Position numbers and translations under genes: made by a program
Assembly (NCBI GenBank): GCA_001804885.1
Contig: MHBM01000157.1
Coordinates: 16,629-80,628, forward strand
Length of the DNA stretch: 64,000 nt
Direction: 5' to 3'
Source: Lentisphaerae bacterium RIFOXYA12_FULL_48_11
GTDB taxonomy: Bacteria > Verrucomicrobiota > Kiritimatiellia > UBA8416 > YA12-FULL-48-11
The notes under the pieces: generated by a model
Seen by the model: only the letters and a program-made list of their open reading frames with translations
Told to the model about the DNA's origin: nothing
Database searches by the model: none
Part shown: one piece after another, positions 1-64,000 of the stretch
Layout: each line of letters starts with the position of its first letter
Numbering within the stretch: position 1 is the stretch's first letter

Positions 1-1187
1 AGCGTGAATTCAAGATTGTTGTTTCCAACCTGATAGCACTTACACCACCCATGGGATGGAACAGCTGGAACTGCTGGGCCGGGTCGGTTGATGCCGACAA
101 AGTGCTAAGGTCAGCAAGGGCTATGGTCACATCTGGCCTTGCTGACCACGGTTGGACGTATATAAATATCGATGACACATGGCAGGGCAAAAGAACCGGG
201 CACAATAAAGCTCTGCAGGGTAATCACAAATTTCAGGACATAAAGGGGCTCTGCGACCAGATACATGGCATGGGGCTGAAGGTGGGAATCTATTCCACAC
301 CATGGATAACCTCATATGCCGGGTTTCCTGGCGGTTCAAGTAACAACGAGAACGGAGACTGGAAAGATCCACAGGACAGTGGAAAATGGGTACATGGTAA
401 ATACCGCTTCCACGAGAACGATGCACATCAATGGGCCGAATGGGGAATCGACTATCTGAAGTATGACTGGCACTTGCTTGATGTTCCACACGTGAGTGAT
501 ATGGCAACAGCACTCCGATGGTGCGGGAGGGATATCCTTTACAGCCTTTCCAACAGCGCTCCATTTGATCATGCTGCTGACTGGGCAAGGCTTGCAAACT
601 GCTGGCGAACTACAGGCGATATCACAGACACCTGGGAAAGTATGAACGGCATTGGATTTTCTCAGGATAAATGGAAGAAATTTGCCGCGCCGGGTCACTG
701 GAATGATCCGGACATGCTGGTCGTGGGCCATGTCGGATGGGGGCCGAACCTTCACCCAACCAAACTGACCCCAAACGAGCAGTATACCCACATCACACTC
801 TGGTGTCTGCTGTCCGCACCATTACTCCTCGGCTGTGATCTCGAAAAGCTTGACGAGTTTACACTTAATCTTCTTACCAATGACGAAGTACTTGATGTTA
901 ACCAGGATCCTCTCGGTAAACAGGCCGGCAGAATCTCCGTCACCAACGACCTTGAGGTCTGGTCGAAGGATTTGGAAGATGGTTCCAAAGCTGTTGGAAT
1001 GTTTAATCGCGGGTTCCTTGATTCCAGCATAACCGCAAAATGGTCCGACCTCGGCATCAGCGGTAAATATATTGTACGCGATTTATGGCAACAGAAAGAT
1101 CTTGGAGAATTTTCAGACCAGTTTACCACACAGGTTTCCGTGCATGGCGCTGTAATGATCAGGATAATGCAAAAGAAGCTACCCTAG
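1..1187 (+). CDS. alpha-galactosidase, glycoside hydrolase family 27 (5' end outside window)
   Basis: The frame is open from base 3, and its translation ...REFKIVVSNLIALTPPMGWNSWN... contains the GH27 hallmark LTPPMGWNSWN. Downstream W/D/Y-rich segments (DYLKYDW, CWRTTGDI) fit the GH27 TIM barrel. The M at position 51 is internal. Confidence 0.85.
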   Translation, partial: REFKIVVSNLIALTPPMGWNSWNCWAGSVDADKVLRSARAMVTSGLADHGWTYINIDDTWQGKRTGHNKALQGNHKFQDIKGLCDQIHGMGLKVGIYSTPWITSYAGFPGGSSNNENGDWKDPQDSGKWVHGKYRFHENDAHQWAEWGIDYLKYDWHLLDVPHVSDMATALRWCGRDILYSLSNSAPFDHAADWARLANCWRTTGDITDTWESMNGIGFSQDKWKKFAAPGHWNDPDMLVVGHVGWGPNLHPTKLTPNEQYTHITLWCLLSAPLLLGCDLEKLDEFTLNLLTNDEVLDVNQDPLGKQAGRISVTNDLEVWSKDLEDGSKAVGMFNRGFLDSSITAKWSDLGISGKYIVRDLWQQKDLGEFSDQFTTQVSVHGAVMIRIMQKKLP

Positions 1188-1230
1188 ACACGTACAGGTA
1201 CTTTGCGGATGCAGCGCAAAACAACAGGCT

Positions 1231-2379
1231 TTACTGCAGGTCAAAATTGGACCACGAATTTGTCACAACAAATTCAGGACCAAGGGAATTCGTATAAACT
1301 ATACGCCCGAAATTGGCATCCTGGGAAGTGACAAAATTTGTTACATTGTTCAGCGCGGAATTGCCGATAAACAGGTTTCCTCTTGAACCTTCTGCGGCAA
1401 GGAATCCGGCACTGTTGGCCGTGGCGTGATTGGCCTCAACACGGCATCCCCATCCACCATTTACACCGGCACCAGCATTGCCACTCATCTGATTTCTCTC
1501 TACAACTGAGTCGGCCCCGACATTTATGCCATCCCCTTTATTTAAAGACGAGAGATTCCCATGCATGCGCGATCCTCCGCCAGCACTGATGCCATGTCCC
1601 CCATTTTCGCTTGAAAGGTTATTGAGTGCCAGCGAATTGGGCCCGACATAAATACCATCATTAGTATTACATATTGCCACGCAATCTCGAATAATACTCT
1701 CCGTCTGGCCAAAGAAACCATAGGCCTTATTCTCTGCAGAAACACAGTTTTCTATCACACTACCTATCCCTGTATGGAACCCATTACCTGTATTCTCCCG
1801 TGCCCTACAGTTGCGTACCCTGCTATAGTTGCCGATCGAAATACCGGGCCCATAATTCCTGAATGCAATGCAATCCTCCACTTCCCAGTCCTTACCTATG
1901 TAAATACCTGTGCCACCCTGAAGCCCATTACCAACGGAAGAAATCCCTTTGAGACGACAGTTCAGTCCGTCAATCAAAACCAGGCCTGCATTCGGCCACC
2001 CGCTGACAATGCCATTATGAATGGTCAGGTTCATATACAGATTGGTTATAAGATCAAGCACTATCCCGGAACTGCCGATATTCGTTCCACTTCCTATCAG
2101 CGAGAACCCGTTCAGATTAAGATCAACATCACTGCTCGAAATGATAATGCCATTGGAACCAGGGACACCTGTCAGATTCTGCGTAAGATAATAAGCCCCT
2201 CTGTTAGTTATGGTATAAGGTAAACTGGTAATCAACACCCTGGGCTCAATCTGGTTAAGAGTCTTCATCCTGGTTTCAACAGAACCGGGTGGCCCGGCTG
2301 GGTCATCTTCACCTGCAGGCAGATATGATAATAAGAGGGAACATAAAAGAAACGATGAAAGCTGCAAGGCAATCTTCAT
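1231..2379 (-). CDS. secreted right-handed parallel beta-helix repeat protein (pectin-lyase fold)
   Basis: ATG at 2379 is followed by a signal peptide (MKIALQLSSFLLCSLLLSYLPAG). The ORF-track start at 2403 is a GTG. The body has repetitive N/G/I-rich beta-helix rungs (NGIVSGWPNAGLVLIDG, NCRLKGISSVGNG, GNYSRVRNCRARENTGNGFHTG). Confidence 0.6.
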   Translation of the reverse strand: MKIALQLSSFLLCSLLLSYLPAGEDDPAGPPGSVETRMKTLNQIEPRVLITSLPYTITNRGAYYLTQNLTGVPGSNGIIISSSDVDLNLNGFSLIGSGTNIGSSGIVLDLITNLYMNLTIHNGIVSGWPNAGLVLIDGLNCRLKGISSVGNGLQGGTGIYIGKDWEVEDCIAFRNYGPGISIGNYSRVRNCRARENTGNGFHTGIGSVIENCVSAENKAYGFFGQTESIIRDCVAICNTNDGIYVGPNSLALNNLSSENGGHGISAGGGSRMHGNLSSLNKGDGINVGADSVVERNQMSGNAGAGVNGGWGCRVEANHATANSAGFLAAEGSRGNLFIGNSALNNVTNFVTSQDANFGRIVYTNSLGPEFVVTNSWSNFDLQ

Positions 2380-2615
2380 GTTGTGAATTATAGATTCTGA
2401 CACCCTGCAGGGTCAATCAGGAAGTTCAAGGCAATTACCGCCTGTCAGAATACATGGCCTTGGCTATATCAAATTACCGGGGACAAGCCAATAAGCTGAA
2501 AACAATCGCATACATTACTGTCACAAGAATTCCTCATATAAGGGCTGGAAGAATGAGAAGAATTCCTGTATAAAACCCGCTTTGACAATCATTTGCCATA
2601 TGGAGGTATAAATTT

Positions 2616-3224
2616 ATGAACGCTTCTTCTCGACTGCCTCGTATCATCGTTGCTTCAATCCTGTCCTCTTCCCTCTTCGCTGTTTACAGTTTTGGAGCTG
2701 CGGCACCTGCAGCCCCCGCAAAAGCTGTTCCCGCCACACCTGCAAAGATATCAACCGTTGATTCCAAAACCCCTGTTGCAGCTCCTGGCACAGAAAAACT
2801 TAACCCGAATCTGGACCTTACGCTCAAGAAAGCGCTTGATGGATCGAAACTCCGCTATGATGTTAATCCGGAAGGAACCTGCAGATTAGTCTTTAATTTC
2901 GGCAAGGAAAGATCCCATCAGGTTTTTGTTACCTCCAAGAAAGAATCCTTTATGGGAACTGAATACAGGAGAATCTGGGCAACTTCATGGAAGTCAAAGG
3001 AATTGCCTTCCGCCGAAATTATGGCAAAACTCCTTCAGGATTCGGCCACAAAAAAAATCGGCGGCTGGGAAATGCATCGCTGGTCGGACGGATACCGCCT
3101 TATCCTCGCACAGAAACTTCCGGCAGACGCATCGAATGCTGCGCTGGAAGCAGCCATCAAGCTGGTAGTCAACGGCGCAGACTACATGGAAGAACAACTC
3201 ACCAACAACAAAGACGAGTTCTAA
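2616..3224 (+). CDS. hypothetical secreted protein (signal peptide and Ala/Pro-rich linker)
   Basis: A GGAGG ribosome-binding site at 2602-2606 sits 9 nt before the ATG. There is an N-terminal signal peptide, then AAAPAAPAKAVPATPAK low-complexity linker, then a globular C-terminal domain of unknown family. Confidence 0.6.
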   Translation: MNASSRLPRIIVASILSSSLFAVYSFGAAAPAAPAKAVPATPAKISTVDSKTPVAAPGTEKLNPNLDLTLKKALDGSKLRYDVNPEGTCRLVFNFGKERSHQVFVTSKKESFMGTEYRRIWATSWKSKELPSAEIMAKLLQDSATKKIGGWEMHRWSDGYRLILAQKLPADASNAALEAAIKLVVNGADYMEEQLTNNKDEF

Positions 3225-3266
3225 TACATTCTTCCAAAAAAAAGAACTGCGGAAGACCGGAACGGC

Positions 3267-4385
3267 CTAAAGACACGGCTGGACAGCAAGGCATACCACC
3301 CTGGCCGATGCAATTCCTGGAATCGAAAAATATAATTCCTTCTTCCCCTGCTCGAGCACTTCGCTTACAAATTCAGGCGTAAAAGTAGCCACGGCATCGA
3401 TGGTTTTACCGTCCCCAGCCTGCTCCACCTTGCAGGAGAAACCTTTTTCATCAGGAAGTTTTAACTGCCCCGGATCAAGCACCTTGGCAGTGTCACCAAG
3501 TACCCTCAGGTTAAAAGACCGGATTATATCATTTGTTGAAACAACCATCCGGAATGTTCCAGGAAAAGCAATCATTTCAATTCCAATTTTGCCGGCAATG
3601 CCAATGGACAGTGCAGGCTGATTTGTCGGAAACAGTACGGGGATTATCACACTACACTGAAAGTCACAGGAAGTTGCGATAGGACATAACTTTATATCAA
3701 GTTTATGCTGACATTTATTTTGCCCGGAGATCGGAATGAATGTAATTTCAACAGGATAGTCACATTTTACTTCCGGTTGGCCCAGCCTAACACCGGCCTC
3801 GGTGGCTGTCAGGTCAAATGAACTCTTCCATTCTCGACCAGTCTCAATGCGTCCGGCATACACAAAATCACAGGGGGCTATTTCAACAAGGGGAACTGCC
3901 GTACCCTTTACCGTCACACCCAGGAACCGGTTATTGACGTCCGTGTTCTCAAAATATGTCGGCTTGGAGTAATTGCCATATATTGAGTTAGGAAGAATGA
4001 CAATTTCAATCGAAGCCAGCTGGCCTGGTTTAAGCTCTGACTTGTCACATTTTGCCGTGGCACATACACATGTCTTGTAAATCCTGCCGATCTTGATAGT
4101 CGTCTTACTGGAATTCTTCACCATGAAGTTGGCAACTTTTCGTTCCCGCGCAGGATATTTCCCGAAATCAACAGTGTCAGAACCTATAATCTGCAGGCCA
4201 TCCACCGTATTGAGATCTTTTCCGAATCCCTTAAATGGTAGAGCGCGACCGCTCGTGGTGAATTCTCGCGATGAACCGCCGGGCGTACCGATCCTGCCAT
4301 GCGGCGGGTCCAGCGGCCCAGCCCTACCCTGGATCAGAAATAAAGAGCAGATGACAACAATCAATAAATATGGACGTACGTTCAC
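3267..4385 (-). CDS. secreted DUF1573-like (Ig-fold, CxC motif) protein
   Basis: Signal peptide MNVRPYLLIVVICSLFLIQG. The segment KTCVCATAKCDKSELKPGQ resembles the DUF1573 SCGCT/PG motif. A 4-bp ATGA overlap with the upstream gene suggests co-translation. Confidence 0.45.
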   Translation of the reverse strand: MNVRPYLLIVVICSLFLIQGRAGPLDPPHGRIGTPGGSSREFTTSGRALPFKGFGKDLNTVDGLQIIGSDTVDFGKYPARERKVANFMVKNSSKTTIKIGRIYKTCVCATAKCDKSELKPGQLASIEIVILPNSIYGNYSKPTYFENTDVNNRFLGVTVKGTAVPLVEIAPCDFVYAGRIETGREWKSSFDLTATEAGVRLGQPEVKCDYPVEITFIPISGQNKCQHKLDIKLCPIATSCDFQCSVIIPVLFPTNQPALSIGIAGKIGIEMIAFPGTFRMVVSTNDIIRSFNLRVLGDTAKVLDPGQLKLPDEKGFSCKVEQAGDGKTIDAVATFTPEFVSEVLEQGKKELYFSIPGIASARVVCLAVQPCL

Positions 4386-7093
4386 AGCGGTTTCTCGCGG
4401 GCACCCTCAGCCTCAACAATCGGCCAGGAAGCGCGAAGTCCATCCTTATACGGACCAATCTCGTCCACCGGTATCTGTTTAAATCCAAGTTTAAACGCCG
4501 GTGATCGCCACTTCAGACGGTAATCATCTTTGCCAGGATCAGCAAACCGCGGATCCGCCTCCAGTGAATGCCTGTCCATGCCAAGCGCCTGCCATGAAGC
4601 CCATTCGTCAAGCATCTCCACTTCAGTCAGCAAAACACCGTCCACAAACAAACGGCCATCCTCTTCAGGGAAATCCAGCCGCACACGAAAAGCCTTCATT
4701 TTTTCATTGTAATCTTTATCACCCTGGCCCGGCACCTTGAAAGTAAACTGGTACTCCTTCCATTCGGTCCCCACCTTTACCTCGCGCGGCCAGTTGGCCC
4801 AGAAATAAACATTTGCAATATACGACTGAACCATCAAACCCGCCTTGGCTTCCGATTTTGCAGCCTTCAATCTGGCAGCAAGCCTGTACCAGCGCCCCTG
4901 CTCAAGAGAAAAATCCTTACTGACCACTATGGGGTAATTATCGCGCTTCTTCTCTTTTGCAAATGCGGCATTGATACACAGGCAACGCTTCCCCTCCGCG
5001 GCCCCATCTTCAACTATAACGGCCTTGGCCTCTTTCGTCGGACATATCTGCCATTGCCATTGTCGCGGCATAACACCGGGAACACCTTCCTCAAAACCTG
5101 CATTTGAAAGCAGATTAGACGAAAGAGTTTTCCCGAACTGCTTCTGCCCTGTCAACAGCGGTTGACCAGCATGCCAGACAATGTTCGAATCCCATTCATT
5201 ATGCGCAAATGAAAAATTACGAACTCCAGGGTATTTTGCCTTGGGATCATTATAATATACGATATTCCGAAACACCTTGTTGCCCGCCATGATTGTATGA
5301 TCCGGCAGAACAGCATTAGTCGGATGCAGGTTCATGTTTCTCATATTTTTCCACGCAGGCTGATCATACACCATCTCGTATCCCTTGATCATCGTCTGCA
5401 GATGATTAGTCCAGTAGCTGTGATGATCCGTCCATCCGTTACATTCAATCTGCTGCAATTTGCCTTCAACAAAGATGTTGTTTTCCACCAGGTTGTCTCG
5501 ACCGTTATGAAGATGAATACTCGCCCTGGAACAGCGTGCCACTATATTACCAAAAACATCTACACCGCCCGTATTGTCATCGAGATATATGCCCCATGCA
5601 TAAAACGGGGAAACCCAATCTCCGTCCTTATTCTGCCCGTATCCAAGCATGTCATGAAAATAATTGTACCGTATGACAGTCCCGCGTGACGAGATCCAGT
5701 CCCGTCCGCCGGTATAAACCGCACCGGTATCCGAAGTCTCAAGGTTCATATGCCTGATGTGATTGTATTCAATTACGAGATTGTTCCCGCTGAACATGAT
5801 CCCCATTCGCGGACCGTCATGGATCAGGTTATGGGAAGCCCTGTTACCAACACCATGCAGGCTGACACCCACACCCTGCTTGTAAAAGACCCCGACATGG
5901 TGGATATAATTATTGTCCGCAAAGTTTTCCGCAGACGTGAGTGTTTTCCTGTCACCGCCACCTATGCTTATCCCGTTGCTTCCGGTCTCAAAAATATCAC
6001 ATCCAACCACACTATTCTTTGTACCGCCGTTAATCGAAACCCCTGACCCGTTATAATCTCCGACATTCCGAACTGTACATCCCGCAACCAGGCAATTGGT
6101 CGTATTGTTCAGCGATACCGCAGTGCCCTCGCAGCATTCGAATGTCATTCCGCGAAAAGTCACATCGCCGGCATTGCGCATCTCAAGAATCGTACGCATC
6201 GTCGGGGCACAGACTACGCGCCCTTCCATTGATGCCGGCGGCCAGAAATAAAGCGTCCAGGTCTGCTTGTCCAGATACCACTCACCAGGCACATCAAGCT
6301 CTTCCAGCGCGTTACGAAAATAGTATCGGTCTCCCGGCCTTATGGCATACGAGGCATGATTGGCAAGCGAGATCAGCCGCGTCTCACGGTTAATCGACTT
6401 AACGCGGCAGATGTTGTTCCACCAGTTATACCGCGGAAAAACAAACACATCCATCTCCTCCGGCCTGGACCATTCCCTGAAATTCTCCTGTTTACACGTG
6501 AATGCATTATTCACCTCGCCTGGAATTTCACGGTAAAGTTCGACCCATTTCCCTTCCACATATGCCCAGCCACCTCCATACGGATTCTCTGAATCATAAT
6601 TAGGGTAACGTGCAAGATGCTGTCTCTTCCCGTCAAATATCAATTGCCTGAAATAAATATTCTTAAACCCCTGACTGCCTGCGTCAGCCTTCAGAATAGA
6701 TCCCTTGTGAGTCGAGAAACCCGTAATCTGTTTACCTCCGATCAATACGGGCTTCTCATTCTTATATGCTCGGTAAACAATAGGCATTCCGGACATACCG
6801 GAATCGCTCTCGTTCAAAAGCAGGGTATTCTTCATGGAATATGTTCCACCCCTGACAAACACGGTAACCTGCCCCTGTAAAGCACCTCCAGCTTTCAACC
6901 TTCGAATCTCATCCCGTGCCCTTTCCAGTGTTGCAAACGGGCCAGCACTGCCATCTGATGCCGGCTTGACAGACTTGCCGGACCAGCTGTCATTACCGTC
7001 TGGCGCAACATAAAAATCAACAGAGCCTGAACAGAAAGCGCCTGCGACAGACATCAACAAGCAGCAAGAAAACATGATGGAAATATTCTTCAT
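4382..7093 (-). CDS. secreted right-handed beta-helix repeat protein with C-terminal carbohydrate-binding-like domain (putative polysaccharide lyase/hydrolase)
   Basis: The 903-aa protein has a signal peptide (MKNISIMFSCCLLMSVAGAFC). It carries many beta-helix rungs (NNYIHHVGVFYKQGVGVSLHGVGNRASHNLIHDGPRMGIMFSGNNLVIEYNHIRHM). The C-terminal ~250 aa are W/Y-rich and beta-sandwich-like. Confidence 0.55.
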   Translation of the reverse strand: MKNISIMFSCCLLMSVAGAFCSGSVDFYVAPDGNDSWSGKSVKPASDGSAGPFATLERARDEIRRLKAGGALQGQVTVFVRGGTYSMKNTLLLNESDSGMSGMPIVYRAYKNEKPVLIGGKQITGFSTHKGSILKADAGSQGFKNIYFRQLIFDGKRQHLARYPNYDSENPYGGGWAYVEGKWVELYREIPGEVNNAFTCKQENFREWSRPEEMDVFVFPRYNWWNNICRVKSINRETRLISLANHASYAIRPGDRYYFRNALEELDVPGEWYLDKQTWTLYFWPPASMEGRVVCAPTMRTILEMRNAGDVTFRGMTFECCEGTAVSLNNTTNCLVAGCTVRNVGDYNGSGVSINGGTKNSVVGCDIFETGSNGISIGGGDRKTLTSAENFADNNYIHHVGVFYKQGVGVSLHGVGNRASHNLIHDGPRMGIMFSGNNLVIEYNHIRHMNLETSDTGAVYTGGRDWISSRGTVIRYNYFHDMLGYGQNKDGDWVSPFYAWGIYLDDNTGGVDVFGNIVARCSRASIHLHNGRDNLVENNIFVEGKLQQIECNGWTDHHSYWTNHLQTMIKGYEMVYDQPAWKNMRNMNLHPTNAVLPDHTIMAGNKVFRNIVYYNDPKAKYPGVRNFSFAHNEWDSNIVWHAGQPLLTGQKQFGKTLSSNLLSNAGFEEGVPGVMPRQWQWQICPTKEAKAVIVEDGAAEGKRCLCINAAFAKEKKRDNYPIVVSKDFSLEQGRWYRLAARLKAAKSEAKAGLMVQSYIANVYFWANWPREVKVGTEWKEYQFTFKVPGQGDKDYNEKMKAFRVRLDFPEEDGRLFVDGVLLTEVEMLDEWASWQALGMDRHSLEADPRFADPGKDDYRLKWRSPAFKLGFKQIPVDEIGPYKDGLRASWPIVEAEGAREKPL

Positions 7094-7161
7094 GTATGTG
7101 ACTCCAGATTCAGCCCCTGACTTCTATGTATAAATCAGCAGCCTACGGGATATTTCCCGTT

Positions 7162-8529
7162 TTATGGCTTCAGTTCGCGAACAAAAATGTTGCGAAACTG
7201 GAGAAGCGATGGCGGACTGTTCCACTTGCCATCCTTCATACCACCGTGATGCTGCAATGCAATGGCACCTTTATCCGGCAGACCAGGAATCTCAACGCCG
7301 GGCAGAACTGTCTTGCCATTAAGAATTACACTCACCTTGCTGCCGCGCACAGTAATATCAAAACGATTCCATTTTCCCACAGGACTGTCGGCTTTCACTT
7401 TCGGAGTAACCCCGGCCTTGACCTCAGGCGGCATCGCAGGATCACGCCTTACACCATACATCTCTCCGGAGCCTACAGGCCAGCACCAGATGTTAACCTG
7501 ATACTTACCCTGACCACGCAGGAAAATACCAGAATCGGAATCAGGGATGGTGATGTTTACCAACTTTCCTGCGGCATCCTTTTCCTCGCTTCCATCAGGA
7601 AGAATATTACACGCACGGGGATTCTGGTATGGTGTCTCCTTGATACGCCAGTCGACGACCAGCTGAAAATCACCGTAAGATTTCTCACTCCAAAGGCTCT
7701 TGTCACCGGACGCTTCACTCCTTGCATCGTAATCAATAACCTGGTTCAGAATCTTCCAATGACCGTTGTCACCTTCAGGCACCTTCCAATTCCTCAAATC
7801 AAGGCCGGTGAAAAGCGGCACAAAACCGTCGGCCTCTTTCGCCACTTCTTCAGGCTTTGGATTCGTGGAAGGCAGCTCCTTTATACGAAGATTACGAAAA
7901 TGACACTCCGAGCCCTCAGATTCCAGCATGAGATAGCCCTTACGGGGAGAGGCAGCCTTGGCAATGGTAACCTCCTTGCCGTTCACACTGAGACTGATAT
8001 CACCGTTGTTTGCCACCACCCGGTAACGATTCCACTCGGGAGAAGGCTTGGTACGCTCCTCGGAAGGAAAACTGCGTTGACCATTCGGCGAGATACGCCC
8101 TGCAACAGTCAGCGTCGCACCATTTACAGCGAAGATATCGCCATGCGTACTGTACCACTCATTCTTGCCTTTTACATTGAAACCCGGGTCAAGTACCTGG
8201 ACCTCAATACCTCGAGAAAAAGGCGAGCCGGCGACAGGCAATCCATCAGCCCAGATAAAGAGCCCCGAATTCCCGCCTGCTTTCATGTGCTGCCACTCAA
8301 ATTCAATGATAAAATTTTCGTACATCTTTGCAGTTCGCAGGGTGCCGATCGGCGAGCCTGTCGTAACAATCATACCGTCACGTGCCGAAAACGTTTCCGG
8401 CGCTATATTGCAGGGCTCCCACCCTGAAAGATCTTTCCCGTTAAACATCGACACAAAACCATCATTGTCATCAGCCATCAATAACCCGGCAACCAAACAG
8501 ACAACGAGCAGACTTGCGATTCTTTTCAT
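7162..8529 (-). CDS. secreted protein with two tandem DUF1080 (3-keto-disaccharide hydrolase-like) domains
   Basis: Signal peptide MKRIASLLVVCLVAGLLMA. The DUF1080 hallmark occurs twice (FVSMFNGKDLSGWE and FVPLFTGLDLRNWKV). Each copy ends in a ...FRN(I/L)-type motif (HFRNLRI, QFRNIFV). Confidence 0.65.
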   Translation of the reverse strand: MKRIASLLVVCLVAGLLMADDNDGFVSMFNGKDLSGWEPCNIAPETFSARDGMIVTTGSPIGTLRTAKMYENFIIEFEWQHMKAGGNSGLFIWADGLPVAGSPFSRGIEVQVLDPGFNVKGKNEWYSTHGDIFAVNGATLTVAGRISPNGQRSFPSEERTKPSPEWNRYRVVANNGDISLSVNGKEVTIAKAASPRKGYLMLESEGSECHFRNLRIKELPSTNPKPEEVAKEADGFVPLFTGLDLRNWKVPEGDNGHWKILNQVIDYDARSEASGDKSLWSEKSYGDFQLVVDWRIKETPYQNPRACNILPDGSEEKDAAGKLVNITIPDSDSGIFLRGQGKYQVNIWCWPVGSGEMYGVRRDPAMPPEVKAGVTPKVKADSPVGKWNRFDITVRGSKVSVILNGKTVLPGVEIPGLPDKGAIALQHHGGMKDGKWNSPPSLLQFRNIFVRELKP

Positions 8530-8655
8530 TAGCGGACTCCCCTGTGACCCATAACGTGCGACTTGCCGACCGACAAGTTACCCGCACATACTGAAAGTCA
8601 TCTATGTATCATTATAAAAACACAGTAATAACCGCGCTTAATTCCATTATTATTT

Positions 8656-9561
8656 CTAACGCTTGAACGTCACATGCCATTCGTTACCGTTGTTCTTCTG
8701 CACGCGCTGCTTCCATTCGGGTTTTACATCCTCAGGTTTAGCAGCCGGACGTGGTGTGTAATAATCTCTCTGGTAAAGAGTAAAAACCGCTCCTTCAGTA
8801 GTCATCTTTACCAGCACATATCCGATATCACCCCAATGCCCCGTGGATGGCAAACACAGCGTCGCAACACCATTTGTAGATTCCTGTTTCCATGTGTGGT
8901 TATGTCCATAAATGTATCCCGCACAAGCGGCATTGGACACCATCAGATCTGCCACTCCGGTTTCCCTGATCGGATGATGTGCCCCGACAAAAACCGGCTT
9001 CTTATACTCAGCCAGTGTTTTCTGCAACCATGCCCGCTGGGCATCATCAATACCACCATTTACTGGTCCTTCCAGGCATGAATCCAGCATGATAAAATCA
9101 GCATTCGGTGTCTTGATCAGGATGACCAGTCGTGCCGGAACAAGCGGTGCCTCGCTCTTGCGGTCTGGGAAAACATTAAAGAATGCCTCCCGTCGATCAT
9201 GGTTGCCAAAGCAGGCTGTCCAGCGAATGCCAGCATCTTCCAGCGGCTTTATCAATTCCCTTAACTGGCGATAATCATTTGTTGCGCCGTGATTAAAAGA
9301 TATATCTCCATACAACAGCACATTTGCCGGACGCGGATTACATGCAAGAACATCCTGTATGCATTGTGACAGCCCTGCACGCTGATGCACCGGATTCGCT
9401 TCCGCAGTGATATGTAAATCAGCAAACAGCGCAACCAGGTTTTCATCCTTCGGAACGTTATCCGCCTTTCCAGACAAGGTGAATATTGCAGCAAATGCTA
9501 TTAAACAGAAAGAAACCATGACGGATACTCTTTTCATGCTTTTCTCCAGTTGAAGGACCAA
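8656..9561 (-). CDS. secreted calcineurin-like metallophosphoesterase
   Basis: Signal peptide present. Metallophosphoesterase motifs are visible: GDISFNHG, CFGNHDRR, GHNHTW. Confidence 0.6.
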   Translation of the reverse strand: MVLQLEKSMKRVSVMVSFCLIAFAAIFTLSGKADNVPKDENLVALFADLHITAEANPVHQRAGLSQCIQDVLACNPRPANVLLYGDISFNHGATNDYRQLRELIKPLEDAGIRWTACFGNHDRREAFFNVFPDRKSEAPLVPARLVILIKTPNADFIMLDSCLEGPVNGGIDDAQRAWLQKTLAEYKKPVFVGAHHPIRETGVADLMVSNAACAGYIYGHNHTWKQESTNGVATLCLPSTGHWGDIGYVLVKMTTEGAVFTLYQRDYYTPRPAAKPEDVKPEWKQRVQKNNGNEWHVTFKR

Positions 9562-9671
9562 ATCGCTGTAAGTTATGGATACTATTCAATCGCCATGTCC
9601 GCGTCAATTCCCCCTTGTTGAATCTGTTCTTTAATGATATGTTTATAAAAAGGAAAAGGTCAGGAGATCAG

Positions 9672-10046
9672 ATGGCACGTATACTGTTAGTTGACGACGA
9701 ACCCAGCATTCTCTGTGTACTTAGCAACCTGCTCCAATCCGATGGACACAGTGTTGCCGGAACCTTGCGCGGAGACAAAGCAAAACAGCGGATAAAATCC
9801 GAAGAACACTTCGACCTTCTTCTCACAGACATGCGAATGTGGCCGGTAAACGGAGTAGATGTCATAAAGACTGCCCGCGAATGCAGGCCCTCTATGCCGA
9901 TAATTCTGATTTCCGCCTATCTCACCCCTGAGATTGAAGAGGAAGTCAAAAAGCTTGGAGTAGAGAGAACTATCCGCAAACCGTGGGTTATCGACGATCT
10001 GCTAACTGCAATTAAAGAACTGTTGCCGGCTCAATCAGCAACCTGA
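9672..10046 (+). CDS. stand-alone response-regulator receiver (CheY-like) protein
   Basis: An AGGAGA ribosome-binding site at 9661 precedes ATG 9672. The translation MARILLVDDEPSI...LLLTDMRMWPVNG...PIILISAY carries the phospho-acceptor Asp and the conserved receiver K/T positions. No output domain is present. The ORF-track start at 9615 is probably too early. Confidence 0.7.
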   Translation: MARILLVDDEPSILCVLSNLLQSDGHSVAGTLRGDKAKQRIKSEEHFDLLLTDMRMWPVNGVDVIKTARECRPSMPIILISAYLTPEIEEEVKKLGVERTIRKPWVIDDLLTAIKELLPAQSAT

Positions 10047-10048
10047 CC

Positions 10049-10609
10049 TCAGCCATTCTTGATCCTGACACTACCCATCGTGTGACCCGGTCCAACTGTA
10101 TAAAGCCTCTTCACTGCAGGGCTTCTATTCTCGTGAACAGCAACAACCTTCCCGACCACCAGGGGACAGTCTCCAGGTTGAAAAACATCAACCAGTTTGC
10201 ATTCAAAATTTGCAACAGCATCAGCGACCAGCGGAGCACGAATCTTTGCCGCTTTCTGGATCTTCATGCCGCACTCCTTGATCTTATCCCGCGCATGTCC
10301 ATGGTTTTTACCGACATAAAGCACCTGTGCCGCCATCTTCTCGCCCGGGTATGCAACGACAAATTCCTTCGTTTGACGGATCAACTCATGCGTGTATGCT
10401 CCATCGTCTATACCAAGCACAAACATCATCGGATCGCCGGACGCGATTGCCACCCACCCGACAGCCATCGCATTCATCTTCCCTTTACGGCTTTTTGTCG
10501 TAACAAGGACCACCTGCTCCGGATATTTTCGTGTCGCTACTTTCTTCAGCATTGTCATTTTCTGCATAAATTCCTCCAATTCTTTCTCATCACAGTACCA
10601 GAATTGCAT
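10049..10609 (-). CDS. flavin reductase-like FMN-binding split-barrel protein
   Basis: Translation ...MNAMAVGWVAIASGDPMMFVLGIDDGAYTHELIRQTKEFVVAYPGE fits the flavin_reduct fold. It is convergent with the receiver gene, with only a 2-bp gap. Confidence 0.6.
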   Translation of the reverse strand: MQFWYCDEKELEEFMQKMTMLKKVATRKYPEQVVLVTTKSRKGKMNAMAVGWVAIASGDPMMFVLGIDDGAYTHELIRQTKEFVVAYPGEKMAAQVLYVGKNHGHARDKIKECGMKIQKAAKIRAPLVADAVANFECKLVDVFQPGDCPLVVGKVVAVHENRSPAVKRLYTVGPGHTMGSVRIKNG

Positions 10610-10824
10610 CTAGTGGAGCCAGCCTGGATTCTTATTTACACGACCGATGAGGAATCGCTGTGTCTGGAACTCATTCCAACCTCTTCAAGAAATAGAGGTG
10701 GCAAGTTCAAACGCATCAAGCATACTCGGCAAACCAGCGGCTGATTCACCTCGATGCTCATGCTGGTCGTGCTTGTATTCACTATCAATGAATGTTAATC
10801 GTTCTGCCTTTTAAAGGAAATATC

Positions 10825-11619
10825 ATGGATAATTTCTCCATATCGGCAATGATCTGGACCGCCGTTTCAGTCTTTCTGATCGGTGTCAGCAAGGGTGGCA
10901 TTCCCGTCGGCCCCATTGCCCTGCCTCTGCTCATACTTGCCTGGCCGGGGAAAACCGAGCCGGCAAAAACCGCGGTGGCCTTTATGTTGCCCCTACTCTG
11001 CATAATGGATATTTTTGCCGTGGCGTTTTTCCGAAACAATATAGACTGGAAAAGATTGAAGCCGCTTATACCCGGTTCTATTGCCGGAATCCTGGTTGGA
11101 AGCATACTGTTCGTCTCGCGTGACGCAGCCAGGCTTTCCATCCCGGACACCGGAATCAAGTTTTGCATCGGGCTCGTCGGATTAGGCTTCGTTTTCTATC
11201 AGGCAGCGAACAAGTGGATTCTGAAAAAAGTAATGATAAATACTGCTGTGCCCGGAATCGCAAAAGGATCAGCCTATGGCTTCAGCGGAGGGATGGTATC
11301 GACTCTTGCACACGCTTCCGGCCCGATAATGCAAATGTACCTGCTGCCCCAGGGACTTGATAAAATGGTATTTGCAGGAACGACTGCCGTATACTTCTTT
11401 ATCTTGAATCTGCTCAAGATGATCCCGTTCCTCTATCTCGGAAGAATAGAAACAGCCAATCTCGTGCTTGGAGCATACATGTTACCATTGATACCGGCGG
11501 GCGTCGCACTCGGGTATTTTCTTGTCAAGGTGATGAAGGACACCCATTACACCGGTTTGATCTACGGAGTGCTTCTCTTTACCTCAGTCACACTGATCAT
11601 AAAATCCATCCTTGGCTGA
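10825..11619 (+). CDS. TauE/SafE-family (DUF81) anion exporter membrane protein
   Basis: A ribosome-binding site AAAGGAAA precedes ATG 10825. The protein is polytopic and Gly-rich in its helices (GGIPVGPIALPLLILAWPG), with two internal repeats typical of DUF81. Confidence 0.55.
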   Translation: MDNFSISAMIWTAVSVFLIGVSKGGIPVGPIALPLLILAWPGKTEPAKTAVAFMLPLLCIMDIFAVAFFRNNIDWKRLKPLIPGSIAGILVGSILFVSRDAARLSIPDTGIKFCIGLVGLGFVFYQAANKWILKKVMINTAVPGIAKGSAYGFSGGMVSTLAHASGPIMQMYLLPQGLDKMVFAGTTAVYFFILNLLKMIPFLYLGRIETANLVLGAYMLPLIPAGVALGYFLVKVMKDTHYTGLIYGVLLFTSVTLIIKSILG

Positions 11620-11640
11620 ACCATCTGATGGAAGCAAACC

Positions 11641-12534
11641 CTATTTAGAGCCTTCCATGAGAAGACTTTTAGCCTTTGGCAGAAAACCGAGCGATATAAG
11701 AAACGCGTCTGTTTTCAAAAGAGTTTCGTTGATAAGCTCATGCTTACGCATGAGATACCCATGAACAGCCCCTTCGGCAATATCCAGTTCGCAGCGGTTA
11801 CCAGATTTAAGCATGGCCTCTTGAAATGCCTTGGCACCCTTGAAGGGCGTAGTAACATCCCCAGTCCCGTGGAAGATGATTGTCGGCGGCACTACCTTGG
11901 TCAAACGGTGCAAAGGGGAGATTTCCTTCCAGCGTTCTCCTATTTTGGAGTTACCATAGCCGTCCACGGAAGTGTCAATAACCGGAAAATACAAAACCAT
12001 GGCATTTGGCACGCTCGACACGGACACGTCCTCACCTGCCTCGTCAATACCTTCAAATAATGCAGTGCCGGCAGCAACGTGTCCGCCTGCCGATCCTCCG
12101 TTTACAACGATCTTCTGCGGATCTAACCCGAACTCCGATGCGTGAGCCCTAATATAACGTACAGCAGATCTGCCATCTTTGACGCAATCGAATACCGTGG
12201 AACCAGCCTTAACAAGCCTGTATTCAATACTGATGCTTACCAGTCCAAGTTCCGCATAATGTTTGGCAAACGGATACTGGCGACGCGGCGTACCGCCGGT
12301 CCAGCCGCCACCGTGAATTGTAATGAAACAGGGACGACGATCGGTCGGTTTCAGGTTGTCAGGCTCAAAAACATGAAGCTGCAACTCCCTGTCTCCGACT
12401 GTTTTGTAAGTCACCTTTCGATTCGGCTCTATCTTGGCAGAAATCTCATCAATTGCATCCGCCGTGGCGCCCTTCACGCCCGAGACCAGCAAAATAATTA
12501 CAACGCACAGTCTGAAGAATAATATTTTGTTCAT
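11641..12534 (-). CDS. secreted alpha/beta-hydrolase fold esterase (HGGGW oxyanion hole, GGSAGG nucleophile elbow)
   Basis: ATG at 12534 gives MNKILFFRLCVVIILLVSG, a signal peptide. Motifs ITIHGGGWTGG and VNGGSAGGH plus His/Asp near the C-terminus match a fold-3 carbohydrate esterase/lipase. Confidence 0.65.
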   Translation of the reverse strand: MNKILFFRLCVVIILLVSGVKGATADAIDEISAKIEPNRKVTYKTVGDRELQLHVFEPDNLKPTDRRPCFITIHGGGWTGGTPRRQYPFAKHYAELGLVSISIEYRLVKAGSTVFDCVKDGRSAVRYIRAHASEFGLDPQKIVVNGGSAGGHVAAGTALFEGIDEAGEDVSVSSVPNAMVLYFPVIDTSVDGYGNSKIGERWKEISPLHRLTKVVPPTIIFHGTGDVTTPFKGAKAFQEAMLKSGNRCELDIAEGAVHGYLMRKHELINETLLKTDAFLISLGFLPKAKSLLMEGSK

Positions 12535-12856
12535 GATATTCCATTCACCTTTCATTTCTGATCCGGTAAATCGTAATACCACGTTGATTCTCCTGCAATA
12601 AGGAATGTTTTACTGCATGCAGCTGGGGGCGCATCTGCGATTTGGTGCATTTGTTTAGCGCCTGCCACCAACCACGAATATTAACGGAGGACGGGCAGGG
12701 GTCGCGCCCTACCTGTTCGGAACTCGTTTAGGGCACCTAATCTTAGATGCACCCATGCAGCTGTTCCGGGATTGAGAAAAAATACTTCCGCGAGAGGACA
12801 CTTAACACAAATTTTAATCCCCCGATTCCCCGCTCACCTTCGCGCCACGCACACCA

Positions 12857-13948
12857 TTACCCCGCCGCCTGCGAGAGGAACTGGCCGGATTCCATTGCGC
12901 GGAGAATTTCCTCCCTTGTTTTGGACCAAGCCTCAAACGGATCAAACACCTTGGACTGATGTACTAATCGCTCGGTTGCGAGCTGGCTCGCAAGCCTCTC
13001 GCGCTCATCCCGGCTCAATATTTTGAGCTGTGGTCTGGGATGCGCAGCCGGTTTCGCGATTACCACCGTTTCACTGCTTGTCTCAACCGGCATCCCGGCT
13101 TTGCGAGCCGCCCGCATCCGAACATAACTTCGCATAAACCGCGCACCCACCGCTTTCACTATGTCTGCATTAACATGCAACTGATTATTTGTTTCCGCCG
13201 CCTTGAGCGACAACTTCGCCATCTTGTTGATCAGGCGCGGCATGCCAGATTCCGAGAGTTTCCATATCTCGTCATAGGCCGCCTCCGTGAACATTGAATC
13301 GCCGGACAGACCGGCTCGCTCCAGGCGATGCTCGATATAGTCCTTCATTGTTTCACGTGAGTCGATACCCTCTATCCTGCAATAGACCCCGATTCTCTGG
13401 AAAAGGTTTTCCCTTCTCGGATCCTCTAACCTTTTCCCGAGTTCCGGTTGTCCGGCGAGAATTATCGTAAGCAGGTTCTGATGATCATCCTGCATATTTG
13501 TCAGTAGACGCAGGCTGTCGAGGTTATGTGGTCTTATGGCATTTCCCTCGTCAATAAATACAACTACTCTTTTCCCTGCGTCACTTGTTTCAAAAAGAAT
13601 TCTGTTGAATTCTTCAAACAATCTGTCTTTTCGCCTCTCCAGACACTCCTTTCCCTCCAGTTGTCCCACAACTTCCCTCAACAGTTGGGGGAAAGTCATG
13701 TCCGGATTGGTTACGAAGGCAATCCTGTACTTGTTTTTATTCAGGGCATTGAGAACTATACGCAGGCACATGGTTTTGCCGACCCCAACGGGACCGACCA
13801 CCACGGCCAGACATTCATTCCCTTCTTCGACTGCAAACAGCAGCTCAGAAACTGAACTGTCCACACTCTGGTGCATATCGAAATACATTTCAGGATCAGG
13901 CACACTGTTGAACGGTTGCTTTTTTAGCTTCCAATATTCCAAGTACAT
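12857..13948 (-). CDS. ExeA/GspA-like AAA ATPase (secretion/PEP-CTERM-type ATPase family)
   Basis: N-terminus MYLEYWKLKKQPFNSVPDPEMYF...GPVGVGKT (Walker A) and VVFIDEGN (Walker B) match the ExeA/MshM N-terminal ATPase. It has no peptidoglycan-binding domain and no secretion-system partners nearby. Confidence 0.6.
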   Translation of the reverse strand: MYLEYWKLKKQPFNSVPDPEMYFDMHQSVDSSVSELLFAVEEGNECLAVVVGPVGVGKTMCLRIVLNALNKNKYRIAFVTNPDMTFPQLLREVVGQLEGKECLERRKDRLFEEFNRILFETSDAGKRVVVFIDEGNAIRPHNLDSLRLLTNMQDDHQNLLTIILAGQPELGKRLEDPRRENLFQRIGVYCRIEGIDSRETMKDYIEHRLERAGLSGDSMFTEAAYDEIWKLSESGMPRLINKMAKLSLKAAETNNQLHVNADIVKAVGARFMRSYVRMRAARKAGMPVETSSETVVIAKPAAHPRPQLKILSRDERERLASQLATERLVHQSKVFDPFEAWSKTREEILRAMESGQFLSQAAG

Positions 13949-14187
13949 ATAATCACCCCGATTTGTTATTAAGCATAAACCGCGCCGAGGCTTGCCAACT
14001 CAATCATTTCCTGGGAAGTCTATGTTGTGAATATTAAGCATATTTCCTCGCAAATACCCTGAATTCTATTGTTAATAACTTTTTGTTTCAGCATACCCCG
14101 ATTATCACGGTTGCGAAACTTACCTTGGTCTAACCTCTGTCTGGACACAGTCATCATCTGGTGCTATATGTTCGTTGAGAAAGCAAG

Positions 14188-14634
14188 ATGAGCAAACATG
14201 GTCTAAACTGGTGGCACGGAATCATATTAATCAGCCTCATTGTCATTTTCCCAATGATCGGCACCTACTGGTACTCACTTCTTAACCCGGCAAGAGCTTA
14301 CACCGTCCAAAAACATGCCTTTAAGTCTAATCACGACGCACTGCTTACAGCATGCCGCGATATGTTAATCAACAGGGATAAATTCAGGAATGACTGGCAA
14401 GGCAATCCAAATCTGGCCGAAGGGGATAAAGTTCTTGATGCCATAAAAGGCATCACTCCCGATGTACCTAAGCCCATACGCGAATTGAAACCCAAGTATA
14501 TAATCCTGCGAGAAAACAAGGTGGAAATCCATCTGTCCGGTCCATATACTCAATACATACAGGGTTTCAAGGAAGGCATTCCCGGAGACGGAAGCAAAAT
14601 GCTTACAAACGGTCTCTGGTACGTGCGCAACTGA
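14188..14634 (+). CDS. hypothetical membrane-anchored protein
   Basis: A single N-terminal transmembrane helix (WWHGIILISLIVIFPMIGTYWY) is followed by a soluble domain with no recognisable motifs. The gene is divergent from the ExeA-like gene. Confidence 0.4.
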   Translation: MSKHGLNWWHGIILISLIVIFPMIGTYWYSLLNPARAYTVQKHAFKSNHDALLTACRDMLINRDKFRNDWQGNPNLAEGDKVLDAIKGITPDVPKPIRELKPKYIILRENKVEIHLSGPYTQYIQGFKEGIPGDGSKMLTNGLWYVRN

Positions 14635-14996
14635 GAAGTCTTAACACAGGTCAGCTCTTCATGAATCCAGAATCTGAAATCAAGGAATAGAGGCGGCACT
14701 TTTCCCTTTTCAATCACAGCAACAATGTCTTCGAATTCCTTGGTTGCCTGTTCGGTCAGCTTGTTTTCCGTTCCAAATTCACCCCTATCCCGCGATAAGG
14801 TTTACCATCCCTAACAAGTACACCATTCCTGACCGACAGACCGTACTGCCCCTCCTCAGCCCCATCTGAACAGAAGCAGCCAAACACAAGCCACGTTATA
14901 ATGATCCATAACATACGACACCTGTCCTATCCGTATACGGAATTAAACAACTGAAAGCTCTGGACATAAAGTTTTTTATCATGGAAATTATCTGAC

Positions 14997-16370
14997 ATGA
15001 ACACACAACAAATCAGTCGCAGGAATTTCATCCTCGCAGCAACAGCCGCAGCTGCTCACGGCTGTCTTTCCCCTTCCCGCGAATTAAGTTCTGACAGTAA
15101 CTCCCCGCAGAAGCCCAACATACTCATGATCATGGTTGATGACCTGGGATACGGAGACCTTGCCTGTTTTGGCGCAAAAGACATGCGCACACCCAATCTT
15201 GACAAATTGATGTCCGCGGGAATGCGATTCAACGAGTTTTACTCGAACTGCTGTGTATGCGCTCCCACACGCGCAGCTCTTCTGACCGGACGTTATCCGG
15301 AATTCGTCGGCGTCCCCGGCGTTGTAAGAACACGTGACAACCAGAACTGGGGCCATTTGACGCCAGACAGCATTTTTATTCCGGAGCTTTTCCGCAAGGC
15401 TGGCTATCACACTACCATCATCGGCAAATGGCACTTGGGACTTGATAAACCCAATTGTCCTAACCAACGGGGATTTGATGAATTCCGGGGATTTCTCGGA
15501 GATATGATGGACGACTATTGGACTCACCGGCGACACGACATCAACTACATGCGGATAAACGAAGATGAGATTAACCCCAAGGGCCACGCCACAGATATAT
15601 TTACACAGTGGTCGACTGAATCCATAAGAAAACAGGCTGCTTCGGAAAAACCATTCTTCCAATACCTTGCCTACAATGCGCCGCACACACCAATCCAGCC
15701 GCCACCTGAGTGGCTTGAGAAAGTCCGAAAACGTGAGCCAGGCATCAGCGAGAAACGCGCAAACCTTGTTGCACTTATCGAACACCTGGATGATGGCATC
15801 GGAAAAGTCCTTAAGACTCTTGATGAGTGTAGGCTCGCGGACAAAACCATCGTCGCATTCACTTCCGATAACGGTGGCTGGCTGGAATCAGGTTCCAGCA
15901 ACGGCCCATTACGTTCAGGGAAATGCCATGTCTACGAAGGTGGCATAAAGGTGACAACTTGTGTTCGATGGCCCGGACATATCAAGACAGGGCAGCAGAC
16001 TGATTTCAGGGCTCTTACAATGGACATTCTTCCAACCCTGGCAGAAATCTGCGGCATACCAATCACACATAAAATCGATGGACGTTCATTCAGGAAACTT
16101 CTCCTGGAAGGAAAACAGGAGCAGTACGAGCATCCAGTCTTCCATATGTGGCTGGAGAAAACGACAAAGGAAACCCTGCGTCATGGCGACTGGAAACTTG
16201 TCCGCGACAAGGCAGGCACCCCCTTTGAACTGTACAACATCAAAGCCGATCCTTACGAAACAACAAACCTTGCAGACAAAGAGCCGGGAATACTGCGCAA
16301 AATGGTCAAGGTCCTTGAAGCCCACATGAAAGCAACCAGCCTTGTCCCCTGGAAACGAACGGGGCAGTGA
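14997..16370 (+). CDS. arylsulfatase-family sulfatase, Tat-exported
   Basis: Twin-arginine signal SRRNFILAATAAAAHG. The formylglycine signature CVCAPTRAALLTGR (C-x-P-x-R) is present, with metal ligands MVDDLGYGD earlier in the sequence. Confidence 0.85.
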   Translation: MNTQQISRRNFILAATAAAAHGCLSPSRELSSDSNSPQKPNILMIMVDDLGYGDLACFGAKDMRTPNLDKLMSAGMRFNEFYSNCCVCAPTRAALLTGRYPEFVGVPGVVRTRDNQNWGHLTPDSIFIPELFRKAGYHTTIIGKWHLGLDKPNCPNQRGFDEFRGFLGDMMDDYWTHRRHDINYMRINEDEINPKGHATDIFTQWSTESIRKQAASEKPFFQYLAYNAPHTPIQPPPEWLEKVRKREPGISEKRANLVALIEHLDDGIGKVLKTLDECRLADKTIVAFTSDNGGWLESGSSNGPLRSGKCHVYEGGIKVTTCVRWPGHIKTGQQTDFRALTMDILPTLAEICGIPITHKIDGRSFRKLLLEGKQEQYEHPVFHMWLEKTTKETLRHGDWKLVRDKAGTPFELYNIKADPYETTNLADKEPGILRKMVKVLEAHMKATSLVPWKRTGQ

Positions 16371-16371
16371 A

Positions 16372-17556
16372 TTATTTCACGCCTGCAGCGGCGAGGCAGA
16401 GAATGCGGAATTCATTACCCGTACTCCCCGGGTTCTTTTCCGCAAGTAATTCCACCCGCACGCGGTGTTTTCCAGGTTTACCCGCGGCAATCATCTCCGT
16501 GCAGCGATATCCGCCCCAGGTCTGATCAAACCACGCGTCGTACACTGCAGGCTCACCACCATCAACAGAAACTTTTGCCTTTCCCATTCCACCTCGAATC
16601 TTCCAAAAAGTAAGGAATATTTTCTCACCTACAACATCAAACTCTATAACACTTCCGGGTTTCGTACTTTTGAAACATTTGTTCCTGGCCTGAGATGAAT
16701 CGAAATCCCATCCTTGCTTTGTCACCGGCTTGAGAGCATCCGCCTCGAACAGCGACGTGTATTGAAATGCATCGGTGAAAAGTGGTTCCGGAAGAGTTGA
16801 TGCTGGTGATTTAACCGATGATGCACGAGCACGGTCAAGAATTGTACAGAGAAGTTTGCCGGCATATGCGTGACCGATGTCATTTGGATGAACAGTATCA
16901 GGGCTGATGTCCTTCCATTCCATCCGTTTCGATTCAATTTCAGGCCAGAGGAGGTCACGATAGCTGACCATCGGCAGATCATAATGTTTACCCACTTTTG
17001 CCTGCCATTCCTGTGCATTACCACCGGCTGAGTTCATCATAAAAATGAGTATCACGCCCGGCTTTTTCGGATGTGAAAGTATCTGCCTGATCACACCCTC
17101 ATAAGATTCCGCTTTGTCCTGAGTGTTGCGATCATTCACCGCATATTCGACAACAATGAAATCCGGATTCTTTGACAGAAGATCACGCTGCAGGCGCATT
17201 GCTCCGTAATCTGAACCCGTAGCGCCAATGCCGGCATTGACAAAATTAACCTGCGCTTTCGGGAAGTTTTTCTTCCACCAGTTCAATACGTACGCCGAGT
17301 AGTGCCTGTCCTTGCTGCTCGCACTTGCACCGGCGGTTATTGACCCACCCAGTATGCCCACGGTAAACATGCCGCCGTGTGATGCTTTTTCAAACGATTT
17401 TTTCAAAAGCTCCTGGTTGCCATCACTGACAATGGCACGCGCAAGCCAATCGGCAGGAACCGGTTTCGCAAGATCACGGGGGGCTGCACTGTCCGCCGCA
17501 CTGCCTGCAGTAACTACCCAGATAAACACCACCATAGATGTAATAACTGATCTCAT
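16372..17556 (-). CDS. secreted SGNH/GDSL-family hydrolase with extra C-terminal domain
   Basis: Signal peptide present. Block I is FTVGILGGSITAG (GDS-type serine). The catalytic D-x-x-H fits PDTVHPNDIGH. It is convergent with the sulfatase gene across a 1-bp gap. Confidence 0.55.
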   Translation of the reverse strand: MRSVITSMVVFIWVVTAGSAADSAAPRDLAKPVPADWLARAIVSDGNQELLKKSFEKASHGGMFTVGILGGSITAGASASSKDRHYSAYVLNWWKKNFPKAQVNFVNAGIGATGSDYGAMRLQRDLLSKNPDFIVVEYAVNDRNTQDKAESYEGVIRQILSHPKKPGVILIFMMNSAGGNAQEWQAKVGKHYDLPMVSYRDLLWPEIESKRMEWKDISPDTVHPNDIGHAYAGKLLCTILDRARASSVKSPASTLPEPLFTDAFQYTSLFEADALKPVTKQGWDFDSSQARNKCFKSTKPGSVIEFDVVGEKIFLTFWKIRGGMGKAKVSVDGGEPAVYDAWFDQTWGGYRCTEMIAAGKPGKHRVRVELLAEKNPGSTGNEFRILCLAAAGVK

Positions 17557-17568
17557 GATTTCCTTTTT

Positions 17569-18351
17569 TTATTCTTTTACCCTGTCTACTTTTAACAGTT
17601 GATCATCCGGATTCATTTTCCACACCTTGAAACAGAAGTCCATCATCAGGTTCGTCGGCGACTTTCCACCTGGCAGCCTTGTAAAACCGTTCTTCTGGCT
17701 GCCCCACAGCTGACACTCAACATTCTTCTCATCGCATGCTTCTTTCAGCATCGAGGCGTATTTGGAATTATGGAGAAGATCTTCCGTTCCCGACGACTGG
17801 AAGATATAGACAGGCGGACAACCTGGTTTTAGATATGGCAGCACAAGCTCTGCCGTCCCCATCGGCTGCTGGTAGGCACCCACAGCGCTGACATAGGTAG
17901 TATTGCAGCCCAGCCATTCGGCAATCAATGCCCCGGCAGATGAACCATAAACTGCGATTCGCGTCTTATCAATGTTCCATTTCTTAGCATTGGCCACAAT
18001 GAAGTCCATCGCTTTCCTGCAGTGCTTCATTATCTCCAGGTAGTCGTTGTTCGTGTGCTGGAGAAAAGGATAATTCACAGAAGCAAACGAAACTCCTTTT
18101 GGCAGATAGCCATCCAGAAATTTCCATCCAGAGATAATGCTTTTATCCCCCTTACTGAAACCGCCGCCATGAAAAATGACAACCAGTGGTGCAGGCTTGC
18201 TGGATTCTGCCTTCCAGAAATCAAGCTTGTTCCTCTCGTGCTCACCATAGGCCACATCCGAAAAAGTCGGCTTGACCTGCCCTGCTCCAGCAAATGGCAG
18301 CCATGAAATAAAGGCAGTTATAACAGTCAGCAGACAAATCCCACAATTCAT
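17569..18351 (-). CDS. secreted alpha/beta-hydrolase esterase
   Basis: Signal peptide present. Motifs VVIFHGGGFSKG and YGSSAGA (G-x-S-x-G) match the fold. Confidence 0.6.
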   Translation of the reverse strand: MNCGICLLTVITAFISWLPFAGAGQVKPTFSDVAYGEHERNKLDFWKAESSKPAPLVVIFHGGGFSKGDKSIISGWKFLDGYLPKGVSFASVNYPFLQHTNNDYLEIMKHCRKAMDFIVANAKKWNIDKTRIAVYGSSAGALIAEWLGCNTTYVSAVGAYQQPMGTAELVLPYLKPGCPPVYIFQSSGTEDLLHNSKYASMLKEACDEKNVECQLWGSQKNGFTRLPGGKSPTNLMMDFCFKVWKMNPDDQLLKVDRVKE

Positions 18352-19754
18352 GGTACACTTACGTATACTTTTTCAAGCGGATACCATCCACTCACAGTCC
18401 TGCCATCAATGCCAAGCCGAATCACCGGCCGATCAGACCCATTCCCCTCAACCAATGCTACAGCAAGACGATAGCCGCCGGTTACATGTTTTTTGAATAT
18501 AACTTTTGTTTCTTCAATTACAGGCTTGTCTGGCATCCACTTGGAAGGCCTGCATGCCTCCAGCCAGCAGATATCAACAGGAAGATCAGATCCATCCAGT
18601 AATGCCAGCGCAACAGTACAGGGAACATAAACCGGGGCTACACCTTCATTGAACCAGGTAAAACGCGCTGTAAAGGAAGAACCACTGGTTATCTTCTCAG
18701 GGAATGCAGCTTCTTTCAAAACAAAGTGATATCCCATCCGATTGGCCAGTTTTTCTATCAAAGGCCTCTCAGCCTCCAGAAATCTCAACGATTCCTTTCC
18801 GCCATGGCTCAGGCCAATATAACTGGGCTTACCATTCTCGACACAGTCAACCAGCTTATGACCATGTCCCTTGTCGCCTTTACCGTCCCACCACCCTTTT
18901 TCCTTCATCCATGTATATGAACCGAAGAATTCAAACACACCCGGCGCATAACCAAATGCCCGCGCCGTTTCGCGGCCATCACTGTTTCCGCATATACCGT
19001 CCCGGCGTGCCGCAACACCCTGCTGCACAGCCCAGTCATACACAGATTGATGTGCTTTCGCTTCAGCAGATATGCAAAGCCTTGTCTTTTTGAATGAATC
19101 CAGATGCATTTGAACGTGGTGCTTGAATTCCTCCGCGGTCAATCCTTTACCGCCAAAGGGATGCATGTGTCCCTCGCCCCAGTTTCCATACGACCTGATG
19201 TCAATAAAAGCAATTCGTCCGTCACCATCAAACTTTTTACCCATTGCAGAGAGAAAGTTCCGCAGTTTCTCCAAGAATACAGGATCATAAAAATCCGGGA
19301 CAGCCTTCTGGCCAGGCACCCCGGCGTAGGGATTTGACACATCTTTCATGTCGATCATCCGGCACTTTGCACCTGCATCAAAAACCCATTTTGGCGTAAC
19401 GTATGGGTCTTTTGAGTGGGAATTGGCACACATCACTCCAAACGAGAATTGCTTGCCTGCCTTCGCCCATCCTGCCATTGCATCATCAATCTTCTTCCAG
19501 TCGTATTGCCCCTCCACAGGTTCAATCTCGGACCACGCGAAACGTTTATAGCCAATGGTTCCAATCGCCATGGCCGCAGGATCCTGCCAGTCAGCCAGCC
19601 CGTAGAGCACCCATCCCTTGCCCGGATTGAGCAGTATGTCGCCGCACGGCTTGGGAACGATGGTCTTTGTCCCTGGCGCTTCAACTCCTGAAAGCATCGT
19701 AACGAACGCGAGACACAAATATATGACAATGGAACTGAATATTTTCATTAGCAT
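18348..19754 (-). CDS. secreted TIM-barrel glycoside-hydrolase-like protein (DUF4874/DUF4832-type)
   Basis: Signal peptide present. NPGKGWVLYGL...FAWSEIEPVEGQYDW resembles the GH-like DUF4874/4832 family. A 4-bp overlap with the downstream esterase suggests an operon. Confidence 0.4.
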   Translation of the reverse strand: MLMKIFSSIVIYLCLAFVTMLSGVEAPGTKTIVPKPCGDILLNPGKGWVLYGLADWQDPAAMAIGTIGYKRFAWSEIEPVEGQYDWKKIDDAMAGWAKAGKQFSFGVMCANSHSKDPYVTPKWVFDAGAKCRMIDMKDVSNPYAGVPGQKAVPDFYDPVFLEKLRNFLSAMGKKFDGDGRIAFIDIRSYGNWGEGHMHPFGGKGLTAEEFKHHVQMHLDSFKKTRLCISAEAKAHQSVYDWAVQQGVAARRDGICGNSDGRETARAFGYAPGVFEFFGSYTWMKEKGWWDGKGDKGHGHKLVDCVENGKPSYIGLSHGGKESLRFLEAERPLIEKLANRMGYHFVLKEAAFPEKITSGSSFTARFTWFNEGVAPVYVPCTVALALLDGSDLPVDICWLEACRPSKWMPDKPVIEETKVIFKKHVTGGYRLAVALVEGNGSDRPVIRLGIDGRTVSGWYPLEKVYVSVP

Positions 19755-20035
19755 CCTCCTTGATTCCCTCGAATCATTCCGGCTTCAAAATAGCCTGCAA
19801 ATTCTCCCTGTTCAGCAATGCGGCTTCCTGCCAGTGTTCCAGGAAAGGTTTTACATCTGAAGCAAGCACAGCATCATCAAGATTCTGTACTTTATTAATA
19901 AGGAGATTTCTCCAATTTGCCGAATCCAGCGCCTCTTTGCCCTGTGTCTGGTCCAGCGCATTCTGGAGCTGAGCAAGGTTCGGTTCAACAGGAGTTTTCC
20001 AGCCTTTGAACATGGGGTATTTGGACGTTGAAACA

Positions 20036-21044
20036 TTACTTTCCGAGAATCGCTGCCTTACCTTTTGCTGTAAGCCGGTATTTCTGCAAACGGCTGTTGG
20101 GCTTCTCAGGTATCGTCATTTCAAGCAGTCCCATTTGTAACAGCGGATTTACGATCTGATCTCTAAATTTAGTACGATTGGTTCTATCCGCTAGTTTCAT
20201 CAATTCACTTATTGCGCTGTCCTTCTTGCATTTTCCCAAAATTCTAACTTGGTCCCGACTTGGTCCCGAATCAATGCTGTCATCGAAGACTTTGATTTGA
20301 ATATCCGTAGTGTTCCCATAGTCCCTGTGGCAGATGGCATTTACAACAGCTTCACGCAATGCCTCCAAGGGATAATCCCATATCTCGTCGCGACGGGGCT
20401 TGCCGGTTATCACAAACCTTACATTCGTGTGCTTTTTCAGGAAATCCATCGTTTCGTCAATCTGGCTGATTATGGGACCCTCAATCATGCGATTATCGGT
20501 AATATCAATCTCCGTCCTGAACCTCCCGCAATGAACGGTCGCCTGTCCTAACGGCGATTGCGGCGATTTACCAAATAACAGAACTGCAGCCCAAGTTGGA
20601 TACCCATCACGCATCAGCTCAAGCTTCTCAAGCACTTCCTGAGGCTTTGATCCCTTCGGGAAGTTCCGCCGACCGATGTTTGAAGCTAAATCCATATAGC
20701 GTCTGACACGAACAGATACCGGCTTAACAGGATACCTGAATGACGATTATGTCTTTCTTTTCAATCGAAACATGTTGAATATCCGGAATGACCCGAGGCT
20801 CCGTACAGGATGCAATTTTATCTGCAATTTCCCTTATGGTGTTTTTTCCAATAGTGAGTCCGGTAATGGCACCTGAGTCACTCACGCCTATCAGCAATGT
20901 GCCTCCACTTGCATTGGCAAATGCACCGATCGAGTGAAGAGCCTCTTCTTGAAAACTTTCCTTAAATTCAAGCGTCTGGCTCTCGCCCTCTTCGACCAGG
21001 CCTTTTATCTCATTAATATTCATAATTCCGGCTGCAATATACAT
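20036..21044 (-). pseudogene. AlbA_2 (Schlafen-like) + HATPase_c_4 + wHTH transcriptional-regulator gene (COG2865-like), split by a frameshift
   Basis: The N-terminal ORF (20724-21044; ...LEFKESFQEEALHSIGAFANASGGTLLIGV) is an AlbA_2 domain. The C-terminal ORF (20036-20695; ...ALREAVVNAICHRDY...TIPEKPNSRLQKYRLTAKG) has the HATPase_c_4 and wHTH tail. The C-terminal frame is open back to 20746, so it overlaps the N-terminal stop at 20724-20726. A single +/-1 indel between 20700 and 20746 would fuse the two. Confidence 0.6.
20089..20117. repeat. direct repeat copy 1 (aacggctgttgggcttctcaggtatcgtc)
   Basis: 27 of 29 positions are identical to copy 2 at 21351-21379. This copy lies inside the 3' coding end of the regulator gene. 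Confidence 0.8.
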
Positions 21045-21330
21045 AAGACGTCCTCACTGTTCAAAAGTATTGTGTGGCCCGTTTTGCCCGCGTTCTGCCG
21101 GCCATATGTACTGGAACTATTGTGATGAATTCCTTCCGAATAGGCTTCATTTTACCCCCGATATCCGATACATTCTAAATATGATTGGCTTACAAATAAC
21201 GCAGTGTTTTCAGATATATTTTACAATTAGCTACTATCATTATGATGCAAATGGCAACGTAGGCTAGCGAAAGGCTAAATGTGACCGGATTCTGCATGTT
21301 TGCTGGGAAAAATAGCAGATATCCCGACAT

Positions 21331-21424
21331 TCAACCAGCAGAAATCAATAAATGGCTGTTGGGCTTTTCAGGTATCGTCCATTCGATAAGATTGTATACC
21401 GGATCAGATGGAATGGTTATGCAT
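21331..21424 (-). pseudogene. remnant 3' end (~30 codons) of a second COG2865-like regulator gene
   Basis: An open stretch CITIPSDPVYNLIEWTIPEKPNSHLLISAG* with no start codon lies immediately downstream of ftsZ. It is homologous at both protein and DNA level to the C-terminus of the adjacent regulator gene. Confidence 0.5.
21351..21379. repeat. direct repeat copy 2 (aatggctgttgggcttttcaggtatcgtc)
   Basis: Same orientation as copy 1 and 1.26 kb away. On the minus strand it encodes ...LIEWTIPEKPNSHLLISAG*, which matches the ...LLEMTIPEKPNSRLQ C-terminal peptide of the regulator. Confidence 0.8.
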
Positions 21425-21452
21425 TAACACAGAACAAGGTACGGCAGGATTA

Positions 21453-22610
21453 TTATCGTTCGATCGCAATACCACGCCTGACAAATGTCGGAATATCAAA
21501 ATCTTCACCATCCAAGACAGTAGGCTCAACATCCTTGAAACGGCCCTTGCCGGTTGGTTCCAGCTTCAGTTTTGTCTGAAGATCCTTGGCCCTGGATTTG
21601 ATTTTTTTCGTCTTGTCCGCCGTTTCAGGCTCAGGAGCTTTGACCGGAGCAGGATCGGAAGACCACTGTTCAGAAGCTATGACGGTTATAGTAATGCGAT
21701 CATGCACATCATTATCAACGACTGTACCCATGAAAAGTTTTGCATCCTTCTGCTTTCGGGCAGAAATGGCTTTCATCACATCATCGATTTCCTTGAGAGT
21801 CAGATCCGAACCGCCCGCAATACTGACCAGCAGTGAACGTGCATTCGCAAGCACCTCACCCTTCTCCAGGAGTGATCCTTCAAGAATACTTTTCAGGGCG
21901 GCCTCGACACGCCCCGGTCCCACACCCACCCCGTAGCCGAATGTACATACTCCGCCACCGTTCCTGACAATGGCCTGCAGATGAGCGAAATCAAGACTGA
22001 TGAAACCAGGCCGCATGACCAGCTTCCAGATAGATGCTATGCCGTCACTGATTACCTCATCAGCCTTTTCAAAAGAATCGGCAACATTGGAAACACCTAT
22101 GAATTCAAACAGCCTTTCGTTGGGAACAACAATGAGAGCATCGGCGATTTCCCTGAGAGCCAGAACTCCCTGCTCCGCACACTCCTTTTTCTGTTGTCCC
22201 TCGAAATTGAACGGGAGAACGGCAAAGCAGAGAGTCAGGGCTCCTGCCTCACGTGCAGCCTTCAAGACCACCGGCGCCGCCCCACTGCCCGTTCCGCCGC
22301 CAAGTGCAACAACAAAAATCACAAGGTCAATACCTTCAAAAAGGCTGCGCACCATCTCAATGTCGTCTTCCGCGGCCAGCCGGCCCAGATTGACATCGCC
22401 GCCTGTTCCTAGGCCAGCTGTCCTGACCGTGCCAATCTGGAGCTTGGCGGTAGCATGCGACGAAGCAAGTACTTCCATGTCTGTGCTTATCGCGGCAATC
22501 GAGGGAGCACCTGGACAGGTACGGGCAATCCAGTCTACCACTTTGCAACCGCCTCCGCCTAGCCCGACTATGCTTACTTTTCGTTCGTGCATTAAACTGC
22601 CCCTTTGCAA
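21453..22610 (-). CDS. ftsZ: cell division GTPase FtsZ
   Basis: The tubulin signature GGGTGSGAAPV is present, with the N-terminal GLGGGG motif. The C-terminal conserved peptide is DIPTFVRR. Confidence 0.92.
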   Translation of the reverse strand: MQRGSLMHERKVSIVGLGGGGCKVVDWIARTCPGAPSIAAISTDMEVLASSHATAKLQIGTVRTAGLGTGGDVNLGRLAAEDDIEMVRSLFEGIDLVIFVVALGGGTGSGAAPVVLKAAREAGALTLCFAVLPFNFEGQQKKECAEQGVLALREIADALIVVPNERLFEFIGVSNVADSFEKADEVISDGIASIWKLVMRPGFISLDFAHLQAIVRNGGGVCTFGYGVGVGPGRVEAALKSILEGSLLEKGEVLANARSLLVSIAGGSDLTLKEIDDVMKAISARKQKDAKLFMGTVVDNDVHDRITITVIASEQWSSDPAPVKAPEPETADKTKKIKSRAKDLQTKLKLEPTGKGRFKDVEPTVLDGEDFDIPTFVRRGIAIER

Positions 22611-22615
22611 AATTA

Positions 22616-23827
22616 TCAGCCACCAATGAGCTTCTTGAACAGGGCGCCTATGCCCGTGCTTCGAGTACCCCTAGAATATTTGAATCCATACTGGACCATA
22701 CCAATGCAAGTGGCAAATTCCGGCGTCTCAGTCACAGACATAAGACCACTCACCCCGCGAGGCCTTCCAATCATGCACGGCAGACCAAAGATTCTTTCCG
22801 TAAGAGAGACAATCCCCCTCATGTGGGCACAGCCGCCAGTTAAGACAACGCCGGCACCGACATGATTCAGAATATCCTGACTGACCAGATGTTTTTTGAT
22901 CGTCCTCAGCACCTCATCGACTCGCGAACTCATTACGGTATGCAAGGAACGAAGGCTTATGGACCGCCCAGGAAAACCAACATCTGCCGGCACGGATATC
23001 TTCTGGCCTGTACTGGAAGAATCTATAACAGCGTTACCTGAGTCTCTCTTGAGATTCTCTGCATGTGACAGGGGAATATTGAATGCCAGCGCAATATCGT
23101 TGGTTATGTGATCTCCTCCAACGCCAAGAGCGCCTGCCGCTGCAACTACATTGTCGGCATATGCCACATAGTCAGTGGTTCCACCGCCAAGGTCGATAAC
23201 AATCACACCACCGGCCTTCTGCTCGGGGGTAAGGACCGCCAGCGCCGAGCAAAGCCCGCTGAAAGCCACGTCCTGGACTTCCATTGGAACACTGCGGACA
23301 ACCCTGACTGCGTTACGCAGACGATTACGAACCCCGTGCAACACGAGCATGTCAAGAGAGAGCTTTACGCCCTCCATACCTTCGGGTTGTATAACCATTT
23401 CCTGGTCATCAATACAGAAATGCTGACAAATCGTATGGAGAACGTCACGGTCGGGCGGAAGATTTACCGCGCGTGCAACTTCCATTACCTGATCAATATC
23501 CTCCTGGGTAATTTCGCCGTCATTGCCCTGTACTGGAACCGTACCACGGTTAACAAGACTTTGAATATGACCACCGGAAATTGCTAGATGCACCTGACGG
23601 ATCGAGACTTTGCCGGTTTCCTCAGCTTCTTCCAGGGCCGTTCGAACACACACGCCGGCATTCTCAAGATCCGTGATTTCACCCTTACGCACTCCTGTCG
23701 AGGGATGCTTACCCATGCCGGTAATCATCACGTGCCCGCCTTCACGCATTTCTCCAACCAGCGCAACAATCTTTGAAGTTCCTATTTCCAGTGCAACAAT
23801 CGGTGGTACAGCCATAGAAATTCCCAA
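22616..23827 (-). CDS. ftsA: cell division protein FtsA (actin-like ATPase)
   Basis: Motifs IVALEIGTSKIVALVG and VIDLGGGTTD (actin-fold phosphate loops). The position between ftsQ and ftsZ fits. Confidence 0.88.
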   Translation of the reverse strand: MGISMAVPPIVALEIGTSKIVALVGEMREGGHVMITGMGKHPSTGVRKGEITDLENAGVCVRTALEEAEETGKVSIRQVHLAISGGHIQSLVNRGTVPVQGNDGEITQEDIDQVMEVARAVNLPPDRDVLHTICQHFCIDDQEMVIQPEGMEGVKLSLDMLVLHGVRNRLRNAVRVVRSVPMEVQDVAFSGLCSALAVLTPEQKAGGVIVIDLGGGTTDYVAYADNVVAAAGALGVGGDHITNDIALAFNIPLSHAENLKRDSGNAVIDSSSTGQKISVPADVGFPGRSISLRSLHTVMSSRVDEVLRTIKKHLVSQDILNHVGAGVVLTGGCAHMRGIVSLTERIFGLPCMIGRPRGVSGLMSVTETPEFATCIGMVQYGFKYSRGTRSTGIGALFKKLIGG

Positions 23828-23844
23828 CCTGTCGTTCTCAGCCC

Positions 23845-24720
23845 TCAGCTGTCAGCATAAACCCTGTCATCAAGGGTCGCATTAAATCGTGACCTCTGTC
23901 GTCCATCTTCCGACTGCATTGATTCCACGACCCGGCCGAGTTTCTTTACAAGAGCCTGCCGCGATTCAGTGGTCCGCTTTCCCATGCCACGCCATGACAG
24001 GGTCACTTCCTTGACTTTACTACCGTCAGGAACATACAGGACAATATGCTCAGGATTATTAACCTCCACCTCATCTATGTGGAGCCCTATTTTCTGATCA
24101 TAGCAGGCTTCTACCACTTCCAGCGCCGCAATAGACATGCCACACAGGCGGCTCCCTGGCCTCAGGGAAGGATCACGGTAACCGGTAATGACAGGAAGCG
24201 CCTGGTAACCAGACCTTACGCCAAAAATATATCCTTCGGAATCTGCAACAAAAGGGCTTCTTCTTCCAATCCTTGCGACCGGAACACGTTCAACAACCCT
24301 GACGTGCAGGGTGTCAGGCAACTGACGCCTGATCTCCATTGATTTCACATTGGGAGACTGCCTTATGAAATCCTTCCGTATCTTTGCAATATCAAAAGCA
24401 AAAAGATTCATCCCTTCCTTTATCTGGGTATACTCCTTGATGAGGTCACTGGAAATTACAGATCCTTCCTGAATATTGAGATTCTTGATCTGGAACCTGT
24501 CATTACTGGAAAATAATGCCCGGCCTGCAAAACTGAAACCCAACCACAAAGCTATGGTAACGCCTACCACAACGATCGTAAGGAAAACGCCAACACCGAC
24601 CTTTTGTGAATTTTTCTTATCCACAAAACGGGTATTCACTTTCAGAATTGTATTTCGCCCAGTGGACCTGCCTCTGCGAAACAATCTTCGGTCCTGCGCA
24701 TCATCGTCATCAAACCACAT
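23845..24720 (-). CDS. ftsQ: cell division protein FtsQ/DivIB (POTRA domain)
   Basis: Bitopic layout: one transmembrane helix (VGVFLTIVVVGVTIALWLGF), then POTRA-like FQIKNLNIQEG... The location between ddl and ftsA fits. Confidence 0.7.
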   Translation of the reverse strand: MWFDDDDAQDRRLFRRGRSTGRNTILKVNTRFVDKKNSQKVGVGVFLTIVVVGVTIALWLGFSFAGRALFSSNDRFQIKNLNIQEGSVISSDLIKEYTQIKEGMNLFAFDIAKIRKDFIRQSPNVKSMEIRRQLPDTLHVRVVERVPVARIGRRSPFVADSEGYIFGVRSGYQALPVITGYRDPSLRPGSRLCGMSIAALEVVEACYDQKIGLHIDEVEVNNPEHIVLYVPDGSKVKEVTLSWRGMGKRTTESRQALVKKLGRVVESMQSEDGRQRSRFNATLDDRVYADS

Positions 24721-24848
24721 TGAAAATCACTTTCTAAACCTCCAGCGGAAACTTATACACATGAATTAGAAAATATGTTTCCCGCTTTTCCGGTTTGCTG
24801 GAATACTATACCACCGCTTTGACCAATGCCAAGAAATTTGAAACCCGG

Positions 24849-25748
24849 TTATTTATCATCAAGACAGGCTGTATTCATGATCCTGTCACAAAGGCTGGAA
24901 AAGCCTATTCCGGCCTGTGCCGCAGCCTTCGGAAGCAGACTGGTTTCCGTAAAACCTGGAATATTATTCAGTTCCAGGACATACAACCGTCCATCGCTCG
25001 CAAGACGAAAATCTACACGTCCCATTCCACGGCATCCAAGCACCTTAAATGTCTTAAGAGTAATTTCACGGCATGCCTTGACTAAACCCTCTTCTATCGG
25101 TGCAGGAACAAGATATTGACTGGCACCCTTGGTATATTTGGCATCAAACCCATACCAATCATCCGGCGCAACTATTTCCACAACAGGCAACACATCCTTA
25201 TCCACAACGCCAACAGTCAACTCACGACCGCTTATATATGCTTCAATAATCAGTTCCGGACCATAAGAGAACGAGTCTATCAGGGCTCTTTCCCATTCGG
25301 ATTCCTGGTTAACCTTATGTACCCCAATACTTGACCCCTGGCAGGCCGGCTTAATGACTACAGGTAAATCCAAGGATCTTTTCTCACCCTTTCTCAAAAC
25401 TTCGTACGCCGGAGTTGGGATTCCATTGGCAATAAATGACTTTTTGCTTAAAACCTTGTCAAATGACTGCCTGCTGGCTGCGGGTCCAGACCCGGTATAT
25501 GGCAAGCCCCTCTTCTCTAGAATCTCCTGAACCCGGCCATCCTCACCGAACTCTCCATGCAAGGCGACAAACACAGCTTCTATTCCAGTTGGTATCTGAA
25601 AATCCACGCCTTTGACATCAATTTCCTCAACCTCATACCCAGCTTCCTTCAAACCTCCAGCCACCGCCTTACCTGAACGCAAAGAAACCGCTCGCTCAGA
25701 AGAAGCGCCCCCCATTAATACTGCTACCCTTTTAAACCGCTTATTCAA
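24849..25748 (-). CDS. ddl: D-alanine--D-alanine ligase
   Basis: N-terminus VAVLMGGASSEREVSLRSG and ATP-grasp motifs (GEDGRVQ, ELNNIPGFT) are present. An 8-bp overlap with upstream murC/murB. Confidence 0.88.
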   Translation of the reverse strand: MNKRFKRVAVLMGGASSERAVSLRSGKAVAGGLKEAGYEVEEIDVKGVDFQIPTGIEAVFVALHGEFGEDGRVQEILEKRGLPYTGSGPAASRQSFDKVLSKKSFIANGIPTPAYEVLRKGEKRSLDLPVVIKPACQGSSIGVHKVNQESEWERALIDSFSYGPELIIEAYISGRELTVGVVDKDVLPVVEIVAPDDWYGFDAKYTKGASQYLVPAPIEEGLVKACREITLKTFKVLGCRGMGRVDFRLASDGRLYVLELNNIPGFTETSLLPKAAAQAGIGFSSLCDRIMNTACLDDK

Positions 25749-28152
25749 GAAACTTCACCTCCGTATCCAGACAAATCCCTGTCCGGGCGATCACATCCTC
25801 ACGAATTTTGTTAATCAAAGCCAATACATCTGATGCACATGCACCGGGCTGTGTAATGATAACATTGGCGTGTTTCTTCGAAATAGACGCACCGCCAACC
25901 CCAGCCCCTTTGAGACCAGACCGTTCAATCAGCTTTCCCGCAAAATCTCCTGACGGGTTCTTGAAGATAGATCCCGCCGAACGCAGACCCTTCATCCATG
26001 CCCGCCGTCTTACGATCCCCATTCTCCGCTGTCTGATACTTTTAACGCTGTCCGGAGAAACTTTAAAACCAACCTCTATTAATATTCGATCCCGAAGAGC
26101 CTTGCAGTCCCTGTAAGCAAACCCGGCCGATATCCCGCGCAATGTACACTCGGAGCCATCCTTATTCAAACAGTGAATCCATGAAATATATTTACTTATT
26201 TCATGTCCCCAAGCTCCGGCATTCATTCTCACGGCACCACCGACAGTCCCCGGAATCCCCTCAAGAAATTCCAGCCCGGCCAGCGCATGATCATCCAACC
26301 ACTTCAGCAACTTCGCATTGGAAACTCCGCTCCCGGCAACAACGATATTCTTATCGATAGTAATCCCGCCGAAATCACCACCCGACAGGCGTACGGCGAC
26401 TCCACGAATCCCCAGATCACTTATCACAACATTGCTTCCACCACCTAGCAATGTTAACGGTATCTTATTTTCATGGGTCCACATCAGAACCGTCCTCAAA
26501 TCCATCAGCGAGTCGGTGTTAATAAATACATCTGCCGGACCTCCCACGCCCATCGTGGTTTTGCCAGCCATCATCTCGTTAAGTCTAACTCTTGCCCCGT
26601 GATTAAGCTTAGATGATAAATTTCCACTCTTCATTAATCTGTTTCTTAAATCGGCAACCGGCAACCTGTCCTCCAAAGCCTTGGCGACGGAGGATCTGCA
26701 TTCCGCAATCTCTTCCCTGGCCCACCCGGCGATCTTCTCAACATCACCTGCCCCGATAATAAGAAACAAATCATTTCTTCGGAGCATGGTTCTGAAATAC
26801 ATCCAGGCCTGCTCCAATGATGTCGCCACGGAGACCTTCATCATGTTTGCAGTCTTCTGCCTTCTGAAGTGTCCGTACAAGTCCCAGATTGAACCGCCTT
26901 TTAAGGGTTTCTCAGATGCCTCATAAACAGGAACCAGAACCAGTTCATCAATATCTTTAAACGCGGCCGGAAAAGCAGGTCCTAATGCCAGGGTTCTTGT
27001 ATAACGATGCGGCTGAAAAACCGCCACCAAGCGGGAATGTTTTAATTTTGAGGCCGTCTGTACCAACGCCTTGATTTCCGAAGGATGGTGGGCATAATCA
27101 GAAATCACCGTTATTCCGTCTTTCTCTGCTATCCGCTCAAATCTCCGTCGCGGCAGGGTGACACCAGCCAAACCGCTCCTTATGTGTTCAAACGTCAGAC
27201 CTAATTCCAGGCCCACGGCTGTCGCAGCAAGCGCATTCAGAATATTATGTATCCCTGGAACAGGCAGAGATATGCGTCCTAACTTACATCCGTCACAGAG
27301 CACCGTGAAACTCGAACTTTCAACAAGTTGTGTCAGATCAACTCCGCGGATACTGGCTGTTTTATCCAGCCCATAAGACAGAGTCTTCTTTAAACCTCTA
27401 CACAAAGATGCAGCCCTGCAGTCATCAGCACAATAGATGGTTTTCTGTCGCGCACCTTTGATAAAGCTTCTGAAGCAGTTCTCAAATGCCGTGACACTGT
27501 CAAAATGCTCCATGTGGTCAAACTCGATATTTGTCACAACCGCAATATCAGGAGCATAAAGTTCCAAGGTACCATCGCTTTCATCAGCTTCGACAACAAC
27601 AACATCTTCTCCTTGAAAACATTTCGATCTGCCTATTTCTGAGCGTCCCCGGAATCCTGCTACGCCACCAAGCGCTACTGCCTCTCCGCCTATACACCAT
27701 GAAGGTTGCCGTTCGGCGCTCTTAAGTAACTGGGTGATAAAAGTCGACGTAGTAGTCTTACCATGAGTGCCACCGACTGCCACTGATGTAAAACTCTTGA
27801 TTAATTCCGGGAGCACCATCCCTCTCGAGAAAACTGGCAAGCCTGCCTTCCTGGCACAGGTAATTTCCGGACCATCCAACGGAACGGCTGCACTACGTAT
27901 AACCCAATCCACATCTTTCCTAATATGCTTCGGGTCATGCCCCGCCACGAACTTGACGCCGCGTTCACGCAACCACTCCGACATACGGCCAGGAACCAGA
28001 TCACAACCGCTGACTTTAAAACCCCGTGCTTTCAGAAGAAAAGCCAGCCCCGCCATTCCCACCCCGCAAACACCTGCAAAATGCACATGTCCATTCCCTT
28101 TTGACAGGAGGGTTTTAATTTGAAAGCTGGTTTTATTCTGTGATGCGGTCAT
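25741..28152 (-). CDS. murC/murB: fused UDP-N-acetylmuramate--L-alanine ligase (MurC, N-terminal) / UDP-N-acetylenolpyruvoylglucosamine reductase (MurB, C-terminal)
   Basis: Residues 1-~470 carry the MurC Rossmann start HFAGVCGVGMAGLAFLL, the Mur-ligase P-loop VAVGGTHGKTTTS and EADESDGT. Residues ~480-803 carry the MurB FAD domain (GVGGPADVFINTDSLMDLRTVL...LLGGGSNVV) and MurB C-terminus (KKHANVII). There is no stop between the two halves. Confidence 0.88.
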   Translation of the reverse strand: MTASQNKTSFQIKTLLSKGNGHVHFAGVCGVGMAGLAFLLKARGFKVSGCDLVPGRMSEWLRERGVKFVAGHDPKHIRKDVDWVIRSAAVPLDGPEITCARKAGLPVFSRGMVLPELIKSFTSVAVGGTHGKTTTSTFITQLLKSAERQPSWCIGGEAVALGGVAGFRGRSEIGRSKCFQGEDVVVVEADESDGTLELYAPDIAVVTNIEFDHMEHFDSVTAFENCFRSFIKGARQKTIYCADDCRAASLCRGLKKTLSYGLDKTASIRGVDLTQLVESSSFTVLCDGCKLGRISLPVPGIHNILNALAATAVGLELGLTFEHIRSGLAGVTLPRRRFERIAEKDGITVISDYAHHPSEIKALVQTASKLKHSRLVAVFQPHRYTRTLALGPAFPAAFKDIDELVLVPVYEASEKPLKGGSIWDLYGHFRRQKTANMMKVSVATSLEQAWMYFRTMLRRNDLFLIIGAGDVEKIAGWAREEIAECRSSVAKALEDRLPVADLRNRLMKSGNLSSKLNHGARVRLNEMMAGKTTMGVGGPADVFINTDSLMDLRTVLMWTHENKIPLTLLGGGSNVVISDLGIRGVAVRLSGGDFGGITIDKNIVVAGSGVSNAKLLKWLDDHALAGLEFLEGIPGTVGGAVRMNAGAWGHEISKYISWIHCLNKDGSECTLRGISAGFAYRDCKALRDRILIEVGFKVSPDSVKSIRQRRMGIVRRRAWMKGLRSAGSIFKNPSGDFAGKLIERSGLKGAGVGGASISKKHANVIITQPGACASDVLALINKIREDVIARTGICLDTEVKFLE

Positions 28153-28263
28153 TTCCGTAAGTTATCCAATCCACCTTTATTCACAAGTCGAATTTGTTTT
28201 CTTGCATCAGTCCTCAAACGTCTTTATATCAATCTAGTTCTATATGTTAAAGGAGAACGCAAA

Positions 28264-29892
28264 ATGACAGGGCGTGAAAGAATTAGAAAAGCTTTTCAGA
28301 GACAGGAAACAGACCGGGTCCCATGGGTACCTTTCGTAGGATGCCACGCCGGTTCACTCATTGGTGTTTCAGCCGAGAATTACCTCAAATCCGCGGATAA
28401 CATCGTAAAAGGTCTTGAAAAAGCCATAGAACTATATCAACCGGACGGAATCCCCGTCGTTTTCGACCTGCAGATTGAGGCTGAAACGCTAGGATGTGAC
28501 CTTATGTGGGCCGAACAGAACCCACCCTCTGTTTCGAGCCATACCATTCTAAAAGGGATATCACTGGAATCGCTGAAAGTGCCGACACCTGATTCTGGGC
28601 GAATTCCAATTGCCATCGAAGCAACGCGCCGCATCAGAGAAAAGTATCCCGATATAGCAGTGTACTGTCTCCTGACAGGGCCATTCACCCTCGCATTGCA
28701 CCTCTTGGGAACTGATATTTTCATGAAAATGTTCGATGAACCAGCTTACGTACACCGATTGATGACCTTCTGCTCCGAAGTCTGCAAGAAAATTGCCGGT
28801 TATTATATCGGCGCCGGATGTGACGTGATCGCGCTTGTTGACCCCATGACAAGCCAGATTGGGCCTGACCAGTTCCGGGAATTTGTCAGCCAGTATGCCA
28901 GCGATATTTTCCAGGATATCCGCAAGCAGAACACTCTCAGTTCATTCTTTGTCTGCGGCCACGCCCAACAGAACGTTGAAGCCATGTGCGAGTGTCAGAC
29001 CGACAATATATCCGTTGACGAGAATATCCCGCTCGAATTCGTACGTGATATTTGCCTTTCACATAATGTCAGCTTTGGCGGCAACATCCAGCTGACTTCG
29101 GTTCTTTTGCTGGGCACGCCTATTGATTCCCAGAGAAATGCAATTACATGCGTGGAAACCGCCGGAAACAAGGGTTTCATTCTTTCTCCAGGCTGCGACC
29201 TGCCATACTCAACACCAGCGGCTAATCTCCAGGCAATTACAAAGATTGTACACGACAATTATGAGCGTGACGTAGTCAAGGCAATAGCAGATGACAAACG
29301 CAAGGTGGACCTTCTGAATCTCGCCGATTACGGACAGGCCGACAAGGTGATTGTAGATATCATCACGCTGGACTCCGAAGCCTGTGCGCCCTGCCAGTAT
29401 ATGGTCGAATCTGTAAAAGCAGTCGCTCCCGAGTTTGAAGGAATCGTCATCTGGAGGGAACACAAGATCAAGCATCAGGAATCCCTCATCTTCATGACAT
29501 CCCTCATGGTCCGCAATGTACCAACAATCTGCATTGATGGTGAAATCAGGTTCGTATCACGCATTCCGGCAAGAGACGACCTCATCGCCGCAATACAGAA
29601 ACGTATCAACGACAAACTCCGGATCAAGATCCAGCGTCGTAAAGCCTCGTTGTTGATTCTCGGCGACGGAGGAGAAGCGTGTAAAAAGATCGAAAAGAAC
29701 GCGAAGAAGGCCATAAAAGAACTGGGAGCCGACATCGACATTGTCATGGTTACCGATTCCGATAAAGTGACATCTTACGGCTTCCTGAAAGGTCAGACCC
29801 CGGCAACACTCCTGGCGAGGTATCAGACCAAAACGACCCAGATCATTCCTGAAGTTGCCATAATCAAGGAGTGGATCAAGGACGTAACGTGA
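28264..29892 (+). CDS. uroporphyrinogen-decarboxylase (URO-D/MtaA-like) family protein fused to two C-terminal thioredoxin-fold domains
   Basis: A ribosome-binding site AAAGGAGA precedes the ATG. Residues 1-340 begin [21 protein letters not shown], a URO-D-type N-terminus with His/Cys-rich [14 protein letters not shown]. Residues ~370-450 have CAPC (29383-29394) in a redox-active-disulfide-protein-2-like fold. Residues ~460-540 ([36 protein letters not shown]) repeat that fold with the CxxC reduced to one Cys. Confidence 0.6.
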
Positions 29893-30794
29893 ACAAGATA
29901 CCTGTTATTATTATTACAGGTTATCTTGGCGCCGGAAAAACAACTTTTCTTAATCACATTCTTTCCCTGCCGTCTATAGCAGGAAAGAAACTGGCCCTAA
30001 TAATAAATGAATTCGGATCACTTAGCGTGGATGGACAACTCGTCCGTAAGGGTGATTACTCCAAGTATGATCTGAATCGCGGCAGCATCTTCTGCATCTG
30101 CATCAAGACGGATTTCATAACAACAATGACTTCAATAGCAGAAGAGGTGAAGCCGGATCTGCTCATCATCGAGGCTACCGGCGTTGCCGATCCGTGTGAT
30201 CTTGAACAGATTGTGGATGTTCCAACATTAAAAGACACTTTTGAAATCAGCCGGGAAGTTTGCCTTATCGACGCTGTAAACTTTACGCGCACCGCGCCAA
30301 TCATGCAAGCAGCCCAAAACCAGGTTTTACGCGCTGATATTCTAGTAATCAACAAAACGGACCTGGCATCGGAAAAAGATGTCAACCGACTATCGGAAAT
30401 CCTGCAGCGGATGAATCCTTCCGCCAAGCAGGAGAAAGTCGTTCAGGGACAAATCTCAGAGGAACTTATTATCGGATCGGACAAAACATCACGTAAAGCC
30501 GGATCCTTATCGTGCTGCCCGCCAGAGACCCTGGCTGCTGTATCGGTGCGGTTCAACAAGCAGGTCGACGGGGCAAAACTTCTCTCACTCGTCAAGGAGC
30601 TGGGGAAGAACCTTTTACGCGCAAAAGGCATTATCAACTTTGGTGATGGACCCGTCATTTTTGAGACAATCTTTGAACGTATATCAGAGCGACCGGCTCC
30701 GCAAGCTGACAAGGTAGATATGATGCTTACAATGATAACCCTGGGCATTCCAAAAGATAATCTGCGCTCAAAAATGGAAAGCTTGCAGATCTAA
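29889..30794 (+). CDS. G3E-family P-loop GTPase (CobW/COG0523-like metallochaperone)
   Basis: Walker [20 protein letters not shown] metal-binding CxC ([10 protein letters not shown]) sits in place of the COG0523 CxCC. The GTG at 29889 overlaps the upstream TGA (GTGA), so translation is probably coupled. The alternative start is 29871. Confidence 0.65.
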
Positions 30795-31582
30795 ACCTTC
30801 TTTACGGCATAATTTCTAAGCATTCTGGCAAAAACGCTGACAGGGCTGCCACGTCGACCGACGCGACAAACATGGCTGTCTTGTATTAATCGGCGAAATG
30901 CATCATGGTTGTTCAGATCAAGATCGGCTTCCAATAAAGTACCATAACTGCCGACAACATCTTCCTGTCCGGCAAAAGGAAGAGGATCCGTGCCAGCCAG
31001 AATCTTAACACCCTTACGCTCTGCATATCGCATTATTGCAGGTTCGCCCCAGCCCAATGGACGCATGGAAGTATCACCCACCAGCAATTGATGGGAAGGA
31101 ATGGAATCAAAAACCGACAAAACAATTTCTCCACGATCTCCAAACCATTTACCAGGCGCCCAGGGAAGTACAGGCACTCCTCCCCCGGCAATAATCTGCC
31201 TTATAAGGTCATGGATATTACCACCATCAGGGATATTTAGGTCCGCAGTCAGCGCCAGTACTTCCAGTCTTTCCCTGCTAACTATCTGCCGCCCGGCTAT
31301 CAGATACAGCTGGCCACCTTCCCGATCGGAGACAATAAGAACATTCTTCTCCGAAGACTGTTCGATGGAGTAATTTTGCCCCGAAGGTCGAAGCTGTCCC
31401 GACATCAACTGTTCAAAGAAATTACAACCCTGTCTTTCCGAAAGAAACAAAGCCAAAGCTGCATCCCGGGAAATGCCTTCATGCGTTTTAAGACTACCAA
31501 GGTTATTAAACGCAGCCCGAAAGACCTTGTTCAGATCATAACATTCATAAAGGTGAACATGTGTATCAGCAAGAACCTGCAT
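30791..31582 (-). CDS. hypothetical metal-dependent hydrolase-like protein (N-terminal D-T-H-V-H motif)
   Basis: [13 protein letters not shown] is an HxH metal-binding start, as in the amidohydrolase/TatD/PHP superfamilies. Later acidic residues (GTDPLP) could complete a metal site. No family assignment is possible by eye. Confidence 0.3.
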
Positions 31583-31696
31583 TCCTTACCCCGAAAAAAG
31601 CTTTTTCTTTATGTCTTTTCAGATACTATTGTCTTCACATTGAACAATAACCAATACTTGAACCGGAATAAAGAAACATCTTCCTGACAGGTAGAT

Positions 31697-32401
31697 ATGT
31701 ATCCCGAAACAGCCGATATTGAAACATCTTCAGCCGATTACGCAAAACGGTTCTCGGGCCCGGCCGGGGAATGGATGTTGAAGATCCAGGAACAAATTGT
31801 CACCGACTGGATGAAGTCGCTCCCCAACGCTACTATACTTGATGTCGGAGGAGGACACGGCCAGCTGGCTATTCCGTTTGCCCGGCTCGGTCATCCTGTA
31901 ACAGTACTCGGGAGCGATGCGACATGCGGACTCCGGCTCCAAAACGAGAAATATATTACTTTCAAAACAGGAAACGTCATTGATCTTCCCTTCCCTGACA
32001 AATCGTTTGATGCGGTCATGTGTATTCGGCTTATTCCACACTGTACCCGCTGGCCTGAACTCATTGGCCAGTTATGCAGGGTTGCGAGACAATTGGTTAT
32101 TGTTGATTACCCGACCATCCAAAGCATTAACGTCTTCTCATCTTCCATGTTTGGCCTGAAGAAAAAACTGGAAGGAAATACAAGGCCATTTACATTATTC
32201 AAGCATTCGGAAATCATGAACGAGTTCCAGAAGAATAACTTTGAGAAGGAAAGCTGTCGTGCTCAATTTTTCCTGCCAATGGTTCTGCACCGGAAGCTGA
32301 ATAGCCCTGCCCTGTCGTCCTGCCTTGAAGGTCTTTTCAGAATGACAGGCCTGACCGCTCTGTTTGGATCACCGGTTCTTCTCGAGATGAAACGACAATG
32401 A
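31697..32401 (+). CDS. class I SAM-dependent methyltransferase
   Basis: Motif I ILDVGGGHGQLAIPFA. An acidic post-I residue and motif II/III spacing fit Methyltransf_11/25. Confidence 0.7.
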   Translation: MYPETADIETSSADYAKRFSGPAGEWMLKIQEQIVTDWMKSLPNATILDVGGGHGQLAIPFARLGHPVTVLGSDATCGLRLQNEKYITFKTGNVIDLPFPDKSFDAVMCIRLIPHCTRWPELIGQLCRVARQLVIVDYPTIQSINVFSSSMFGLKKKLEGNTRPFTLFKHSEIMNEFQKNNFEKESCRAQFFLPMVLHRKLNSPALSSCLEGLFRMTGLTALFGSPVLLEMKRQ

Positions 32402-33417
32402 TGAATATTCCACATTCCAGCATTCCAAAGGGAGCAAGGATTTTAGTGACCGGCGCAACCGGTTTTACCGGCTCGCTCCTGACGCGAAAACTGGCGGAAA
32501 ACGGTGCAATAATCCACGCCATAGCCCGGTCCTCATCCAAGATTGAATCATTGCAAGACCTGAATATACGCTGGTTCAGAGGTGAAGTTTATGATCCGGC
32601 GACAGTGAAGACAGCAATGGAAGGCGTATCATACGTTTTCCATCTTGCAGCGGTTTATCGTGAAGCCAAAGCCGGCGAGGACATGAACCACAAGGTTCAT
32701 GTCGAGAGCACAAAGCTGCTCGCAGAAACAGCAAAGACGATCCCGTCCTTCCAGCGCTTCGTACATATATCTACAGTCGGTGTACACGGTCACATCGAAA
32801 ATCCACCGGCTGATGAAAATTACCCATTCAATCCCGGTGACATTTATCAAAAGACCAAGGCTGAAGCTGAATTATGGCTCAAGGAATATGCCAAGACAAC
32901 AGGGCTGCCATTTACCGTGATACGCCCAGCTGCCATTTATGGACCAGGCGACACACGACTTTTGAAAGTATTTAAGATGGCTGCATGGCCTGTCTTCCCG
33001 ATTCTTGGCAATGGCAAATGTCTCTATCACCTGATCCATGTTGATGACCTGACCAGCGTAATGATCCTGACCGCAACACACCCAGCCGCACTCAACGAGA
33101 CTTTCATATGCGGAAACCCTGACCCCATAAAACTTGAAGAAATTGGCCGCACCATTGCATCAGAATTGGGGATGAATACAAGGGTTATCAGGCTTCCTGC
33201 ATGGCCGTTCTTCGCGCTTGGCGCTGTCTGCGAAGCAGTCTGTAAACCGTTCGGCATCGAACCACCGATCTATCGCAGGCGCGTTGCATTTTTCACAAAA
33301 GATCGAGCTTTCAATACCAGTAAATTGCAGGAAAAACTTGGATATTCCTATAAGTATTCCAACAAGGAAGGATTAATCCAAACCGCCAGATGGTATGTCG
33401 AGAACGGCTGGCTTTAG
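32398..33417 (+). CDS. NAD-dependent epimerase/dehydratase (extended SDR)
   Basis: ILVTGATGFTGSLL is a TGxxGxxG Rossmann start, and the catalytic YxxxK is YQKTK. An ATGA overlap with the methyltransferase is present. Confidence 0.75.
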   Translation: MMNIPHSSIPKGARILVTGATGFTGSLLTRKLAENGAIIHAIARSSSKIESLQDLNIRWFRGEVYDPATVKTAMEGVSYVFHLAAVYREAKAGEDMNHKVHVESTKLLAETAKTIPSFQRFVHISTVGVHGHIENPPADENYPFNPGDIYQKTKAEAELWLKEYAKTTGLPFTVIRPAAIYGPGDTRLLKVFKMAAWPVFPILGNGKCLYHLIHVDDLTSVMILTATHPAALNETFICGNPDPIKLEEIGRTIASELGMNTRVIRLPAWPFFALGAVCEAVCKPFGIEPPIYRRRVAFFTKDRAFNTSKLQEKLGYSYKYSNKEGLIQTARWYVENGWL

Positions 33418-33436
33418 AGCCTTCCATAAGAAGGCT
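33414..33436. terminator. convergent-gene hairpin (agagccttc-cataa-gaaggctct)
   Basis: A perfect 9-bp stem with 5-nt loop overlaps the epimerase stop codon and lies just downstream of the convergent GT4 gene. Neither strand has a U-tract. Confidence 0.35.
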
Positions 33437-34600
33437 CTATCCGCGGGTAACAGATTCCATCAGCCTGCAGAATTCTGTAACTGTCTTCTCAAAAGCCTTT
33501 CCTGAATATTTCTCCAGCGCAACTCTTGCAGCTTTTTCAACAAGCTTATTACGCAGATCGGAATCAGATGCAAGACGAAGCATTCCATCAGCAAACCTTT
33601 CTGGTACTGCTGGCTCGAGCACGGCCATCTCATTGGAAAGAACCTGCGTATGCGATTCAATATCTGTCGCCAGTATGGGCTTCCCGGAATTGAGGTATGC
33701 ATAGATCTTCATGGGCGTATTGACACCTGTTATCCTTGGCGAAACCAATACATCTGCAACAGCTACAAATTCTCCTACCTCTTTCACAGGCTTTGGACCC
33801 AGGAAACGGACCATATCTTTAATTCCAAGAGTCGTGCACATATCCTGGTATTTCTTTACGTCAGGAGGCGTCCCACCTACCACGGCCAAGCTGATTTTGA
33901 CCCCCTTCTTAACTGCCAGGGCAAAGCTGTTTAAAAGGAGGTCTATTCCCTGGTATATCTCAAGATTTCCGATATACATGAAACATGTCCCAGCCAGGCC
34001 TAGCTGCTTTTTCTGCTCAGTTGAATTCACTTTGCCCTTGATAGAAAAAGCCGGCGGATCACGTAGAATTATAATCCGTCGCCCTTCACTTCTTTGCGCC
34101 ACTTTTGCAAGCGCATCACAAACCGGAACAACAACCGCGGCACGGCGAATAGCTTTGGATTCAAACCATCTCAGCAAAGGGAGAAGAAACGACAGAAATC
34201 GTTTTTTTTCGACAATTTGTTCCGGCATTGAAGAATCCATGTCATAGACATAAGGTATCCCGTAAATGTTTTTTATCATCTCGGCAATGAACACCGACTC
34301 CTCAACTGCATGGATGTACTGATAGTCCCCACTAACAGCCAACTTCAACGCCTTAAACAACAGCAAGACATCACAAACCAGTTTCTTGAAAGAAAAACCT
34401 GGCGGAATATTGGTAATCCAGGAAAGTGATGGAATGCGAATGATACGGACATTTTTGTACTCGACACCCAATCCTTCATGAAAAGTCAGAACATCCACAA
34501 ACCAACCCTGCCGAGACATAGCCTCGACAAGAGCCCTAACTGCAATGGGCGTACCCCTCTCGGTAAAAAACGGTTGCGGTGCCAACAAGAGAACTTTCAT
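33437..34600 (-). CDS. glycosyltransferase family 4 (GT-B, retaining)
   Basis: The start MKVLLLAPQPFFTERGTPIA is typical of GT4. The C-terminal half has the EX7E-like region (SPRITGVNTPMKIYAYLNSGKPILAT). Confidence 0.7.
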   Translation of the reverse strand: MKVLLLAPQPFFTERGTPIAVRALVEAMSRQGWFVDVLTFHEGLGVEYKNVRIIRIPSLSWITNIPPGFSFKKLVCDVLLLFKALKLAVSGDYQYIHAVEESVFIAEMIKNIYGIPYVYDMDSSMPEQIVEKKRFLSFLLPLLRWFESKAIRRAAVVVPVCDALAKVAQRSEGRRIIILRDPPAFSIKGKVNSTEQKKQLGLAGTCFMYIGNLEIYQGIDLLLNSFALAVKKGVKISLAVVGGTPPDVKKYQDMCTTLGIKDMVRFLGPKPVKEVGEFVAVADVLVSPRITGVNTPMKIYAYLNSGKPILATDIESHTQVLSNEMAVLEPAVPERFADGMLRLASDSDLRNKLVEKAARVALEKYSGKAFEKTVTEFCRLMESVTRG

Positions 34601-34866
34601 ATAATTCCGTGTTTTTACTCCATAAAGAGAGGCTATTCAATCCGAAAAGGGGCTTTCTAAAATTAGCCAAAAAAGCATGTATTCATCCACTGGACAATAG
34701 CACGTCTGCAACGGTTTGTATGCGAGCCGGGAGGACAAAAACCCCGGGAATTGATGTATCCGCAATAGCGCCTCGAACCACAGCTGAATCCTGCTATTTC
34801 TCAGCCAAATCCGATTTGGGTAACACGCCCAGCCCCACCCATCCTAAACGTTAAGGTAACCATGTG

Positions 34867-35132
34867 CTATTTTTGAGCGGAAACCTGAAGTGCTGTTCCG
34901 TCACAGGAGACAATAATATGACCATCGGTATTGGTGACGTACACTTTTGCACCGACCGGTTCATAAAAACGCTTGATTCGTTCAGGGATTCCTTTGGCCC
35001 AGGGTAAATCTGACAGGCAGGCAATTGCAATCTTCGGACGGGTCAGAGCCGCTTCTTCCTGAATGGTATAGATTCCGTTTTACCCGCCAAACACTTTGCA
35101 TGAAAATCTCGATCAATAGTACAACGCGCCAT
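34867..35132 (-). pseudogene. small ORF broken by a frameshift at an A-run (candidate pseudogene or sequencing error)
   Basis: The minus-strand ATG at 35132 gives MARCTIDRDFHAKCLAGKTE.., which stops after 29 codons. A 70-codon frame with no start (NGIYTIQEEAALTRPKIAIACLSDLPWAKGIPERIKRFYEPVGAKVYVTNTDGHIIVSCDGTALQVSAQK*) continues from the same point. The two frames meet at gggtaaaacgg. Confidence 0.4.
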
Positions 35133-35329
35133 TACCTGCTCATTATTACTTTTTTTCCAGTGAAGCTTCCCGCGGCAAGCCGCGGGCATTTTGGCGAAGG
35201 CGAGTAAACTTGTTTAAATTCCCATGCTTCTCCAATAATTCGATCTTTTAAACAACCGTCAAGAAACTGCTGGTTTTTGCATATTGTGACTGGTAGATTT
35301 CTGCACCATGTAATTGCGGATTTGAGAAT

Positions 35330-35803
35330 ATGGCTGACACTTTAAATAATAATGAAAAGGCTGAATCGGTATGGCCGTGTAGTAAAGAAACTATACTAAC
35401 GACCTTACCCGCCAATATGCCACATTCAGCACCAAAACGGGCATTTACCCAATTTGCCATCGCTTTGATCATTGCAGCACTGTTCTATTTTCTATTCAAG
35501 AAACCGGTTATGGCAGCAATTGTGACCGGGATATCCACAGTAGTTCTGATATGCGGTCTTTTCATCCCACCAGCCTTCCTGGCAATCGAGAAATTCGGAT
35601 TGAAACTGGGTGAATGGGTAGCAACAAGTCTGACATGGATCCTGCTCGTACCGTTTTTCTACATCTGTTTTGTACCGGGGCGGATTATCATAAGCCTTGC
35701 CGGCAAGGATCCGCTCAATCTGAAGTTTTCGTCTACAGCAAAGACATACTGGGTACCACGTATTCCTGTAAATGATATTGCACGATACGGAAAACAGCAT
35801 TGA
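35330..35803 (+). CDS. small polytopic membrane protein, SxtJ-like (carbamoyltransferase-associated)
   Basis: 3-4 predicted transmembrane helices. The stop overlaps the carbamoyltransferase start (ATGA at 35800). The true start may be internal (MPHSAPKRAF). Confidence 0.45.
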   Translation: MADTLNNNEKAESVWPCSKETILTTLPANMPHSAPKRAFTQFAIALIIAALFYFLFKKPVMAAIVTGISTVVLICGLFIPPAFLAIEKFGLKLGEWVATSLTWILLVPFFYICFVPGRIIISLAGKDPLNLKFSSTAKTYWVPRIPVNDIARYGKQH

Positions 35804-37629
35804 TGAATATTCTAGGCATAAGCGCTTTTTATCATGATTCCGCCGCCGCGTTAATCCGCGATGGAAAGATCATCGCCGCAGCACAGGAAGAAAGGTTTTC
35901 CCGCAAGAAACACGATGAGCGATTCCCCATCAACGCAATCAAGTATTGCCTCGCAGAAGGCGGAATCGGAAAAGGACAACTGGACGCCATAGCTTTCTAC
36001 GACAAGCCCGTAACCAAGTTCGCTCGAATTCTTGAAACATACTTCAGCGTGGCCCCTAAGGGTTTGAATTCTTTCATGATGGCCCTGCCCATATGGCTGA
36101 AACAAAAGCTCTGGATTCCAATGGAAATAGAAATCGCCATGGAACAGTGCGGAATGGACACCCCAAAGATCTATTTCCCTGAACATCACGAATCACACGC
36201 GGCCAGCGCTTTTTATCCATCTCCATTTCAAAGCGCTGCAGTCCTGACGATAGATGGTGTCGGTGAGTGGGCAACCAGTACACTTGGCCGTGGCGACGGA
36301 AACAAACTGGAAATAATCAGCGACCTCCGATTCCCACACTCGCTCGGACTCCTCTACTCCGCGTTCACTTATTTCACTGGATTCAGAGTTAATTCCGGCG
36401 AGTACAAGCTTATGGGCCTGGCCCCATACGGCGAGCCCAGGTACGTTGACCTGATATACAAGAATCTGATCGATGTAAAGGAAGACGGCTCATTGGCGCT
36501 GAACATGAAATACTTCGGGTACCTTGACGGTTTGACAATGACCAATGACAAGTTTGCCGAACTATTCGGGGGTCCGGCCCGGAAATCGGAGAGCGAGATC
36601 ACCCAGCGTGAAATGGATATTGCCCGCTCGATACAAGTGGTGACAGAGGAAATAGTCCTCAAGATGGCAAAACACCTCCAAACTATAACAGGCGAAAAGA
36701 ACCTCTGCATGGCTGGCGGCGTTGCCCTAAATTGTGTGGCGAACGGAAGATTGCTACGCGAAGGACCTTTTGAAAACATCTGGATCCAGCCTGCGGCAGG
36801 TGACGCAGGCGGGGCACTTGGTGCAGCAATGCTCGTATGGCACCTGGTCAACAAGGGTGAACGGAACGCCGACGGCGTGCATGACTCCATGCAAGGCGCC
36901 TACCTTGGCCCGGAATTTAAGGATGATGATATAGAAGCATACCTGAAAAGCAAAGGGTATCCGGCCAAAAATCTTGTCGGCGACGAATGGGCAAAAACTT
37001 TAGCCAAAATTATAGACGAACAAAATGTTATCGGTCTTGTTCACGGCAGAATGGAATTTGGACCGCGCGCACTGGGAAACCGCTCCATAGTCGGCGATGC
37101 GCGCTCCACCAAAATGCAGTCAATCATGAATCTCAAGATCAAGTACCGCGAATCGTTCCGGCCGTTTGCGCCATCCTGCCTGGTCGAAAAAGTAGACAAA
37201 TTCTTCGAACTCGATACCCCATCGCCTTACATGCTCTTAGTCGCGCCCGTCAGGAAAGAACGGTGTCTCGGCCAGGAAAACATGACAAAGATTCCAATCC
37301 GGGAACGGATAAACCAGGCACGATCCGATGTTCCGGCAATCACGCATGTTGATTATTCCGCCCGAGTACAGACCGTAGATCGATCGACCAATCCACGCTA
37401 CTACGATCTGATAAAGGCCTTCGAAGACAGGACAGGCTACGGAATCATTATTAACACTTCTTTCAACGTTCGTGGTGAGCCTATCGTAGGCTCACCTGAA
37501 GACGCCTATCGCTGTTTCATGCGTACAGAAATGGACTACCTGGTCCTCGGCTCTTTCCTCTTGAACAAGAAAGAACAGCCACCATGGGCCGAGCAAGCAA
37601 ACTGGCGCCTGGACTACGTGTTAGATTGA
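35800..37629 (+). CDS. carbamoyltransferase, NodU/CmcH family
   Basis: N-terminus MNILGISAFYHDSAAALIRDGKIIAAAQEERFSRKKHD matches the family signature. The Kae1/YgjD-like and C-terminal carbamoyl-phosphate domains give a consistent 609-aa length. Confidence 0.88.
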   Translation: MMNILGISAFYHDSAAALIRDGKIIAAAQEERFSRKKHDERFPINAIKYCLAEGGIGKGQLDAIAFYDKPVTKFARILETYFSVAPKGLNSFMMALPIWLKQKLWIPMEIEIAMEQCGMDTPKIYFPEHHESHAASAFYPSPFQSAAVLTIDGVGEWATSTLGRGDGNKLEIISDLRFPHSLGLLYSAFTYFTGFRVNSGEYKLMGLAPYGEPRYVDLIYKNLIDVKEDGSLALNMKYFGYLDGLTMTNDKFAELFGGPARKSESEITQREMDIARSIQVVTEEIVLKMAKHLQTITGEKNLCMAGGVALNCVANGRLLREGPFENIWIQPAAGDAGGALGAAMLVWHLVNKGERNADGVHDSMQGAYLGPEFKDDDIEAYLKSKGYPAKNLVGDEWAKTLAKIIDEQNVIGLVHGRMEFGPRALGNRSIVGDARSTKMQSIMNLKIKYRESFRPFAPSCLVEKVDKFFELDTPSPYMLLVAPVRKERCLGQENMTKIPIRERINQARSDVPAITHVDYSARVQTVDRSTNPRYYDLIKAFEDRTGYGIIINTSFNVRGEPIVGSPEDAYRCFMRTEMDYLVLGSFLLNKKEQPPWAEQANWRLDYVLD

Positions 37630-37707
37630 AATAACAGTACTTTCTCCCTGCAAACTTCCAATTTTGAGACAGGTTCTAATTGCAAAGGCATTAACCATAG
37701 CCAAAGA

Positions 37708-37789
37708 CGGCTCGCGGGTACGCTCGCCCTCCCAAATCACACCAAACACTGATCTTTCTCCAGGGAGGGCGAGCGTACCCGCGAGCCGT
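37708..37789. repeat. perfect 26-bp inverted repeat with 30-nt spacer (cggctcgcgggtacgctcgccctccc ... gggagggcgagcgtacccgcgagccg)
   Basis: Read directly from the sequence. It lies in the 320-bp spacer between the carbamoyltransferase and the downstream small ORF. Further short palindromes follow: agcgcc-a-ggcgct at 37811-37823 and gccac...gtggc. Confidence 0.85.
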
Positions 37790-37949
37790 TCATGGCCAGT
37801 CTTCCTCGTCAGCGCCAGGCGCTAAACGGCCACTTGGTTAAAATGCCGACGTGGCATGACGAGCCGCCAAATGATTATTGTTTAGTTGCAAAGGGATGTT
37901 CTCTTTACTAGTTTATTCCCGAATTTATCACTGCTCAGGAGATGGCACG

Positions 37950-38114
37950 ATGAGATTTTTAAGACATTTAGGGAATCTGCTCAAGGAATTCGGCGGATTT
38001 GCGTGGCACCACAAGGCGTGGTGGATCATACCAGTAGTTCTCACCCTGCTCCTGCTTGGGCTGTTGATAACCGTGGGGCAGTCATCGGCACCGTTCATTT
38101 ACACCCTGTTCTAA
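37950..38114 (+). CDS. small membrane protein, DUF5989/SxtK-like
   Basis: An AGGAGA site precedes ATG 37950. The 54-aa product MRFLRHLGNLLKEFGGFAWHHKAWWIIPVVLTLLLLGLLITVGQSSAPFIYTLF has one transmembrane helix and the conserved APFIYTLF tail. It sits next to a carbamoyltransferase. Confidence 0.55.
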   Translation: MRFLRHLGNLLKEFGGFAWHHKAWWIIPVVLTLLLLGLLITVGQSSAPFIYTLF

Positions 38115-38142
38115 TCCACTACACTTTTTAACGTTGTGACGA

Positions 38143-40338
38143 TTACAGCAACTTTTTGTACTTTATCCTGAACGACGATTTACCGTGAGGTTTCACACCT
38201 ATGAATTTGACATCTTTCCCGGCATCAAATGGGTAGATCTCCACCGGTTCTTTTGCAGTCAGACCGTCCTGCCAGACATATCGAAGGACAGCCTCTTCCA
38301 GAGGATCATCAAGAACGACGGCCAATTCATTGATTCCGCCCTTGACCTTTCCTCCGCCTTTAACAAATTGATTCATATCCCTATTCACCCTGAATATCGT
38401 TCGCGTGGGTATCCCGGGGAATGATTTCACTACCTTGTAATGTTCATTATTCAGCAAAAGAAATGTTTTCCACTGATCATGGCAAGCAATAACAAAGCTC
38501 ACATTAAAAAGATTGATATAATCAAACAATGACTTTTCATTACCCTGCACAGGTTCAACAGGATAATTAAACTGATCAGAAAACATCATCTCCCGTCTAA
38601 CAAGCATTGGAAACGGATTAACGCACACACCTCCATCCTGGTGCACGGCAGAGCCGACAAATAGCATTCTACTGCCATCAGAAGTATATTTCCCCATCCA
38701 TTCGGCAACCTGATCAACATCAGGATTCATTAGAGTATATTTCGACGGTCCTTTATTTCCATAAATCAGTGATATATTTATCGCACACATTAACAGAATA
38801 GAAATCACCATTGCCCGAACCAGAAGCATTCGAGGGGCAACATCTTCCAGCCATTTCTCCATCCACAGGGAGGCCGGTATTACTGCGACAAAGAAAAGGG
38901 GTATAGATGCATGCGACAACTGAAGATACTGACTGCCGAGATCACCACATCCCGCAAGGAGACCTAACCCTGCCATGGTGGCACCAAATACAGCCATCAT
39001 TCCCTTTTTTGGAAGAAACCACACACCAATAACGCCAAGGAAAATAAGGCAGGGATTCGCCTGCCTCAGTTGTTCCAATAAGCGACCCAATCCGGCAGAA
39101 AGTAAACCTGCGAGTTCCATTCCCCCTGCACTGCGCATTACAAAATCCATTGACTCAATCCTGCCCAAAACACCCATTATAAACGGCAGGCAAATTGCAA
39201 TTATGGAGACCACACATAACAGCAGAAAGCTTACCCGCCTCAACGACAACTGTTGCGCGCTGAAAACAACGACCAGCGGAAGCAGGATCACAATTACGGC
39301 CGAAGGCGGCCAGGCAAGCAGCATTACAAGCGCGAACACCAGCATTATTCCGGTAGAATTTGCAAAACAATCCAGCCAGAGAACACGATAAAGACATGCA
39401 ACAGCCAGCATGACAAACGGCAATGCAAAACATGCCCCGGCATTCCCGGCGACAAAAAACAAATGAAAGAAATACTGGCTGACGCCAAGGGCGAGAATCG
39501 CTGCACAGCCCGCCGCAGACCAGCCACCGCCTACGAGCCGCGCAGACAAACCAGCAAGGAAAGGAACAACTATAATAAATGAGCATGCCAGCACGGGCGT
39601 ATACATCAAATCTGTCTGGAACAGTTTCCACAGGGGCAGGAAAATCGTACCCAGGGGAATAATCCCAGTGGAAACAAGCGAAGGCGTCTCCGCACCTGCA
39701 TTCCACAAAGGATCGTAAAATATTAGCCTCGGAAATGTCTGTGCATAAATCCACAGACGATAAAGACAATTGGCATGATCATTGCCGTAAAGCGCATGCC
39801 CTCCCGTTGCCTGCCATAACTGGTTGAAAGCAGTAATTTGTGTCCAGATAAGTATTCCAAACACAATGACCCAGGCACTGATTTTCGACCTGCAACATGA
39901 AAGGACAGGCACCAATAGTGCGGCTAAAGCACAGAAAAGAAACAAACCCAGCCCATAAAGCTGGCGACCGGAAATCCACTGAAGAAAATAAAACCAAGGA
40001 TCGCTTACGGAACCGGAAACAAGATAAAAAACAAGCCCTGCCAACAAGGACCAGGCCATAACCTGGCGGTATTCGACCGGCATCTCCTGTTTATCTCCAC
40101 CAGCAGCACCAGTCCGGTGTAACAACCACAGAAAGATGACCAGGAATGAAATAACTGGCGGAACGAGCATCCACAAATGCTCAACATGAACCAATGATGA
40201 CCCTTGGGGCAGAAGAATAACAATCAAAAGGCATTCAAGGACGATTGCCCAACCACCGGCGAACCATACCCGCCAGTTACTGACATCTACCCTTGGGATA
40301 TCATTCTGATCAGCCATGCCGGGAAAATACCAGATCAC
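38143..40338 (-). CDS. large polytopic membrane protein, putative GT-C-fold glycosyltransferase/polymerase
   Basis: About 470 aa hold 10 or more transmembrane helices, followed by a ~260-aa soluble C-terminal domain. No diagnostic motif was read. Confidence 0.35.
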   Translation of the reverse strand: MIWYFPGMADQNDIPRVDVSNWRVWFAGGWAIVLECLLIVILLPQGSSLVHVEHLWMLVPPVISFLVIFLWLLHRTGAAGGDKQEMPVEYRQVMAWSLLAGLVFYLVSGSVSDPWFYFLQWISGRQLYGLGLFLFCALAALLVPVLSCCRSKISAWVIVFGILIWTQITAFNQLWQATGGHALYGNDHANCLYRLWIYAQTFPRLIFYDPLWNAGAETPSLVSTGIIPLGTIFLPLWKLFQTDLMYTPVLACSFIIVVPFLAGLSARLVGGGWSAAGCAAILALGVSQYFFHLFFVAGNAGACFALPFVMLAVACLYRVLWLDCFANSTGIMLVFALVMLLAWPPSAVIVILLPLVVVFSAQQLSLRRVSFLLLCVVSIIAICLPFIMGVLGRIESMDFVMRSAGGMELAGLLSAGLGRLLEQLRQANPCLIFLGVIGVWFLPKKGMMAVFGATMAGLGLLAGCGDLGSQYLQLSHASIPLFFVAVIPASLWMEKWLEDVAPRMLLVRAMVISILLMCAINISLIYGNKGPSKYTLMNPDVDQVAEWMGKYTSDGSRMLFVGSAVHQDGGVCVNPFPMLVRREMMFSDQFNYPVEPVQGNEKSLFDYINLFNVSFVIACHDQWKTFLLLNNEHYKVVKSFPGIPTRTIFRVNRDMNQFVKGGGKVKGGINELAVVLDDPLEEAVLRYVWQDGLTAKEPVEIYPFDAGKDVKFIGVKPHGKSSFRIKYKKLL

Positions 40339-40388
40339 CGGGAATTGAAAAGAGCCAAGTCTTGCCCTGTAGGCTAAATTTCATTCTA

Positions 40389-40973
40389 ATGGCGATTATG
40401 TCATCACCAATAGTACATATTGCTGCAGGATATGCCATATACAGTATTGTTCGTCACAAACTGCCAAAACAAAGCATTATTGGCGTACCGGCCCGTATTG
40501 GATGGCCTATCCTGTTTGCCTGCCTATCCCTTCTTCCAGACTTGGATGTTATAGTCGCCTGGACACACGGCAATATGGCGAAGTTTCACAACAACCTGAC
40601 ACACAGCCTTCTGGTCTGGATCCCATTATCATTACTTCTAGCAGCAGTACTGAAGGCTTGCACCGAAATCTCAGCAAGATGTGGGTTCTTGTTTTTTCTT
40701 GTCTCCAGCTATATGCATATCCTGGTCGATTTTTCCACATATGGAAGAGGTGTTATGCTCTTCTGGCCCATTACAACGACGCGCTTCCATGCTCCAATCA
40801 CAATATTTCAAGGTGTTCCATGGTCTGACAAGCTAACCAGCCCCAATTATCTGCAAATGTTGCTTGAGGATTGTTTTTTTGCCGCTATCGTACTTGCTCT
40901 AGTCGCTATTATTCGCAGATTCCACGCCTGGCATGAGAAACATGCATACAAGCCGGGCAATGGGATAAAATGA
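40389..40973 (+). CDS. membrane-bound metal-dependent hydrolase, YdjM/DUF457 family
   Basis: ATG at 40389 gives MAIMSSPIVHIAAGYAIY..., with conserved His positions and HNNLTHSLL (the H-x-x-x-T-H-S-L motif). The ORF-track start at 40293 would overlap the upstream gene. Confidence 0.55.
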   Translation: MAIMSSPIVHIAAGYAIYSIVRHKLPKQSIIGVPARIGWPILFACLSLLPDLDVIVAWTHGNMAKFHNNLTHSLLVWIPLSLLLAAVLKACTEISARCGFLFFLVSSYMHILVDFSTYGRGVMLFWPITTTRFHAPITIFQGVPWSDKLTSPNYLQMLLEDCFFAAIVLALVAIIRRFHAWHEKHAYKPGNGIK

Positions 40974-42256
40974 ACGTACAGGGAAAACAGAGAATAAAAA
41001 GCTTATTTGCTTATGCTTTACACTTTACAGCATTTGGCTTCCTGGCACTTGGCACGATATGCCTGCTTCTCGTACTTGGCATGATTTACAATGGAGATGC
41101 TTGGGCATACATTATTTATGCTGAGAAACCTATTCATCATTTCCTCGGTGGTATCGGCGCTCTTTTCATATTTTACCTCCTTTTCTATGGAATCTATAAT
41201 TCCCCTAAAGAATGGGGTTATTTTTCTGCCAAGGTATTACTGGCAACAATAAGCCTGACAATCTCTCTTGTAGCAGGGGAACTGAGTCTTCGCATTTATT
41301 ATTCCGCCCTGCAAAATAATATCTCAATGGAAAAGTTCAAGCTTCTTAAGCACGACGGCAAACCAATGCCTATCAAAAGTACACATGCCCTTGCGGCGAT
41401 AATCCAACCCAGCGAGAATTCAAAAGTCATTTACGAGTTACAACCAAATCTGGACAGAAAATTCGGGCACCGGCGCGTATTGACAAATACTGAAGGAATG
41501 CGGGAAGACCATGACTATTCGATAAAACGAAACAATAGAAGCATAAGAATCGTCGGCATAGGTGACTCCGGAATGTTCGGCTGGAACATTGAACAGAACG
41601 ATGATTACTTGAGCGTACTGGAAACCAACCTCAACCAACGCCAGGATGGCAACCTCTACGAGGTGCTCAACCTTGCAGTTCCCGGTTATAACACCCAGCT
41701 GGAAATCGAGATTTTGCGTAGCAAGGGCCTGAAGTACAAGCCGGACATAGTCATAGTTGGCTGGTGCGACAATGATTTCAGCCTGCCGTTTTTCATGCTC
41801 GAAAAAGAAAATTATCGCCGCCGTGATAAATCTTTTCTTTACAGCCTGCTGTTTAAGCGTAATTCAGAAAAGAAAAAACGCAGCAATGTCGCTCCCGGCT
41901 TCAAAATAACAGATCAGCGTGATTTCGAAAAAGATAGAGTTCTCCCCGAACTTACGGCCGGCTCAGACATAGACAGGGTCAGAACAGCATTAAAAGAACT
42001 AAAGAAACTGAGCGAACAGGAAAACTTCAAAGTCCTGTTTTTCGGACCAATGGGAAAAGACATTTGCAATATATGCACAGAAATCGGGGTGGCCTTCAGT
42101 AATACTCATGTGTTAATTCCACGCGATAAATACCCGAGCGACTACATCATTCACTTCATGCATCCCAACAAAAAAGGTCATGCCGTACTTGCCGAACATC
42201 TTGAAAAAGATCTGATAAATCGCGGATGGTTGCCAGCCCGCAAACAGAGCCAGTGA
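40970..42256 (+). CDS. membrane-anchored SGNH/GDSL-type hydrolase
   Basis: N-terminal transmembrane helices are followed by block I IRIVGIGDSGMFGW. A D-x-x-H-type pair occurs late in the protein (HFMHPNKKGH). ATGA overlap with upstream gene. Confidence 0.5.
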   Translation: MNVQGKQRIKSLFAYALHFTAFGFLALGTICLLLVLGMIYNGDAWAYIIYAEKPIHHFLGGIGALFIFYLLFYGIYNSPKEWGYFSAKVLLATISLTISLVAGELSLRIYYSALQNNISMEKFKLLKHDGKPMPIKSTHALAAIIQPSENSKVIYELQPNLDRKFGHRRVLTNTEGMREDHDYSIKRNNRSIRIVGIGDSGMFGWNIEQNDDYLSVLETNLNQRQDGNLYEVLNLAVPGYNTQLEIEILRSKGLKYKPDIVIVGWCDNDFSLPFFMLEKENYRRRDKSFLYSLLFKRNSEKKKRSNVAPGFKITDQRDFEKDRVLPELTAGSDIDRVRTALKELKKLSEQENFKVLFFGPMGKDICNICTEIGVAFSNTHVLIPRDKYPSDYIIHFMHPNKKGHAVLAEHLEKDLINRGWLPARKQSQ

Positions 42257-44812
42257 CTACTCTGTGCGGCTGATAACTACCCTGCTTATCTTAAGATCTG
42301 CCTCCCTTATAAATCTGAAGGCGAGAAAATAAGGTTCATTGCCCTTCTGAATGAATTCGCTGACTGCCCTCGAACCACTTATAACAGGAGTCATGCCCTG
42401 CTCTTCGTCACCCCGCCACCGCGCATTGAACTGACCGAGCACCGTCCCAGCTGGGGATGCCGTCTCAAAAACAACTTCCGCGGAATACTTACCCTTTTCA
42501 AGCGGCAGTTTCGGCCCATAAAAAACAATTGCGTCAGACTCATAGACTTTACGGAAAACCACTCCTGAAAAATCTCGCTCAGTATGACCGGCATGGAAAA
42601 AGCAGACAGCCGGCAGACTTAAGCTTTCTCCCAGCTGAACCCCCTTCCATTCACCTGCGCCGAGAATAGCGGAATCCACATCTACGTTTCCGCTCTCAAG
42701 CGACAGCACGGCATCCACAGGCGTACTTTCCTTCTTTGATGGGATACCAACCTTCTGCCATGTCCATTCCGTTGACTTAACCGGAATCATCACAGGGCTA
42801 TTCGTTACACAGGTTAAAATGTTATTCACGGAGATAATCCCCTCCCCTCGAGCACGAATAAGCCATGAAAGAGACGCTTCCAGCGGCACCAGAGTGCCCG
42901 GAACATGAACACGACCACCCGGACTCATATTCACATACCCTTTACCAAGAGCAGAAGGGTCATCCGTCTGTACAACAGCATTTGTAAGAACGGTGCGTTC
43001 CAACTCCCTCCGACGTGAAGGAAAAGTAAATGCCATAAAGCCATTCTTTTCCCTGCCAGGAGAAGGTGCAATCAAAATCTTAAAAGACCATGCCGCACCA
43101 TCCTTGCCAATACACTCCAGCCTGGGATGATTAAGCAGCTGTTGAAGCGTGTAACCAACAGTAAACGGGCTGACCTTCTCAGGAAACACATCTTCATGCA
43201 AAACCAAGTAACCTATGCCTCTCTTCAGCAACTCATCGAGCTGTCGGTCATAGATGCCGCCGACATTCATACTTTCCAACGGAAGAAAAATCTCCTCGTA
43301 GTACCTCTTCTTTACCGTACCTCCATATCCGTTCACCATGCGGATGTGATACAAGGAAATATAATACTCATTCACAGAATTAAAGTGGGAAACACCCGGC
43401 CAAAGAGGAAGCACTACAATATGCGGCTTTTTATTTCCCGATTCGCGCGCATCCTCAGCTACGGCACGATATGCACCCTGCTCACGATCCAGCCCGCAAA
43501 TGGTTGCGTCAATACGATACTTGTAATCAAAAAGAAGCGGCACAAGCAGAACAAACATTCCAAGCCGGCGTCGACCCTCAGGAAGCAGCTCCAGAATATA
43601 CCGCCAGAGCAGTCCGCAGCCGAGAGCCACAAAGAACGGCATAAGGCAGTATATTTTGTCGGCTTGGCGAATCATTTTATAAGGCGGAACAAGTATCGTC
43701 AGAAGTTTCCAGGCTTTGGGGCCAGCCGGATTTTTCGTGCCTGTAGCCAGCATGATAATTCCAACAATTCCAATACTTATAAGAAACAAAGGTAGAGGGG
43801 CGCACAGCTCGGATCTGAGATCCTTGCGACGGACAAGTATATACGCAACCCATCCGGCTGCGAGGAGGACAAGGAGATACCCCCCCATATATATTTTCCG
43901 ATTGTCATAAGGATTATTGAATTTCACCACACCAGACAAAGACAGCGAGCAGTTGGAAACTTCATCTATACTTCTACCCTTCTGGGCTATAACAGCATCT
44001 TTGAGTCCATGCTTGACACGCACCACCTGCAACGCAACCACGCCAGTGAATATGAGCAGAAATACAGCAGCTTTCAACAAGGCAACACAATCCACTTTTG
44101 ACGGCCATTTCGGATAATGGAAAATATAGCAGAAAACACACCAGAACGGCGCAGACAGTACATTAAAGAAAAAGACATGGGCATCACCCCATTCCGACAT
44201 AAACAGCCCTATGCCGGCCAGAGCTCCAGCCCAGATTTTCTTCTCGGCAATCATGACATCCAGCGCCCAGAATATTATCGGAGTCCACATCAATGTAAGA
44301 CCCGTTGGGCTGCCATCCAGCATGGTGATCCATCGATATGGGAATATTATGCTTAAAACAGCCGTAACGGCACTGAGCCAATCATCCTTTACAAAGCGCC
44401 GGATCAGAAGCCACGTAAACAGATAGGTAAGCCACAAGGTTACAAACGCCGCAAAATTGTACCCTCCAGCTTGACCGCCAAACCAGGACCCCACCAGGAA
44501 AAAGAGCGAGAACGGAAGATAATAGGTGGACAGGAAATAACGGTCTTCGTCATTGCCGGTATTAAATTCATATACGTCATGGAACCACGGCGTATTACCC
44601 TTGAACGTATCAGACGCTATCCAGAGTTGATAAAGCATTTGCAGATGATCACCAGGGATCATCATGCGCATGTTCTCCCTCTCTACATTATAAGCAGAAG
44701 ACGGAATTGCGTGTCCGGCATAACGCGGAAGGGGCCATGTAAACAAAGCCCAAACCGCCAGAGCTACCGCCAGCGAAATAAATATTCTTTTCCAGCCACC
44801 ACCAGTTCTCAC
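42257..44812 (-). CDS. large polytopic membrane protein (YfhO-like / GT-C superfamily candidate)
   Basis: 851 aa, with the N-terminal ~430 aa highly hydrophobic across 12 or more helices and a C-terminal ~400-aa extracytoplasmic domain. The call rests on architecture only. Confidence 0.35.
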   Translation of the reverse strand: MRTGGGWKRIFISLAVALAVWALFTWPLPRYAGHAIPSSAYNVERENMRMMIPGDHLQMLYQLWIASDTFKGNTPWFHDVYEFNTGNDEDRYFLSTYYLPFSLFFLVGSWFGGQAGGYNFAAFVTLWLTYLFTWLLIRRFVKDDWLSAVTAVLSIIFPYRWITMLDGSPTGLTLMWTPIIFWALDVMIAEKKIWAGALAGIGLFMSEWGDAHVFFFNVLSAPFWCVFCYIFHYPKWPSKVDCVALLKAAVFLLIFTGVVALQVVRVKHGLKDAVIAQKGRSIDEVSNCSLSLSGVVKFNNPYDNRKIYMGGYLLVLLAAGWVAYILVRRKDLRSELCAPLPLFLISIGIVGIIMLATGTKNPAGPKAWKLLTILVPPYKMIRQADKIYCLMPFFVALGCGLLWRYILELLPEGRRRLGMFVLLVPLLFDYKYRIDATICGLDREQGAYRAVAEDARESGNKKPHIVVLPLWPGVSHFNSVNEYYISLYHIRMVNGYGGTVKKRYYEEIFLPLESMNVGGIYDRQLDELLKRGIGYLVLHEDVFPEKVSPFTVGYTLQQLLNHPRLECIGKDGAAWSFKILIAPSPGREKNGFMAFTFPSRRRELERTVLTNAVVQTDDPSALGKGYVNMSPGGRVHVPGTLVPLEASLSWLIRARGEGIISVNNILTCVTNSPVMIPVKSTEWTWQKVGIPSKKESTPVDAVLSLESGNVDVDSAILGAGEWKGVQLGESLSLPAVCFFHAGHTERDFSGVVFRKVYESDAIVFYGPKLPLEKGKYSAEVVFETASPAGTVLGQFNARWRGDEEQGMTPVISGSRAVSEFIQKGNEPYFLAFRFIREADLKISRVVISRTE

Positions 44813-44823
44813 TGATACATTCC

Positions 44824-45963
44824 TTAACTTCTGCCGTCCATTATCTGCTCATACGTGGCTTCCAGCGTTGCAATGGTCCGCCGCATATCAAAATCTTTAA
44901 TCCTCACCAGCACATTATTCCGGATATTCTCCAGGAGTTTATCATCTTTGAAAAGACGCAGAATTAAATCAGCCATCATCTCATGATCACCGGGCTCAAA
45001 CAGAAGCGCTGTTTTCCCATTCTCAAGGATCTCCCCTTGTCCATCCGCCGTCGACGCAACCGGTACATTTCCTATTGCCATGGCTTCATAAAGAGTATTC
45101 GGAGTGCCTTCCTGATGGCTGGGAAAGAGCTGAACATCAAAACACTGTATCACACTTAAAACGTCCGGCCGATACCCCAGGAATTTAATATTCTTCTCCA
45201 TATTATTCTCAACCACCCACCGGCGAAGAACATCCTGGTATCTACCATCACCTACAACCCAAAGATAAACGTTCGGCATTTCTTTCAAAACCAGCTGCAG
45301 TGCTTTGAACGCATCGATATGACCCTTGTGACTTTCAAGCCGACTCACAATGCCCAGCACCTTATTCCCCGGCTTGATCCCCTGCTCACGCCGGAACGAA
45401 ATGATCCATTCAGAATGAGCCTTCTTAACACCGTCAAGCGGTATCCCGCTATAGAGAACCTTGACAATCAAACTTGAGATATAACGTTTTTCAACCGTAA
45501 ATTTTCTGGTCGACTCAGAAACTGCAAACGCATATCTCGTGCTGGGTCCTAGAAGCCATTCTATAGGCCGCATGAATAGTGGTACAGTCCGATAATTACA
45601 CCGTTCATGCACAATAACAGGTTTCCCCATCAGCATACCTGCGATGCGCCCCCATAAGCAGGCTCCGTAGCCATGAGCATGAATAATGTCAACCTTTTCG
45701 CTCGAGACGATCTGCATCAATTTTAACAGGTTACGTGGATCAAATTTACCATAGCCAAGATATAGCGGTGTTATTCCAGCAGCGATGAACCTTTCCTCTG
45801 CTGCTTTTATTGTACCACCCCTGCTGCACAAGAGAACCCTGAACCGATTCTTGTCAAAGGCAGGGATCCACAGCTCAAAAGAGCGTGCAACCCCATGAAA
45901 AGAGCTCTGCTCGTTACCAAAATGCTCGCAAAGCTGGAGTACAGTTATCGGTCTGGAATTCAT
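44824..45963 (-). CDS. glycosyltransferase family 4
   Basis: FPSHQEGTPNTLYEAMAIGNVPVASTADGQGEILENGKTALLFEP is the GT4 E-X7-E region. The likely start is MNSRPITVLQL at 45963. Confidence 0.7.
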   Translation of the reverse strand: MNSRPITVLQLCEHFGNEQSSFHGVARSFELWIPAFDKNRFRVLLCSRGGTIKAAEERFIAAGITPLYLGYGKFDPRNLLKLMQIVSSEKVDIIHAHGYGACLWGRIAGMLMGKPVIVHERCNYRTVPLFMRPIEWLLGPSTRYAFAVSESTRKFTVEKRYISSLIVKVLYSGIPLDGVKKAHSEWIISFRREQGIKPGNKVLGIVSRLESHKGHIDAFKALQLVLKEMPNVYLWVVGDGRYQDVLRRWVVENNMEKNIKFLGYRPDVLSVIQCFDVQLFPSHQEGTPNTLYEAMAIGNVPVASTADGQGEILENGKTALLFEPGDHEMMADLILRLFKDDKLLENIRNNVLVRIKDFDMRRTIATLEATYEQIMDGRS

Positions 45964-46067
45964 AATATTTGAGCAAACTAACCGATTGTTTCTGCACAGA
46001 CAAGAGTTCATTTACCGGATCAGAAATCATGGGATAGACACGACAGAGAATAGATTGAACAGAGAAA

Positions 46068-46805
46068 CTACCTGGAACGTGTGACTTTAGCAGGCGCTCC
46101 AACCGCAATAGAGTTGGAAGGTAAATCAGATGTAACAACCGCACCAGCACCGACTACTGTGCCTGTTCCTATGGTGACTCCATCCAAAACGGTTACACCC
46201 GCACCAATCCAGGCATTTGCCTCTATTTTGATACCCTTCGCCACACGTTTCTGGTCAATAATCGCGACATCACTGAGAGAGAAATCGTGTCCACCGCCAA
46301 CAATGTAAGAATAAGCCGCCACCAGAACCTTCTCTCCTATTTCCACATAATTTGAGGAAGTAATGTCACAATTGAACCCGATATTCACATGGTCACCAAG
46401 GACTATGTCACCATTCTTGCAGTGAAGAATACTGTTCCGTCCTATAAATACTCCCGAACCGATTGTGATTCCATGGTTGGAATCACCCTTGGCATCAAGG
46501 AGACAATTGTCATCGACCACCACATTGTCACCCATAGAGATTTTATGGGGATGTCGGAGAATGGTATTCACTCCAAAAACAACATTTCTACCAACTCGCC
46601 CCAGCAGCCATGGATATGTCAGACGGCGAAGAACAAGACCCAAAGCCCCGGGGACCGCCGAAAAGAAAGTAATTATAAACTCATACTTGAGTAAAGCCAT
46701 TAAACTACGTGATCCTATCACAAGATCCTGGTATTTCCGTAAAGAGGACCTGCTTTCATCAAAAAGATTCTTCTGGATATCCAATATCTGCCTGTCTTCC
46801 GTCAT
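46068..46805 (-). CDS. hexapeptide-repeat (left-handed beta-helix) sugar O-acetyltransferase, membrane-anchored
   Basis: Repeating [LIV]-G-x-x-x-x hexads (IGSGVFIGRNSILHCKNGDIVLGDHVNIG, IGAGVTVLDGVTIGTGTVVGAGAVV). An N-terminal transmembrane segment. Confidence 0.7.
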   Translation of the reverse strand: MTEDRQILDIQKNLFDESRSSLRKYQDLVIGSRSLMALLKYEFIITFFSAVPGALGLVLRRLTYPWLLGRVGRNVVFGVNTILRHPHKISMGDNVVVDDNCLLDAKGDSNHGITIGSGVFIGRNSILHCKNGDIVLGDHVNIGFNCDITSSNYVEIGEKVLVAAYSYIVGGGHDFSLSDVAIIDQKRVAKGIKIEANAWIGAGVTVLDGVTIGTGTVVGAGAVVTSDLPSNSIAVGAPAKVTRSR

Positions 46806-46942
46806 TTCCTTTAAGATGCGCTATCAGAGACAATTTGTCAAATCTGCAGGATTCGGGCACATAACATCAAAAAGACAGAAGACTTGCCTCATATTCCATT
46901 AAGTGATACCTACATCAGCTAATAGAACTCATTTTAAGCGTT

Positions 46943-49726
46943 ATGTCAGCAATCACTGGTACTAAGAAGATCTGGTTCGTGCTACTTGCGGTTACAGCCA
47001 TTTTGGGGCTGTATCTTCGATGTTCCGGCACCTTTCGCGGTCTGGACGTCCCCTACTTTTACCATCCCGACGAGATGAAGCAGGTCACGGCTCTGCATAA
47101 TTATCTGCAGGGTCATTATGTCTGGTATACAGGAAGTTTATTCTATGATGGATATCCTTACGGCTTGAATCATGTAGACGAATGGCTTCTGAGACCTGTA
47201 TTGCCGCTACGGAACCTCGTTCTTCGCACGCTGTACGGGACAAGCACAAACCCCACAATACCCGCCATGCCTGAAATGTATTACTGGGCTCGCGGTCTGC
47301 GCATTCTTTATGGCATGGTAATCCTATGGCTGGTCTTCATTACAGCAAGGAAACTCTTTGATAAGCCGGGGCCATGCTGGCTGGCCGTAATGCTGACGGC
47401 GATCGCCCCGCTTTCTGTCTGTGTTTCACATTTTGCAACTGGTGATATTGGTGTCGATCTGTTTGGAACCCTGACAATCCTGATGCTCTGTCTTTATGCT
47501 GACACAGACAAATTACGTTATATTTTCCTGGGAGGTATGACCACGGGCTTGGCATTTGGCTGCAAGTACAACGGCATGCTGCTTGGAATTATAATAGCTG
47601 TATACGCATTAATGCAGCTGTTCAGCGAGAAACGTTTTAAGACATTTCTTCTTCAAGGCATTACTGCAGCATCAGGCTGTATCACTGGCATTCTGATCAG
47701 TACTCCGGCATTCCTTATTAACTTCCGCCAGACACGCAAAGATATGATTGATAACTTTACATTCATAAAAAACTACGAAGTAGACCCTGATTTTGTCGCA
47801 AAACCCTTTCACATCAAAGCATGGTTTGGACTTACACAAAACACGCCAATGATTCTGCAGGCATTCGGATGGACAGTTGTAACACTTGCAGCAATGGGAT
47901 TGATTATTGCAATCTGGAAATACTGCGACAAATCCACAAGCGAACCGTCACGAGACATGAAAAACAGGGCTGCCGCAGCTCTTTACAGCCTCCCCTTCTT
48001 AGCTTTATTAATATCACTTACAGGCAAACCGAACATTCAGCCTTTCCACTTCTCCTACATACAGATTCCCCTCATCCTTGGAGCTGTCTCGACAATTACA
48101 TGGCTGTGGCAAAACAAACCGAAGTGGTCACATATTCTCTCGGTAATATGCAGCATCGCTGTGATTGTCGAACTTGGCGCCGGAATGACGGCAGAGAACT
48201 TCTTCTGGCAGCGCGAAGACAACATTCTCTTTGCCAGGGAAATGCCAGGCAGCTTCTCCCAAAATGCATCCAACACATCCAATCAGGTCATTAAGAACAT
48301 CTACCTTGAGTCTGGCGGAGTTTCTGCATTTCGGAATCGAGAGAATGCTGTAAAATGTCAGCTTAACAAAACATGGAACTCACTCCAGAGCCTGCCGGTG
48401 CCTGCGATTCCATACCCTGCTGATCATGAATGGATATTCCTGAACGGACCTACATTCCCGCGCAATGATCGCATGTTTACTATAAACAACAACGAAATCA
48501 GGAACAAACACCTTGTCCTGCACAGTAGACCCAGAGAAATAAAGGTCGGACTGCGTTCAAGCGCCTGGCCGGTACAAACGACTGTAAACATCGGCAATGA
48601 CATGCAGGAACTGTTCCTGGAACCAAACGAACAGCGCATACTGACATTTACACCCCGCAAATGGCGCCACTGCCCCGACAATGACTCAGATCGCGAATCT
48701 TTTATTGTTCCAATCGATATTGAAACAAAAACCGGAAACCTTGTGGCGACTGTTTTAGCTTCCGAGTCTGAGAAAAACGCCTTTATGGTATTCGGAGGTA
48801 CCGCCACCAATTATACTGATATCCTCCCTCAGGATAAGGATACAGAAACACTTAGAGAATGCCTGCAGCAAAGCCGCTACATTGAAACCAACCATTGCAA
48901 TATCCGTTTCATCGCCACTAAACACCATTCCACCAAAAAAGATCTGCCGCAAACAGGCATGTTCCTGTCCTGCGGGGCATATGAACTCGAATGCGATATA
49001 TGCGGCCTCGCCCCTACATCAATAGTAACATTTGCCCTGACTGACGGTTTCGGCTCCTTGAAACAACCGGCAACAGAGCTAACAATAACACCCGGGGTAC
49101 AGCAGATAACTTATCGCTTCTCAAAAAACTTTGCCCCCTATTACTGCCAGGTACAGATCCAATGTAAAAGCGGGAAACTTGACCTTGAATCGTGGCGAAT
49201 TCGCCCGGACATAAAAGCCATAACAGACAGTCTGAAAACATGGCGCGAGACGAACATAGCACCAGAATGGATGCAACGTTACCCAACGAAGGCAGCATGG
49301 GAAGGATGCAAATCAGAACTTCATAACGTCATCTTTGATAAAGCCATATCCCTGAAGAACCTGGAATATTCGCCCTCTGTTAAAAACGGGAAATCATTTT
49401 CAGTACGGCCGATGATTTCAACAACTTGTTCAAGTTATTCCGCTTACGATGTCACAACCCTGTTCTTCCATATTCTGGACCAGAATGGCAAACAGGTTGC
49501 GGCCTTCGACATCTCATTGCGTGATGCCGTTGCGAATGCTTATGCCGGCACAGCCACCACCCTGACCGAAACATTCAATATCCCTGCCGGAAATTACGAG
49601 CTGTGGACAGGCATCTGGAACACCCGCACACACAAGCGTTTGAGCATATCGGGGGGAACGTACCCCAGAAAAGACAGCCGAAGACATCGGATTCTTGCAG
49701 GAACACTCACTGTTACCCAGCCCTGA
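46943..49726 (+). CDS. GT-C-fold glycosyltransferase (ArnT/PMT-like N-terminal membrane domain) with large C-terminal extracytoplasmic domain
   Basis: A first-loop acidic motif YHPDEMKQ follows transmembrane helix 1. About 11 helices span ~430 aa, then a ~490-aa soluble domain. Family assignment is tentative. Confidence 0.45.
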   Translation: MSAITGTKKIWFVLLAVTAILGLYLRCSGTFRGLDVPYFYHPDEMKQVTALHNYLQGHYVWYTGSLFYDGYPYGLNHVDEWLLRPVLPLRNLVLRTLYGTSTNPTIPAMPEMYYWARGLRILYGMVILWLVFITARKLFDKPGPCWLAVMLTAIAPLSVCVSHFATGDIGVDLFGTLTILMLCLYADTDKLRYIFLGGMTTGLAFGCKYNGMLLGIIIAVYALMQLFSEKRFKTFLLQGITAASGCITGILISTPAFLINFRQTRKDMIDNFTFIKNYEVDPDFVAKPFHIKAWFGLTQNTPMILQAFGWTVVTLAAMGLIIAIWKYCDKSTSEPSRDMKNRAAAALYSLPFLALLISLTGKPNIQPFHFSYIQIPLILGAVSTITWLWQNKPKWSHILSVICSIAVIVELGAGMTAENFFWQREDNILFAREMPGSFSQNASNTSNQVIKNIYLESGGVSAFRNRENAVKCQLNKTWNSLQSLPVPAIPYPADHEWIFLNGPTFPRNDRMFTINNNEIRNKHLVLHSRPREIKVGLRSSAWPVQTTVNIGNDMQELFLEPNEQRILTFTPRKWRHCPDNDSDRESFIVPIDIETKTGNLVATVLASESEKNAFMVFGGTATNYTDILPQDKDTETLRECLQQSRYIETNHCNIRFIATKHHSTKKDLPQTGMFLSCGAYELECDICGLAPTSIVTFALTDGFGSLKQPATELTITPGVQQITYRFSKNFAPYYCQVQIQCKSGKLDLESWRIRPDIKAITDSLKTWRETNIAPEWMQRYPTKAAWEGCKSELHNVIFDKAISLKNLEYSPSVKNGKSFSVRPMISTTCSSYSAYDVTTLFFHILDQNGKQVAAFDISLRDAVANAYAGTATTLTETFNIPAGNYELWTGIWNTRTHKRLSISGGTYPRKDSRRHRILAGTLTVTQP

Positions 49727-49830
49727 TCCTTCAGGCTCCTCCCTTGACAACATCCGTGGAATCGTTAAGTTGAACAGAGAAATCAGCGTGACGGGAATCC
49801 CGGATTAAGTAATACTGTGAGCAAATTGTA

Positions 49831-50973
49831 ATGGCATGCCAGATTCCATTTGAGGAACGAAAGACACCGTGGCGAGGCATACTGGACCTCGCATCCGGTT
49901 GTTACCCTCGATTTCTGTTTGGCGGATCAATAGATGACATCCTTCCGGTATTTCACTTTCACGATGTTACACCGCAATCACTCGAGCCTTACCTGATTTA
50001 CCTGGCCGAAAACGGTTACCAGACTGTTACCAGCGAGACTATCAGCGCCTTCGTGGTTGGCGGCGCCTATCCGGGAAAAAGGAGCATCGCACTGACATTT
50101 GATGATGCCTGGCTGAGCCTTTGGACCGTAGCCTTGCCATTGCTCAAAAAATACAATTTCGCCGCAATTGCATATGTCAGTCCAGGCAGAGTTCCTGAAG
50201 CCCAAATCGTTCGCCCTAAAATGACAGACAAGGGGTGGAAATCCTCACATATAATGAATACTAATTTCGCCTCATGGCCGGAACTCACGGCAATCCATGA
50301 ATCCGGTATAATAGACCTTCAGGCCCATTCATTCAGTCATTCAGTCATATTCTGCGATAACCTGATAACAGGATTCGTCACACCGGAATATAACCCTCAC
50401 ATTCATTTGCGGCCGCTCATGAATGATATGATGCCTTATACCTATGTTTCCGTAAATGATCTTGGATGCCCCCTTTATGCACAGCGCTCAAGAATGTCAG
50501 ATGCTTTCCGTTTCTTTGAACCAGTAGAAACAAGATATCGATGTGTGGATTTTGTCAAAAGTGAAGGCGGAAGGGCATTCTTCCAACGGCCAGACTGGAC
50601 TGAAGTTCTCAAAAAGATTGCCTGGGAGGGATCCGGCAGATTCGAAACGGAAGAAATGCGTCGAAAATCCATCCTTGATGAATTATTTGAAGCCAGGGAA
50701 TTTCTATCATCGCGGCTGTCAGGTCACAAGGTGAACCAGATGTGTTTTCCATTCGCCATAAGCGGGAAGGTTGCCGAATCGCTGCTGAAAGAAGCTGGAT
50801 TTATAACTGCGTTTGCAGACCGGCTTTTCGGATCTCGTGCCGTCATGTATGGCAACAACCCGTACAGGCTGATGCGATTAAAACACGACTTCATTTACTG
50901 TCTACCCGGAAACGGACGTCAGGGTTTTATGACGGCCTGGCAAAATAGCAAAAGGAATGATTCTTCCAAATGA
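49831..50973 (+). CDS. polysaccharide deacetylase (NodB homology / CE4)
   Basis: NodB motif 1 is ALTFDDAW and motif 2 is LQAHSFSHS. Confidence 0.75.
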   Translation: MACQIPFEERKTPWRGILDLASGCYPRFLFGGSIDDILPVFHFHDVTPQSLEPYLIYLAENGYQTVTSETISAFVVGGAYPGKRSIALTFDDAWLSLWTVALPLLKKYNFAAIAYVSPGRVPEAQIVRPKMTDKGWKSSHIMNTNFASWPELTAIHESGIIDLQAHSFSHSVIFCDNLITGFVTPEYNPHIHLRPLMNDMMPYTYVSVNDLGCPLYAQRSRMSDAFRFFEPVETRYRCVDFVKSEGGRAFFQRPDWTEVLKKIAWEGSGRFETEEMRRKSILDELFEAREFLSSRLSGHKVNQMCFPFAISGKVAESLLKEAGFITAFADRLFGSRAVMYGNNPYRLMRLKHDFIYCLPGNGRQGFMTAWQNSKRNDSSK

Positions 50974-52211
50974 GACCAGAATCAAAATATCCGCGGATTT
51001 GTCTCCTGACCAATTCATTCCATCCAGTGATTGGCGGCGGAGAAACGCACGCACTTCTTCTCTGCAGGGAATGGCTGAAACGCGGTGCATCTGTTTTTGT
51101 AATGACGCGCCGGATTACCTCTGACCTCAAAAGAGAAGAAAACACCGACGGCCTGACGATCAGACGATTATCGCCATCAGGATTTCGCCAGTTCGGAAAA
51201 TACCTGATGATCATTCCAACATACCTTGAATTGCTCCAGAGGCGAAACGAATATGACGTTATTTATGTCTGTGGTCTTCGAACCGCAGGGCTACCAGCCA
51301 CAATGGCAGCTTTGCGCCTTGGCAAAACCTGCATACTCCGATCTGAAAGCAGAGGTGAGTTTTCCGGCGATTTCATATGGAACAGCCCGGATCCAGCGAT
51401 AAGGAAGACCAGCCTCAAACCGTTAATTCGAGTGTATCTTAAATGGCGAAACAAGATCCTCATGAAAGCCGCTGGATTTATCAGCATTTCCCGGGACATT
51501 CAGAATGAGTTCAACAACGCAGGGATCCCCACATCAAAAAATAATCTTATTTATAATGGGATTGATACCGGAAGTTTTGAACCGGCGGAAAATGATTTAC
51601 GCAAAAAACGCCGGAAAGAATTTAACCTGCCACTGGATAAGAAACTTTTCGCTTACTCCGGCAAACTAAATAAGGGTAAAGGGCTTGAAATGCTCCTAAG
51701 AGTCTGGAAAAAGCTGGCAGGTGAACGCAAGGATTGTCACCTGGTCCTGATTGGAGGAGGAGGCGAACAATTCCTGTCGTGCGAGCAGGAATTACGTGAC
51801 TTCGCATCACGGGAAGAACTGCAGGAAAGCGTGACTTTTGCAGGATTCCAGACGGAAATGAACAAATATCTGCAGGCCGTGGACTTCTTTGTATTTCCAT
51901 CAGAGAGCGAAGCGCTGTCTATTGCACTTCTCGAGGCACAGTCATGCGGACTCCCCTGCCTTGTATCGGATATCACCGGCAACCGTGATATCATCGAGAA
52001 CAATGTCAATGGCCGACTTATCCCGGTGAAAGATGAACCTGCCTGGCTGGAGATTATGAAGAATGCACTGAATAGTCCTGACAGCTACAATGTGCTCGGA
52101 CAAAAAGCCCGCGCTAATGTTATTCAGCGCTTTAGCATAGCCACGGTGGCTGACAAACATCTAGCACTGTTCAGGAGTCTGGATTCAGCAACAGGGAATC
52201 GCACAACATGA
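50970..52211 (+). CDS. glycosyltransferase family 4
   Basis: The start ICLLTNSFHPVIGGGETHA and the E-X7-E region FPSESEALSIALLEAQSCGLP match GT4. ATGA overlaps on both sides. Confidence 0.75.
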   Translation: MRPESKYPRICLLTNSFHPVIGGGETHALLLCREWLKRGASVFVMTRRITSDLKREENTDGLTIRRLSPSGFRQFGKYLMIIPTYLELLQRRNEYDVIYVCGLRTAGLPATMAALRLGKTCILRSESRGEFSGDFIWNSPDPAIRKTSLKPLIRVYLKWRNKILMKAAGFISISRDIQNEFNNAGIPTSKNNLIYNGIDTGSFEPAENDLRKKRRKEFNLPLDKKLFAYSGKLNKGKGLEMLLRVWKKLAGERKDCHLVLIGGGGEQFLSCEQELRDFASREELQESVTFAGFQTEMNKYLQAVDFFVFPSESEALSIALLEAQSCGLPCLVSDITGNRDIIENNVNGRLIPVKDEPAWLEIMKNALNSPDSYNVLGQKARANVIQRFSIATVADKHLALFRSLDSATGNRTT

Positions 52212-53722
52212 CGGAAAGTAATACCCCTCCCGCCCTTCCTGAAGGCAAACGAATTGCCAGAAACACTTTCTGGAATATCATGGGGTTCTGCGCACCAGTA
52301 CTCGTCGCCATATTCTGCATTCCGCCAATGATCCGCGGCTTGGGCAAGGATCAATTTGGACTGCTGACGCTGGTATGGATGCTAGTAGGCTACTTCACCA
52401 TTTTCGACATGGGAATCGGTCGTGCCCTAACCAGGATAGCCGCCGAGCGAATCGGCCAGGGTAGAGAGAAAGAACTTCCCGGCCTATTTTGGACCTCGTG
52501 CCTGATAATGTTCCTACTGGGCGCAATTGCAGCAGTTATCGTCGCCATCCTATCACCCTGGCTTACCTCATCTGCCCTGAAGATCCCTGTCGAAATGCAG
52601 GCGCAGACTTTACGATCATTTCAGGTTGTGGCTATCAGCCTGCCTGTCGTCGTTATGACGGCAGGCATGATTGGCATTCTCGAAGCACGCCGGAAATTTG
52701 GACTTATTAATTTAATCAGGGTGCCGCTAGGTTCCTTCACTTTCATAGGTCCGCTACTGGTACTCCCATTCTCAAATAGCCTTTTTCCGGTAGTGTTAAT
52801 CCTAATTGCAGGCCGCATCATTGAATGGTTCTGTTATTTCATCATGTGCCTGCACGAGGTTCCCGAATTGCGGCACGGTTTCCGATGGAATTCAGCAGAA
52901 GTAAAACCATTAATGTCAACAGGAGGGTGGATCACTGTTTCAACGCTTCTCATGCCTTTCATGGTCCATATAGACCGTTTCCTCATCGGCAGCATTTTGA
53001 CCGTTGGCGTTGTAACTTATTATGCTACAGCGTCAGAAATTGTGGTGAAATTACTGATCTTTCCGCGCGCCTGGGTCTCCGTTCTCTTCCCGACTTTTGC
53101 AGAACATTTTGGACAACGCCAGGATCAAACCTCTGATTTGTTCGCACGGAGCCTGAGCTGGCTAATGGGAATTCTGCTGCCCGTCATTCTGATCGTGGTG
53201 GCATTTACTCCCGAAGGCTTTGAACTATGGCTGGGCAATGATTTCAGAATCAACAGTACCCCTGTCATGAGATTGCTCACTATCGGCATATTTGCTTACT
53301 GCCTGACTTATATTCCATTCTCGTTTCTCCAGGGAATCGGGAAGCCAAACATCCCTGCATATATCCACCTGATCGAATTCCCGCTGTTCGTACTTCTCGC
53401 CACCCACATGATAAAACTATACGGAATAAATGGCGCTGCAATGTCATGGGCAATAAGAGCCATACTGGAATTTGCAGTTATGCTGGTATTCTGCCGTAAG
53501 TTTGCCCCTGTAATAACTCAATATGGCATCAAGTGGATGCTTTGCGGAATCATCTCACTGGCAATGATGGGCGCAATTATCCTGTGCGAACCATTGCTCT
53601 GGCGAGCCCTGTTAACAGTTATTTTAATTATCAGCTGGGTCGTGATTGCCTGGAGATACCTTTTTGATTCCGGCGACCGGAACGAACTGATCCGCATAAT
53701 TAAAACCCGATCGATCCGCTGA
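52208..53722 (+). CDS. Wzx-type polysaccharide flippase (MOP superfamily)
   Basis: About 12 transmembrane helices. The start NTFWNIMGFCAPVLVAIFCIPPMIRGLGKDQFG is typical of Wzx. Confidence 0.7.
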   Translation: MTESNTPPALPEGKRIARNTFWNIMGFCAPVLVAIFCIPPMIRGLGKDQFGLLTLVWMLVGYFTIFDMGIGRALTRIAAERIGQGREKELPGLFWTSCLIMFLLGAIAAVIVAILSPWLTSSALKIPVEMQAQTLRSFQVVAISLPVVVMTAGMIGILEARRKFGLINLIRVPLGSFTFIGPLLVLPFSNSLFPVVLILIAGRIIEWFCYFIMCLHEVPELRHGFRWNSAEVKPLMSTGGWITVSTLLMPFMVHIDRFLIGSILTVGVVTYYATASEIVVKLLIFPRAWVSVLFPTFAEHFGQRQDQTSDLFARSLSWLMGILLPVILIVVAFTPEGFELWLGNDFRINSTPVMRLLTIGIFAYCLTYIPFSFLQGIGKPNIPAYIHLIEFPLFVLLATHMIKLYGINGAAMSWAIRAILEFAVMLVFCRKFAPVITQYGIKWMLCGIISLAMMGAIILCEPLLWRALLTVILIISWVVIAWRYLFDSGDRNELIRIIKTRSIR

Positions 53723-53800
53723 TTTTATCAGCGATTTATATAATTACTTTGCCTGCCATCTTAAAATGGAATAAATTCTCAAGAGTCTTATAAAAACACT

Positions 53801-55789
53801 ATGAAAAGACTTTTATTGGTTATTGCCATAATACTGGGTGTGGCAGCCATTGTCCTGAGATTATATTTTTTCGAGGTAGGGGCAAAAGCCATTCCGGCAT
53901 TTGACGATGAGTGCAAGATCTCGCTCCAGGCAAAACAGATTGCGAGAGGGCAATTGCCATTACTGATCCTGGGATCGCCTTACGTATTCCCCTTGGAAGC
54001 TTATATTCAGGCCCCATTCATCAATCATCTGCCTCGGAATGCTTTTGGCGCAAGGGTCGTGGATTTCGCGATGGGCTTCATTACAATTATTCTTTCCCTT
54101 ATGATAATGAAAAGATGGGGCCCTTGGCGCAACACATGGCCGGGTGTAATCCTTATACTTTTTCCTTCGAGTTATTTGTTAATGCTGCAGGTTGGTTGTG
54201 CCTTGCCCGGCTATCCCACATTGATGATGTTGGCCAGCCTGGTTATCTGGCTGGCCCTGAAACATGCTGAAGTAAAACGGTTTAAATGGATTTTTGCTTT
54301 GCTGGGCGGTATTTGCGGAGGGTTGGCCGCCAGCGATACAATGCTTGCCCTTCCAATACTTGTTATGGGCGGCGCCATGATCGCAGTCGCAAACAACCGC
54401 CAGACAGCCATGATATCTGCACCAATATGCGGAATAGGAGGCCTCATTGGCTTCGCACCGCATTTGGCGGCCAAGTACATGAATCATGGAGCTTTTGATA
54501 CCGTCTTACAGAATGTCTCATTTACCAAAGCACTCAAGAAAATCATTTCACCCACTCTTGAAAAGACATTACCCTCAGCTTTTGGATGGGGACCCACAAT
54601 CTTCCCGGATCACAGGGAACGTGTTCCGTGGATTCAGGGTTTTGATTTCTACATAGGTATTATCCTGCTCCTTCTTCTCATCTTTTTTACAGTAGTAGTC
54701 ACGAGAAAGGCCGTACCAAGATGGCGGCAGGAACGCTGGCCGAGTGTTGACGCCAGCATGGCTTTTGCAGGAATAGCATGGATGTGCCTGGTACTGTTTA
54801 TAGCCAGCAGCCGCTCACATCATCACACATATCGTTATTTCATCCCGTTTGTATTAAGCTTCCCTTTCCTGATTGCTTATACCTACCAACAGTCGGGTAA
54901 GGCCACGCGTTGGGTATTAGGAATCCTCTCGCTCATGATTGCAGGCATGAACCTGACCGCAACAGCAGAAATAGTTCAGCGCTGGAACACGCCAGGATTC
55001 TCGGATTATCTTAAATGTTATGATCTGAAACCTGTATTCAGCTATCTGGAAGAGCGAGGAATCAACCGTTGTTACGGCACTTATACCGATGTTTACCGCA
55101 TAACTTACGAGAGTGACGAGAAGGTCATCTGCTGCCAGCCTCTTAATGAACGTTTTCCAGGATGGAACATTCCCTTCAGTGACACTGTAAACCAAGCAAC
55201 AAATGTGGCCTTTGTGCTGTCAGACTCCTACAGATTCAAACCGAATGACTTCGAAGCAGAGCTGAATGATATGCACACAAAGTACAGGAAGGAAACATGC
55301 GGCCATTATAAAGTTTATACTGATTTTGAGTTTCCACTTGAACCAGCCGGAAAAGAAGTTCCACCCGAGAAGCTGACAATCACCACATGTCATAACACGG
55401 AATCTGCCAAAGCTCTTAACGATGGAAACTACGGGAAACGTTGGCAGAGCTTTAAGCTTCAAGAGAAGGGAATGTGGGTTGAAATAGAATTATCCGAACC
55501 GCACCCTGTTTCACAAGTAAAGATTTATTACAATCAGTATCGTCACGACAGGGCAAAAAGGATGAAACTTGAAACATACGATGGATTTAAATGGACGACC
55601 CTCCTTGAGAATATTCCACATAAACTGGATATATTTGAATTCGTCAATGGACATCCATCTTATATGAACGAAGTTCATACTCTGCGGTTTCCAGCTGTTA
55701 CAACAACACGGCTAAAGCTGGAAATTACAGAACCGACGGAGAAAAGAGACTGGACAATGGGCGAGATCAGGGTTTTTGAGGCAAAATAG
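53801..55789 (+). CDS. polytopic membrane protein (GT-C/ArnT-like N-terminal domain) with C-terminal F5/8 type C (discoidin/CBM32-like) domain
   Basis: An N-terminal acidic loop (AFDDECK) is followed by ~10 helices. The C-terminus reads LNDGNYGKRWQS...GMWVEIELSEPHPVSQVKIYYNQ...EIRVFE, as in discoidin domains. Confidence 0.5.
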   Translation: MKRLLLVIAIILGVAAIVLRLYFFEVGAKAIPAFDDECKISLQAKQIARGQLPLLILGSPYVFPLEAYIQAPFINHLPRNAFGARVVDFAMGFITIILSLMIMKRWGPWRNTWPGVILILFPSSYLLMLQVGCALPGYPTLMMLASLVIWLALKHAEVKRFKWIFALLGGICGGLAASDTMLALPILVMGGAMIAVANNRQTAMISAPICGIGGLIGFAPHLAAKYMNHGAFDTVLQNVSFTKALKKIISPTLEKTLPSAFGWGPTIFPDHRERVPWIQGFDFYIGIILLLLLIFFTVVVTRKAVPRWRQERWPSVDASMAFAGIAWMCLVLFIASSRSHHHTYRYFIPFVLSFPFLIAYTYQQSGKATRWVLGILSLMIAGMNLTATAEIVQRWNTPGFSDYLKCYDLKPVFSYLEERGINRCYGTYTDVYRITYESDEKVICCQPLNERFPGWNIPFSDTVNQATNVAFVLSDSYRFKPNDFEAELNDMHTKYRKETCGHYKVYTDFEFPLEPAGKEVPPEKLTITTCHNTESAKALNDGNYGKRWQSFKLQEKGMWVEIELSEPHPVSQVKIYYNQYRHDRAKRMKLETYDGFKWTTLLENIPHKLDIFEFVNGHPSYMNEVHTLRFPAVTTTRLKLEITEPTEKRDWTMGEIRVFEAK

Positions 55790-56927
55790 AAATGGCTGAT
55801 GTAACAGAATTCGTTCCCTGAGCAGATCCTGTCGTATTTTGATACCACTTCACGTTCTTGAGGATGTAATCAGCGGCCAACCGGCTTCCAAGAGCATTCC
55901 AGTGAGGATCCAGCTTATAGTAACAAGCACGATATCCTTCAGGAGCCGAACGAATGCCGGGCAACAGATCAAGGTAAATCATGTTTTCCGCAATGCAAAA
56001 CGATGCAAGATCAACAGGGAGAGTGCTCGCCGGGTCGGTCTGCAGACGTTCAAGATCACTGATCGCCGGAATGGTAACAACAATAACTTCCTTTCCTGCC
56101 GCTTCTCGCCTGATCTGACCCAATACATAATTAAGACGCAACCACTGCTCCTTTGTATAATCATAGTATCCGGCATATCCCTTTTTCATACTCGCCTGAT
56201 GATGCCTGGCTAAACCCTTGACACGCTTAATAAAATTACCCGTAAAAGTGAATTCACGCAGAAAACTCTCCAGGAACTTGCTTCTTTCCCGGGGAGGGTC
56301 TTTCATGCTGTAAGTCAACTTATAATCAGGATACTGGCCCGTAAAGAATGGGCGGTAATGGGTTGAATAAGCAATCTTCCCATATTCGTAATCATCATCA
56401 AGAAAATCATTAAAAGGCAGGATGCAAACCATCACGGCATCGTGCTCAAACTGTCGGGCCAGAGTCTTATATAGAAGATAATACTGTGTCGGCCCGAAGG
56501 AACCAGCCGTTCCAAAATTTAAATGTTCGATACCCGAACGACTCTCGAGCAAATCGGTAAACCGTTTCCCGTCTTCAACCCCGTATCCTTCCGTGAAAGA
56601 ATCACCAACAACTATGACCCTCTTCTTCCCATTGCTTTCCTTTGATCGTTCCTTATCCCTGGCACCATATGAATTGGCTTTATAAAAAACATCGTATGAT
56701 GGGGTTATATGCCGATACGAAGAATTTGGTCCATGCCAAACCCCGAAATCTGGATTCGTTTCTATCCAGAACCGCGAGTTGACATTACCGAACCTGTATG
56801 ACGGTTTCGAAATATCAAGGCGCCCCATGCGACACATTAGCGCCAGCGCAACCTCAAAGGTGGTAAACATGATAACTCCGGCCATAACCAGCTTTATCAG
56901 GAACATACATATTTTATGCCTTGTCAT
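55767..56927 (-). CDS. membrane-anchored SGNH/GDSL-type hydrolase
   Basis: An N-terminal transmembrane helix, then block I VIVVGDSFTEGYG. The domain order is paralogous to 40970-42256. Confidence 0.5.
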   Translation of the reverse strand: MTRHKICMFLIKLVMAGVIMFTTFEVALALMCRMGRLDISKPSYRFGNVNSRFWIETNPDFGVWHGPNSSYRHITPSYDVFYKANSYGARDKERSKESNGKKRVIVVGDSFTEGYGVEDGKRFTDLLESRSGIEHLNFGTAGSFGPTQYYLLYKTLARQFEHDAVMVCILPFNDFLDDDYEYGKIAYSTHYRPFFTGQYPDYKLTYSMKDPPRERSKFLESFLREFTFTGNFIKRVKGLARHHQASMKKGYAGYYDYTKEQWLRLNYVLGQIRREAAGKEVIVVTIPAISDLERLQTDPASTLPVDLASFCIAENMIYLDLLPGIRSAPEGYRACYYKLDPHWNALGSRLAADYILKNVKWYQNTTGSAQGTNSVTSAISILPQKP

Positions 56928-57043
56928 AGACTGATAGATCCTATTAACAAAACCCTAACAGACAGATCCTGCCACATTGTTACGCAGGATAGGCTTCTTG
57001 ATCAATTGTTTTCGAGAACCTGAACATTACATCCGGCATTTAG

Positions 57044-57502
57044 CTATTTCGACATGGGACGGTAATTTCGCAGGAAAAGCATTTCTGAAAAAAGAAATTT
57101 GAGAATGGCGAATATGAAGACATTAATTAACTGAACTAGAACATATTTCTGAAAACCGATGACTTCAACGATAAAATAGTAGAGACCCCAGTCGGCAACC
57201 CTGAACATCATTATCCCCGAAAAAAAGGCGCCGAATTCAGCCCATAGCGATTTTGCATCTTTTCGATTGAATGCAAAATAACGGCAGACAAAGAAATTCA
57301 CAGTGACCTGAAAGGTAATAACCAGCGCGTATGCAACCCCCTTATCGATTGCAACCTTCTCAACCAGAAATATATTGAGAGGAATAGCGATCAGAAACGA
57401 CGGAAGCCCGGATACGGCAAATTTAAAGAGAGAGACAAAACGCGCCCTGTCAATTTTGCCGACAAACGGGAGGGATATGGGAGTTCTATCTAAGTCAGTC
57501 AT
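57044..57502 (-). CDS. GtrA-family membrane protein (polyprenyl-phosphate sugar translocase-like)
   Basis: 152 aa with 4 transmembrane helices. FKFAVSGLPSFLIAIPLNIFL...VNFFVCRYFAF fits the GtrA consensus. Confidence 0.7.
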   Translation of the reverse strand: MTDLDRTPISLPFVGKIDRARFVSLFKFAVSGLPSFLIAIPLNIFLVEKVAIDKGVAYALVITFQVTVNFFVCRYFAFNRKDAKSLWAEFGAFFSGIMMFRVADWGLYYFIVEVIGFQKYVLVQLINVFIFAILKFLFSEMLFLRNYRPMSK

Positions 57503-58847
57503 TTACAGACTCCTGCTCCATCAGCAACGTTCCGAGCCCTTTGCGCTTAACCGGCTTGCTAAAACGCTTCCAAGTCAATCTGAGTTTGTCAAACATAGGG
57601 CCCATGAATGACTCCGGCAGACATTCTAGCATTTTCCTGGCCAGCCTGGTTCCACAAACCAGGAATATCGATGAGATCACCACTTCCACAAGATATCGCG
57701 ATACCGGCAATGGAACGGGACGAACGCCATAGCGCGGCGCTTTCTTCCCGAACGCCCGTCGCCAACGGTTTCTAATGTATCCTCCACGCTTTTTAAAATC
57801 GAGCATGTGGCCATGCATTTCCAATGTTTTAAATGGATCCTCTTCTGTCATCACCAGCAGAGATGCTTTCTCCATGGCAGAGATGATTGATTCCATTTCG
57901 GCCGAGCGGGTTGTAATCACAGAATATCCGCCTCCAAGCTTTTCAAATCGTGGTGACCAGGCATCACCCACAGACAGATCGCAGAATTCATTCGTGAAGT
58001 CCATATTCTGCAGACTGTTTCGGGTTATGAAGAAGGGGATCAGAAAGTTGTAATAAACTTTCTTTGACTGGAGAACTCTCCCTGAAGCCATCCTGATTTC
58101 CATATAACCAGGCCACTCGCCTGCACGCCATTTGAGAGAAACAACCTTGTCGTCAGGTTTTACGCCACAACCACGCAGGTAAGATTCAATTGCAGCAGGA
58201 TAAAGTGCAGTGCCTGTATAGGGACCAAACACATATTTGATCTGTTTTGCCGGCTCATAATCGTTTTGCTGAAGCAAGCGCAAGGCAGCTGCCTGATCCG
58301 GCAGGCAGGTGATGGCATAGCGCTCACCAGGTGTTAGAGCACGAAAAATATCCAGCGTGGATACTGGAATGTATATTGATTGTGCAGCATCGAGTATTTC
58401 TCGACTGGTGCGGACAATCTTAGCGCGCGCCAATAATGGTTCAGGTGTTCCCTGTTGAACAATTATTGCCGCATCGATGAGTTTATTTTCCAGCAGGTAA
58501 ACAAGTGTATGACTTATTACACCACCCGATGCCCCGCCGCGGCGGATTTCAGGAATTGACGAATAACCGGTACGTACCTTTTGAAAGCAACCCAGCAACC
58601 AGTTCTCAGGCAGATGACCATAATGTGTGTTGTAGAGTTTTATGAAGTCATAGCCTTTACCAGGACAGGTTTCCCATGCGAGATCAGGTAAATCGCAAGA
58701 CAGAGTCTCAAAGGATGGACATGGCCCCCAGGGTGTATCCCGCATAACGGCCTTACAGGATTGATCGAGCGCCACACAGGCACCGCAACCCGTACAAATT
58801 CCGGCCTCAATTACATCATTCTGCAGTCTTTCACATACTGTCGGCAT
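57495..58847 (-). CDS. coenzyme F420 hydrogenase/dehydrogenase beta-subunit-like Fe-S flavoprotein (FrhB/FdhB family)
   Basis: N-terminal 4Fe-4S cysteines (CTGCGACVALDQSC), then a FrhB-like N/C-terminal domain arrangement. In polysaccharide loci this family usually accompanies pyruvyl transferases. Confidence 0.5.
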   Translation of the reverse strand: MPTVCERLQNDVIEAGICTGCGACVALDQSCKAVMRDTPWGPCPSFETLSCDLPDLAWETCPGKGYDFIKLYNTHYGHLPENWLLGCFQKVRTGYSSIPEIRRGGASGGVISHTLVYLLENKLIDAAIIVQQGTPEPLLARAKIVRTSREILDAAQSIYIPVSTLDIFRALTPGERYAITCLPDQAAALRLLQQNDYEPAKQIKYVFGPYTGTALYPAAIESYLRGCGVKPDDKVVSLKWRAGEWPGYMEIRMASGRVLQSKKVYYNFLIPFFITRNSLQNMDFTNEFCDLSVGDAWSPRFEKLGGGYSVITTRSAEMESIISAMEKASLLVMTEEDPFKTLEMHGHMLDFKKRGGYIRNRWRRAFGKKAPRYGVRPVPLPVSRYLVEVVISSIFLVCGTRLARKMLECLPESFMGPMFDKLRLTWKRFSKPVKRKGLGTLLMEQESVND

Positions 58848-58867
58848 GGCGAACTTTAAATAATTAA

Positions 58868-59746
58868 TTACAGCATGCGATTAAAACAATCCAACCCCAC
58901 CACCGGCAGGGATTCCCTGCGCAAGCTCAGCGCATCGGTCTCAAGATTACCAAAAACAAATCCTTTACTGCGTAACACAGCCACATACCTTCTCAAGGTT
59001 ACAAGCCCTCCCATAATCGAACCTGCCTGATAAACAAGACGCATAATAAAGGGAAGACTATTCATTGCTGGATAATACGGGAAAAGATTATGAAAATGCA
59101 AATCCGTGACATGGAACGCCTTATCATCTCCGGACAAACTTGACACCTGCCGCTTAACCAGAAACGCACTCAACTCCGAACCGAGCAGATTTATAAATGT
59201 CATACCAGCAGGCAAAGTGGCAGTCAACATGCCAAGCGGTATTTCAACAAGATTCGTCCCCTGCCATTGGAATGGCGATTTCGGCAGTCCGGAAAAATCA
59301 TAGCAATGTGATCGGCGCATCGGAAAGATACTCGCATCATAACAGAACCCAAGTTTGTCCATTAGAAGAACATCATCACGGCTGACGATTCCGAGGGCAG
59401 CTCGGTATCCATCCGGTTTTCTACCAACTCGCTTTTCAAAAGCTTCCATTCCCTTTTGTATTTCATCGGCATGACTTGCATGCATTGTGCCGAATGTATC
59501 AGGAGAATGGCTGAAACCATGCACACCGAGAGATATGCCTGCCCGAAGAAATGTATCAATAATAGAATGGCCTTGCTGAAAGAGCTTACCAACAACAAAA
59601 GCTGTCAGAGGTATATTTTCAGCATGCAACCAATCAATAAACGGAGCGGCCTGGCTGAGAATCTCATAAGAATCGGACCGACCATAGTCGGATTCGATGT
59701 CTAGCGTAAGATAAAGCGTTTCACTTCTTCTTGGATCAGAGTCCAT
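58868..59746 (-). CDS. NodB-type polysaccharide deacetylase family protein (variant motif 1; DUF3473/PEP-CTERM-locus-like)
   Basis: LTLDIESDYG occupies the position of TFDDG. HGFSHS (H-x-x-x-H) and RKPDG (R-x-P-x-G) are present. Confidence 0.55.
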   Translation of the reverse strand: MDSDPRRSETLYLTLDIESDYGRSDSYEILSQAAPFIDWLHAENIPLTAFVVGKLFQQGHSIIDTFLRAGISLGVHGFSHSPDTFGTMHASHADEIQKGMEAFEKRVGRKPDGYRAALGIVSRDDVLLMDKLGFCYDASIFPMRRSHCYDFSGLPKSPFQWQGTNLVEIPLGMLTATLPAGMTFINLLGSELSAFLVKRQVSSLSGDDKAFHVTDLHFHNLFPYYPAMNSLPFIMRLVYQAGSIMGGLVTLRRYVAVLRSKGFVFGNLETDALSLRRESLPVVGLDCFNRML

Positions 59747-59755
59747 GATTGATTG

Positions 59756-60493
59756 TTATTGCCTGACACAGACAAAAAACTGCCGGATACCCAGCTCAGT
59801 GAGCCATGGACAAGAAAAATATTTCAAGACCTTCTCGCCCAATTGTCGAACACACCTTGGCCCGCACGGGATCAGCATTGTTCCCTCATGTTTAAGCAAT
59901 TTCCATCCTGTCGCAGCCAGCCAAGATTTAACTTCGCTGGATTTTGGGAACCTATGCGGACCTTCCCCATGCCCGCCAAATACGGCTGTATAAAATCGAT
60001 AACTCCATTCACAGCTGGCTGGAGGACAACTGAGAACCATTCGACCACCAGGAACACTGACACGGTAAAGTTCTTTCAGAAACCCAAGAGGTGATGCGGC
60101 ATGTTCCAGAGTTTCCAAAGTAAGAATCCTGTCGAATGAACCGGAATCAAACGGAAGTTTATCGTACTGTTCAATCTTGCAAATCTGCGCGTCCGGATGA
60201 ATTTTCCGCGCCACCGAGATCAGCCCGCTGGATATTTCAGCATGTGTAACATTAAGGGAAGAACATGTCCTCAACAGAAACGAATGAGCTCCGCAATCAC
60301 GGGAAGAAATATTCAGAACCCGGCAACCGGGAAAGAGCTGCAACTCCGGCATCGACCAGACAAACCGCTGATCATGAGTATCGGAAACGCCGGAATTGGC
60401 ATCCACATAGATCGATGCAACGCTGTCCCAATGACGGGCTACATCCGCGTCAGTCCACGGATGCTCAGGATACCCGCTAGACTGAGCCATCAT
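59756..60493 (-). CDS. class I SAM-dependent methyltransferase
   Basis: The motif I region is GCRVLNISSRDCG, and the post-II/III region is RILTLETLEHAASPLGFLKELYRVSVPGGRMVLSCP. Confidence 0.55.
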   Translation of the reverse strand: MMAQSSGYPEHPWTDADVARHWDSVASIYVDANSGVSDTHDQRFVWSMPELQLFPGCRVLNISSRDCGAHSFLLRTCSSLNVTHAEISSGLISVARKIHPDAQICKIEQYDKLPFDSGSFDRILTLETLEHAASPLGFLKELYRVSVPGGRMVLSCPPASCEWSYRFYTAVFGGHGEGPHRFPKSSEVKSWLAATGWKLLKHEGTMLIPCGPRCVRQLGEKVLKYFSCPWLTELGIRQFFVCVRQ

Positions 60494-61364
60494 CCCTCTC
60501 CCTGAGGTTCAACATGGAGATCTGATCGGCAAGCAGACCAAAGAAAAAGAGGAACATAGCCATTACCAATATTGTTACGGCGCCATTTGAAACACGGGAC
60601 GCTATCCACATATCAAAAAATGCTATAATCGCTCCACACAAACCGGCAATAATACTTGCAGGAAGAAATATCTTAAGTGGATTAAAAAGCATTATAATAC
60701 GCATCAGCAACATAAGCGTTTTAATACCGTCTTTGAGCGGACGAACATTGCTTACCCTGCCTACCCTGGCCTTAACTTTGATCGGAACAGTTCCGATAGA
60801 ATAACCCTCTTTAAGAAAGGCCAAGGTAGAAGTTGTACTAAAAGAGAAACCGTTAGGCATAAGATGCAACAACGAACGCATTATTCTTCTGTCAAACCCC
60901 CTGAATCCGGAATTGTAATCAGGCAACCTCTGTTCCACAAGATATTCACCGACAACCCTTATGATCCATTTTCCAAACTTTCGGTTGGCAACCTGGAATG
61001 AATCAATAGTCCGTTCTCCTATGACCATGGGATTATCAGATAGATTTCTGGCGATTTCTTCAATTGCCCCCGAAGTGTGCTGGCCATCACCGTCCATAAT
61101 GATGATATTCTTTGCCCTGGCATGTCGTATGCCAGTCTTAAGGGATGCCCCATAGCCCTTGTTCACAGAATGACGTAAAAGAGTAACAGGATATTTTCTT
61201 ATAACAGAAACTGTAGCATCCTTAGATCCATCATCTACAACAATAATTTCAGAGCCTTTAAGAAAGTCATTCCCGGAAAGATCCTCAAGGGTATCGCCAA
61301 TCCCTTGCTCCTCGTTGTAGACAGGAATAACAATAGCCAGGCTTGTATTTACACTTTTCTCCAT
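60477..61364 (-). CDS. GT2 polyprenyl-phosphate glycosyltransferase (GtrB/DPM1-like, C-terminal TM anchors)
   Basis: LAIVIPVYNEE...IIVVDDGSKDAT with DXD (IMDGDGQ) is GT2. Two C-terminal transmembrane helices follow, as in GtrB. Confidence 0.8.
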   Translation of the reverse strand: MEKSVNTSLAIVIPVYNEEQGIGDTLEDLSGNDFLKGSEIIVVDDGSKDATVSVIRKYPVTLLRHSVNKGYGASLKTGIRHARAKNIIIMDGDGQHTSGAIEEIARNLSDNPMVIGERTIDSFQVANRKFGKWIIRVVGEYLVEQRLPDYNSGFRGFDRRIMRSLLHLMPNGFSFSTTSTLAFLKEGYSIGTVPIKVKARVGRVSNVRPLKDGIKTLMLLMRIIMLFNPLKIFLPASIIAGLCGAIIAFFDMWIASRVSNGAVTILVMAMFLFFFGLLADQISMLNLRERDDGSV

Positions 61365-61379
61365 AATCAGATCATTATG

Positions 61380-62072
61380 TCAGAAAGTGAATTTTGCACC
61401 AACGCCAAACGCCAGATGACTCATCGTAAAGATGATATCTTCATCACTGTTAACTGGATGCGTATAAACCCCGTCAACGTCAGAATCAACATATCGTCCA
61501 TATACATTTACGGAAAACTGCTCCATAATCTGCCAGTCACACCCAAGCGCAAGATAGAATCCCTGCGTATTATCGAGAACGAAATCCTTGCCCGGCATAC
61601 TCCAACCTGAAGCTGCGTCAAAATCAGCCGAGTAAAAAGCAGCGCCCAATTCACAGAAAGGTGTAAACTTTGTTGAATTGGGATAACACCCAAGAAGATA
61701 TAACAATGGACCGGAGAGCACCGTTGTACCATCCGTGCCGCCATGATCCCATGCTTCTGCGCCAACACGGTCATAGCTCAATCCGATCCCTAAACATGGC
61801 ATAAACTTGTACTGGACATAGAACTTAGTTGGCAAATAATCCTGGTCTTCTTTTAACATGGTGATCGAACCTACAAACGAACCGTTATATGGCTCACCCC
61901 TTGAGTCCTCAAGCAAAACAACATGAGTAATTCTGGTTCCTATTTCGAGTTTATTGGCGATATATGAATTGTAAAAATCATTATCAGCCAATTGAGCCCT
62001 CACTGAGACATCAAAGCCTGAACTCAGCACGACAGACACAAATAATGCTACAAGACCAGACCTTCTTCTCAT
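61380..62072 (-). CDS. putative outer-membrane beta-barrel protein
   Basis: A signal peptide, alternating hydrophobic beta-strand pattern and a C-terminal aromatic residue (FGVGAKFTF) fit an outer-membrane beta-barrel. Confidence 0.45.
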   Translation of the reverse strand: MRRRSGLVALFVSVVLSSGFDVSVRAQLADNDFYNSYIANKLEIGTRITHVVLLEDSRGEPYNGSFVGSITMLKEDQDYLPTKFYVQYKFMPCLGIGLSYDRVGAEAWDHGGTDGTTVLSGPLLYLLGCYPNSTKFTPFCELGAAFYSADFDAASGWSMPGKDFVLDNTQGFYLALGCDWQIMEQFSVNVYGRYVDSDVDGVYTHPVNSDEDIIFTMSHLAFGVGAKFTF

Positions 62073-62090
62073 GACTTTATCTTCCCCTCT

Positions 62091-62726
62091 CTATTTACTG
62101 ATTTTTCCAGAAACTTCGCCCTTGCTTTCAGATTCTGTTTGCTGTTTATCCAGCGCTTTCTCCATCTGCAGCAGACGTGCCTCAAGAGTGGCAACACGCT
62201 GTGCAATCTTCGCCTGCTTTGACTGCATCGCAGACATTGCAATCGAAAAATGAAATGCAACCATCACCAGGAAAGTGAATGATACAGCAGCAATAGCTGT
62301 GGCATATTCCATACCGGTAACAGCCCTGAACAAGGCCACTGCATCAGGAAAAAGAACAGAAATCAATATGACCAGGCCTGTAACCACCCACAACAGCGCA
62401 TATTTCTCCTGCAAATGGGTACGCCTGATTGATTCAAATGTGACATAAAGAACCAGCAGACTGATAAACCCCATTATAACCCTGATACGAACCTGATACT
62501 CTGTCGAAACAACAAGCTCGACGACTTTCTGGGGAATACTTGCAAATATAACGAGAACAAGCCCAGCAAGAAACCAGAGTATCCCGGTAATAATACTGCA
62601 ATCCTTCTTCCATGTACCTCTGCCTGCAAAAAACAGAATCAGAAAGCCAATAAGGCCAATACATACGCGCTGGAACACGGCGTGTTCCCAACCAACGGCA
62701 TATCGCATTGCCAAAGGATCAATCAT
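62091..62726 (-). CDS. DUF2304-like small membrane protein with C-terminal coiled coil
   Basis: 4 transmembrane helices, then QRVATLEARLLQMEKALDKQQTE. It sits between two GT2 genes, as DUF2304 proteins typically do. Confidence 0.4.
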   Translation of the reverse strand: MIDPLAMRYAVGWEHAVFQRVCIGLIGFLILFFAGRGTWKKDCSIITGILWFLAGLVLVIFASIPQKVVELVVSTEYQVRIRVIMGFISLLVLYVTFESIRRTHLQEKYALLWVVTGLVILISVLFPDAVALFRAVTGMEYATAIAAVSFTFLVMVAFHFSIAMSAMQSKQAKIAQRVATLEARLLQMEKALDKQQTESESKGEVSGKISK

Positions 62727-63469
62727 ATTTTACCTGCAACGTTTTCACGCGAATAACGCACATCAACCGGCCTGGCCCTGTCTACAAGCAAAGCCAGAAA
62801 CACTTTCAATACATAGTATAATGTACCCCATTTACCTATCGTCGACTTTCCCGCCGTGCGCTCCCTGAATGTCGCAGGAATTTCGCAGAAATCATAACCC
62901 TCTCGTCGCATCAGGGCCAACGCCTCAGGTTCAGGATAATCCATGGGATACATACGGGAGAAGAAATACAGAAGAGGTCGATTCAGAATCTGGAAACCTG
63001 ATGTTGGATCAGTAACTTTCCGTCTGCAGATAAAAGACAGGAATGCCGCGAGTCCATGAATACCACAATAACGAATCCATGTACTTTTGTAGCCACCCTC
63101 TTCGAGAAATCTGGATCCAAGAACAAGATCCACGTTACCGGCTTTCATAGCTGCAACCAGATTCTTCATTTCCGATGGAGAATGCTGACCATCTCCATCA
63201 CATCGGATGGCATACTCGTAGCCATTCTCATAAGCATAGAGAAAACCAGCCTGTACAGCCCCGCCAACACCAAGGTTACATGGCAAATCAAGGACTTCTG
63301 CTCCATTCTCACGGGCAACATCAGCCGTTCTGTCTGCAGATCCATCATTTATCACCACAATATCAACGCCTGGAAGAAAATTATGAATTTCACCAAGAAG
63401 CGAGGCTATGCTTGCCTCCTCGTTATAGGCAGGAATCAAAATTACAGTATCTGACCTTCGATTCTTCAT
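62723..63469 (-). CDS. GT2 glycosyltransferase (soluble DPM1-like)
   Basis: VILIPAYNEEASI...VVINDGSADRTADVA with DXD (RCDGDGQ). It has no transmembrane tail. ATGA overlap with downstream gene. Confidence 0.8.
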   Translation of the reverse strand: MKNRRSDTVILIPAYNEEASIASLLGEIHNFLPGVDIVVINDGSADRTADVARENGAEVLDLPCNLGVGGAVQAGFLYAYENGYEYAIRCDGDGQHSPSEMKNLVAAMKAGNVDLVLGSRFLEEGGYKSTWIRYCGIHGLAAFLSFICRRKVTDPTSGFQILNRPLLYFFSRMYPMDYPEPEALALMRREGYDFCEIPATFRERTAGKSTIGKWGTLYYVLKVFLALLVDRARPVDVRYSRENVAGKI

Positions 63470-63633
63470 GCACTTCTAATTATTATTTCGAAAAATAGCA
63501 GATTTACAAAAAGGTTACAAGGAAGGAGATAGAGCTGAATCTCGACCACAAAACCCAGCTTATTACGTTTTCTGTAGCCCACCTCCGCGAGGTGGGAGTC
63601 TTTCCGCGTTCATGGAACGCGGTTACAATTCAA

Positions 63634-64000
63634 TTAACCAGAGGGATCTACACTATTAGCTTTAACCGCTTCAATCCTGATCAAATGAATCCTGGCACCC
63701 AAATCGTTTTCATACCCTTTGATGCCAGCCTTAGCCGGATCATAAGGTTTTTCCGCATGGATTCTGTATATTCCGGTTCGCTTCCCATCATCAGGCTGAT
63801 CGAGCGGTCTTAAAATGTATCCGGATACACGGGTAAATTCATTACTCACGGCCAAAGACAACGCCGCGGTACCCCACGGCGGCTTTATCTGAAGAACCTG
63901 CCCGACAACTTTATCATCTCGATCTGCTGCACATTCCATGCTGATTTGTACAGTTTGTCCAGGCAACGGAACCGGGCCAATCACTCCGCTCCCCTCCCTA
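63634..64000 (-). CDS. hypothetical protein (5' end may lie outside window)
   Basis: The ORF reaches the window edge and has no recognisable motifs. GC-rich palindromes (cgcgttccatgaacgcg, cccacctccgcgaggtggg) lie just downstream at 63578-63621. Confidence 0.3.
   Translation of the reverse strand, partial: REGSGVIGPVPLPGQTVQISMECAADRDDKVVGQVLQIKPPWGTAALSLAVSNEFTRVSGYILRPLDQPDDGKRTGIYRIHAEKPYDPAKAGIKGYENDLGARIHLIRIEAVKANSVDPSG

What the first reader, a model, noticed from the sequence alone, without database searches (positions are those of the whole stretch)
20036..21452. Frameshift-split AlbA_2/COG2865 regulator bracketed by a 29-bp direct repeat, with a relic gene end next to ftsZ
Three independent observations coincide here. 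(1) An AlbA_2 (Schlafen-like) + HATPase_c_4 + wHTH regulator gene is broken into two overlapping frames at about 20700-20746. (2) A 29-bp direct repeat (27/29 identical) sits at 20089-20117, inside the gene's 3' end, and again at 21351-21379, just after the ftsZ stop. (3) The upstream copy is not a simple att-like repeat. Translated on the minus strand it gives LIEWTIPEKPNSHLLISAG*, a diverged duplicate of the regulator's own C-terminal peptide LLEMTIPEKPNSRLQ. So a second copy's 3' end survives there. The ~1.2 kb between the repeats is visibly AT-richer than the flanks, especially 21150-21300. Together this suggests a recently acquired or rearranged cassette that recombined at the conserved 3' end of a resident paralogue, right after the terminal dcw gene. 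COG2865/Schlafen-like proteins recur in accessory and defence-island contexts.
Basis: partly seen in the sequence, partly recalled or inferred. Interest (0 to 1): 0.6.

Follow-up and report, generated by a model that had tools for sequence, protein, structure and literature searches.

The report
Decayed accessory-gene remnants after ftsZ
The 1.7 kb just downstream of the cell-division gene ftsZ holds three broken remnants of accessory, mobile-element or defence-type genes at a spot where this genome's gene order differs from its relatives; this is ordinary gene decay, not a working system.

Summary
The AlbA_2/COG2865 gene is split, the 27/29 direct repeat exists (31/35 when extended), and the upstream copy translates to LIEWTIPEKPNSHLLISAG*. 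The split is not a sequencing error: at least 12 contigs read, 8 checked at 99.9-100% DNA identity from several metagenome assemblies, carry it.

The gene is more damaged than reported. Against intact ~480-aa homologues it has an 8-nt deletion (the frameshift) plus two in-frame deletions of 144 nt and ~303 nt. These remove the end of AlbA_2 and half of HATPase_c_4.

The next ORF downstream (79 aa) is a C-terminal stump of an AbiEii toxin.

Six relatives (FtsZ 60-88% identical) all have ftsZ followed by convergent larA-like and, where the contig reaches, FHA-MoxR genes. The window has neither, so the remnants sit at a lineage-specific synteny break.

The closest intact homologues lie beside tyrosine recombinases, tRNA genes or defence genes.

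Best reading: a gene graveyard left by accessory DNA, with the repeat being the conserved 3' ends of two paralogous genes, one almost wholly lost. A recent cassette recombining at that 3' end is not shown. Interest is low.

The parts
21453..22610 (-). ftsZ, the last gene of the dcw cluster. It is intact and ends ..FVRRGIAIER* as in relatives. Synteny with relatives stops at its stop codon.
21350..21393 (-). Relic of the conserved 3' end of a gene with a Fic-like_C module (..LIEWTIPEKPNSH). About 44 nt are recognisable. Homology ends abruptly inside the conserved motif at 21349/21350. This is direct-repeat copy B (21350-21384).
   Evidence: 93% over 30 nt to the gene end; 77% over 44 nt to L014
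21045..21349 (.). AT-rich spacer (GC 0.41). It has no ORF of note, no Rfam match, no similarity to integrases, to the rest of the window or to homologous loci.
20724..21044 (-). 5' piece of the COG2865 pseudogene (106 aa). The AlbA_2 domain is truncated at profile position ~90 of 118.
20734..20735 (-). Lesion 1: an 8-nt deletion relative to homologues (CAGG|TATCC). This causes the frameshift.
   Evidence: (alignment A3, columns 350-357)
20707..20708 (-). Lesion 2: a 144-nt (48-codon) in-frame deletion that removes the end of AlbA_2 and the linker (GRCYRR...DLDLAR).
20036..20695 (-). 3' piece of the COG2865 pseudogene (219-aa ORF; its frame is open from about 20750). It holds the middle region, the N-terminal half of HATPase_c_4 and the Fic-like_C wHTH.
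20272..20273 (-). Lesion 3: a ~303-nt (101-codon) in-frame deletion that removes the C-terminal half of HATPase_c_4. It lies directly beside the 11-nt tandem repeat.
20250..20271 (-). Two copies of an 11-nt tandem unit (TCGGGACCAAG on the minus strand), coding the SGPSRDQV linker. Homologues have three copies.
20088..20122 (-). Direct-repeat copy A, inside the pseudogene's 3' end (codes ..EMTIPEKPNSRL..).
19774..20013 (-). 79-aa ORF: a C-terminal stump of an AbiEii nucleotidyltransferase toxin. The NTase domain is missing.
   Evidence: PADLOC AbiEii positions 194-264 of 270, E 1.8e-7
18348..19754 (-). Flanking DUF4832 / GH42-like gene, the first gene of a roughly 20-kb carbohydrate-degradation region that replaces the larA-moxR neighbourhood seen in relatives.

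Best explanation
The interval 19774-21452 is non-functional debris of accessory (mobile-element or defence-type) genes. It lies at a lineage-specific synteny breakpoint directly 3' of ftsZ.

Reading along the minus strand it contains:
(i) a ~44-nt relic of the conserved 3' end of a gene with a Fic-like_C module;
(ii) a spacer;
(iii) a COG2865-type gene (AlbA_2 - HATPase_c_4 - Fic-like_C) inactivated by an 8-nt frameshifting deletion and two large in-frame deletions;
(iv) a 5'-truncated AbiEii toxin gene.

The 'direct repeat' is simply the most conserved stretch of the 3' ends of two same-orientation paralogous genes. The upstream gene has been almost entirely removed by the deletion or rearrangement that also separated ftsZ from its ancestral larA-like/moxR neighbours.

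Shown: the lesions, the relic, the AbiEii stump, the synteny break, and the mobile or defence context of intact homologues.
Inferred: that the genes arrived on accessory DNA, the order of events, and the loss of function.
For: - Lesions against intact ~480-aa homologues. 2589 homologues pass E<=1e-10, and most of the 120 listed are about 450-500 aa.
- The same split appears on at least 12 contigs; the 8 fetched are near-identical in DNA.
- Pfam finds only a truncated AlbA_2 and Fic-like_C, not HATPase_c_4.
- Relic vs gene is 31/36 in the core. They share codon choices absent from five homologues elsewhere, to which the relic is 23-27/36.
- The relic also matches L014 and L031 gene ends.
- The 79-aa ORF is an AbiEii C-terminus.
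- All six relatives have the larA-like gene directly after ftsZ (L018 and L021 only in part). Four of them (L001, L017, L019, L020) also reach the FHA-MoxR gene. Neither gene is in the window.
- Intact homologues lie directly after tyrosine recombinases (L014, L029), near Cap4, tRNA-Phe, or tRNA-Gln plus a primase-helicase.
Against: - No recombinase, transposase or att-like structure survives in the window, so a mobile origin is inferred from homologues only.
- Both large deletions are in-frame. This happens by chance about 1 time in 9, but it could mean a shortened protein was under selection for a while.
- All available copies of this locus are about 100% identical, so there is no dN/dS or empty-site evidence.
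- The nearest relative with a different arrangement is distant (FtsZ 88%).
Confidence: 0.75

Rival explanations
1. One reading: a small cassette (spacer plus COG2865 gene body) entered by recombination within the conserved ~35-nt 3' motif of a resident Fic-like_C-bearing gene. This Campbell-type or module-exchange event would duplicate the motif on both sides.
For: - The repeat brackets exactly the spacer plus gene body.
- The relic's homology stops sharply inside the conserved motif.
- Family-wide, C-terminal wHTH modules are shuffled relative to the N-terminal part (Spearman -0.07 over 496 pairs). The modules are flanked by tandem-repeat linkers and the conserved end, so recombination around this motif does occur in the family.
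Against: - The body of the supposed resident gene is absent; at most ~60 nt lie between the ftsZ stop and the relic. An extra deletion is therefore needed anyway, which makes this no simpler than tandem paralogues plus a deletion.
- No recombinase is present.
- In L014 the element's 62-nt flanking repeats lie outside the COG2865 3' end.
- No extra motif copies occur near homologues in 10 other loci.
- The gene is old enough to carry three lesions.
Confidence: 0.13
2. The split gene is still in use, either as two separate small proteins (a 106-aa AlbA_2 fragment and a 219-aa wHTH protein starting at the ATG at 20695) or as a shortened regulator.
For: - Both ORFs are intact and identical across samples.
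- Both large deletions keep the frame.
- Another natural short variant exists: P0072, 382 aa, lacking HATPase_c_4.
Against: - AlbA_2 is cut at about 90 of 118 profile positions, and half of the HATPase_c_4 fold is missing.
- Identity across samples reflects one clonal population, not conservation.
- The 8-nt deletion is not a slippery-site frameshift.
- No promoter or terminator signal rises above shuffled controls.
Confidence: 0.08
3. An assembly or sequencing artefact creates the frameshift and the repeat.
For: The source is a metagenome-assembled genome.
Against: - The DNA across the whole interval is 99.9-100% identical in the 8 fetched contigs from different samples and assemblers.
- The lesion is an 8-nt deletion, not a homopolymer error.
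Confidence: 0.02

Closest known systems
COG2865-type 'putative DNA-binding / ATP-binding' proteins (Pfam SLFN_AlbA_2 PF04326 + HATPase_c_4 PF13749 + Fic-like_C PF21247), often auto-annotated 'ATP-dependent DNA helicase RecG' or 'transcriptional regulator'
   Same: About 70-80% identity to intact members in the retained N-terminal part (81% to P0004). The domain order and the C-terminal TIPxKPNSRLQKYRLT end are the same.
   Different: It is about 145 aa shorter, frameshifted, and its HATPase_c_4 is no longer detectable. It is a pseudogene, not a functional member.
AbiE (type IV toxin-antitoxin / abortive infection) AbiEii nucleotidyltransferase toxin
   Same: The 79-aa ORF aligns to the C-terminal ~70 positions of the AbiEii profiles.
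   Different: There is no NTase domain and no AbiEi partner, so it is only a stump. Its nearest homologues are likewise ~100-aa fragments.
Small integrative elements carrying paired tyrosine recombinases and a terminal COG2865 gene (example: L014, 7.9 kb, 62-nt flanking repeats)
   Same: The closest intact homologues (P0012, P0004) are the last gene of, or directly follow recombinases in, such elements, next to housekeeping genes.
   Different: The window has no recombinase, no primase-like gene and no element-type flanking repeats. Its repeat lies in the gene's own 3' end.
Gene remnants at synteny breakpoints or decaying genomic islands (general phenomenon)
   Same: Several truncated accessory genes are packed between conserved core genes and a differently arranged flank.
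   Different: Nothing notable.

Membership tests
COG2865 (AlbA_2 - HATPase_c_4 - Fic-like_C) protein family | N-terminal SLFN_AlbA_2 domain | tested here: met
   Pfam E 4e-19, but only profile positions 1-90 of 118.
COG2865 (AlbA_2 - HATPase_c_4 - Fic-like_C) protein family | HATPase_c_4 domain | tested here: not met
   No Pfam hit at E<=0.01. The alignment shows that only the HRDY-containing N-terminal half remains.
COG2865 (AlbA_2 - HATPase_c_4 - Fic-like_C) protein family | C-terminal Fic-like_C winged helix | tested here: met
   Pfam E 1.3e-14, profile positions 2-64 of 64.
COG2865 (AlbA_2 - HATPase_c_4 - Fic-like_C) protein family | Single uninterrupted ORF of about 450-500 aa | tested here: not met
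   Two ORFs of 106 and 219 aa in different frames, with an 8-nt deletion plus 144-nt and ~303-nt deletions.
Integrated mobile element bounded by att-type direct repeats | Recombinase (integrase or transposase) gene or remnant inside or beside the repeats | tested here: not met
   tblastn with the integrases of L014 and L029 finds nothing in the spacer or the whole window. The window has no tRNA genes.
Integrated mobile element bounded by att-type direct repeats | An empty site in related genomes that lacks the segment between the repeats | tested here: inconclusive
   Relatives have a wholly different neighbour (the larA-like gene) after ftsZ, not an empty version of this site. All copies of this locus are identical.
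AbiE type IV toxin-antitoxin system | Full-length AbiEii with its nucleotidyltransferase domain | tested here: not met
   Only profile positions 194-264 of 270 are present. No Pfam hit for the 79-aa ORF itself.
AbiE type IV toxin-antitoxin system | Adjacent AbiEi antitoxin gene | tested here: not met
   The upstream neighbour is the COG2865 pseudogene, and the AbiEi-like protein of L035 has no match in the window.
Programmed ribosomal frameshift gene | The frameshift site is conserved in homologues, with a slippery sequence | tested here: not met
   The homologues aligned across the site are continuous there; the window lacks 8 nt.
Silent-cassette or shufflon-type variable 3' module system | A stored alternative module body next to the expressed gene, plus a recombinase | tested here: not met
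   The relic holds only the conserved end, with no recognisable wHTH body. No recombinase is present.

The most novel reading that the evidence does not exclude
The relic and repeat are the footprint of a general mechanism in which COG2865-, Fic- and other-type genes exchange their C-terminal winged-helix 'specificity' modules. The exchange would use recombination anchored on the conserved ~40-nt TIPDKPNSRLQKYRLT-coding end and on the 11-12-nt tandem-repeat linkers. This locus would then be a failed or decayed exchange product. The family-wide mosaicism is real; its mechanism, and its link to this relic, are untested.
Probability: 0.12. Interest if true: 0.5.

Novelty: already known. Interest (0 to 1): 0.2.

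Why it matters
There is little consequence for this locus itself. It corrects three 'hypothetical protein' annotations (A2283_05585, 05590 and 05595 of Lentisphaerae bacterium RIFOXYA12_FULL_48_11) to pseudogene fragments. It also marks the 3' side of ftsZ as a rearrangement point in this Kiritimatiellae-like lineage.

The by-product may be worth more: COG2865-family proteins carry shuffled C-terminal wHTH modules between repeat linkers and a conserved end. This could deserve its own study if it has not been described.

Tried and rejected
- Integrase remnants in the spacer or the whole window: none.
- tRNA or tmRNA integration targets in the window: none.
- Rfam on 19700-21600: nothing.
- Promoter and terminator scan: not above shuffles; no terminator after ftsZ.
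- Similarity of the spacer to the rest of the window or to any homologous locus: none beyond the relic.
- Homology between the 79-aa ORF and the small ORFs that follow COG2865 genes elsewhere (L014, L029): none.
- Att-in-3'-end model checked on L014: its repeats lie elsewhere.
- Extra motif copies near homologues, including four viral contigs: none.
- Attempt to find where larA-moxR went in this genome: hits could not be assigned to the organism, and the two best candidate contigs were too short.
- The 14-nt inverted repeat 21318-21331 / 21484-21497 is what chance would give (about one such pair expected in the 3.8 kb scanned, my estimate), so I dismissed it.
- NCBIfam gives no family name.
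- PADLOC matches of the COG2865 body are only to shared domains in pAgo-associated fusion proteins, which is not evidence of membership.

Full report
OBSERVATION

The window carries the end of a dcw cluster on the minus strand: ddl, ftsQ, ftsA, then ftsZ at 21453-22610. The closest assembled relative is a Kiritimatiellae MAG with FtsZ 83% identical. The three small ORFs discussed here are identical to OGV65259-61 of 'Lentisphaerae bacterium RIFOXYA12_FULL_48_11', where they are annotated as hypothetical proteins.

- The 29-mer pair is 27/29 and extends to 31/35 (20088-20122 vs 21350-21384).
- The core occurs only twice in the window, with none expected by chance.
- The minus-strand translation after the ftsZ stop reads ..CITIPSDPVYNLIEWTIPEKPNSHLLISAG*.
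- The regulator-like gene is in two frames. ORF 20724-21044 (106 aa) matches AlbA_2 at E 4e-19, and ORF 20036-20695 (219 aa) matches Fic-like_C at E 1e-14.

The split is not an error. The same two ORFs are called on at least 12 contigs. The 8 fetched come from several samples and assemblers and are 99.9-100% identical to the window in DNA.

The claimed AT-richness is modest. GC is 0.446 between the repeats against 0.475 for the window, and 8.5% of equal-sized windows are as low.

ANATOMY OF THE GENE

The fused translation finds 2589 homologues at E<=1e-10. Nearly all of the best hits are 450-500 aa with AlbA_2 + HATPase_c_4 + Fic-like_C. Protein and DNA alignments to the closest of these (P0004, P0001, P0002 and others) show three lesions (coordinates checked).
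- An 8-nt deletion at 20734/20735, which is the frameshift.
- A 144-nt in-frame deletion at 20707/20708. It removes the last part of AlbA_2 and the following linker.
- A ~303-nt in-frame deletion at 20272/20273. It removes the C-terminal half of HATPase_c_4, which is why Pfam no longer detects that domain.

The third junction abuts an 11-nt tandem repeat (20250-20271). Homologues carry three copies of this unit, where it encodes the GTKSGLSRDQV linker. With a truncated AlbA_2 domain, half a HATPase_c_4 domain and a frameshift, this is a pseudogene.

THE RELIC

The upstream repeat copy is homologous to the 3' ends of family members from other organisms as well as to the resident gene's end (44 nt at 77% to L014). 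So it is a genuine fragment of a gene end with a Fic-like_C module.

In the 36-nt core, gene vs relic is 31/36. That is no higher than the resident gene against unrelated homologues (26-31/36). However, the relic is only 23-27/36 to those homologues, and it shares ACG ATA CCT GAR (Glu rather than Asp) uniquely with the resident gene. The two copies are therefore intragenomic paralogues.

Downstream of ..PNS(H/R)L the relic loses all similarity in the middle of the otherwise conserved RLQKYRLT motif, so there is a breakpoint at 21349/21350. Upstream, the wHTH module is too variable in this family to tell how much remains. At most ~60 nt separate the relic from the ftsZ stop.

THE NEIGHBOUR

The 79-aa ORF at 19774-20013 starts 22 nt after the pseudogene's stop. 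It is a C-terminal stump of an AbiEii nucleotidyltransferase toxin. It matches PADLOC AbiEii positions 194-264 of 270 at E 1.8e-7, and five of its six non-identical homologues carry PF08843. No NTase domain and no AbiEi partner are present.

COMPARATIVE CONTEXT

In six relatives with FtsZ 60-88% identical (L001, L017-L021), the gene directly after ftsZ is a convergent larA-like gene. In four of them the contig also reaches an FHA-MoxR ATPase gene. The window has neither gene anywhere, and similarity to L001 ends at the ftsZ stop. Instead, a ~20-kb run of carbohydrate-active genes follows the remnants. The remnants thus mark a lineage-specific synteny break.

Intact homologues sit in accessory DNA.
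- P0012 is the last gene of a 7.9-kb element with two tyrosine recombinases and 62-nt flanking repeats, next to thrS.
- P0004, the closest homologue in the N-terminal part (81%), directly follows the same kind of recombinase.
- Others lie near a Cap4 nuclease, near tRNA-Phe, or near tRNA-Gln plus a primase-helicase.

No recombinase remnant is left in the window.

EXPLANATION

The most economical account runs as follows. Accessory DNA carrying at least two same-orientation genes with Fic-like_C ends, plus an AbiE module, came to lie downstream of ftsZ. Deletions or a rearrangement then removed the upstream gene except for its conserved end, cut AbiEii, separated ftsZ from larA/moxR, and riddled the remaining COG2865 gene with deletions. 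On this account the 'direct repeat' is just the best-conserved 35 nt of two paralogous gene ends. I put this at about 0.75.

It also finds no support in the one related element whose ends could be defined, nor in other loci, none of which has a second motif copy. I put it at about 0.13. Residual function of the pieces (about 0.08) and artefact (about 0.02) are the remaining rivals.

WHAT KEEPS THE CASSETTE IDEA ALIVE

Across 32 family members, identity in the N-terminal part and identity in the C-terminal wHTH module are uncorrelated (Spearman -0.07 over 496 pairs). P0004, for example, is 81% identical to the window in the N-terminal part but only 20% in the module, whereas P0005 is 68% and 70%. 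The modules fall into discrete types. They are preceded by 11-12-nt tandem-repeat linkers and followed by the conserved end. One protein has two modules in tandem, and in a viral contig the module sits on a different N-terminal architecture. Module exchange therefore happens in this family. Whether the conserved 3' motif is the crossover site, and whether this relic is such a footprint, was not tested.

VERDICT

The object is ordinary: decayed accessory-gene fragments at a synteny breakpoint. Novelty: already known kind. Interest: 0.2.

Noticed in passing
L014:1684-9661: A 7.9-kb putative integrative element bounded by a 62-nt direct repeat (87%). Each copy starts 37 nt into an ORF (302 aa and 82 aa). 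The element carries a 773-aa protein with a weak primase-associated domain hit, two tyrosine recombinases and an intact COG2865 gene as its last gene, next to thrS-infC-rpmI-rplT.
   Followed up: partly
Proteins P0001-P0083 (homologues of window 20036-21044): C-terminal winged-helix modules of COG2865-family proteins are shuffled relative to the N-terminal part (no correlation of identities). They are flanked 5' by 11-12-nt tandem repeats (peptides such as GQVTGQVTGQV, PESQPESQPES, DPVSDPVSDPV, GTKSGLSRDQV) and 3' by the conserved TIPDKPNSRLQKYRLT end. P0064 carries two modules in tandem.
   Followed up: partly
L040:8860-8883 (viral contig IMGVR_UViG_3300010356_002547): The same conserved C-terminal module ends a protein whose N-terminus shows no AlbA_2-like motif, so the module appears to be shared between protein architectures. 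I did not identify the N-terminal domain.
   Followed up: no
L035:4252-5309, L038:1-630: AbiEii C-terminal ORFs of about 100 aa recur in unrelated genomes. One sits beside an AbiEi-like gene and another beside a separate N-terminal AbiEii piece. Either truncated AbiE systems are common, or this C-terminal piece is kept as a small ORF.
   Followed up: partly
window 21335-21349 vs 20073-20087: Immediately after the repeat, the relic has ATTTCTGC where the gene has its reverse complement GCAGAAAT. This could be a micro-inversion or chance.
   Followed up: no
window 25741-28152 (-): An 803-aa ORF combines Mur ligase (MurC-type) and MurB domains: a MurC-MurB fusion inside the dcw cluster, according to the precomputed Pfam list for the identical gene in L006. 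From memory, not checked here, such a fusion has been described in Verrucomicrobia.
   Followed up: no
window 12857-14996: An AAA_22/AAA_16 ATPase gene (12857-13948, minus strand) is followed by about 1 kb with no ORF of at least 150 aa. I did not examine it.
   Followed up: no

Follow-up and report, generated by a model that had tools for sequence, protein, structure and literature searches.

The segment 31697-63469 of the window (the whole stretch of 64,000 nucleotides that was analysed) raises the question of what four giant membrane proteins do amid genes for glycan biosynthesis. According to Pfam, all 25 genes within it are glycan-related, and unrelated insertions are absent. A preliminary description had listed three GT4 and two GT2 glycosyltransferases, a GtrA protein, a Wzx flippase, an epimerase and modifying enzymes, and had assigned the DNA to the PVC bacteria. 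This inventory was confirmed with Pfam and NCBIfam, all open reading frames (ORFs) lie where they had been placed, and the assignment agrees with the origin of the homologues, which come exclusively from metagenome genomes of Kiritimatiellia, Lentisphaerota or 'Verrucomicrobiota'. We estimate the probability at roughly 0.68 that the segment constitutes an island for surface-polysaccharide biosynthesis in an uncultured bacterium of the Kiritimatiellia type (PVC), and that this island would combine cytoplasmic with extracytoplasmic glycosylation; this figure covers also the mechanistic steps proposed below.

The ORF layout comprises at least eight transcription units in alternating orientation, and not a single operon. 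The genes are tightly packed, with only two intergenic gaps longer than 300 bp (34601-35329 and 37630-37949). The locus is cut by the end of the window, off which a further related gene continues at 63634-64000. Searches of the window with Pfam and NCBIfam gave no match for an initiating phosphoglycosyltransferase, for Wzy or Wzz, or for an outer-membrane exporter, so that the backbone pathway is incomplete within it.

Four large membrane proteins with the GT-C fold

The four large proteins of 731, 851, 927 and 662 aa, here called BIG1 to BIG4, are all GT-C-fold glycosyltransferases as judged by Pfam, hhalign, and AlphaFold combined with Foldseek, in good agreement with what had been proposed; BIG1 and BIG2 are assigned by model, BIG3 and BIG4 by sequence. 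N-terminal domains of 10-12 helices followed by large C-terminal domains had been expected. In each protein, the N-terminal half is indeed polytopic and is followed by a soluble C-terminal part (~200-500 aa), but BIG1 exhibits ~16 helices, 4-5 of them extra and located ahead of the acidic first loop.

BIG1 (38143..40338, minus strand) and BIG2 (42257..44812, minus strand) represent unclassified families, for which no match was found in Pfam or NCBIfam. With the AF2 model of BIG1 (pLDDT 83.5, pTM 0.86), the top 20 Foldseek matches in the PDB are all GT-C enzymes (AglB/STT3, PglB, DPY19, AftD, ArnT) with E-values from 3e-6 to 6e-4, followed by other matches only at E>0.19. The model of BIG2 (pLDDT 91.4, pTM 0.89) matches AftD (7.6e-12), then DPY19, STT3, EmbA/B, AftA, PglB and ArnT, and its C-terminal part comprises two CBM-like β-sandwiches, with Foldseek matches to CBM-type β-sandwich domains. 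No significant Foldseek match of either membrane domain to a transporter or another class was found, and on these predicted structures both proteins belong to the GT-C fold. While only 16 homologues of BIG1 were found, the BIG2 family is widespread in the lineage (335 protein homologues, 277 genome loci).

BIG3 (46943..49726, plus strand) is identified as a GT-C of the PMT_2 family by a direct Pfam match (2.8e-11, 44.3 bits, cut-off 26.1; PMT 6.7e-7), and the profile of its family reaches the solved structure of yeast Pmt1 (6p25_A, E 0.0015). BIG4 (53801..55789, plus strand) is classified as a GT-C from sequence profiles: hhalign against the BIG3 family gives a probability of 96% (E 4.9e-9), with D36-E37 aligned on D43-E44, and PMT_2 is matched by 5 of the 46 members of the BIG4 family. 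The discoidin domain reported earlier is indeed present at its C-terminal end (Pfam F5_F8_type_C, residues 531-653, E 4e-9). An acidic first-loop motif had been ascribed to two of the proteins only; instead, it is conserved in all four families, as D187 in BIG1 (15/17 sequences, next to H188 in 17/17), D55 in BIG2 (48/48, as is E82), D43 in BIG3 (invariant together with D79 and D168 in 42/42) and D36-E37 in BIG4 (46/46). The C-terminal domains of these enzymes may be likened to those of the GT136 systems, in which GT-Cs with C-terminal CBMs occur together with MOP/MATE flippases for Und-P-sugars (PMC11127046).

Enzymes of glycan assembly, export and modification

At the upstream end, a SAM-dependent methyltransferase gene (31697..32401; Pfam Methyltransf_11/25, E 1e-11) overlaps by 4 bp with that of an NAD-dependent sugar epimerase/dehydratase (32398..33417; Pfam Epimerase, E 8e-35), both on the plus strand, followed on the minus strand by a cytoplasmic, Leloir-type GT4 (33437..34600; Pfam Glycos_transf_1 and Glyco_transf_4). 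A small membrane protein (35330..35803, plus strand), for which no Pfam match was found, travels with a NodU/CmcH-type O-carbamoyltransferase (35800..37629, plus strand; Pfam Carbam_trans_N 1e-102, Carbam_trans_C 7e-71; NCBIfam NodU 2e-46, below cut-off), since its homologues are encoded directly upstream of the carbamoyltransferase in the related loci L001 and L086. Across the second of the two gaps lies the gene of a 54-aa DUF5989 membrane protein (37950..38114, plus strand; Pfam 6.9e-18, 64.9 bits vs cut-off 27), which was absent from the preliminary list and whose position is identical in L001 and L086.

The interval between BIG1 and BIG2 encodes, on the plus strand, a YdjM-family membrane protein (40293..40973; Pfam YdjM 1e-15), whose true start probably lies later, and a membrane-anchored SGNH/GDSL protein with 3-4 hydrophobic segments at the N-terminus (40970..42256; Pfam Lipase_GDSL_2 4e-8), a candidate O-acyl transferase or esterase. 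In L001, a 180-aa YdjM homologue adjoins the BIG1 homologue, and the SGNH/GDSL gene is convergent with the adjoining BIG2 homologue. Beyond BIG2, the minus strand encodes a GT4 (44824..46011; Pfam Glycos_transf_1 5e-33), GT4 being the commonest type of neighbour of BIG2 homologues (37 of 77 loci), and a WcaF-like hexapeptide-repeat O-acetyltransferase (46068..46805; Pfam Hexapep 4e-14; NCBIfam WcaF family 5e-28, below cut-off).

BIG3 and BIG4 delimit a plus-strand unit (46943-55789) that also encodes a CE4 polysaccharide deacetylase (49831..50973; Pfam Polysacc_deac_1 2e-10; NCBIfam PgaB N-terminal domain 6e-19, below cut-off), a GT4 (50970..52211; Pfam Glycos_transf_1 1e-34) and a MOP-family (Wzx/MurJ-type) flippase of lipid-linked sugars with ~12-14 hydrophobic segments (52208..53722; Pfam Polysacc_synt 1e-17, MurJ 3e-17). 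No signal peptide was found in the deacetylase, whose N-terminus is non-hydrophobic and whose gene lies 3' of the PMT_2 gene also in L001 and L083.

In actinobacteria, PMT/Ppm1 O-glycosylate secreted or envelope proteins. That the PMT_2-type BIG3 and BIG4 would likewise act on such proteins, and not on a polysaccharide, is consistent with the match of BIG3 to both PMT_2 and PMT, with the reach of its profile to Pmt1, and with the presence of GT2 candidates for the supply of a polyprenyl-phosphate sugar donor. We regard this as very improbable, as Pfam PMT_2 also includes ArnT-like transferases that act on lipids and glycans, BIG4 carries a discoidin domain for glycan binding at its C-terminal end, both genes are located amid GT4, Wzx and deacetylase genes, here as well as in relatives, and we saw neither a PEP-CTERM protein nor any other candidate substrate in the window. 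A PEP-CTERM/glycoprotein substrate had been suggested before, but the idea is unsupported: a PEP-CTERM-like C-terminus was found in none of the window ORFs, and the sole XrtA-related match is that of a second deacetylase (58868..59746) to an NCBIfam XrtA-system model (57 bits vs cut-off 276).

Donor supply and the minus-strand unit

The GtrA and GT2 genes share one 10-gene minus-strand unit, while the four GT-C genes are located in other units. The Gtr-type modules of the preliminary description are therefore represented by their components, GtrA, GT2s and GT-Cs, but not by a canonical gtrABC operon; the parts list of periplasmic-face glycosylation (polyprenyl-phosphate-sugar synthase-like GT2s, GtrA and GT-Cs) is present.

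At the window end, the C-terminal 121 codons of a gene are found (63634..64000, frame open to the end), whose product matches a 782-aa protein of L003 (E 5.7e-56) with ~12-13 hydrophobic segments and a C-terminal domain of ~290 aa. No Pfam match was found, and hhalign against the PMT_2 family reaches 29-36% only; we consider the product a candidate fifth GT-C. It is followed by a soluble, GacI/PpgS-like GT2 (62723..63469; Pfam Glycos_transf_2 7e-23; best NCBIfam match PpgS, 3e-27, 95 bits vs equivalog cut-off 370) and a DUF2304 membrane protein of the GacJ/Rv3632 family (62091..62726; Pfam 2.4e-19, 70 bits vs cut-off 25.5), the two genes overlapping by 4 bp. This pairing is kept in L003, L089 and L090, and the order of all three genes, with that of the 782-aa protein directly upstream, in four contigs (these three and the window). 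It resembles the GacI/GacJ and PpgS/Rv3632 arrangement, in which Und-P-HexNAc synthesis is stimulated by the small protein and the product is used by the GT-C GacL (bioRxiv 10.1101/180810); the soluble GT2 is a candidate polyprenyl-phosphate-HexNAc synthase.

The other GT2 (60477..61364; Pfam Glycos_transf_2 1e-28) has two C-terminal TM helices (TM segments at ~216-279), an anchor like that in the GtrB/AglJ/ArnC architecture. Its best NCBIfam match is AglJ (4e-33, over the full length, 10-286/293), then PpgS (5e-21), which makes it a putative polyprenyl-phosphate-hexose synthase. For both GT2s, the best matches are enzymes that synthesise polyprenyl- or dolichyl-phosphate sugars (PpgS, AglJ, Dol-P-hexose transferase), all with scores far below the equivalog cut-offs. 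The GtrA-family protein (57044..57502; Pfam GtrA_DPMS_TM 1.5e-8, 35.3 bits vs cut-off 26.1) is a candidate polyprenyl-phosphate-sugar flippase. Between the genes of GtrA and the anchored GT2 lie those of an FrhB/FdhB-like Fe-S flavoprotein (57495..58847; Pfam FrhB_FdhB_N 5e-18, FrhB_FdhB_C 3e-19), whose homologue adjoins that of BIG1 in L003, the second CE4 deacetylase (58868..59746; Pfam Polysacc_deac_1 4.5e-11), in which neither a signal peptide nor a TM segment was found, and a SAM-dependent methyltransferase (59756..60493; Pfam Methyltransf_11 2e-12). The unit also encodes a small outer-membrane β-barrel protein (61380..62072; weak Pfam matches to Omp85, OmpA_membrane and OMP_b-brl, all below gathering cut-offs) with a signal-peptide-like N-terminus, a C-terminal KFTF and homologues in 15 of 82 BIG2 loci, and a membrane-anchored SGNH/AlgX-like protein with a single N-terminal TM segment (55767..56927; Pfam ALGX 1e-6, Lipase_GDSL_2 5e-5), possibly a periplasmic O-acetyl transferase or esterase.

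It is also conceivable, if unlikely, that at least one GT-C is a polymerase, ligase or oligosaccharyltransferase, and not a decorator with single sugars, and moves a Wzx-flipped polyprenyl-diphosphate oligosaccharide en bloc to an acceptor, be it a lipid, a protein or a chain that is being extended; the Wzy/WaaL role, otherwise missing from the locus, would then be filled. The window contains the MOP/Wzx flippase, whose gene belongs to the same unit as those of BIG3, BIG4 and a GT4, and lacks matches to Wzy_C, O-antigen polymerase and ligase families; BIG2 homologues are found in loci of the Wzx type as well as of the Wzt (ABC) type, as expected of a ligase-like enzyme; and the best structural matches of BIG1 are the oligosaccharyltransferases AglB and STT3. 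However, the WWDxG motif of STT3/AglB/PglB was found in none of the four proteins, and the Foldseek order does not discriminate, as the TM-scores of BIG1 and BIG2 are modest (0.3-0.55, with AftD, ArnT and DPY19 in range) and do not separate polyprenyl-monophosphate from diphosphate-oligosaccharide donor enzymes. Besides, two candidate lipid-monophosphate-sugar synthases and GtrA require GT-C consumers, and Wzy or WaaL may be encoded beyond the window.

Conservation among relatives

A comparison with related genomes had been called for, and BIG1-BIG4 together with the same accessory genes proved to be kept in a relative at 61-69% protein identity. Clusters of several GT-Cs recur across the lineage: at least two of these enzymes are encoded in 23 of the 82 related loci, often by adjacent genes on the same strand, and a candidate lipid-sugar synthase (GT2 or UbiA) is also present in 17 of the 82.

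The 32 kb could, on the other hand, be a hotspot of independent glycan-modification cassettes (carbamoyltransferase with DUF5989; GT2 with DUF2304 and GT-C; the PMT_2 operon) that serve different envelope polymers, and not one pathway. This is suggested by the number of alternating transcription units, by the wide variation among BIG2 neighbourhoods and by the separate occurrence of sub-modules, namely carbamoyltransferase, DUF5989, GT2 and BIG4 in L086, and the 782-aa/GT2/DUF2304 triad alone, beside a glycogen phosphorylase gene, in L090; within the 45 kb read, the GT-C genes of the closest syntenic relative are not adjoined by the donor operon. Dense gene packing, the exclusively glycan-related content and the joint retention of BIG1-BIG4 and accessory genes at such limited identity argue against it, and although it has to be taken seriously, we find it doubtful.

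Proposed mechanism and implications

For the donors, the acceptor, the flippases, the order of steps and the choice between decoration and chain extension by each GT-C, we infer the following scheme of a single polysaccharide pathway. The three GT4 enzymes and the epimerase would assemble a lipid-linked glycan at the cytoplasmic face, and the MOP/Wzx protein would carry the lipid-linked sugar over the membrane. The two GT2 enzymes would load single sugars onto polyprenyl phosphate. Two enzymes whose genes lie between those of GT2 and GtrA, the methyltransferase and the CE4 deacetylase devoid of a signal peptide, may then modify these lipid-linked sugars, which GtrA and/or the MOP protein would flip. 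At the periplasmic face, the four GT-Cs (five with the truncated edge gene) would move the sugars to the glycan, each using the acidic residue that is conserved in the first loop on its extracytoplasmic side and holding the acceptor glycan by its C-terminal β-sandwich or discoidin domain, while the remaining enzymes would put on carbamoyl, acetyl and methyl groups. The GT-Cs would thus act in post-export decoration; alternatively, they may assemble the main chain in the periplasm, or one of them may carry out a transfer en bloc. Because all four giant membrane proteins exhibit the GT-C fold, the island is a crowded yet recognisable form of the known machinery for glycosylation of polymers at the external face of the cell membrane.

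Gene content and borders of the glycan locus

ORF listing combined with Pfam and NCBIfam scans places 25 contiguous glycan-related genes in 31697-63469, together with one small gene that had been overlooked earlier. The locus opens on the plus strand with a methyltransferase and an NAD epimerase, followed by a GT4 on the minus strand and by three more plus-strand genes (35330-38114), whose products are a small membrane protein, a carbamoyltransferase of the NodU type and a DUF5989 protein of 54 aa. BIG1 (38143-40338, 731 aa), the first of four very large membrane proteins, is encoded next, on the minus strand. Two plus-strand genes follow, for YdjM and for a GDSL protein with a membrane anchor, and then three on the minus strand, encoding BIG2 (42257-44812, 851 aa), a GT4 and a hexapeptide acetyltransferase. 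The plus strand then carries a series that begins with BIG3 (46943-49726, 927 aa) and ends with BIG4 (53801-55789, 662 aa), with a CE4 deacetylase, a GT4 and a MOP/Wzx flippase in between. The ten-gene run on the minus strand that follows includes a GT2, a DUF2304 protein, a small outer-membrane barrel and a second GT2, this one ending in two helices; further along it are genes for a methyltransferase and a CE4 deacetylase, then for an FrhB-like Fe-S protein, for GtrA and, last, for an SGNH/AlgX-like protein. The run is headed by a truncated candidate at the window end, which belongs to a family named here after its 782-aa member. Base composition is even across the window. A consensus scan for promoters and terminators returned promoter-like sites at chance level (27 found, 29.3 expected) and was therefore not used for operon definition.

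The island has a real left border near 31.7 kb, because the genes upstream of it belong to glycan degradation (glycoside hydrolases, sulfatase) or to the end of a cell-division cluster (FtsZ, FtsA, FtsQ, Ddl, MurC-MurB fusion), apart from two that are unrelated. The right border coincides with the window edge. The MurC-MurB fusion (25741-28152, minus strand, 803 aa) ends the Ddl-FtsQ-FtsA-FtsZ cluster just upstream of the island. The gene at 28264-29892 (plus strand) encodes an unusual fusion of a uroporphyrinogen-decarboxylase-family (URO-D) domain with a C-terminal thioredoxin-like domain, bears no relation to the glycan locus, and is followed by a CobW GTPase gene. Region 1-20000 carries an α-galactosidase, GH141-like β-helix proteins with CBM, a 3-keto-disaccharide hydrolase, a sulfatase, esterases and a GH42-like protein; such polysaccharide-degradation blocks are typical of Kiritimatiellota.

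The locus is tightly packed, its longest gap being 730 bp without a convincing ORF (34601-35329), which separates the divergent GT4 and carbamoyltransferase units; the equivalent gap in a related contig, L001, measures only about 270 bp. It holds no known RNA family, since an Rfam scan of the whole window gave no match. The small membrane protein (127-157 aa, no Pfam match), the carbamoyltransferase and the DUF5989 protein form a conserved trio, found also at 18062-20583 of L001 and at 4597-6982 of L086, and this trio accompanies GT-C genes in distant relatives as well. The DUF5989 gene (37950-38114) was absent from the preliminary list of genes. Two further proteins of the minus-strand run deserve mention. 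The outer-membrane β-barrel (61380-62072, 230 aa, with a signal peptide and the ending KFTF) lies between the two candidate lipid-sugar synthase genes and has homologs at 15 of 82 BIG2 loci. The FrhB/FdhB-like Fe-S flavoprotein (57495-58847) is encoded between the deacetylase and GtrA genes; its homolog in L003 (790-2187) adjoins a BIG1 homolog, in a locus that also includes a pyruvyl transferase, unlike our window, where none was found.

It had been suggested that the locus might act on a substrate of the PEP-CTERM or glycoprotein type. PEP-CTERM-like C-termini were sought and found in no ORF of the window, and protein O-glycosylation has little or no support.

GT-C assignment of the four large membrane proteins

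According to hydropathy, all four BIG proteins possess a polytopic N-terminal membrane domain. BIG3 matches the Pfam model PMT_2 with 44.3 bits (cut-off 26.1) and also PMT, and the profile of its family (42 relatives) reaches the solved yeast Pmt1 (E 0.0015). For BIG4 alone, Pfam detects only the C-terminal F5/8 type C domain; PMT_2 is matched by 5 of its 46 relatives, and hhalign aligns the BIG4 and BIG3 families over the first ~210 positions with 96% probability (E 4.9e-9), pairing the invariant D36-E37 of BIG4 with D43-E44 of BIG3. By sequence-family membership, BIG3 and BIG4 thus classify as predicted GT-C glycosyltransferases.

Direct Pfam and NCBIfam scans gave no match for BIG1 and BIG2. 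The family profiles of BIG1, BIG2 and BIG4, compared with all PDB sequences, matched no membrane domain and gave weak C-terminal matches of the CBM/discoidin type. Because the profiles found nothing for the membrane domains, structure prediction was needed for BIG1 and BIG2, and AlphaFold (AF2) models were built on family alignments (pLDDT 83.5 and pTM 0.86 for BIG1, 91.4 and 0.89 for BIG2). In the models, BIG1 has about 16 helices and BIG2 about 11-12, and α/β and β-sandwich domains follow in both. In Foldseek searches of the PDB the best 20 matches of BIG1 were all GT-C enzymes (AglB, STT3, PglB, DPY19, AftD, ArnT; E 3e-6 to 6e-4), and the next match had E > 0.19. BIG2 retrieved AftD at the top (7.6e-12), then DPY19, STT3, EmbA/B, AftA, PglB and ArnT, and its two C-terminal β-sandwiches matched carbohydrate-binding modules. 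The TM-scores are modest (0.3-0.55), as is expected between different GT-C families, and no competing fold class appeared. All four proteins are therefore GT-C members, BIG3 and BIG4 by sequence family and BIG1 and BIG2 by predicted fold.

A direct hhalign comparison of the BIG1 and BIG2 families is weak (E 0.004, probability 8%) and centers on a common 'DH..LY.LW' motif; it is suggestive and does not prove a common family. Judging from the model and from this alignment, four to five additional helices would precede the acidic loop in BIG1. Two relatives of BIG2 match DUF6541, weakly (2.7e-6). One BIG2 homolog carries the NCBI name 'YfhO family protein', in name only.

An acidic residue in the first loop, i.e. 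after the first helix of the GT-C module as located from models and alignments, is kept in every family: D187 in 15 of 17 sequences of BIG1, D55 in 48/48 of BIG2, D43 in 42/42 of BIG3 and D36-E37 in 46/46 of BIG4. By their conservation, these residues are candidates for a catalytic role. The preliminary description had proposed that the four proteins are GT-C-like and that one ends in a discoidin domain; the former is borne out by PMT_2 and hhalign matches (BIG3, BIG4) and by Foldseek searches with the AF2 models (BIG1, BIG2), and the latter by the F5/8 type C domain of BIG4. It had also credited two of them with first-loop acidic motifs; the motif is indeed present, in all four families rather than two. 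The YfhO family, named there as one to be checked, can be set aside: PF09586 matched none of the four BIG proteins, 48 BIG2 relatives and 46 BIG4 relatives.

An alternative is that one of the GT-Cs acts as a polymerase, a ligase or an en bloc transferase. This is improbable in our view, although neither Wzy nor WaaL was found in the window and BIG1 has its best structural likeness among the oligosaccharyltransferases: the WWDxG motif of STT3/AglB/PglB is missing from all four BIG proteins (none contains WWD), and none matches the STT3 model of Pfam. Searches of the remaining window found no initiating phosphoglycosyltransferase, Wzy, Wzz or exporter, and the Wzy_C and O-antigen polymerase models of Pfam/NCBIfam matched none of the window ORFs tested.

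Candidate donor synthases and a possible fifth GT-C

For both GT2s the best NCBIfam matches are polyprenyl- or dolichyl-phosphate sugar synthases (PpgS, AglJ, Dol-P-hexose transferase, ArnC), all scoring well under the equivalog cut-offs. The soluble GT2 (62723-63469, minus strand) reaches 95.4 bits with the PpgS model NF058614 (cut-off 370) and overlaps by 4 bp the gene of a DUF2304 protein (62091-62726; 70 bits, cut-off 25.5); by these scores the pair is a relative and not the same enzyme. It recurs in L003, L089 and L090. The second GT2 (60477-61364, minus strand) carries two C-terminal TM helices, which is the GtrB/AglJ architecture, and is most similar to AglJ-, PpgS- and ArnC-type synthases, again below the cut-offs. 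GtrA (57044-57502; PF04138, 35.3 bits, cut-off 26.1) lies four genes downstream on the same strand, behind a methyltransferase, a CE4 deacetylase without signal peptide and the FrhB-like protein. Of the Gtr-type three-component modules proposed earlier, GtrA and the GT2 of GtrB architecture are present; a contiguous gtrA-gtrB-gtrC operon with one cognate GT-C is absent, none of the four complete GT-C genes being located in the GtrA/GT2 transcription unit. The candidate synthases are the one feature of the locus pointing to lipid-phosphate-linked sugars as what BIG1-BIG4 would use.

At the right window end a reading frame remains open (63634-64000, minus strand), homologous (E 5.7e-56) to a 782-aa protein in which about 12-13 hydrophobic segments precede a soluble tail (~290 aa). 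In three other contigs this family is always located directly upstream of GT2 and DUF2304 (L003 17031-19379, L089 551-2878, L090 3914-6259), and in L090 the triad stands alone, beside a glycogen phosphorylase gene. The genes upstream of the homolog in L090 have no Pfam matches and hence give no indication of the content beyond the window edge. The family has no Pfam and no PDB sequence match, and hhalign relates it to the PMT_2 family with 29-36% probability, even with a three-sequence alignment. It is a candidate fifth GT-C, and together with GT2 and DUF2304 it looks like a self-contained candidate GT-C module.

Recurrence in related genomes

All homologs come from Kiritimatiellia, Lentisphaerota/Victivallales or metagenome genomes labeled 'Verrucomicrobiota', the closest genome representative showing 67% identity. 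In one JGI contig BIG1-BIG4 have stayed together, and the accessory genes with them are those of our locus (GT4s, Wzx, deacetylases, YdjM, GDSL, hexapeptide acetyltransferase, carbamoyltransferase with DUF5989); no donor operon was found near them. By far the most frequent family is BIG2 (335 proteins, 277 genome loci), and BIG1 is rare (16 proteins). At least two of these GT-Cs occur at 23 of 82 non-redundant loci, frequently as neighbors on one strand, and a candidate lipid-sugar synthase, GT2 or UbiA-type, is also present at 17 of the 82. GT4 is the commonest neighbor of BIG2 (37/77 loci), and both Wzx-type and Wzt-type export genes occur near BIG2 homologs. Members of the BIG2 family form tandem duplicates on one strand in several genomes (L012, L015, L024, L025, L052), and some genomes carry copies on two separate contigs (e.g. 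L008 and L061). LPG_synthase_TM (MprF flippase-like) genes are found at 10 non-redundant loci. UbiA-family prenyltransferase-like genes adjoin BIG1, BIG2 or BIG4 homologs (L087 450-1391, L088 13488-14414, also L056 and L077) and may recall, by analogy, the polyprenyl-phosphoribose synthases of pentofuranose three-component systems.

These data are best read as an island for a surface glycan, in which GT4 enzymes work in the cytoplasm and several GT-C enzymes transfer sugars from polyprenyl phosphate at the periplasmic face; the glycan would also receive carbamoyl, acetyl and methyl substituents and undergo de-N-acetylation. The analysis itself establishes which genes are present, the GT-C assignment of BIG1-BIG4 by fold or family, the conserved acidic loop residues, the gene pairings and their recurrence in related genomes; the donors, the acceptor, the flippase roles and the choice between decorating and extending the glycan are what we infer here. 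The genes might instead be a collection of independent cassettes, given that they form at least eight transcription units and that sub-modules stand alone elsewhere; we regard this as unlikely, if somewhat less so than a polymerase or ligase among the GT-Cs.

Comparison with known systems

If the locus is a surface-glycan island fed by polyprenyl-phosphate sugars, it has several partial counterparts. In phages of Shigella and Salmonella, GtrA/GtrB/GtrC cassettes glucosylate the O-antigen. Our locus shares with them a GtrA-family protein, a GT2 of GtrB architecture with two C-terminal helices, and GT-C transferases; it differs in that GtrA and the GT2 are three genes apart in a stretch without a GT-C, in the absence of a phage context, and in having several GT-Cs whose C-terminal domains are all large.

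In mycobacteria, PpgS/Rv3632/Rv3779 place GalN on arabinogalactan, and Emb/Aft are arabinofuranosyltransferases. PpgS is the model that the GT2-DUF2304 pair fits best, BIG2 finds its closest structural match in AftD, several GT-Cs bearing C-terminal carbohydrate-binding modules would draw on common lipid-phosphate donors, and the UbiA-family genes beside BIG1/BIG2 homologs in some relatives are comparable to the decaprenyl-phosphoribose route. However, UbiA is lacking from the window, the GT2 scores 95 bits against 370, and phylum and envelope are unrelated.

The order of a TM-tailed GT2, a CE4 deacetylase and a small flippase-like protein resembles ArnC/ArnD/ArnE-F/ArnT and suggests that a sugar would be tailored on the lipid carrier, following ArnC-ArnD logic, in the GT2/deacetylase/GtrA stretch. 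We offer this purely as an analogy, since the scores with the Arn models are too low to be meaningful: the ArnC model gives 44 bits against a cut-off of 529, the deacetylases do not match the ArnD model, and there are no ArnA/ArnB genes here, so that the likeness is one of logic and not of membership.

In Streptococcus pyogenes, GacI/GacJ makes GlcNAc-P-undecaprenol, the GT-C GacL moves GlcNAc to polyrhamnose, and a Wzx-family protein has been proposed as the flippase; the mycobacterial PpgS/Rv3632 pair behaves like GacI/GacJ (bioRxiv 10.1101/180810). The GacI/GacJ/GacK/GacL system of the group A carbohydrate side chain resembles our locus in the soluble GT2 beside DUF2304, in the MOP/Wzx protein proposed to flip Und-P-sugar, and in a polytopic GT-C, hard to place in a sequence family, that transfers the sugar outside the cytoplasm. 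It has one GT-C and one donor, whereas here there are four to five GT-Cs and two GT2s, in a Gram-negative PVC bacterium and with a backbone that is seemingly Wzx/GT4-based instead of ABC-exported polyrhamnose; BIG1-BIG4 appear unrelated to GacL in sequence. GT136 itself became a new GT-C family on the basis of a protein that had been unclassified (Kelly et al. 2024, PMC11127046). Its pentofuranose systems follow the same scheme, in which a synthase makes the lipid-phosphate sugar, a MOP/MATE protein flips it and a GT-C, whose C-terminal CBM binds the unmodified glycan, transfers it (PMC11127046), but they employ UbiA-type phosphoribosyltransferases as donor synthases and one GT-C, where the present locus has GT2 enzymes as candidate donor synthases and several GT-Cs.

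Implications

The principle is thus already known from Gtr, Gac, Arn, GT136 and mycobacterial Emb/Aft, and the locus extends it without adding a new one. New are the number of GT-Cs in a single locus, the two or three GT-C families outside current sequence models, and the recurrence of these families in a poorly studied PVC lineage. A far-reaching extension, to which we give a low probability, below that of the polymerase/ligase and cassette alternatives, would be that Kiritimatiellia and Lentisphaerota do more than decorate a major envelope glycan: they would build it outside the cytoplasm, by a GT-C relay fed with polyprenyl-phosphate sugars. This would be an independent counterpart, in Gram-negative cells, of arabinan/mannan assembly in mycobacteria, with BIG2 as the lineage-wide core enzyme and with BIG1, BIG2 and the 782-aa family founding new GT-C (CAZy) families.

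To our knowledge, extracytoplasmic glycosylation from lipid-phosphate sugars is understood in detail only for enterobacterial O-antigens, mycobacteria and a few Firmicutes; searches of the literature turned up no description of glycan biosynthesis in Kiritimatiella and nothing on DUF6541/DUF6044. The locus supplies three to four GT-C sequence families from a barely studied phylum, with candidate catalytic residues and candidate donor synthases. For two of these families, sequence comparison detects no relative in Pfam, in NCBIfam or among solved structures. The enzymes could serve glyco-engineering. Kiritimatiellia and Lentisphaerota are abundant degraders of sulfated polysaccharides. Multi-GT-C clusters recur across both groups, and therefore their envelope or capsule chemistry may depend unusually heavily on periplasmic glycosylation.

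Follow-up and report, generated by a model that had tools for sequence, protein, structure and literature searches.

An O-carbamoyltransferase flanked by SxtJ-like and DUF5989 small membrane proteins in a Lentisphaerae polysaccharide locus

TobZ, GdmN and NovN tailor soluble antibiotics, forming a carbamoyl-adenylate and then carrying out O-transfer, and we know of no membrane partners described for them. The saxitoxin pathway carries its own carbamoyltransferase, SxtI (sxtI, 1839 bp, about 610 aa), together with an SxtJ-type protein of about 135 aa and SxtK (sxtK, 165 bp, 54 aa). SxtI is the one member of this module with an assigned substrate, a soluble, non-glycan alkaloid. Ever since that cluster was first reported, SxtJ and SxtK have been listed as 'unknown' and merely assumed to act with SxtI (PMC2679770, PMC12300590). 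Carbamoylation of glycans has its precedent in WapO/PA5005 (PMC8005017).

Here we describe the same three families in a 64,000-nt window, the whole stretch of DNA analysed, from contig MHBM01000157.1 of Lentisphaerae bacterium RIFOXYA12_FULL_48_11. Three plus-strand genes at 35330-38114 encode a 157-aa membrane protein (J), a 608-aa O-carbamoyltransferase (CT) and a 54-aa DUF5989 protein (K), the last equal in length to SxtK. Family matches and the literature agree with the first-pass annotation in placing the trio in a known gene neighbourhood (CT/SxtJ/SxtK) where the role of the small partners has yet to be characterised. The trio is a real, strongly conserved variant of that known but uncharacterised module and no new kind of system.

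Features of the trio and its immediate surroundings, in window coordinates
Feature	Coordinates	Strand	Basis
Upstream context: methyltransferase (+), NAD-dependent sugar epimerase/dehydratase (+), GT4 glycosyltransferase (-)	31697..34600		Pfam
J, 157-aa divergent SxtJ-like membrane protein	35330..35803	+	ORF, hhalign, AlphaFold2
CT, 608-aa O-carbamoyltransferase with Kae1-like N domain and YrdC-like C domain	35803..37629	+	Pfam, PDB alignments
Clade-specific CT C-terminal tail (KKEQPPWAEQANWRLDYVLD)	37567..37626	+	alignment of J/K-linked vs J/K-less CTs
Inserted GC-rich palindrome in CT-K spacer	37700..37796		repeat/fold analysis
AGGAG Shine-Dalgarno of K, 8 nt before ATG	37937..37941	+	sequence reading
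K, 54-aa DUF5989/SxtK-type protein	37950..38114	+	PF19451
Downstream context: 731-aa polytopic membrane protein without family (-), YdjM (+), GDSL/SGNH hydrolase (+)	38143..42256		Pfam, NCBIfam, PDB searches

CT matches Carbam_trans_N (PF02543) with E 1.3e-102 (344 bits vs a cut-off of 24, profile positions 2-346 of 346) and Carbam_trans_C (PF16861) over the whole profile length with E 6.7e-71 (237.7 bits vs a cut-off of 27). It aligns full-length to NovN (9s2t, E 4.5e-93) and also to GdmN and TobZ (range E 1e-80 to 1e-93). The blocks HHESHAAS, DGVGE, GDAGG, GPRALGNRS, RESFRPFAP, HVDYSARVQ and NTSFN align to NovN, and we take them to be catalytic and metal/nucleotide-binding, assigning residue roles from established knowledge. 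These matches identify CT as a NodU/CmcH/TobZ-type carbamoyltransferase, as it had been called at first sight. The earlier call of 609 aa from TTG 35800 is corrected to a start at ATG 35803, where the protein begins MNILGISAFY as in every homologue. NodU orthology was considered separately and ruled out, the score against the NodU equivalog (NCBIfam NF041651) being 159 bits vs a cut-off of 1000.

An insertion of about 25 aa (around residues 483-507) is common to J/K-linked CTs, and all of those aligned also carry the C-terminal tail (residues 589-608), which is missing from three J/K-less CTs. The terminal LD is kept in 41/41 complete J-linked CTs. Both insertion and tail are absent from the Burkholderia multivorans LPS-core CT, the Bradyrhizobium polysaccharide-locus CT and NolO. 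We regard the tail as a candidate docking element for J and K. Partner-linked as they are, the tail and the insertion offer concrete, mutable candidates for an interaction surface.

The assignment of J is more distant. Pfam SxtJ (PF19588, gathering threshold 24.4 bits) does not match it even at E<=1, and of 81 members of its subfamily 79 are missed and two match weakly (best E 6.5e-4), while a PGAP-named SxtJ used as control scores 41.8 bits. NCBIfam gave only noise for J and no SxtJ match for that control, and so appears to lack an SxtJ model. Profile comparison nonetheless aligns J with canonical SxtJ over 126 columns (hhalign probability 98.9%, E 1.5e-17) and with one PGAP-named SxtJ at 97.7%. 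An HMM of the J subfamily in turn matches three canonical SxtJ proteins (7e-14, 5e-10 and 7e-7). The profile evidence thus identifies J as a homologue of SxtJ, detectable at the profile level only, and as a member of a sizeable, unannotated and mostly PVC sister subfamily of SxtJ. That subfamily has at least 222 full-length representatives at E<=1e-30 (clusters at 50% identity). Of the two family assignments made at first sight, the one to DUF5989 stood for K, but the SxtJ model itself does not recognise J.

J is hydrophobic and its homologues are conserved. An N-terminal tail of about 33 aa with a VWPC/W motif is followed by three helices and a basic C-terminal tail, GKDPLNLKF..TYWVPR..Y.KQH. 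AlphaFold2 places the helices at 34-54, 59-78 and 80-124 (model pLDDT 84.5; helices 95-98) and not in the four transmembrane segments first annotated. With three transmembrane helices, the N and C termini would lie on opposite sides of the membrane. In both subfamilies the C-terminal tail has about 7 K+R and a net charge of about +3.6, an argument for its lying in the cytoplasm. A Foldseek search of the model against the PDB found nothing (best E 1.5), and no J-CT fusions occur among the best 150 J relatives (113-217 aa). A 68-aa Ralstonia protein resembles the third helix and tail of J, by eye only.

K matches PF19451 (DUF5989) with E 6.9e-18 (64.9 bits vs a threshold of 27; positions 3-49 of the 49 in the profile), which marks it as a genuine protein of the DUF5989/SxtK type. 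Its N-terminus is basic and amphipathic, and is followed by one hydrophobic, presumably transmembrane, segment and the C-terminal octapeptide APFIYTLF, in keeping with the original description of a 54-aa single-TM protein. The octapeptide is near-invariant across phyla in the K alignment and is predicted to be non-cytoplasmic or membrane-embedded, in which case it could not touch CT. Among 32 homologues, 67-91% identical, 30 are 54-55 aa long, none exceeds 93 aa and none is fused to CT. The GGAG of the K Shine-Dalgarno is kept at the same position in two related loci, L002 and L007.

The first-pass annotation had staked its reading on conservation of these small genes beside carbamoyltransferases. 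J lies directly upstream of CT on the same strand in 43/43 related loci, an association far beyond chance. K adjoins CT in 27 of the 37 loci that could be evaluated, is absent from the flanks of 10, and lies away from CT, or on the other strand, in L021, L023 and L029. The J/CT junction of the window, reading CATTGATGAAT, is a TGATG stop/start with a 1-nt overlap and not the ATGA overlap first described. Across 44 loci, the window included, 30 have an overlap of 1 or 4 nt and six more a gap of 0-7 nt. J and CT are always found linked and, judging from these junctions, are usually translationally coupled. The same three families also occur as CT-J-K on a Planctomycete plasmid and as J-K-CT on S. 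meliloti pSymB. Searches with J and K HMMs beside lower-identity CTs of Ralstonia, Tateyamaria, Burkholderia and Bradyrhizobium and beside NolO were negative. Rather than glycosyltransferases, the neighbours of the related Ralstonia CT are an iron redox enzyme, an SGNH hydrolase and a second CT.

CT and K are 320 nt apart here vs 20-60 nt in most relatives. The palindrome between them has 34-nt arms (inner 28 bp perfect), a 29-nt loop and an RNA fold z of -8.95. Comparison with L002 and L007 shows it to be inserted; it is absent from 46 related loci and lies outside the ancestral module. For comparison with REP/REPIN- or MITE-like palindromes, whose many copies are dispersed over unrelated intergenic contexts, a 25-nt stretch of one arm was searched for and has at least 100 exact matches in metagenome contigs, with unrelated flanks, and a single copy in the window; ORF-based calling of such copies as intergenic is unreliable in high-GC contigs. 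No matches were found in plasmids or viral contigs, and no neighbouring protein family recurs. Promoter and terminator scans gave counts at chance level, Rfam over 34500-38300 returned only sub-threshold eukaryotic noise, and an insert of about 600 nt 5' of J had no Pfam, Rfam, plasmid, phage or related-locus match.

The window is clearly a polysaccharide locus, as first proposed. Its Pfam content includes a methyltransferase, an epimerase, three GT4 enzymes, a hexapeptide acetyltransferase, a PMT_2-type GT-C, deacetylases, a Wzx-type flippase and SGNH/AlgX-like proteins; the 731-aa neighbour and an 851-aa neighbour have zero Pfam, NCBIfam or PDB sequence matches. Three close relatives, L152, L153 and L155, carry the methyltransferase/epimerase/GT4 set ahead of J as well, and the 731-aa protein and YdjM are retained in L002. 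The trio of the window and of its four closest relatives always lies between GT4/epimerase/methyltransferase genes and further envelope genes, the latter seen where the contig extends past the trio (L002, L155, L156). A search for a wider conserved operon found window neighbours recurring in just 0-7 of 46 loci.

We propose a model where J, CT and K form a membrane-tethered O-carbamoyltransferase complex whose acceptor is most likely a polysaccharide intermediate, a reading to which we give a probability of about 0.5. CT would act in the cytoplasm: its YrdC-like domain would form carbamoyl-adenylate from carbamoyl phosphate and ATP, and its Kae1-like domain would then move the carbamoyl group to the acceptor hydroxyl. 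The stop/start overlap would allow J to be made in fixed proportion with CT, and J and K together would hold CT to the inside of the cytoplasmic membrane. Contacts would probably form between the basic C-terminal tail of J (residues 123-157) and basic N-terminal helix of K (residues 1-24) on one side and the acidic CT tail (..WRxDYxLD) on the other. The acceptor would most likely be a sugar or oligosaccharide, lipid-linked and formed as an intermediate by the surrounding locus, and carbamoylated before export by the Wzx-type flippase. We infer the physical complex, its membrane topology and the identity of the acceptor; for the window, O-carbamoylation of a surface glycan with the small proteins as membrane anchors is a reasonable reading. 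The 'implies' of the first-pass annotation is nevertheless too strong, in view of the mixed flanks among the 43 loci and of the three partner-less CTs in LPS-core, polysaccharide or Nod-factor settings.

More speculatively, and with some doubt, J-CT-K might be an obligate, phylum-spanning membrane-bound holoenzyme. J and K would then be the membrane part of the acceptor site, with the ..WRxDYxLD tail plugged into it. Many bacteria would share the ancestral substrate, a lipid-linked or membrane-embedded molecule, and the saxitoxin pathway would have recruited the machinery later, as SxtI/J/K. If this were so, what SxtJ and SxtK do, a question now 18 years old, could be tested directly in a non-toxic system linked to glycans, that of the PVC J subfamily.

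The trio could also be a real module whose acceptor is not the local polysaccharide. It might instead be a self-contained cassette acting on a widely shared lipid, a polyprenyl-linked precursor or a metabolite, which we consider possible, if tentatively so. Only the trio is conserved among the 43 loci: their flanks are mixed, with GDSL (7), GT2 (5), epimerase (4) and GT4 (2) genes among 134 flanking genes in a Pfam census, and therefore the module is not tied to glycan loci. CT is also unusually conserved for a tailoring enzyme: identity is 64-89% among members of the set, and 57-62% when copies from alpha-proteobacteria, Gemmatimonadota and a Planctomycete plasmid are compared. The lack of glycosyltransferases beside the related Ralstonia CT and the non-glycan substrate of SxtI point the same way. 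Against such an acceptor, the window and its four closest relatives keep the module amid glycan and envelope genes, and the surroundings of the trio contain no genes of small-molecule pathways such as PKS or NRPS.

It is unlikely, in our judgement, that J and K are not enzyme subunits but handle the product or regulate CT. Such roles could include a minimal exporter or channel, a factor for immunity or sequestration, and a sensor in the membrane that controls CT activity. Simple tethering does not readily explain why conservation of K peaks in its non-cytoplasmic or membrane-embedded octapeptide. J has diverged far more quickly than its two partners (median identity to the window only 38%, vs 74% for CT and 71% for K), and K can be encoded at a distance from CT or on the other strand. 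However, the three plus one transmembrane helices have no recognisable transporter fold by Foldseek against the PDB, the locus already has dedicated flippase and exporter genes, and J-CT translational coupling and the partner-specific CT tail point to a stoichiometric complex. A last reading would make CT an ordinary soluble carbamoyltransferase and the small ORFs beside it accidental or without function. It could draw on the palindrome between K and CT, and on the 54-aa ORF having been passed over by the gene callers in two public assemblies of this organism. Conservation refutes it: the unbroken J synteny, the many full-length relatives of J, and the Pfam match, 67-91% identity in 32 clusters and conserved Shine-Dalgarno of K.

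Returning to the locus itself, its value lies partly in what it adds to the known module. The module extends into PVC bacteria through a sister subfamily of SxtJ overlooked by current domain models, and the window supplies a polysaccharide context where a +43 Da modification could be sought.

Several carbamoyltransferase systems can be set beside the trio. WapO (PA5005-type LPS core), NolO and NodU belong to the same enzyme family, act on sugars of envelope or signal glycans and are 27-41% identical to the window CT. The glycan and Nod-factor examples sit among GT9/GT4/GT2 or nod genes, and no J or K genes were found in the flanks of three CTs from LPS-core, polysaccharide and Nod-factor contexts. 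TobZ (3VEN), GdmN (7VYJ) and NovN (9S2T) have the two-domain architecture and catalytic blocks in common with the window CT, and GdmN is described as a homodimer (PMC9633730); the NovN alignment stops at window residue 596, short of the ..WRLDYVLD tail.

Modules annotated by PGAP as CT, SxtJ family and DUF5989, on plasmid pPL62-1 of Planctomyces sp. SH-PL62 and on S. meliloti pSymB around 484-486 kb, come closer. Their CTs are 57-58% identical to that of the window and share its ..LD tail and insertion, and their K proteins share the APFIYTLF end. Their J proteins have the same three-helix layout and GxDPL..TYW..Y.KQ[FHY] tail, although they are only 19-27% identical to the window J and, unlike it, score on PF19588 (1.9e-10, 3.8e-6 and 0.015).

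The saxitoxin module differs in arrangement, being ordered I-J-K rather than J-CT-K, yet a GDSL hydrolase lies near both, as sxtL in sxt and at 40970-42256 in the window. Compared with SxtJ by way of PGAP-named or Pfam-positive SxtJ proteins, the window J falls in the sister subfamily that PF19588 misses. It has a longer N-terminal tail, with VWPC/W in place of the MQWSDIQF.P of the canonical, mostly Planctomycete, SxtJ alignment. The two modules also serve different surroundings, alkaloid synthesis in sxt and polysaccharide synthesis in the window.

The small membrane protein J, encoded immediately upstream of the O-carbamoyltransferase (CT), is on sequence grounds a genuine but divergent SxtJ homologue, and its group is a sizeable SxtJ sister subfamily overlooked by current annotation. 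The first-pass annotation had called J SxtJ-like and had proposed matching it to the SxtJ model, and K, the DUF5989/SxtK-type protein, to the DUF5989 model. K does match PF19451 (6.9e-18; 64.9 bits, cut-off 27). J has no match to Pfam SxtJ (PF19588) at E<=1 and none in NCBIfam, so the SxtJ-like identity fails the direct test, yet it stands at the profile level. An alignment of J with 25 homologues (A1) scored 97.7% in profile comparison against a Planctomycete SxtJ and 98.9% (E 1.5e-17) against a 17-sequence canonical SxtJ alignment, over 126 columns spanning all helices and the common tail GxDPL..(T/S)YW..Y.KQ[FHY]. The A1 HMM also matches three canonical SxtJ proteins (7e-14, 5e-10 and 7e-7), and it is these profile-level matches that argue for homology. 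Our control was the PGAP-annotated trio of Planctomyces sp. SH-PL62 plasmid pPL62-1 (carbamoyltransferase, 'SxtJ family membrane protein', 'DUF5989 family protein'), whose SxtJ scores 1.9e-10 on PF19588; unnamed J equivalents score 3.8e-6 (Rhodobacteraceae plasmid) and 0.015 (S. meliloti pSymB). A word-indexed search returned only 26 relatives of J, none named. An exhaustive profile search yielded 222 representatives with E<=1e-30, and relaxing the threshold to 1e-10 and 1e-3 gave 977 and 5403. PF19588 matches 2 of 81 scanned members of the J subfamily, both weakly; canonical SxtJ comprises >2000 clusters, with PF19588 in 120/120 among the matches listed.

Features of the trio and its surroundings in the window
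Feature	Position	Strand	Remarks
J ORF	35330-35803	+	157 aa; ORF listing and raw sequence
CT ORF	35800/35803-37629	+	609 aa from TTG, 608 aa from ATG; ORF listing and raw sequence
K ORF	37950-38114	+	54 aa, inside longer TTG-started ORF from 37878
GC-rich palindrome	37700-37796		arms 37700-37733 / 37763-37796; inner 28 bp perfect; between CT and DUF5989 gene
Unexplained ~600-nt insert, GT4-J intergenic	~34665-35260		window-specific; conserved promoter-proximal blocks on both sides
731-aa polytopic protein	38143-40338	-	recurs near trio in 2-3 other PVC loci
851-aa protein	42257-44812	-	recurs near trio in 2-3 other PVC loci
263-aa protein	30791-31582	-	recurs near trio in 2-3 other PVC loci
YdjM-family inner-membrane protein	40293-40973		adjoins trio
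GDSL/SGNH hydrolase	40970-42256		
MurC-type ligase-MurB fusion	25741-28152	-	803 aa
Uroporphyrinogen decarboxylase-thioredoxin domains fusion	28264-29892	+	542 aa

The three co-directional ORFs are present as first described, including the 54-aa protein ending APFIYTLF, a C-terminus that is near-invariant from PVC bacteria to Planctomycetes and alpha-proteobacteria. Because every CT homologue begins MNILGIS, we place the start at ATG 35803, one residue shorter than the 609 aa first proposed. At the J/CT junction, CATTGATGAAT, the two genes share 1 nt (TGATG) instead of the ATGA coupling previously suggested. The gene callers of two public assemblies of the same organism skipped K (L155:7301-7813, L156:4268-4780), and the trio shows there as a pair because this gene is uncalled.

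Conservation of the neighbourhood, proposed as a check at the outset, holds for J and CT throughout. Scanning genomes with A1 gave 40 loci, 31 of them from PVC MAGs (Kiritimatiellia, Verrucomicrobiota, Opitutales, Lentisphaerae/Victivallales) and the others from Desulfobulbaceae, Desulfocapsa and Desulfobacter MAGs, Spirochaetales, Marinimicrobia, Fibrobacteraceae and unclassified bacteria; three metagenome contigs brought the set to 43. By ORF/HMM analysis, J lies directly upstream of CT and co-directional with it in 43/43. With the window added (44 loci), 25 junctions are of the TGATG type, 5 overlap by 4 nt and 6 have a gap of 0-7 nt. Of the 37 loci that reach past CT, 27 have DUF5989 in the flank, usually 20-60 nt downstream but in some cases upstream or on the opposite strand (L021, L023, L029); the flanks of the other 10 lack it. 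Median identity to the window is 38% for J, 74% for CT and 71% for K. Thirteen public contigs, NCBI GCA_036835775.1 among them, encode the exact J protein; of the named genomes the nearest is a Kiritimatiellae MAG, whose CT and K are each 89% identical. Conservation across the family is confined to J-CT(-K): the window's neighbour genes recur in 0-7 loci, and the 134 flanking genes surveyed are heterogeneous. One MAG has the otherwise tight J-CT junction interrupted by a ~590-nt tandem array of a ~14-nt unit, (CACCAATRACCAAR)n (L018:8391-8980).

CT matches Carbam_trans_N (1.3e-102) and Carbam_trans_C (6.7e-71) and aligns end to end with NovN, GdmN and TobZ, whose structures are solved (E 4.5e-93 to 5.5e-80); all catalytic blocks shared with these enzymes are kept, including GPRALGNRS. 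A NodU orthologue is ruled out (159 bits against an NCBIfam cut-off of 1000). Matches in a plasmid collection were bimodal, with a clade at >=53% identity (Gemmatirosa, Sinorhizobium/Ensifer, Planctomycetes, Rhodobacterales, Ralstonia) and the next at 47% and below. Neither J nor K was found in the flanks of three lower-identity CTs, which lie among GT9/GT4 LPS-core genes (B. multivorans), GT/GT2/gmd/fcl genes (Bradyrhizobium) and nod genes (NolO). In alignment, J/K-linked CTs share two features missing from these partner-less enzymes: a ~25-aa insertion (window residues ~483-507) and a ~20-aa C-terminal tail, QPxWxxKxxWRxDYxLD, with LD as the C-terminal end in 41/41 complete J-linked CTs. On the Ralstonia solanacearum megaplasmid, a 68-aa single-TM protein (..LVFIPLGWLTRLADPMQLRR..SYL..; L147:4851-5057) adjoins a 53%-identical CT. 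It has no HMM or Pfam match and resembles, by eye, only the third helix and DPL/TYW tail of J; it may be a minimal J.

Four TM segments had been claimed for J, but AlphaFold2 predicts three helices, at residues 34-54, 59-78 and 80-124 (pLDDT 95-98), the last 45 residues long, followed by a non-helical tail. This model used an 81-sequence alignment (pLDDT 84.5); a shallower run was also made, and Foldseek of the model against the PDB found nothing. In both J subfamilies the tail is basic, with about 7 K+R and a net charge of about +3.6; the K N-terminus is likewise basic, and the partner-linked CT tail is acidic and conserved. By positive-inside reasoning, the J C-tail and K N-terminus would be cytoplasmic, the side where the ATP- and carbamoyl-phosphate-dependent CT has to act.

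The polysaccharide setting first described is confirmed by the gene families around the trio. The locus occupies the window from about 31.7 kb onward, with the end of a dcw cluster upstream. Methyltransferase, epimerase/dehydratase and GT4 genes precede J, as in the closest relatives; after the trio come the 731-aa protein, YdjM, a GDSL hydrolase and the 851-aa protein, then GT4, a hexapeptide acetyltransferase, a PMT_2-type GT-C, deacetylases, GT4, a Wzx/MurJ-type flippase and an AlgX-like SGNH protein. The 731-, 851- and 263-aa proteins have no Pfam or NCBIfam match, nor do the first two match PDB sequences. Glycan O-carbamoylation, for which WapO/PA5005 is a precedent (PMC8005017), fits the window best; we do not extend it to the module in general, since glycan genes surround the trio here but flanks elsewhere vary. 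The earlier proposal of surface-glycan O-carbamoylation with the small proteins as anchors is a plausible hypothesis.

YdjM also adjoins the trio in L002, L023, L032 and L043, and in three of these loci it immediately precedes the module but is encoded on the other strand (before J in L032 and L043, with K intervening in L023). A GDSL/SGNH hydrolase recurs near J/K-type CTs (L147:5078-6175 in Ralstonia, downstream of CT past the 68-aa ORF; sxtL in the saxitoxin cluster) and is the commonest family among the 134 flanking genes, with 7 matches; the hydrolase could act as a partner decarbamoylase or esterase. Two fusion genes lie further upstream in the window; a MurB/C fusion is reported in Verrucomicrobia, which fits a PVC origin.

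Two inserts flank the J-CT pair. The CT-K spacer owes its length of 320 nt to an insertion that contains the 34-nt-arm palindrome (RNA fold z = -8.95), which is identical in two public assemblies of the source organism. Exact copies of the palindrome's 25-nt arm GGCTCGCGGGTACGCTCGCCCTCCC occur in at least 100 metagenome contigs with unrelated flanks (GC 0.47-0.69, median 0.63), mostly as inverted pairs with arm order opposite to the window's and loops of 18-42 nt. The palindrome was not found in related loci, plasmids or viral contigs, and has no Rfam family or linked protein family; it resembles a dispersed element of the REP/REPIN or MITE type that crosses lineages. Upstream, the divergent GT4/J intergenic region measures 729 nt versus 131-161 nt in the closest relatives. 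Pfam, Rfam, plasmid, phage and related-locus searches found no match to its insert, which contains a GC hairpin with a T-run near 35172-35195.

In published accounts from 2009, 2010, 2025 and 2026, SxtJ and SxtK are given as 'unknown', and their action 'in conjunction' or 'as a complex' with SxtI is no more than an assumption (PMC2679770, PMC2885083, PMC12300590, bioRxiv 10.64898/2026.06.11.731795); no mention of DUF5989 was found in the literature searched. Published sxt gene tables (two papers) place sxtL directly after sxtK. The trio is thus a variant of this already known, uncharacterised CT/SxtJ/SxtK module, an identity the first-pass annotation had right, with a J invisible to Pfam. What is new here is the J sister subfamily, the invariant, coupled J-CT pair and, as the most concrete lead from the locus, the partner-specific CT tail.
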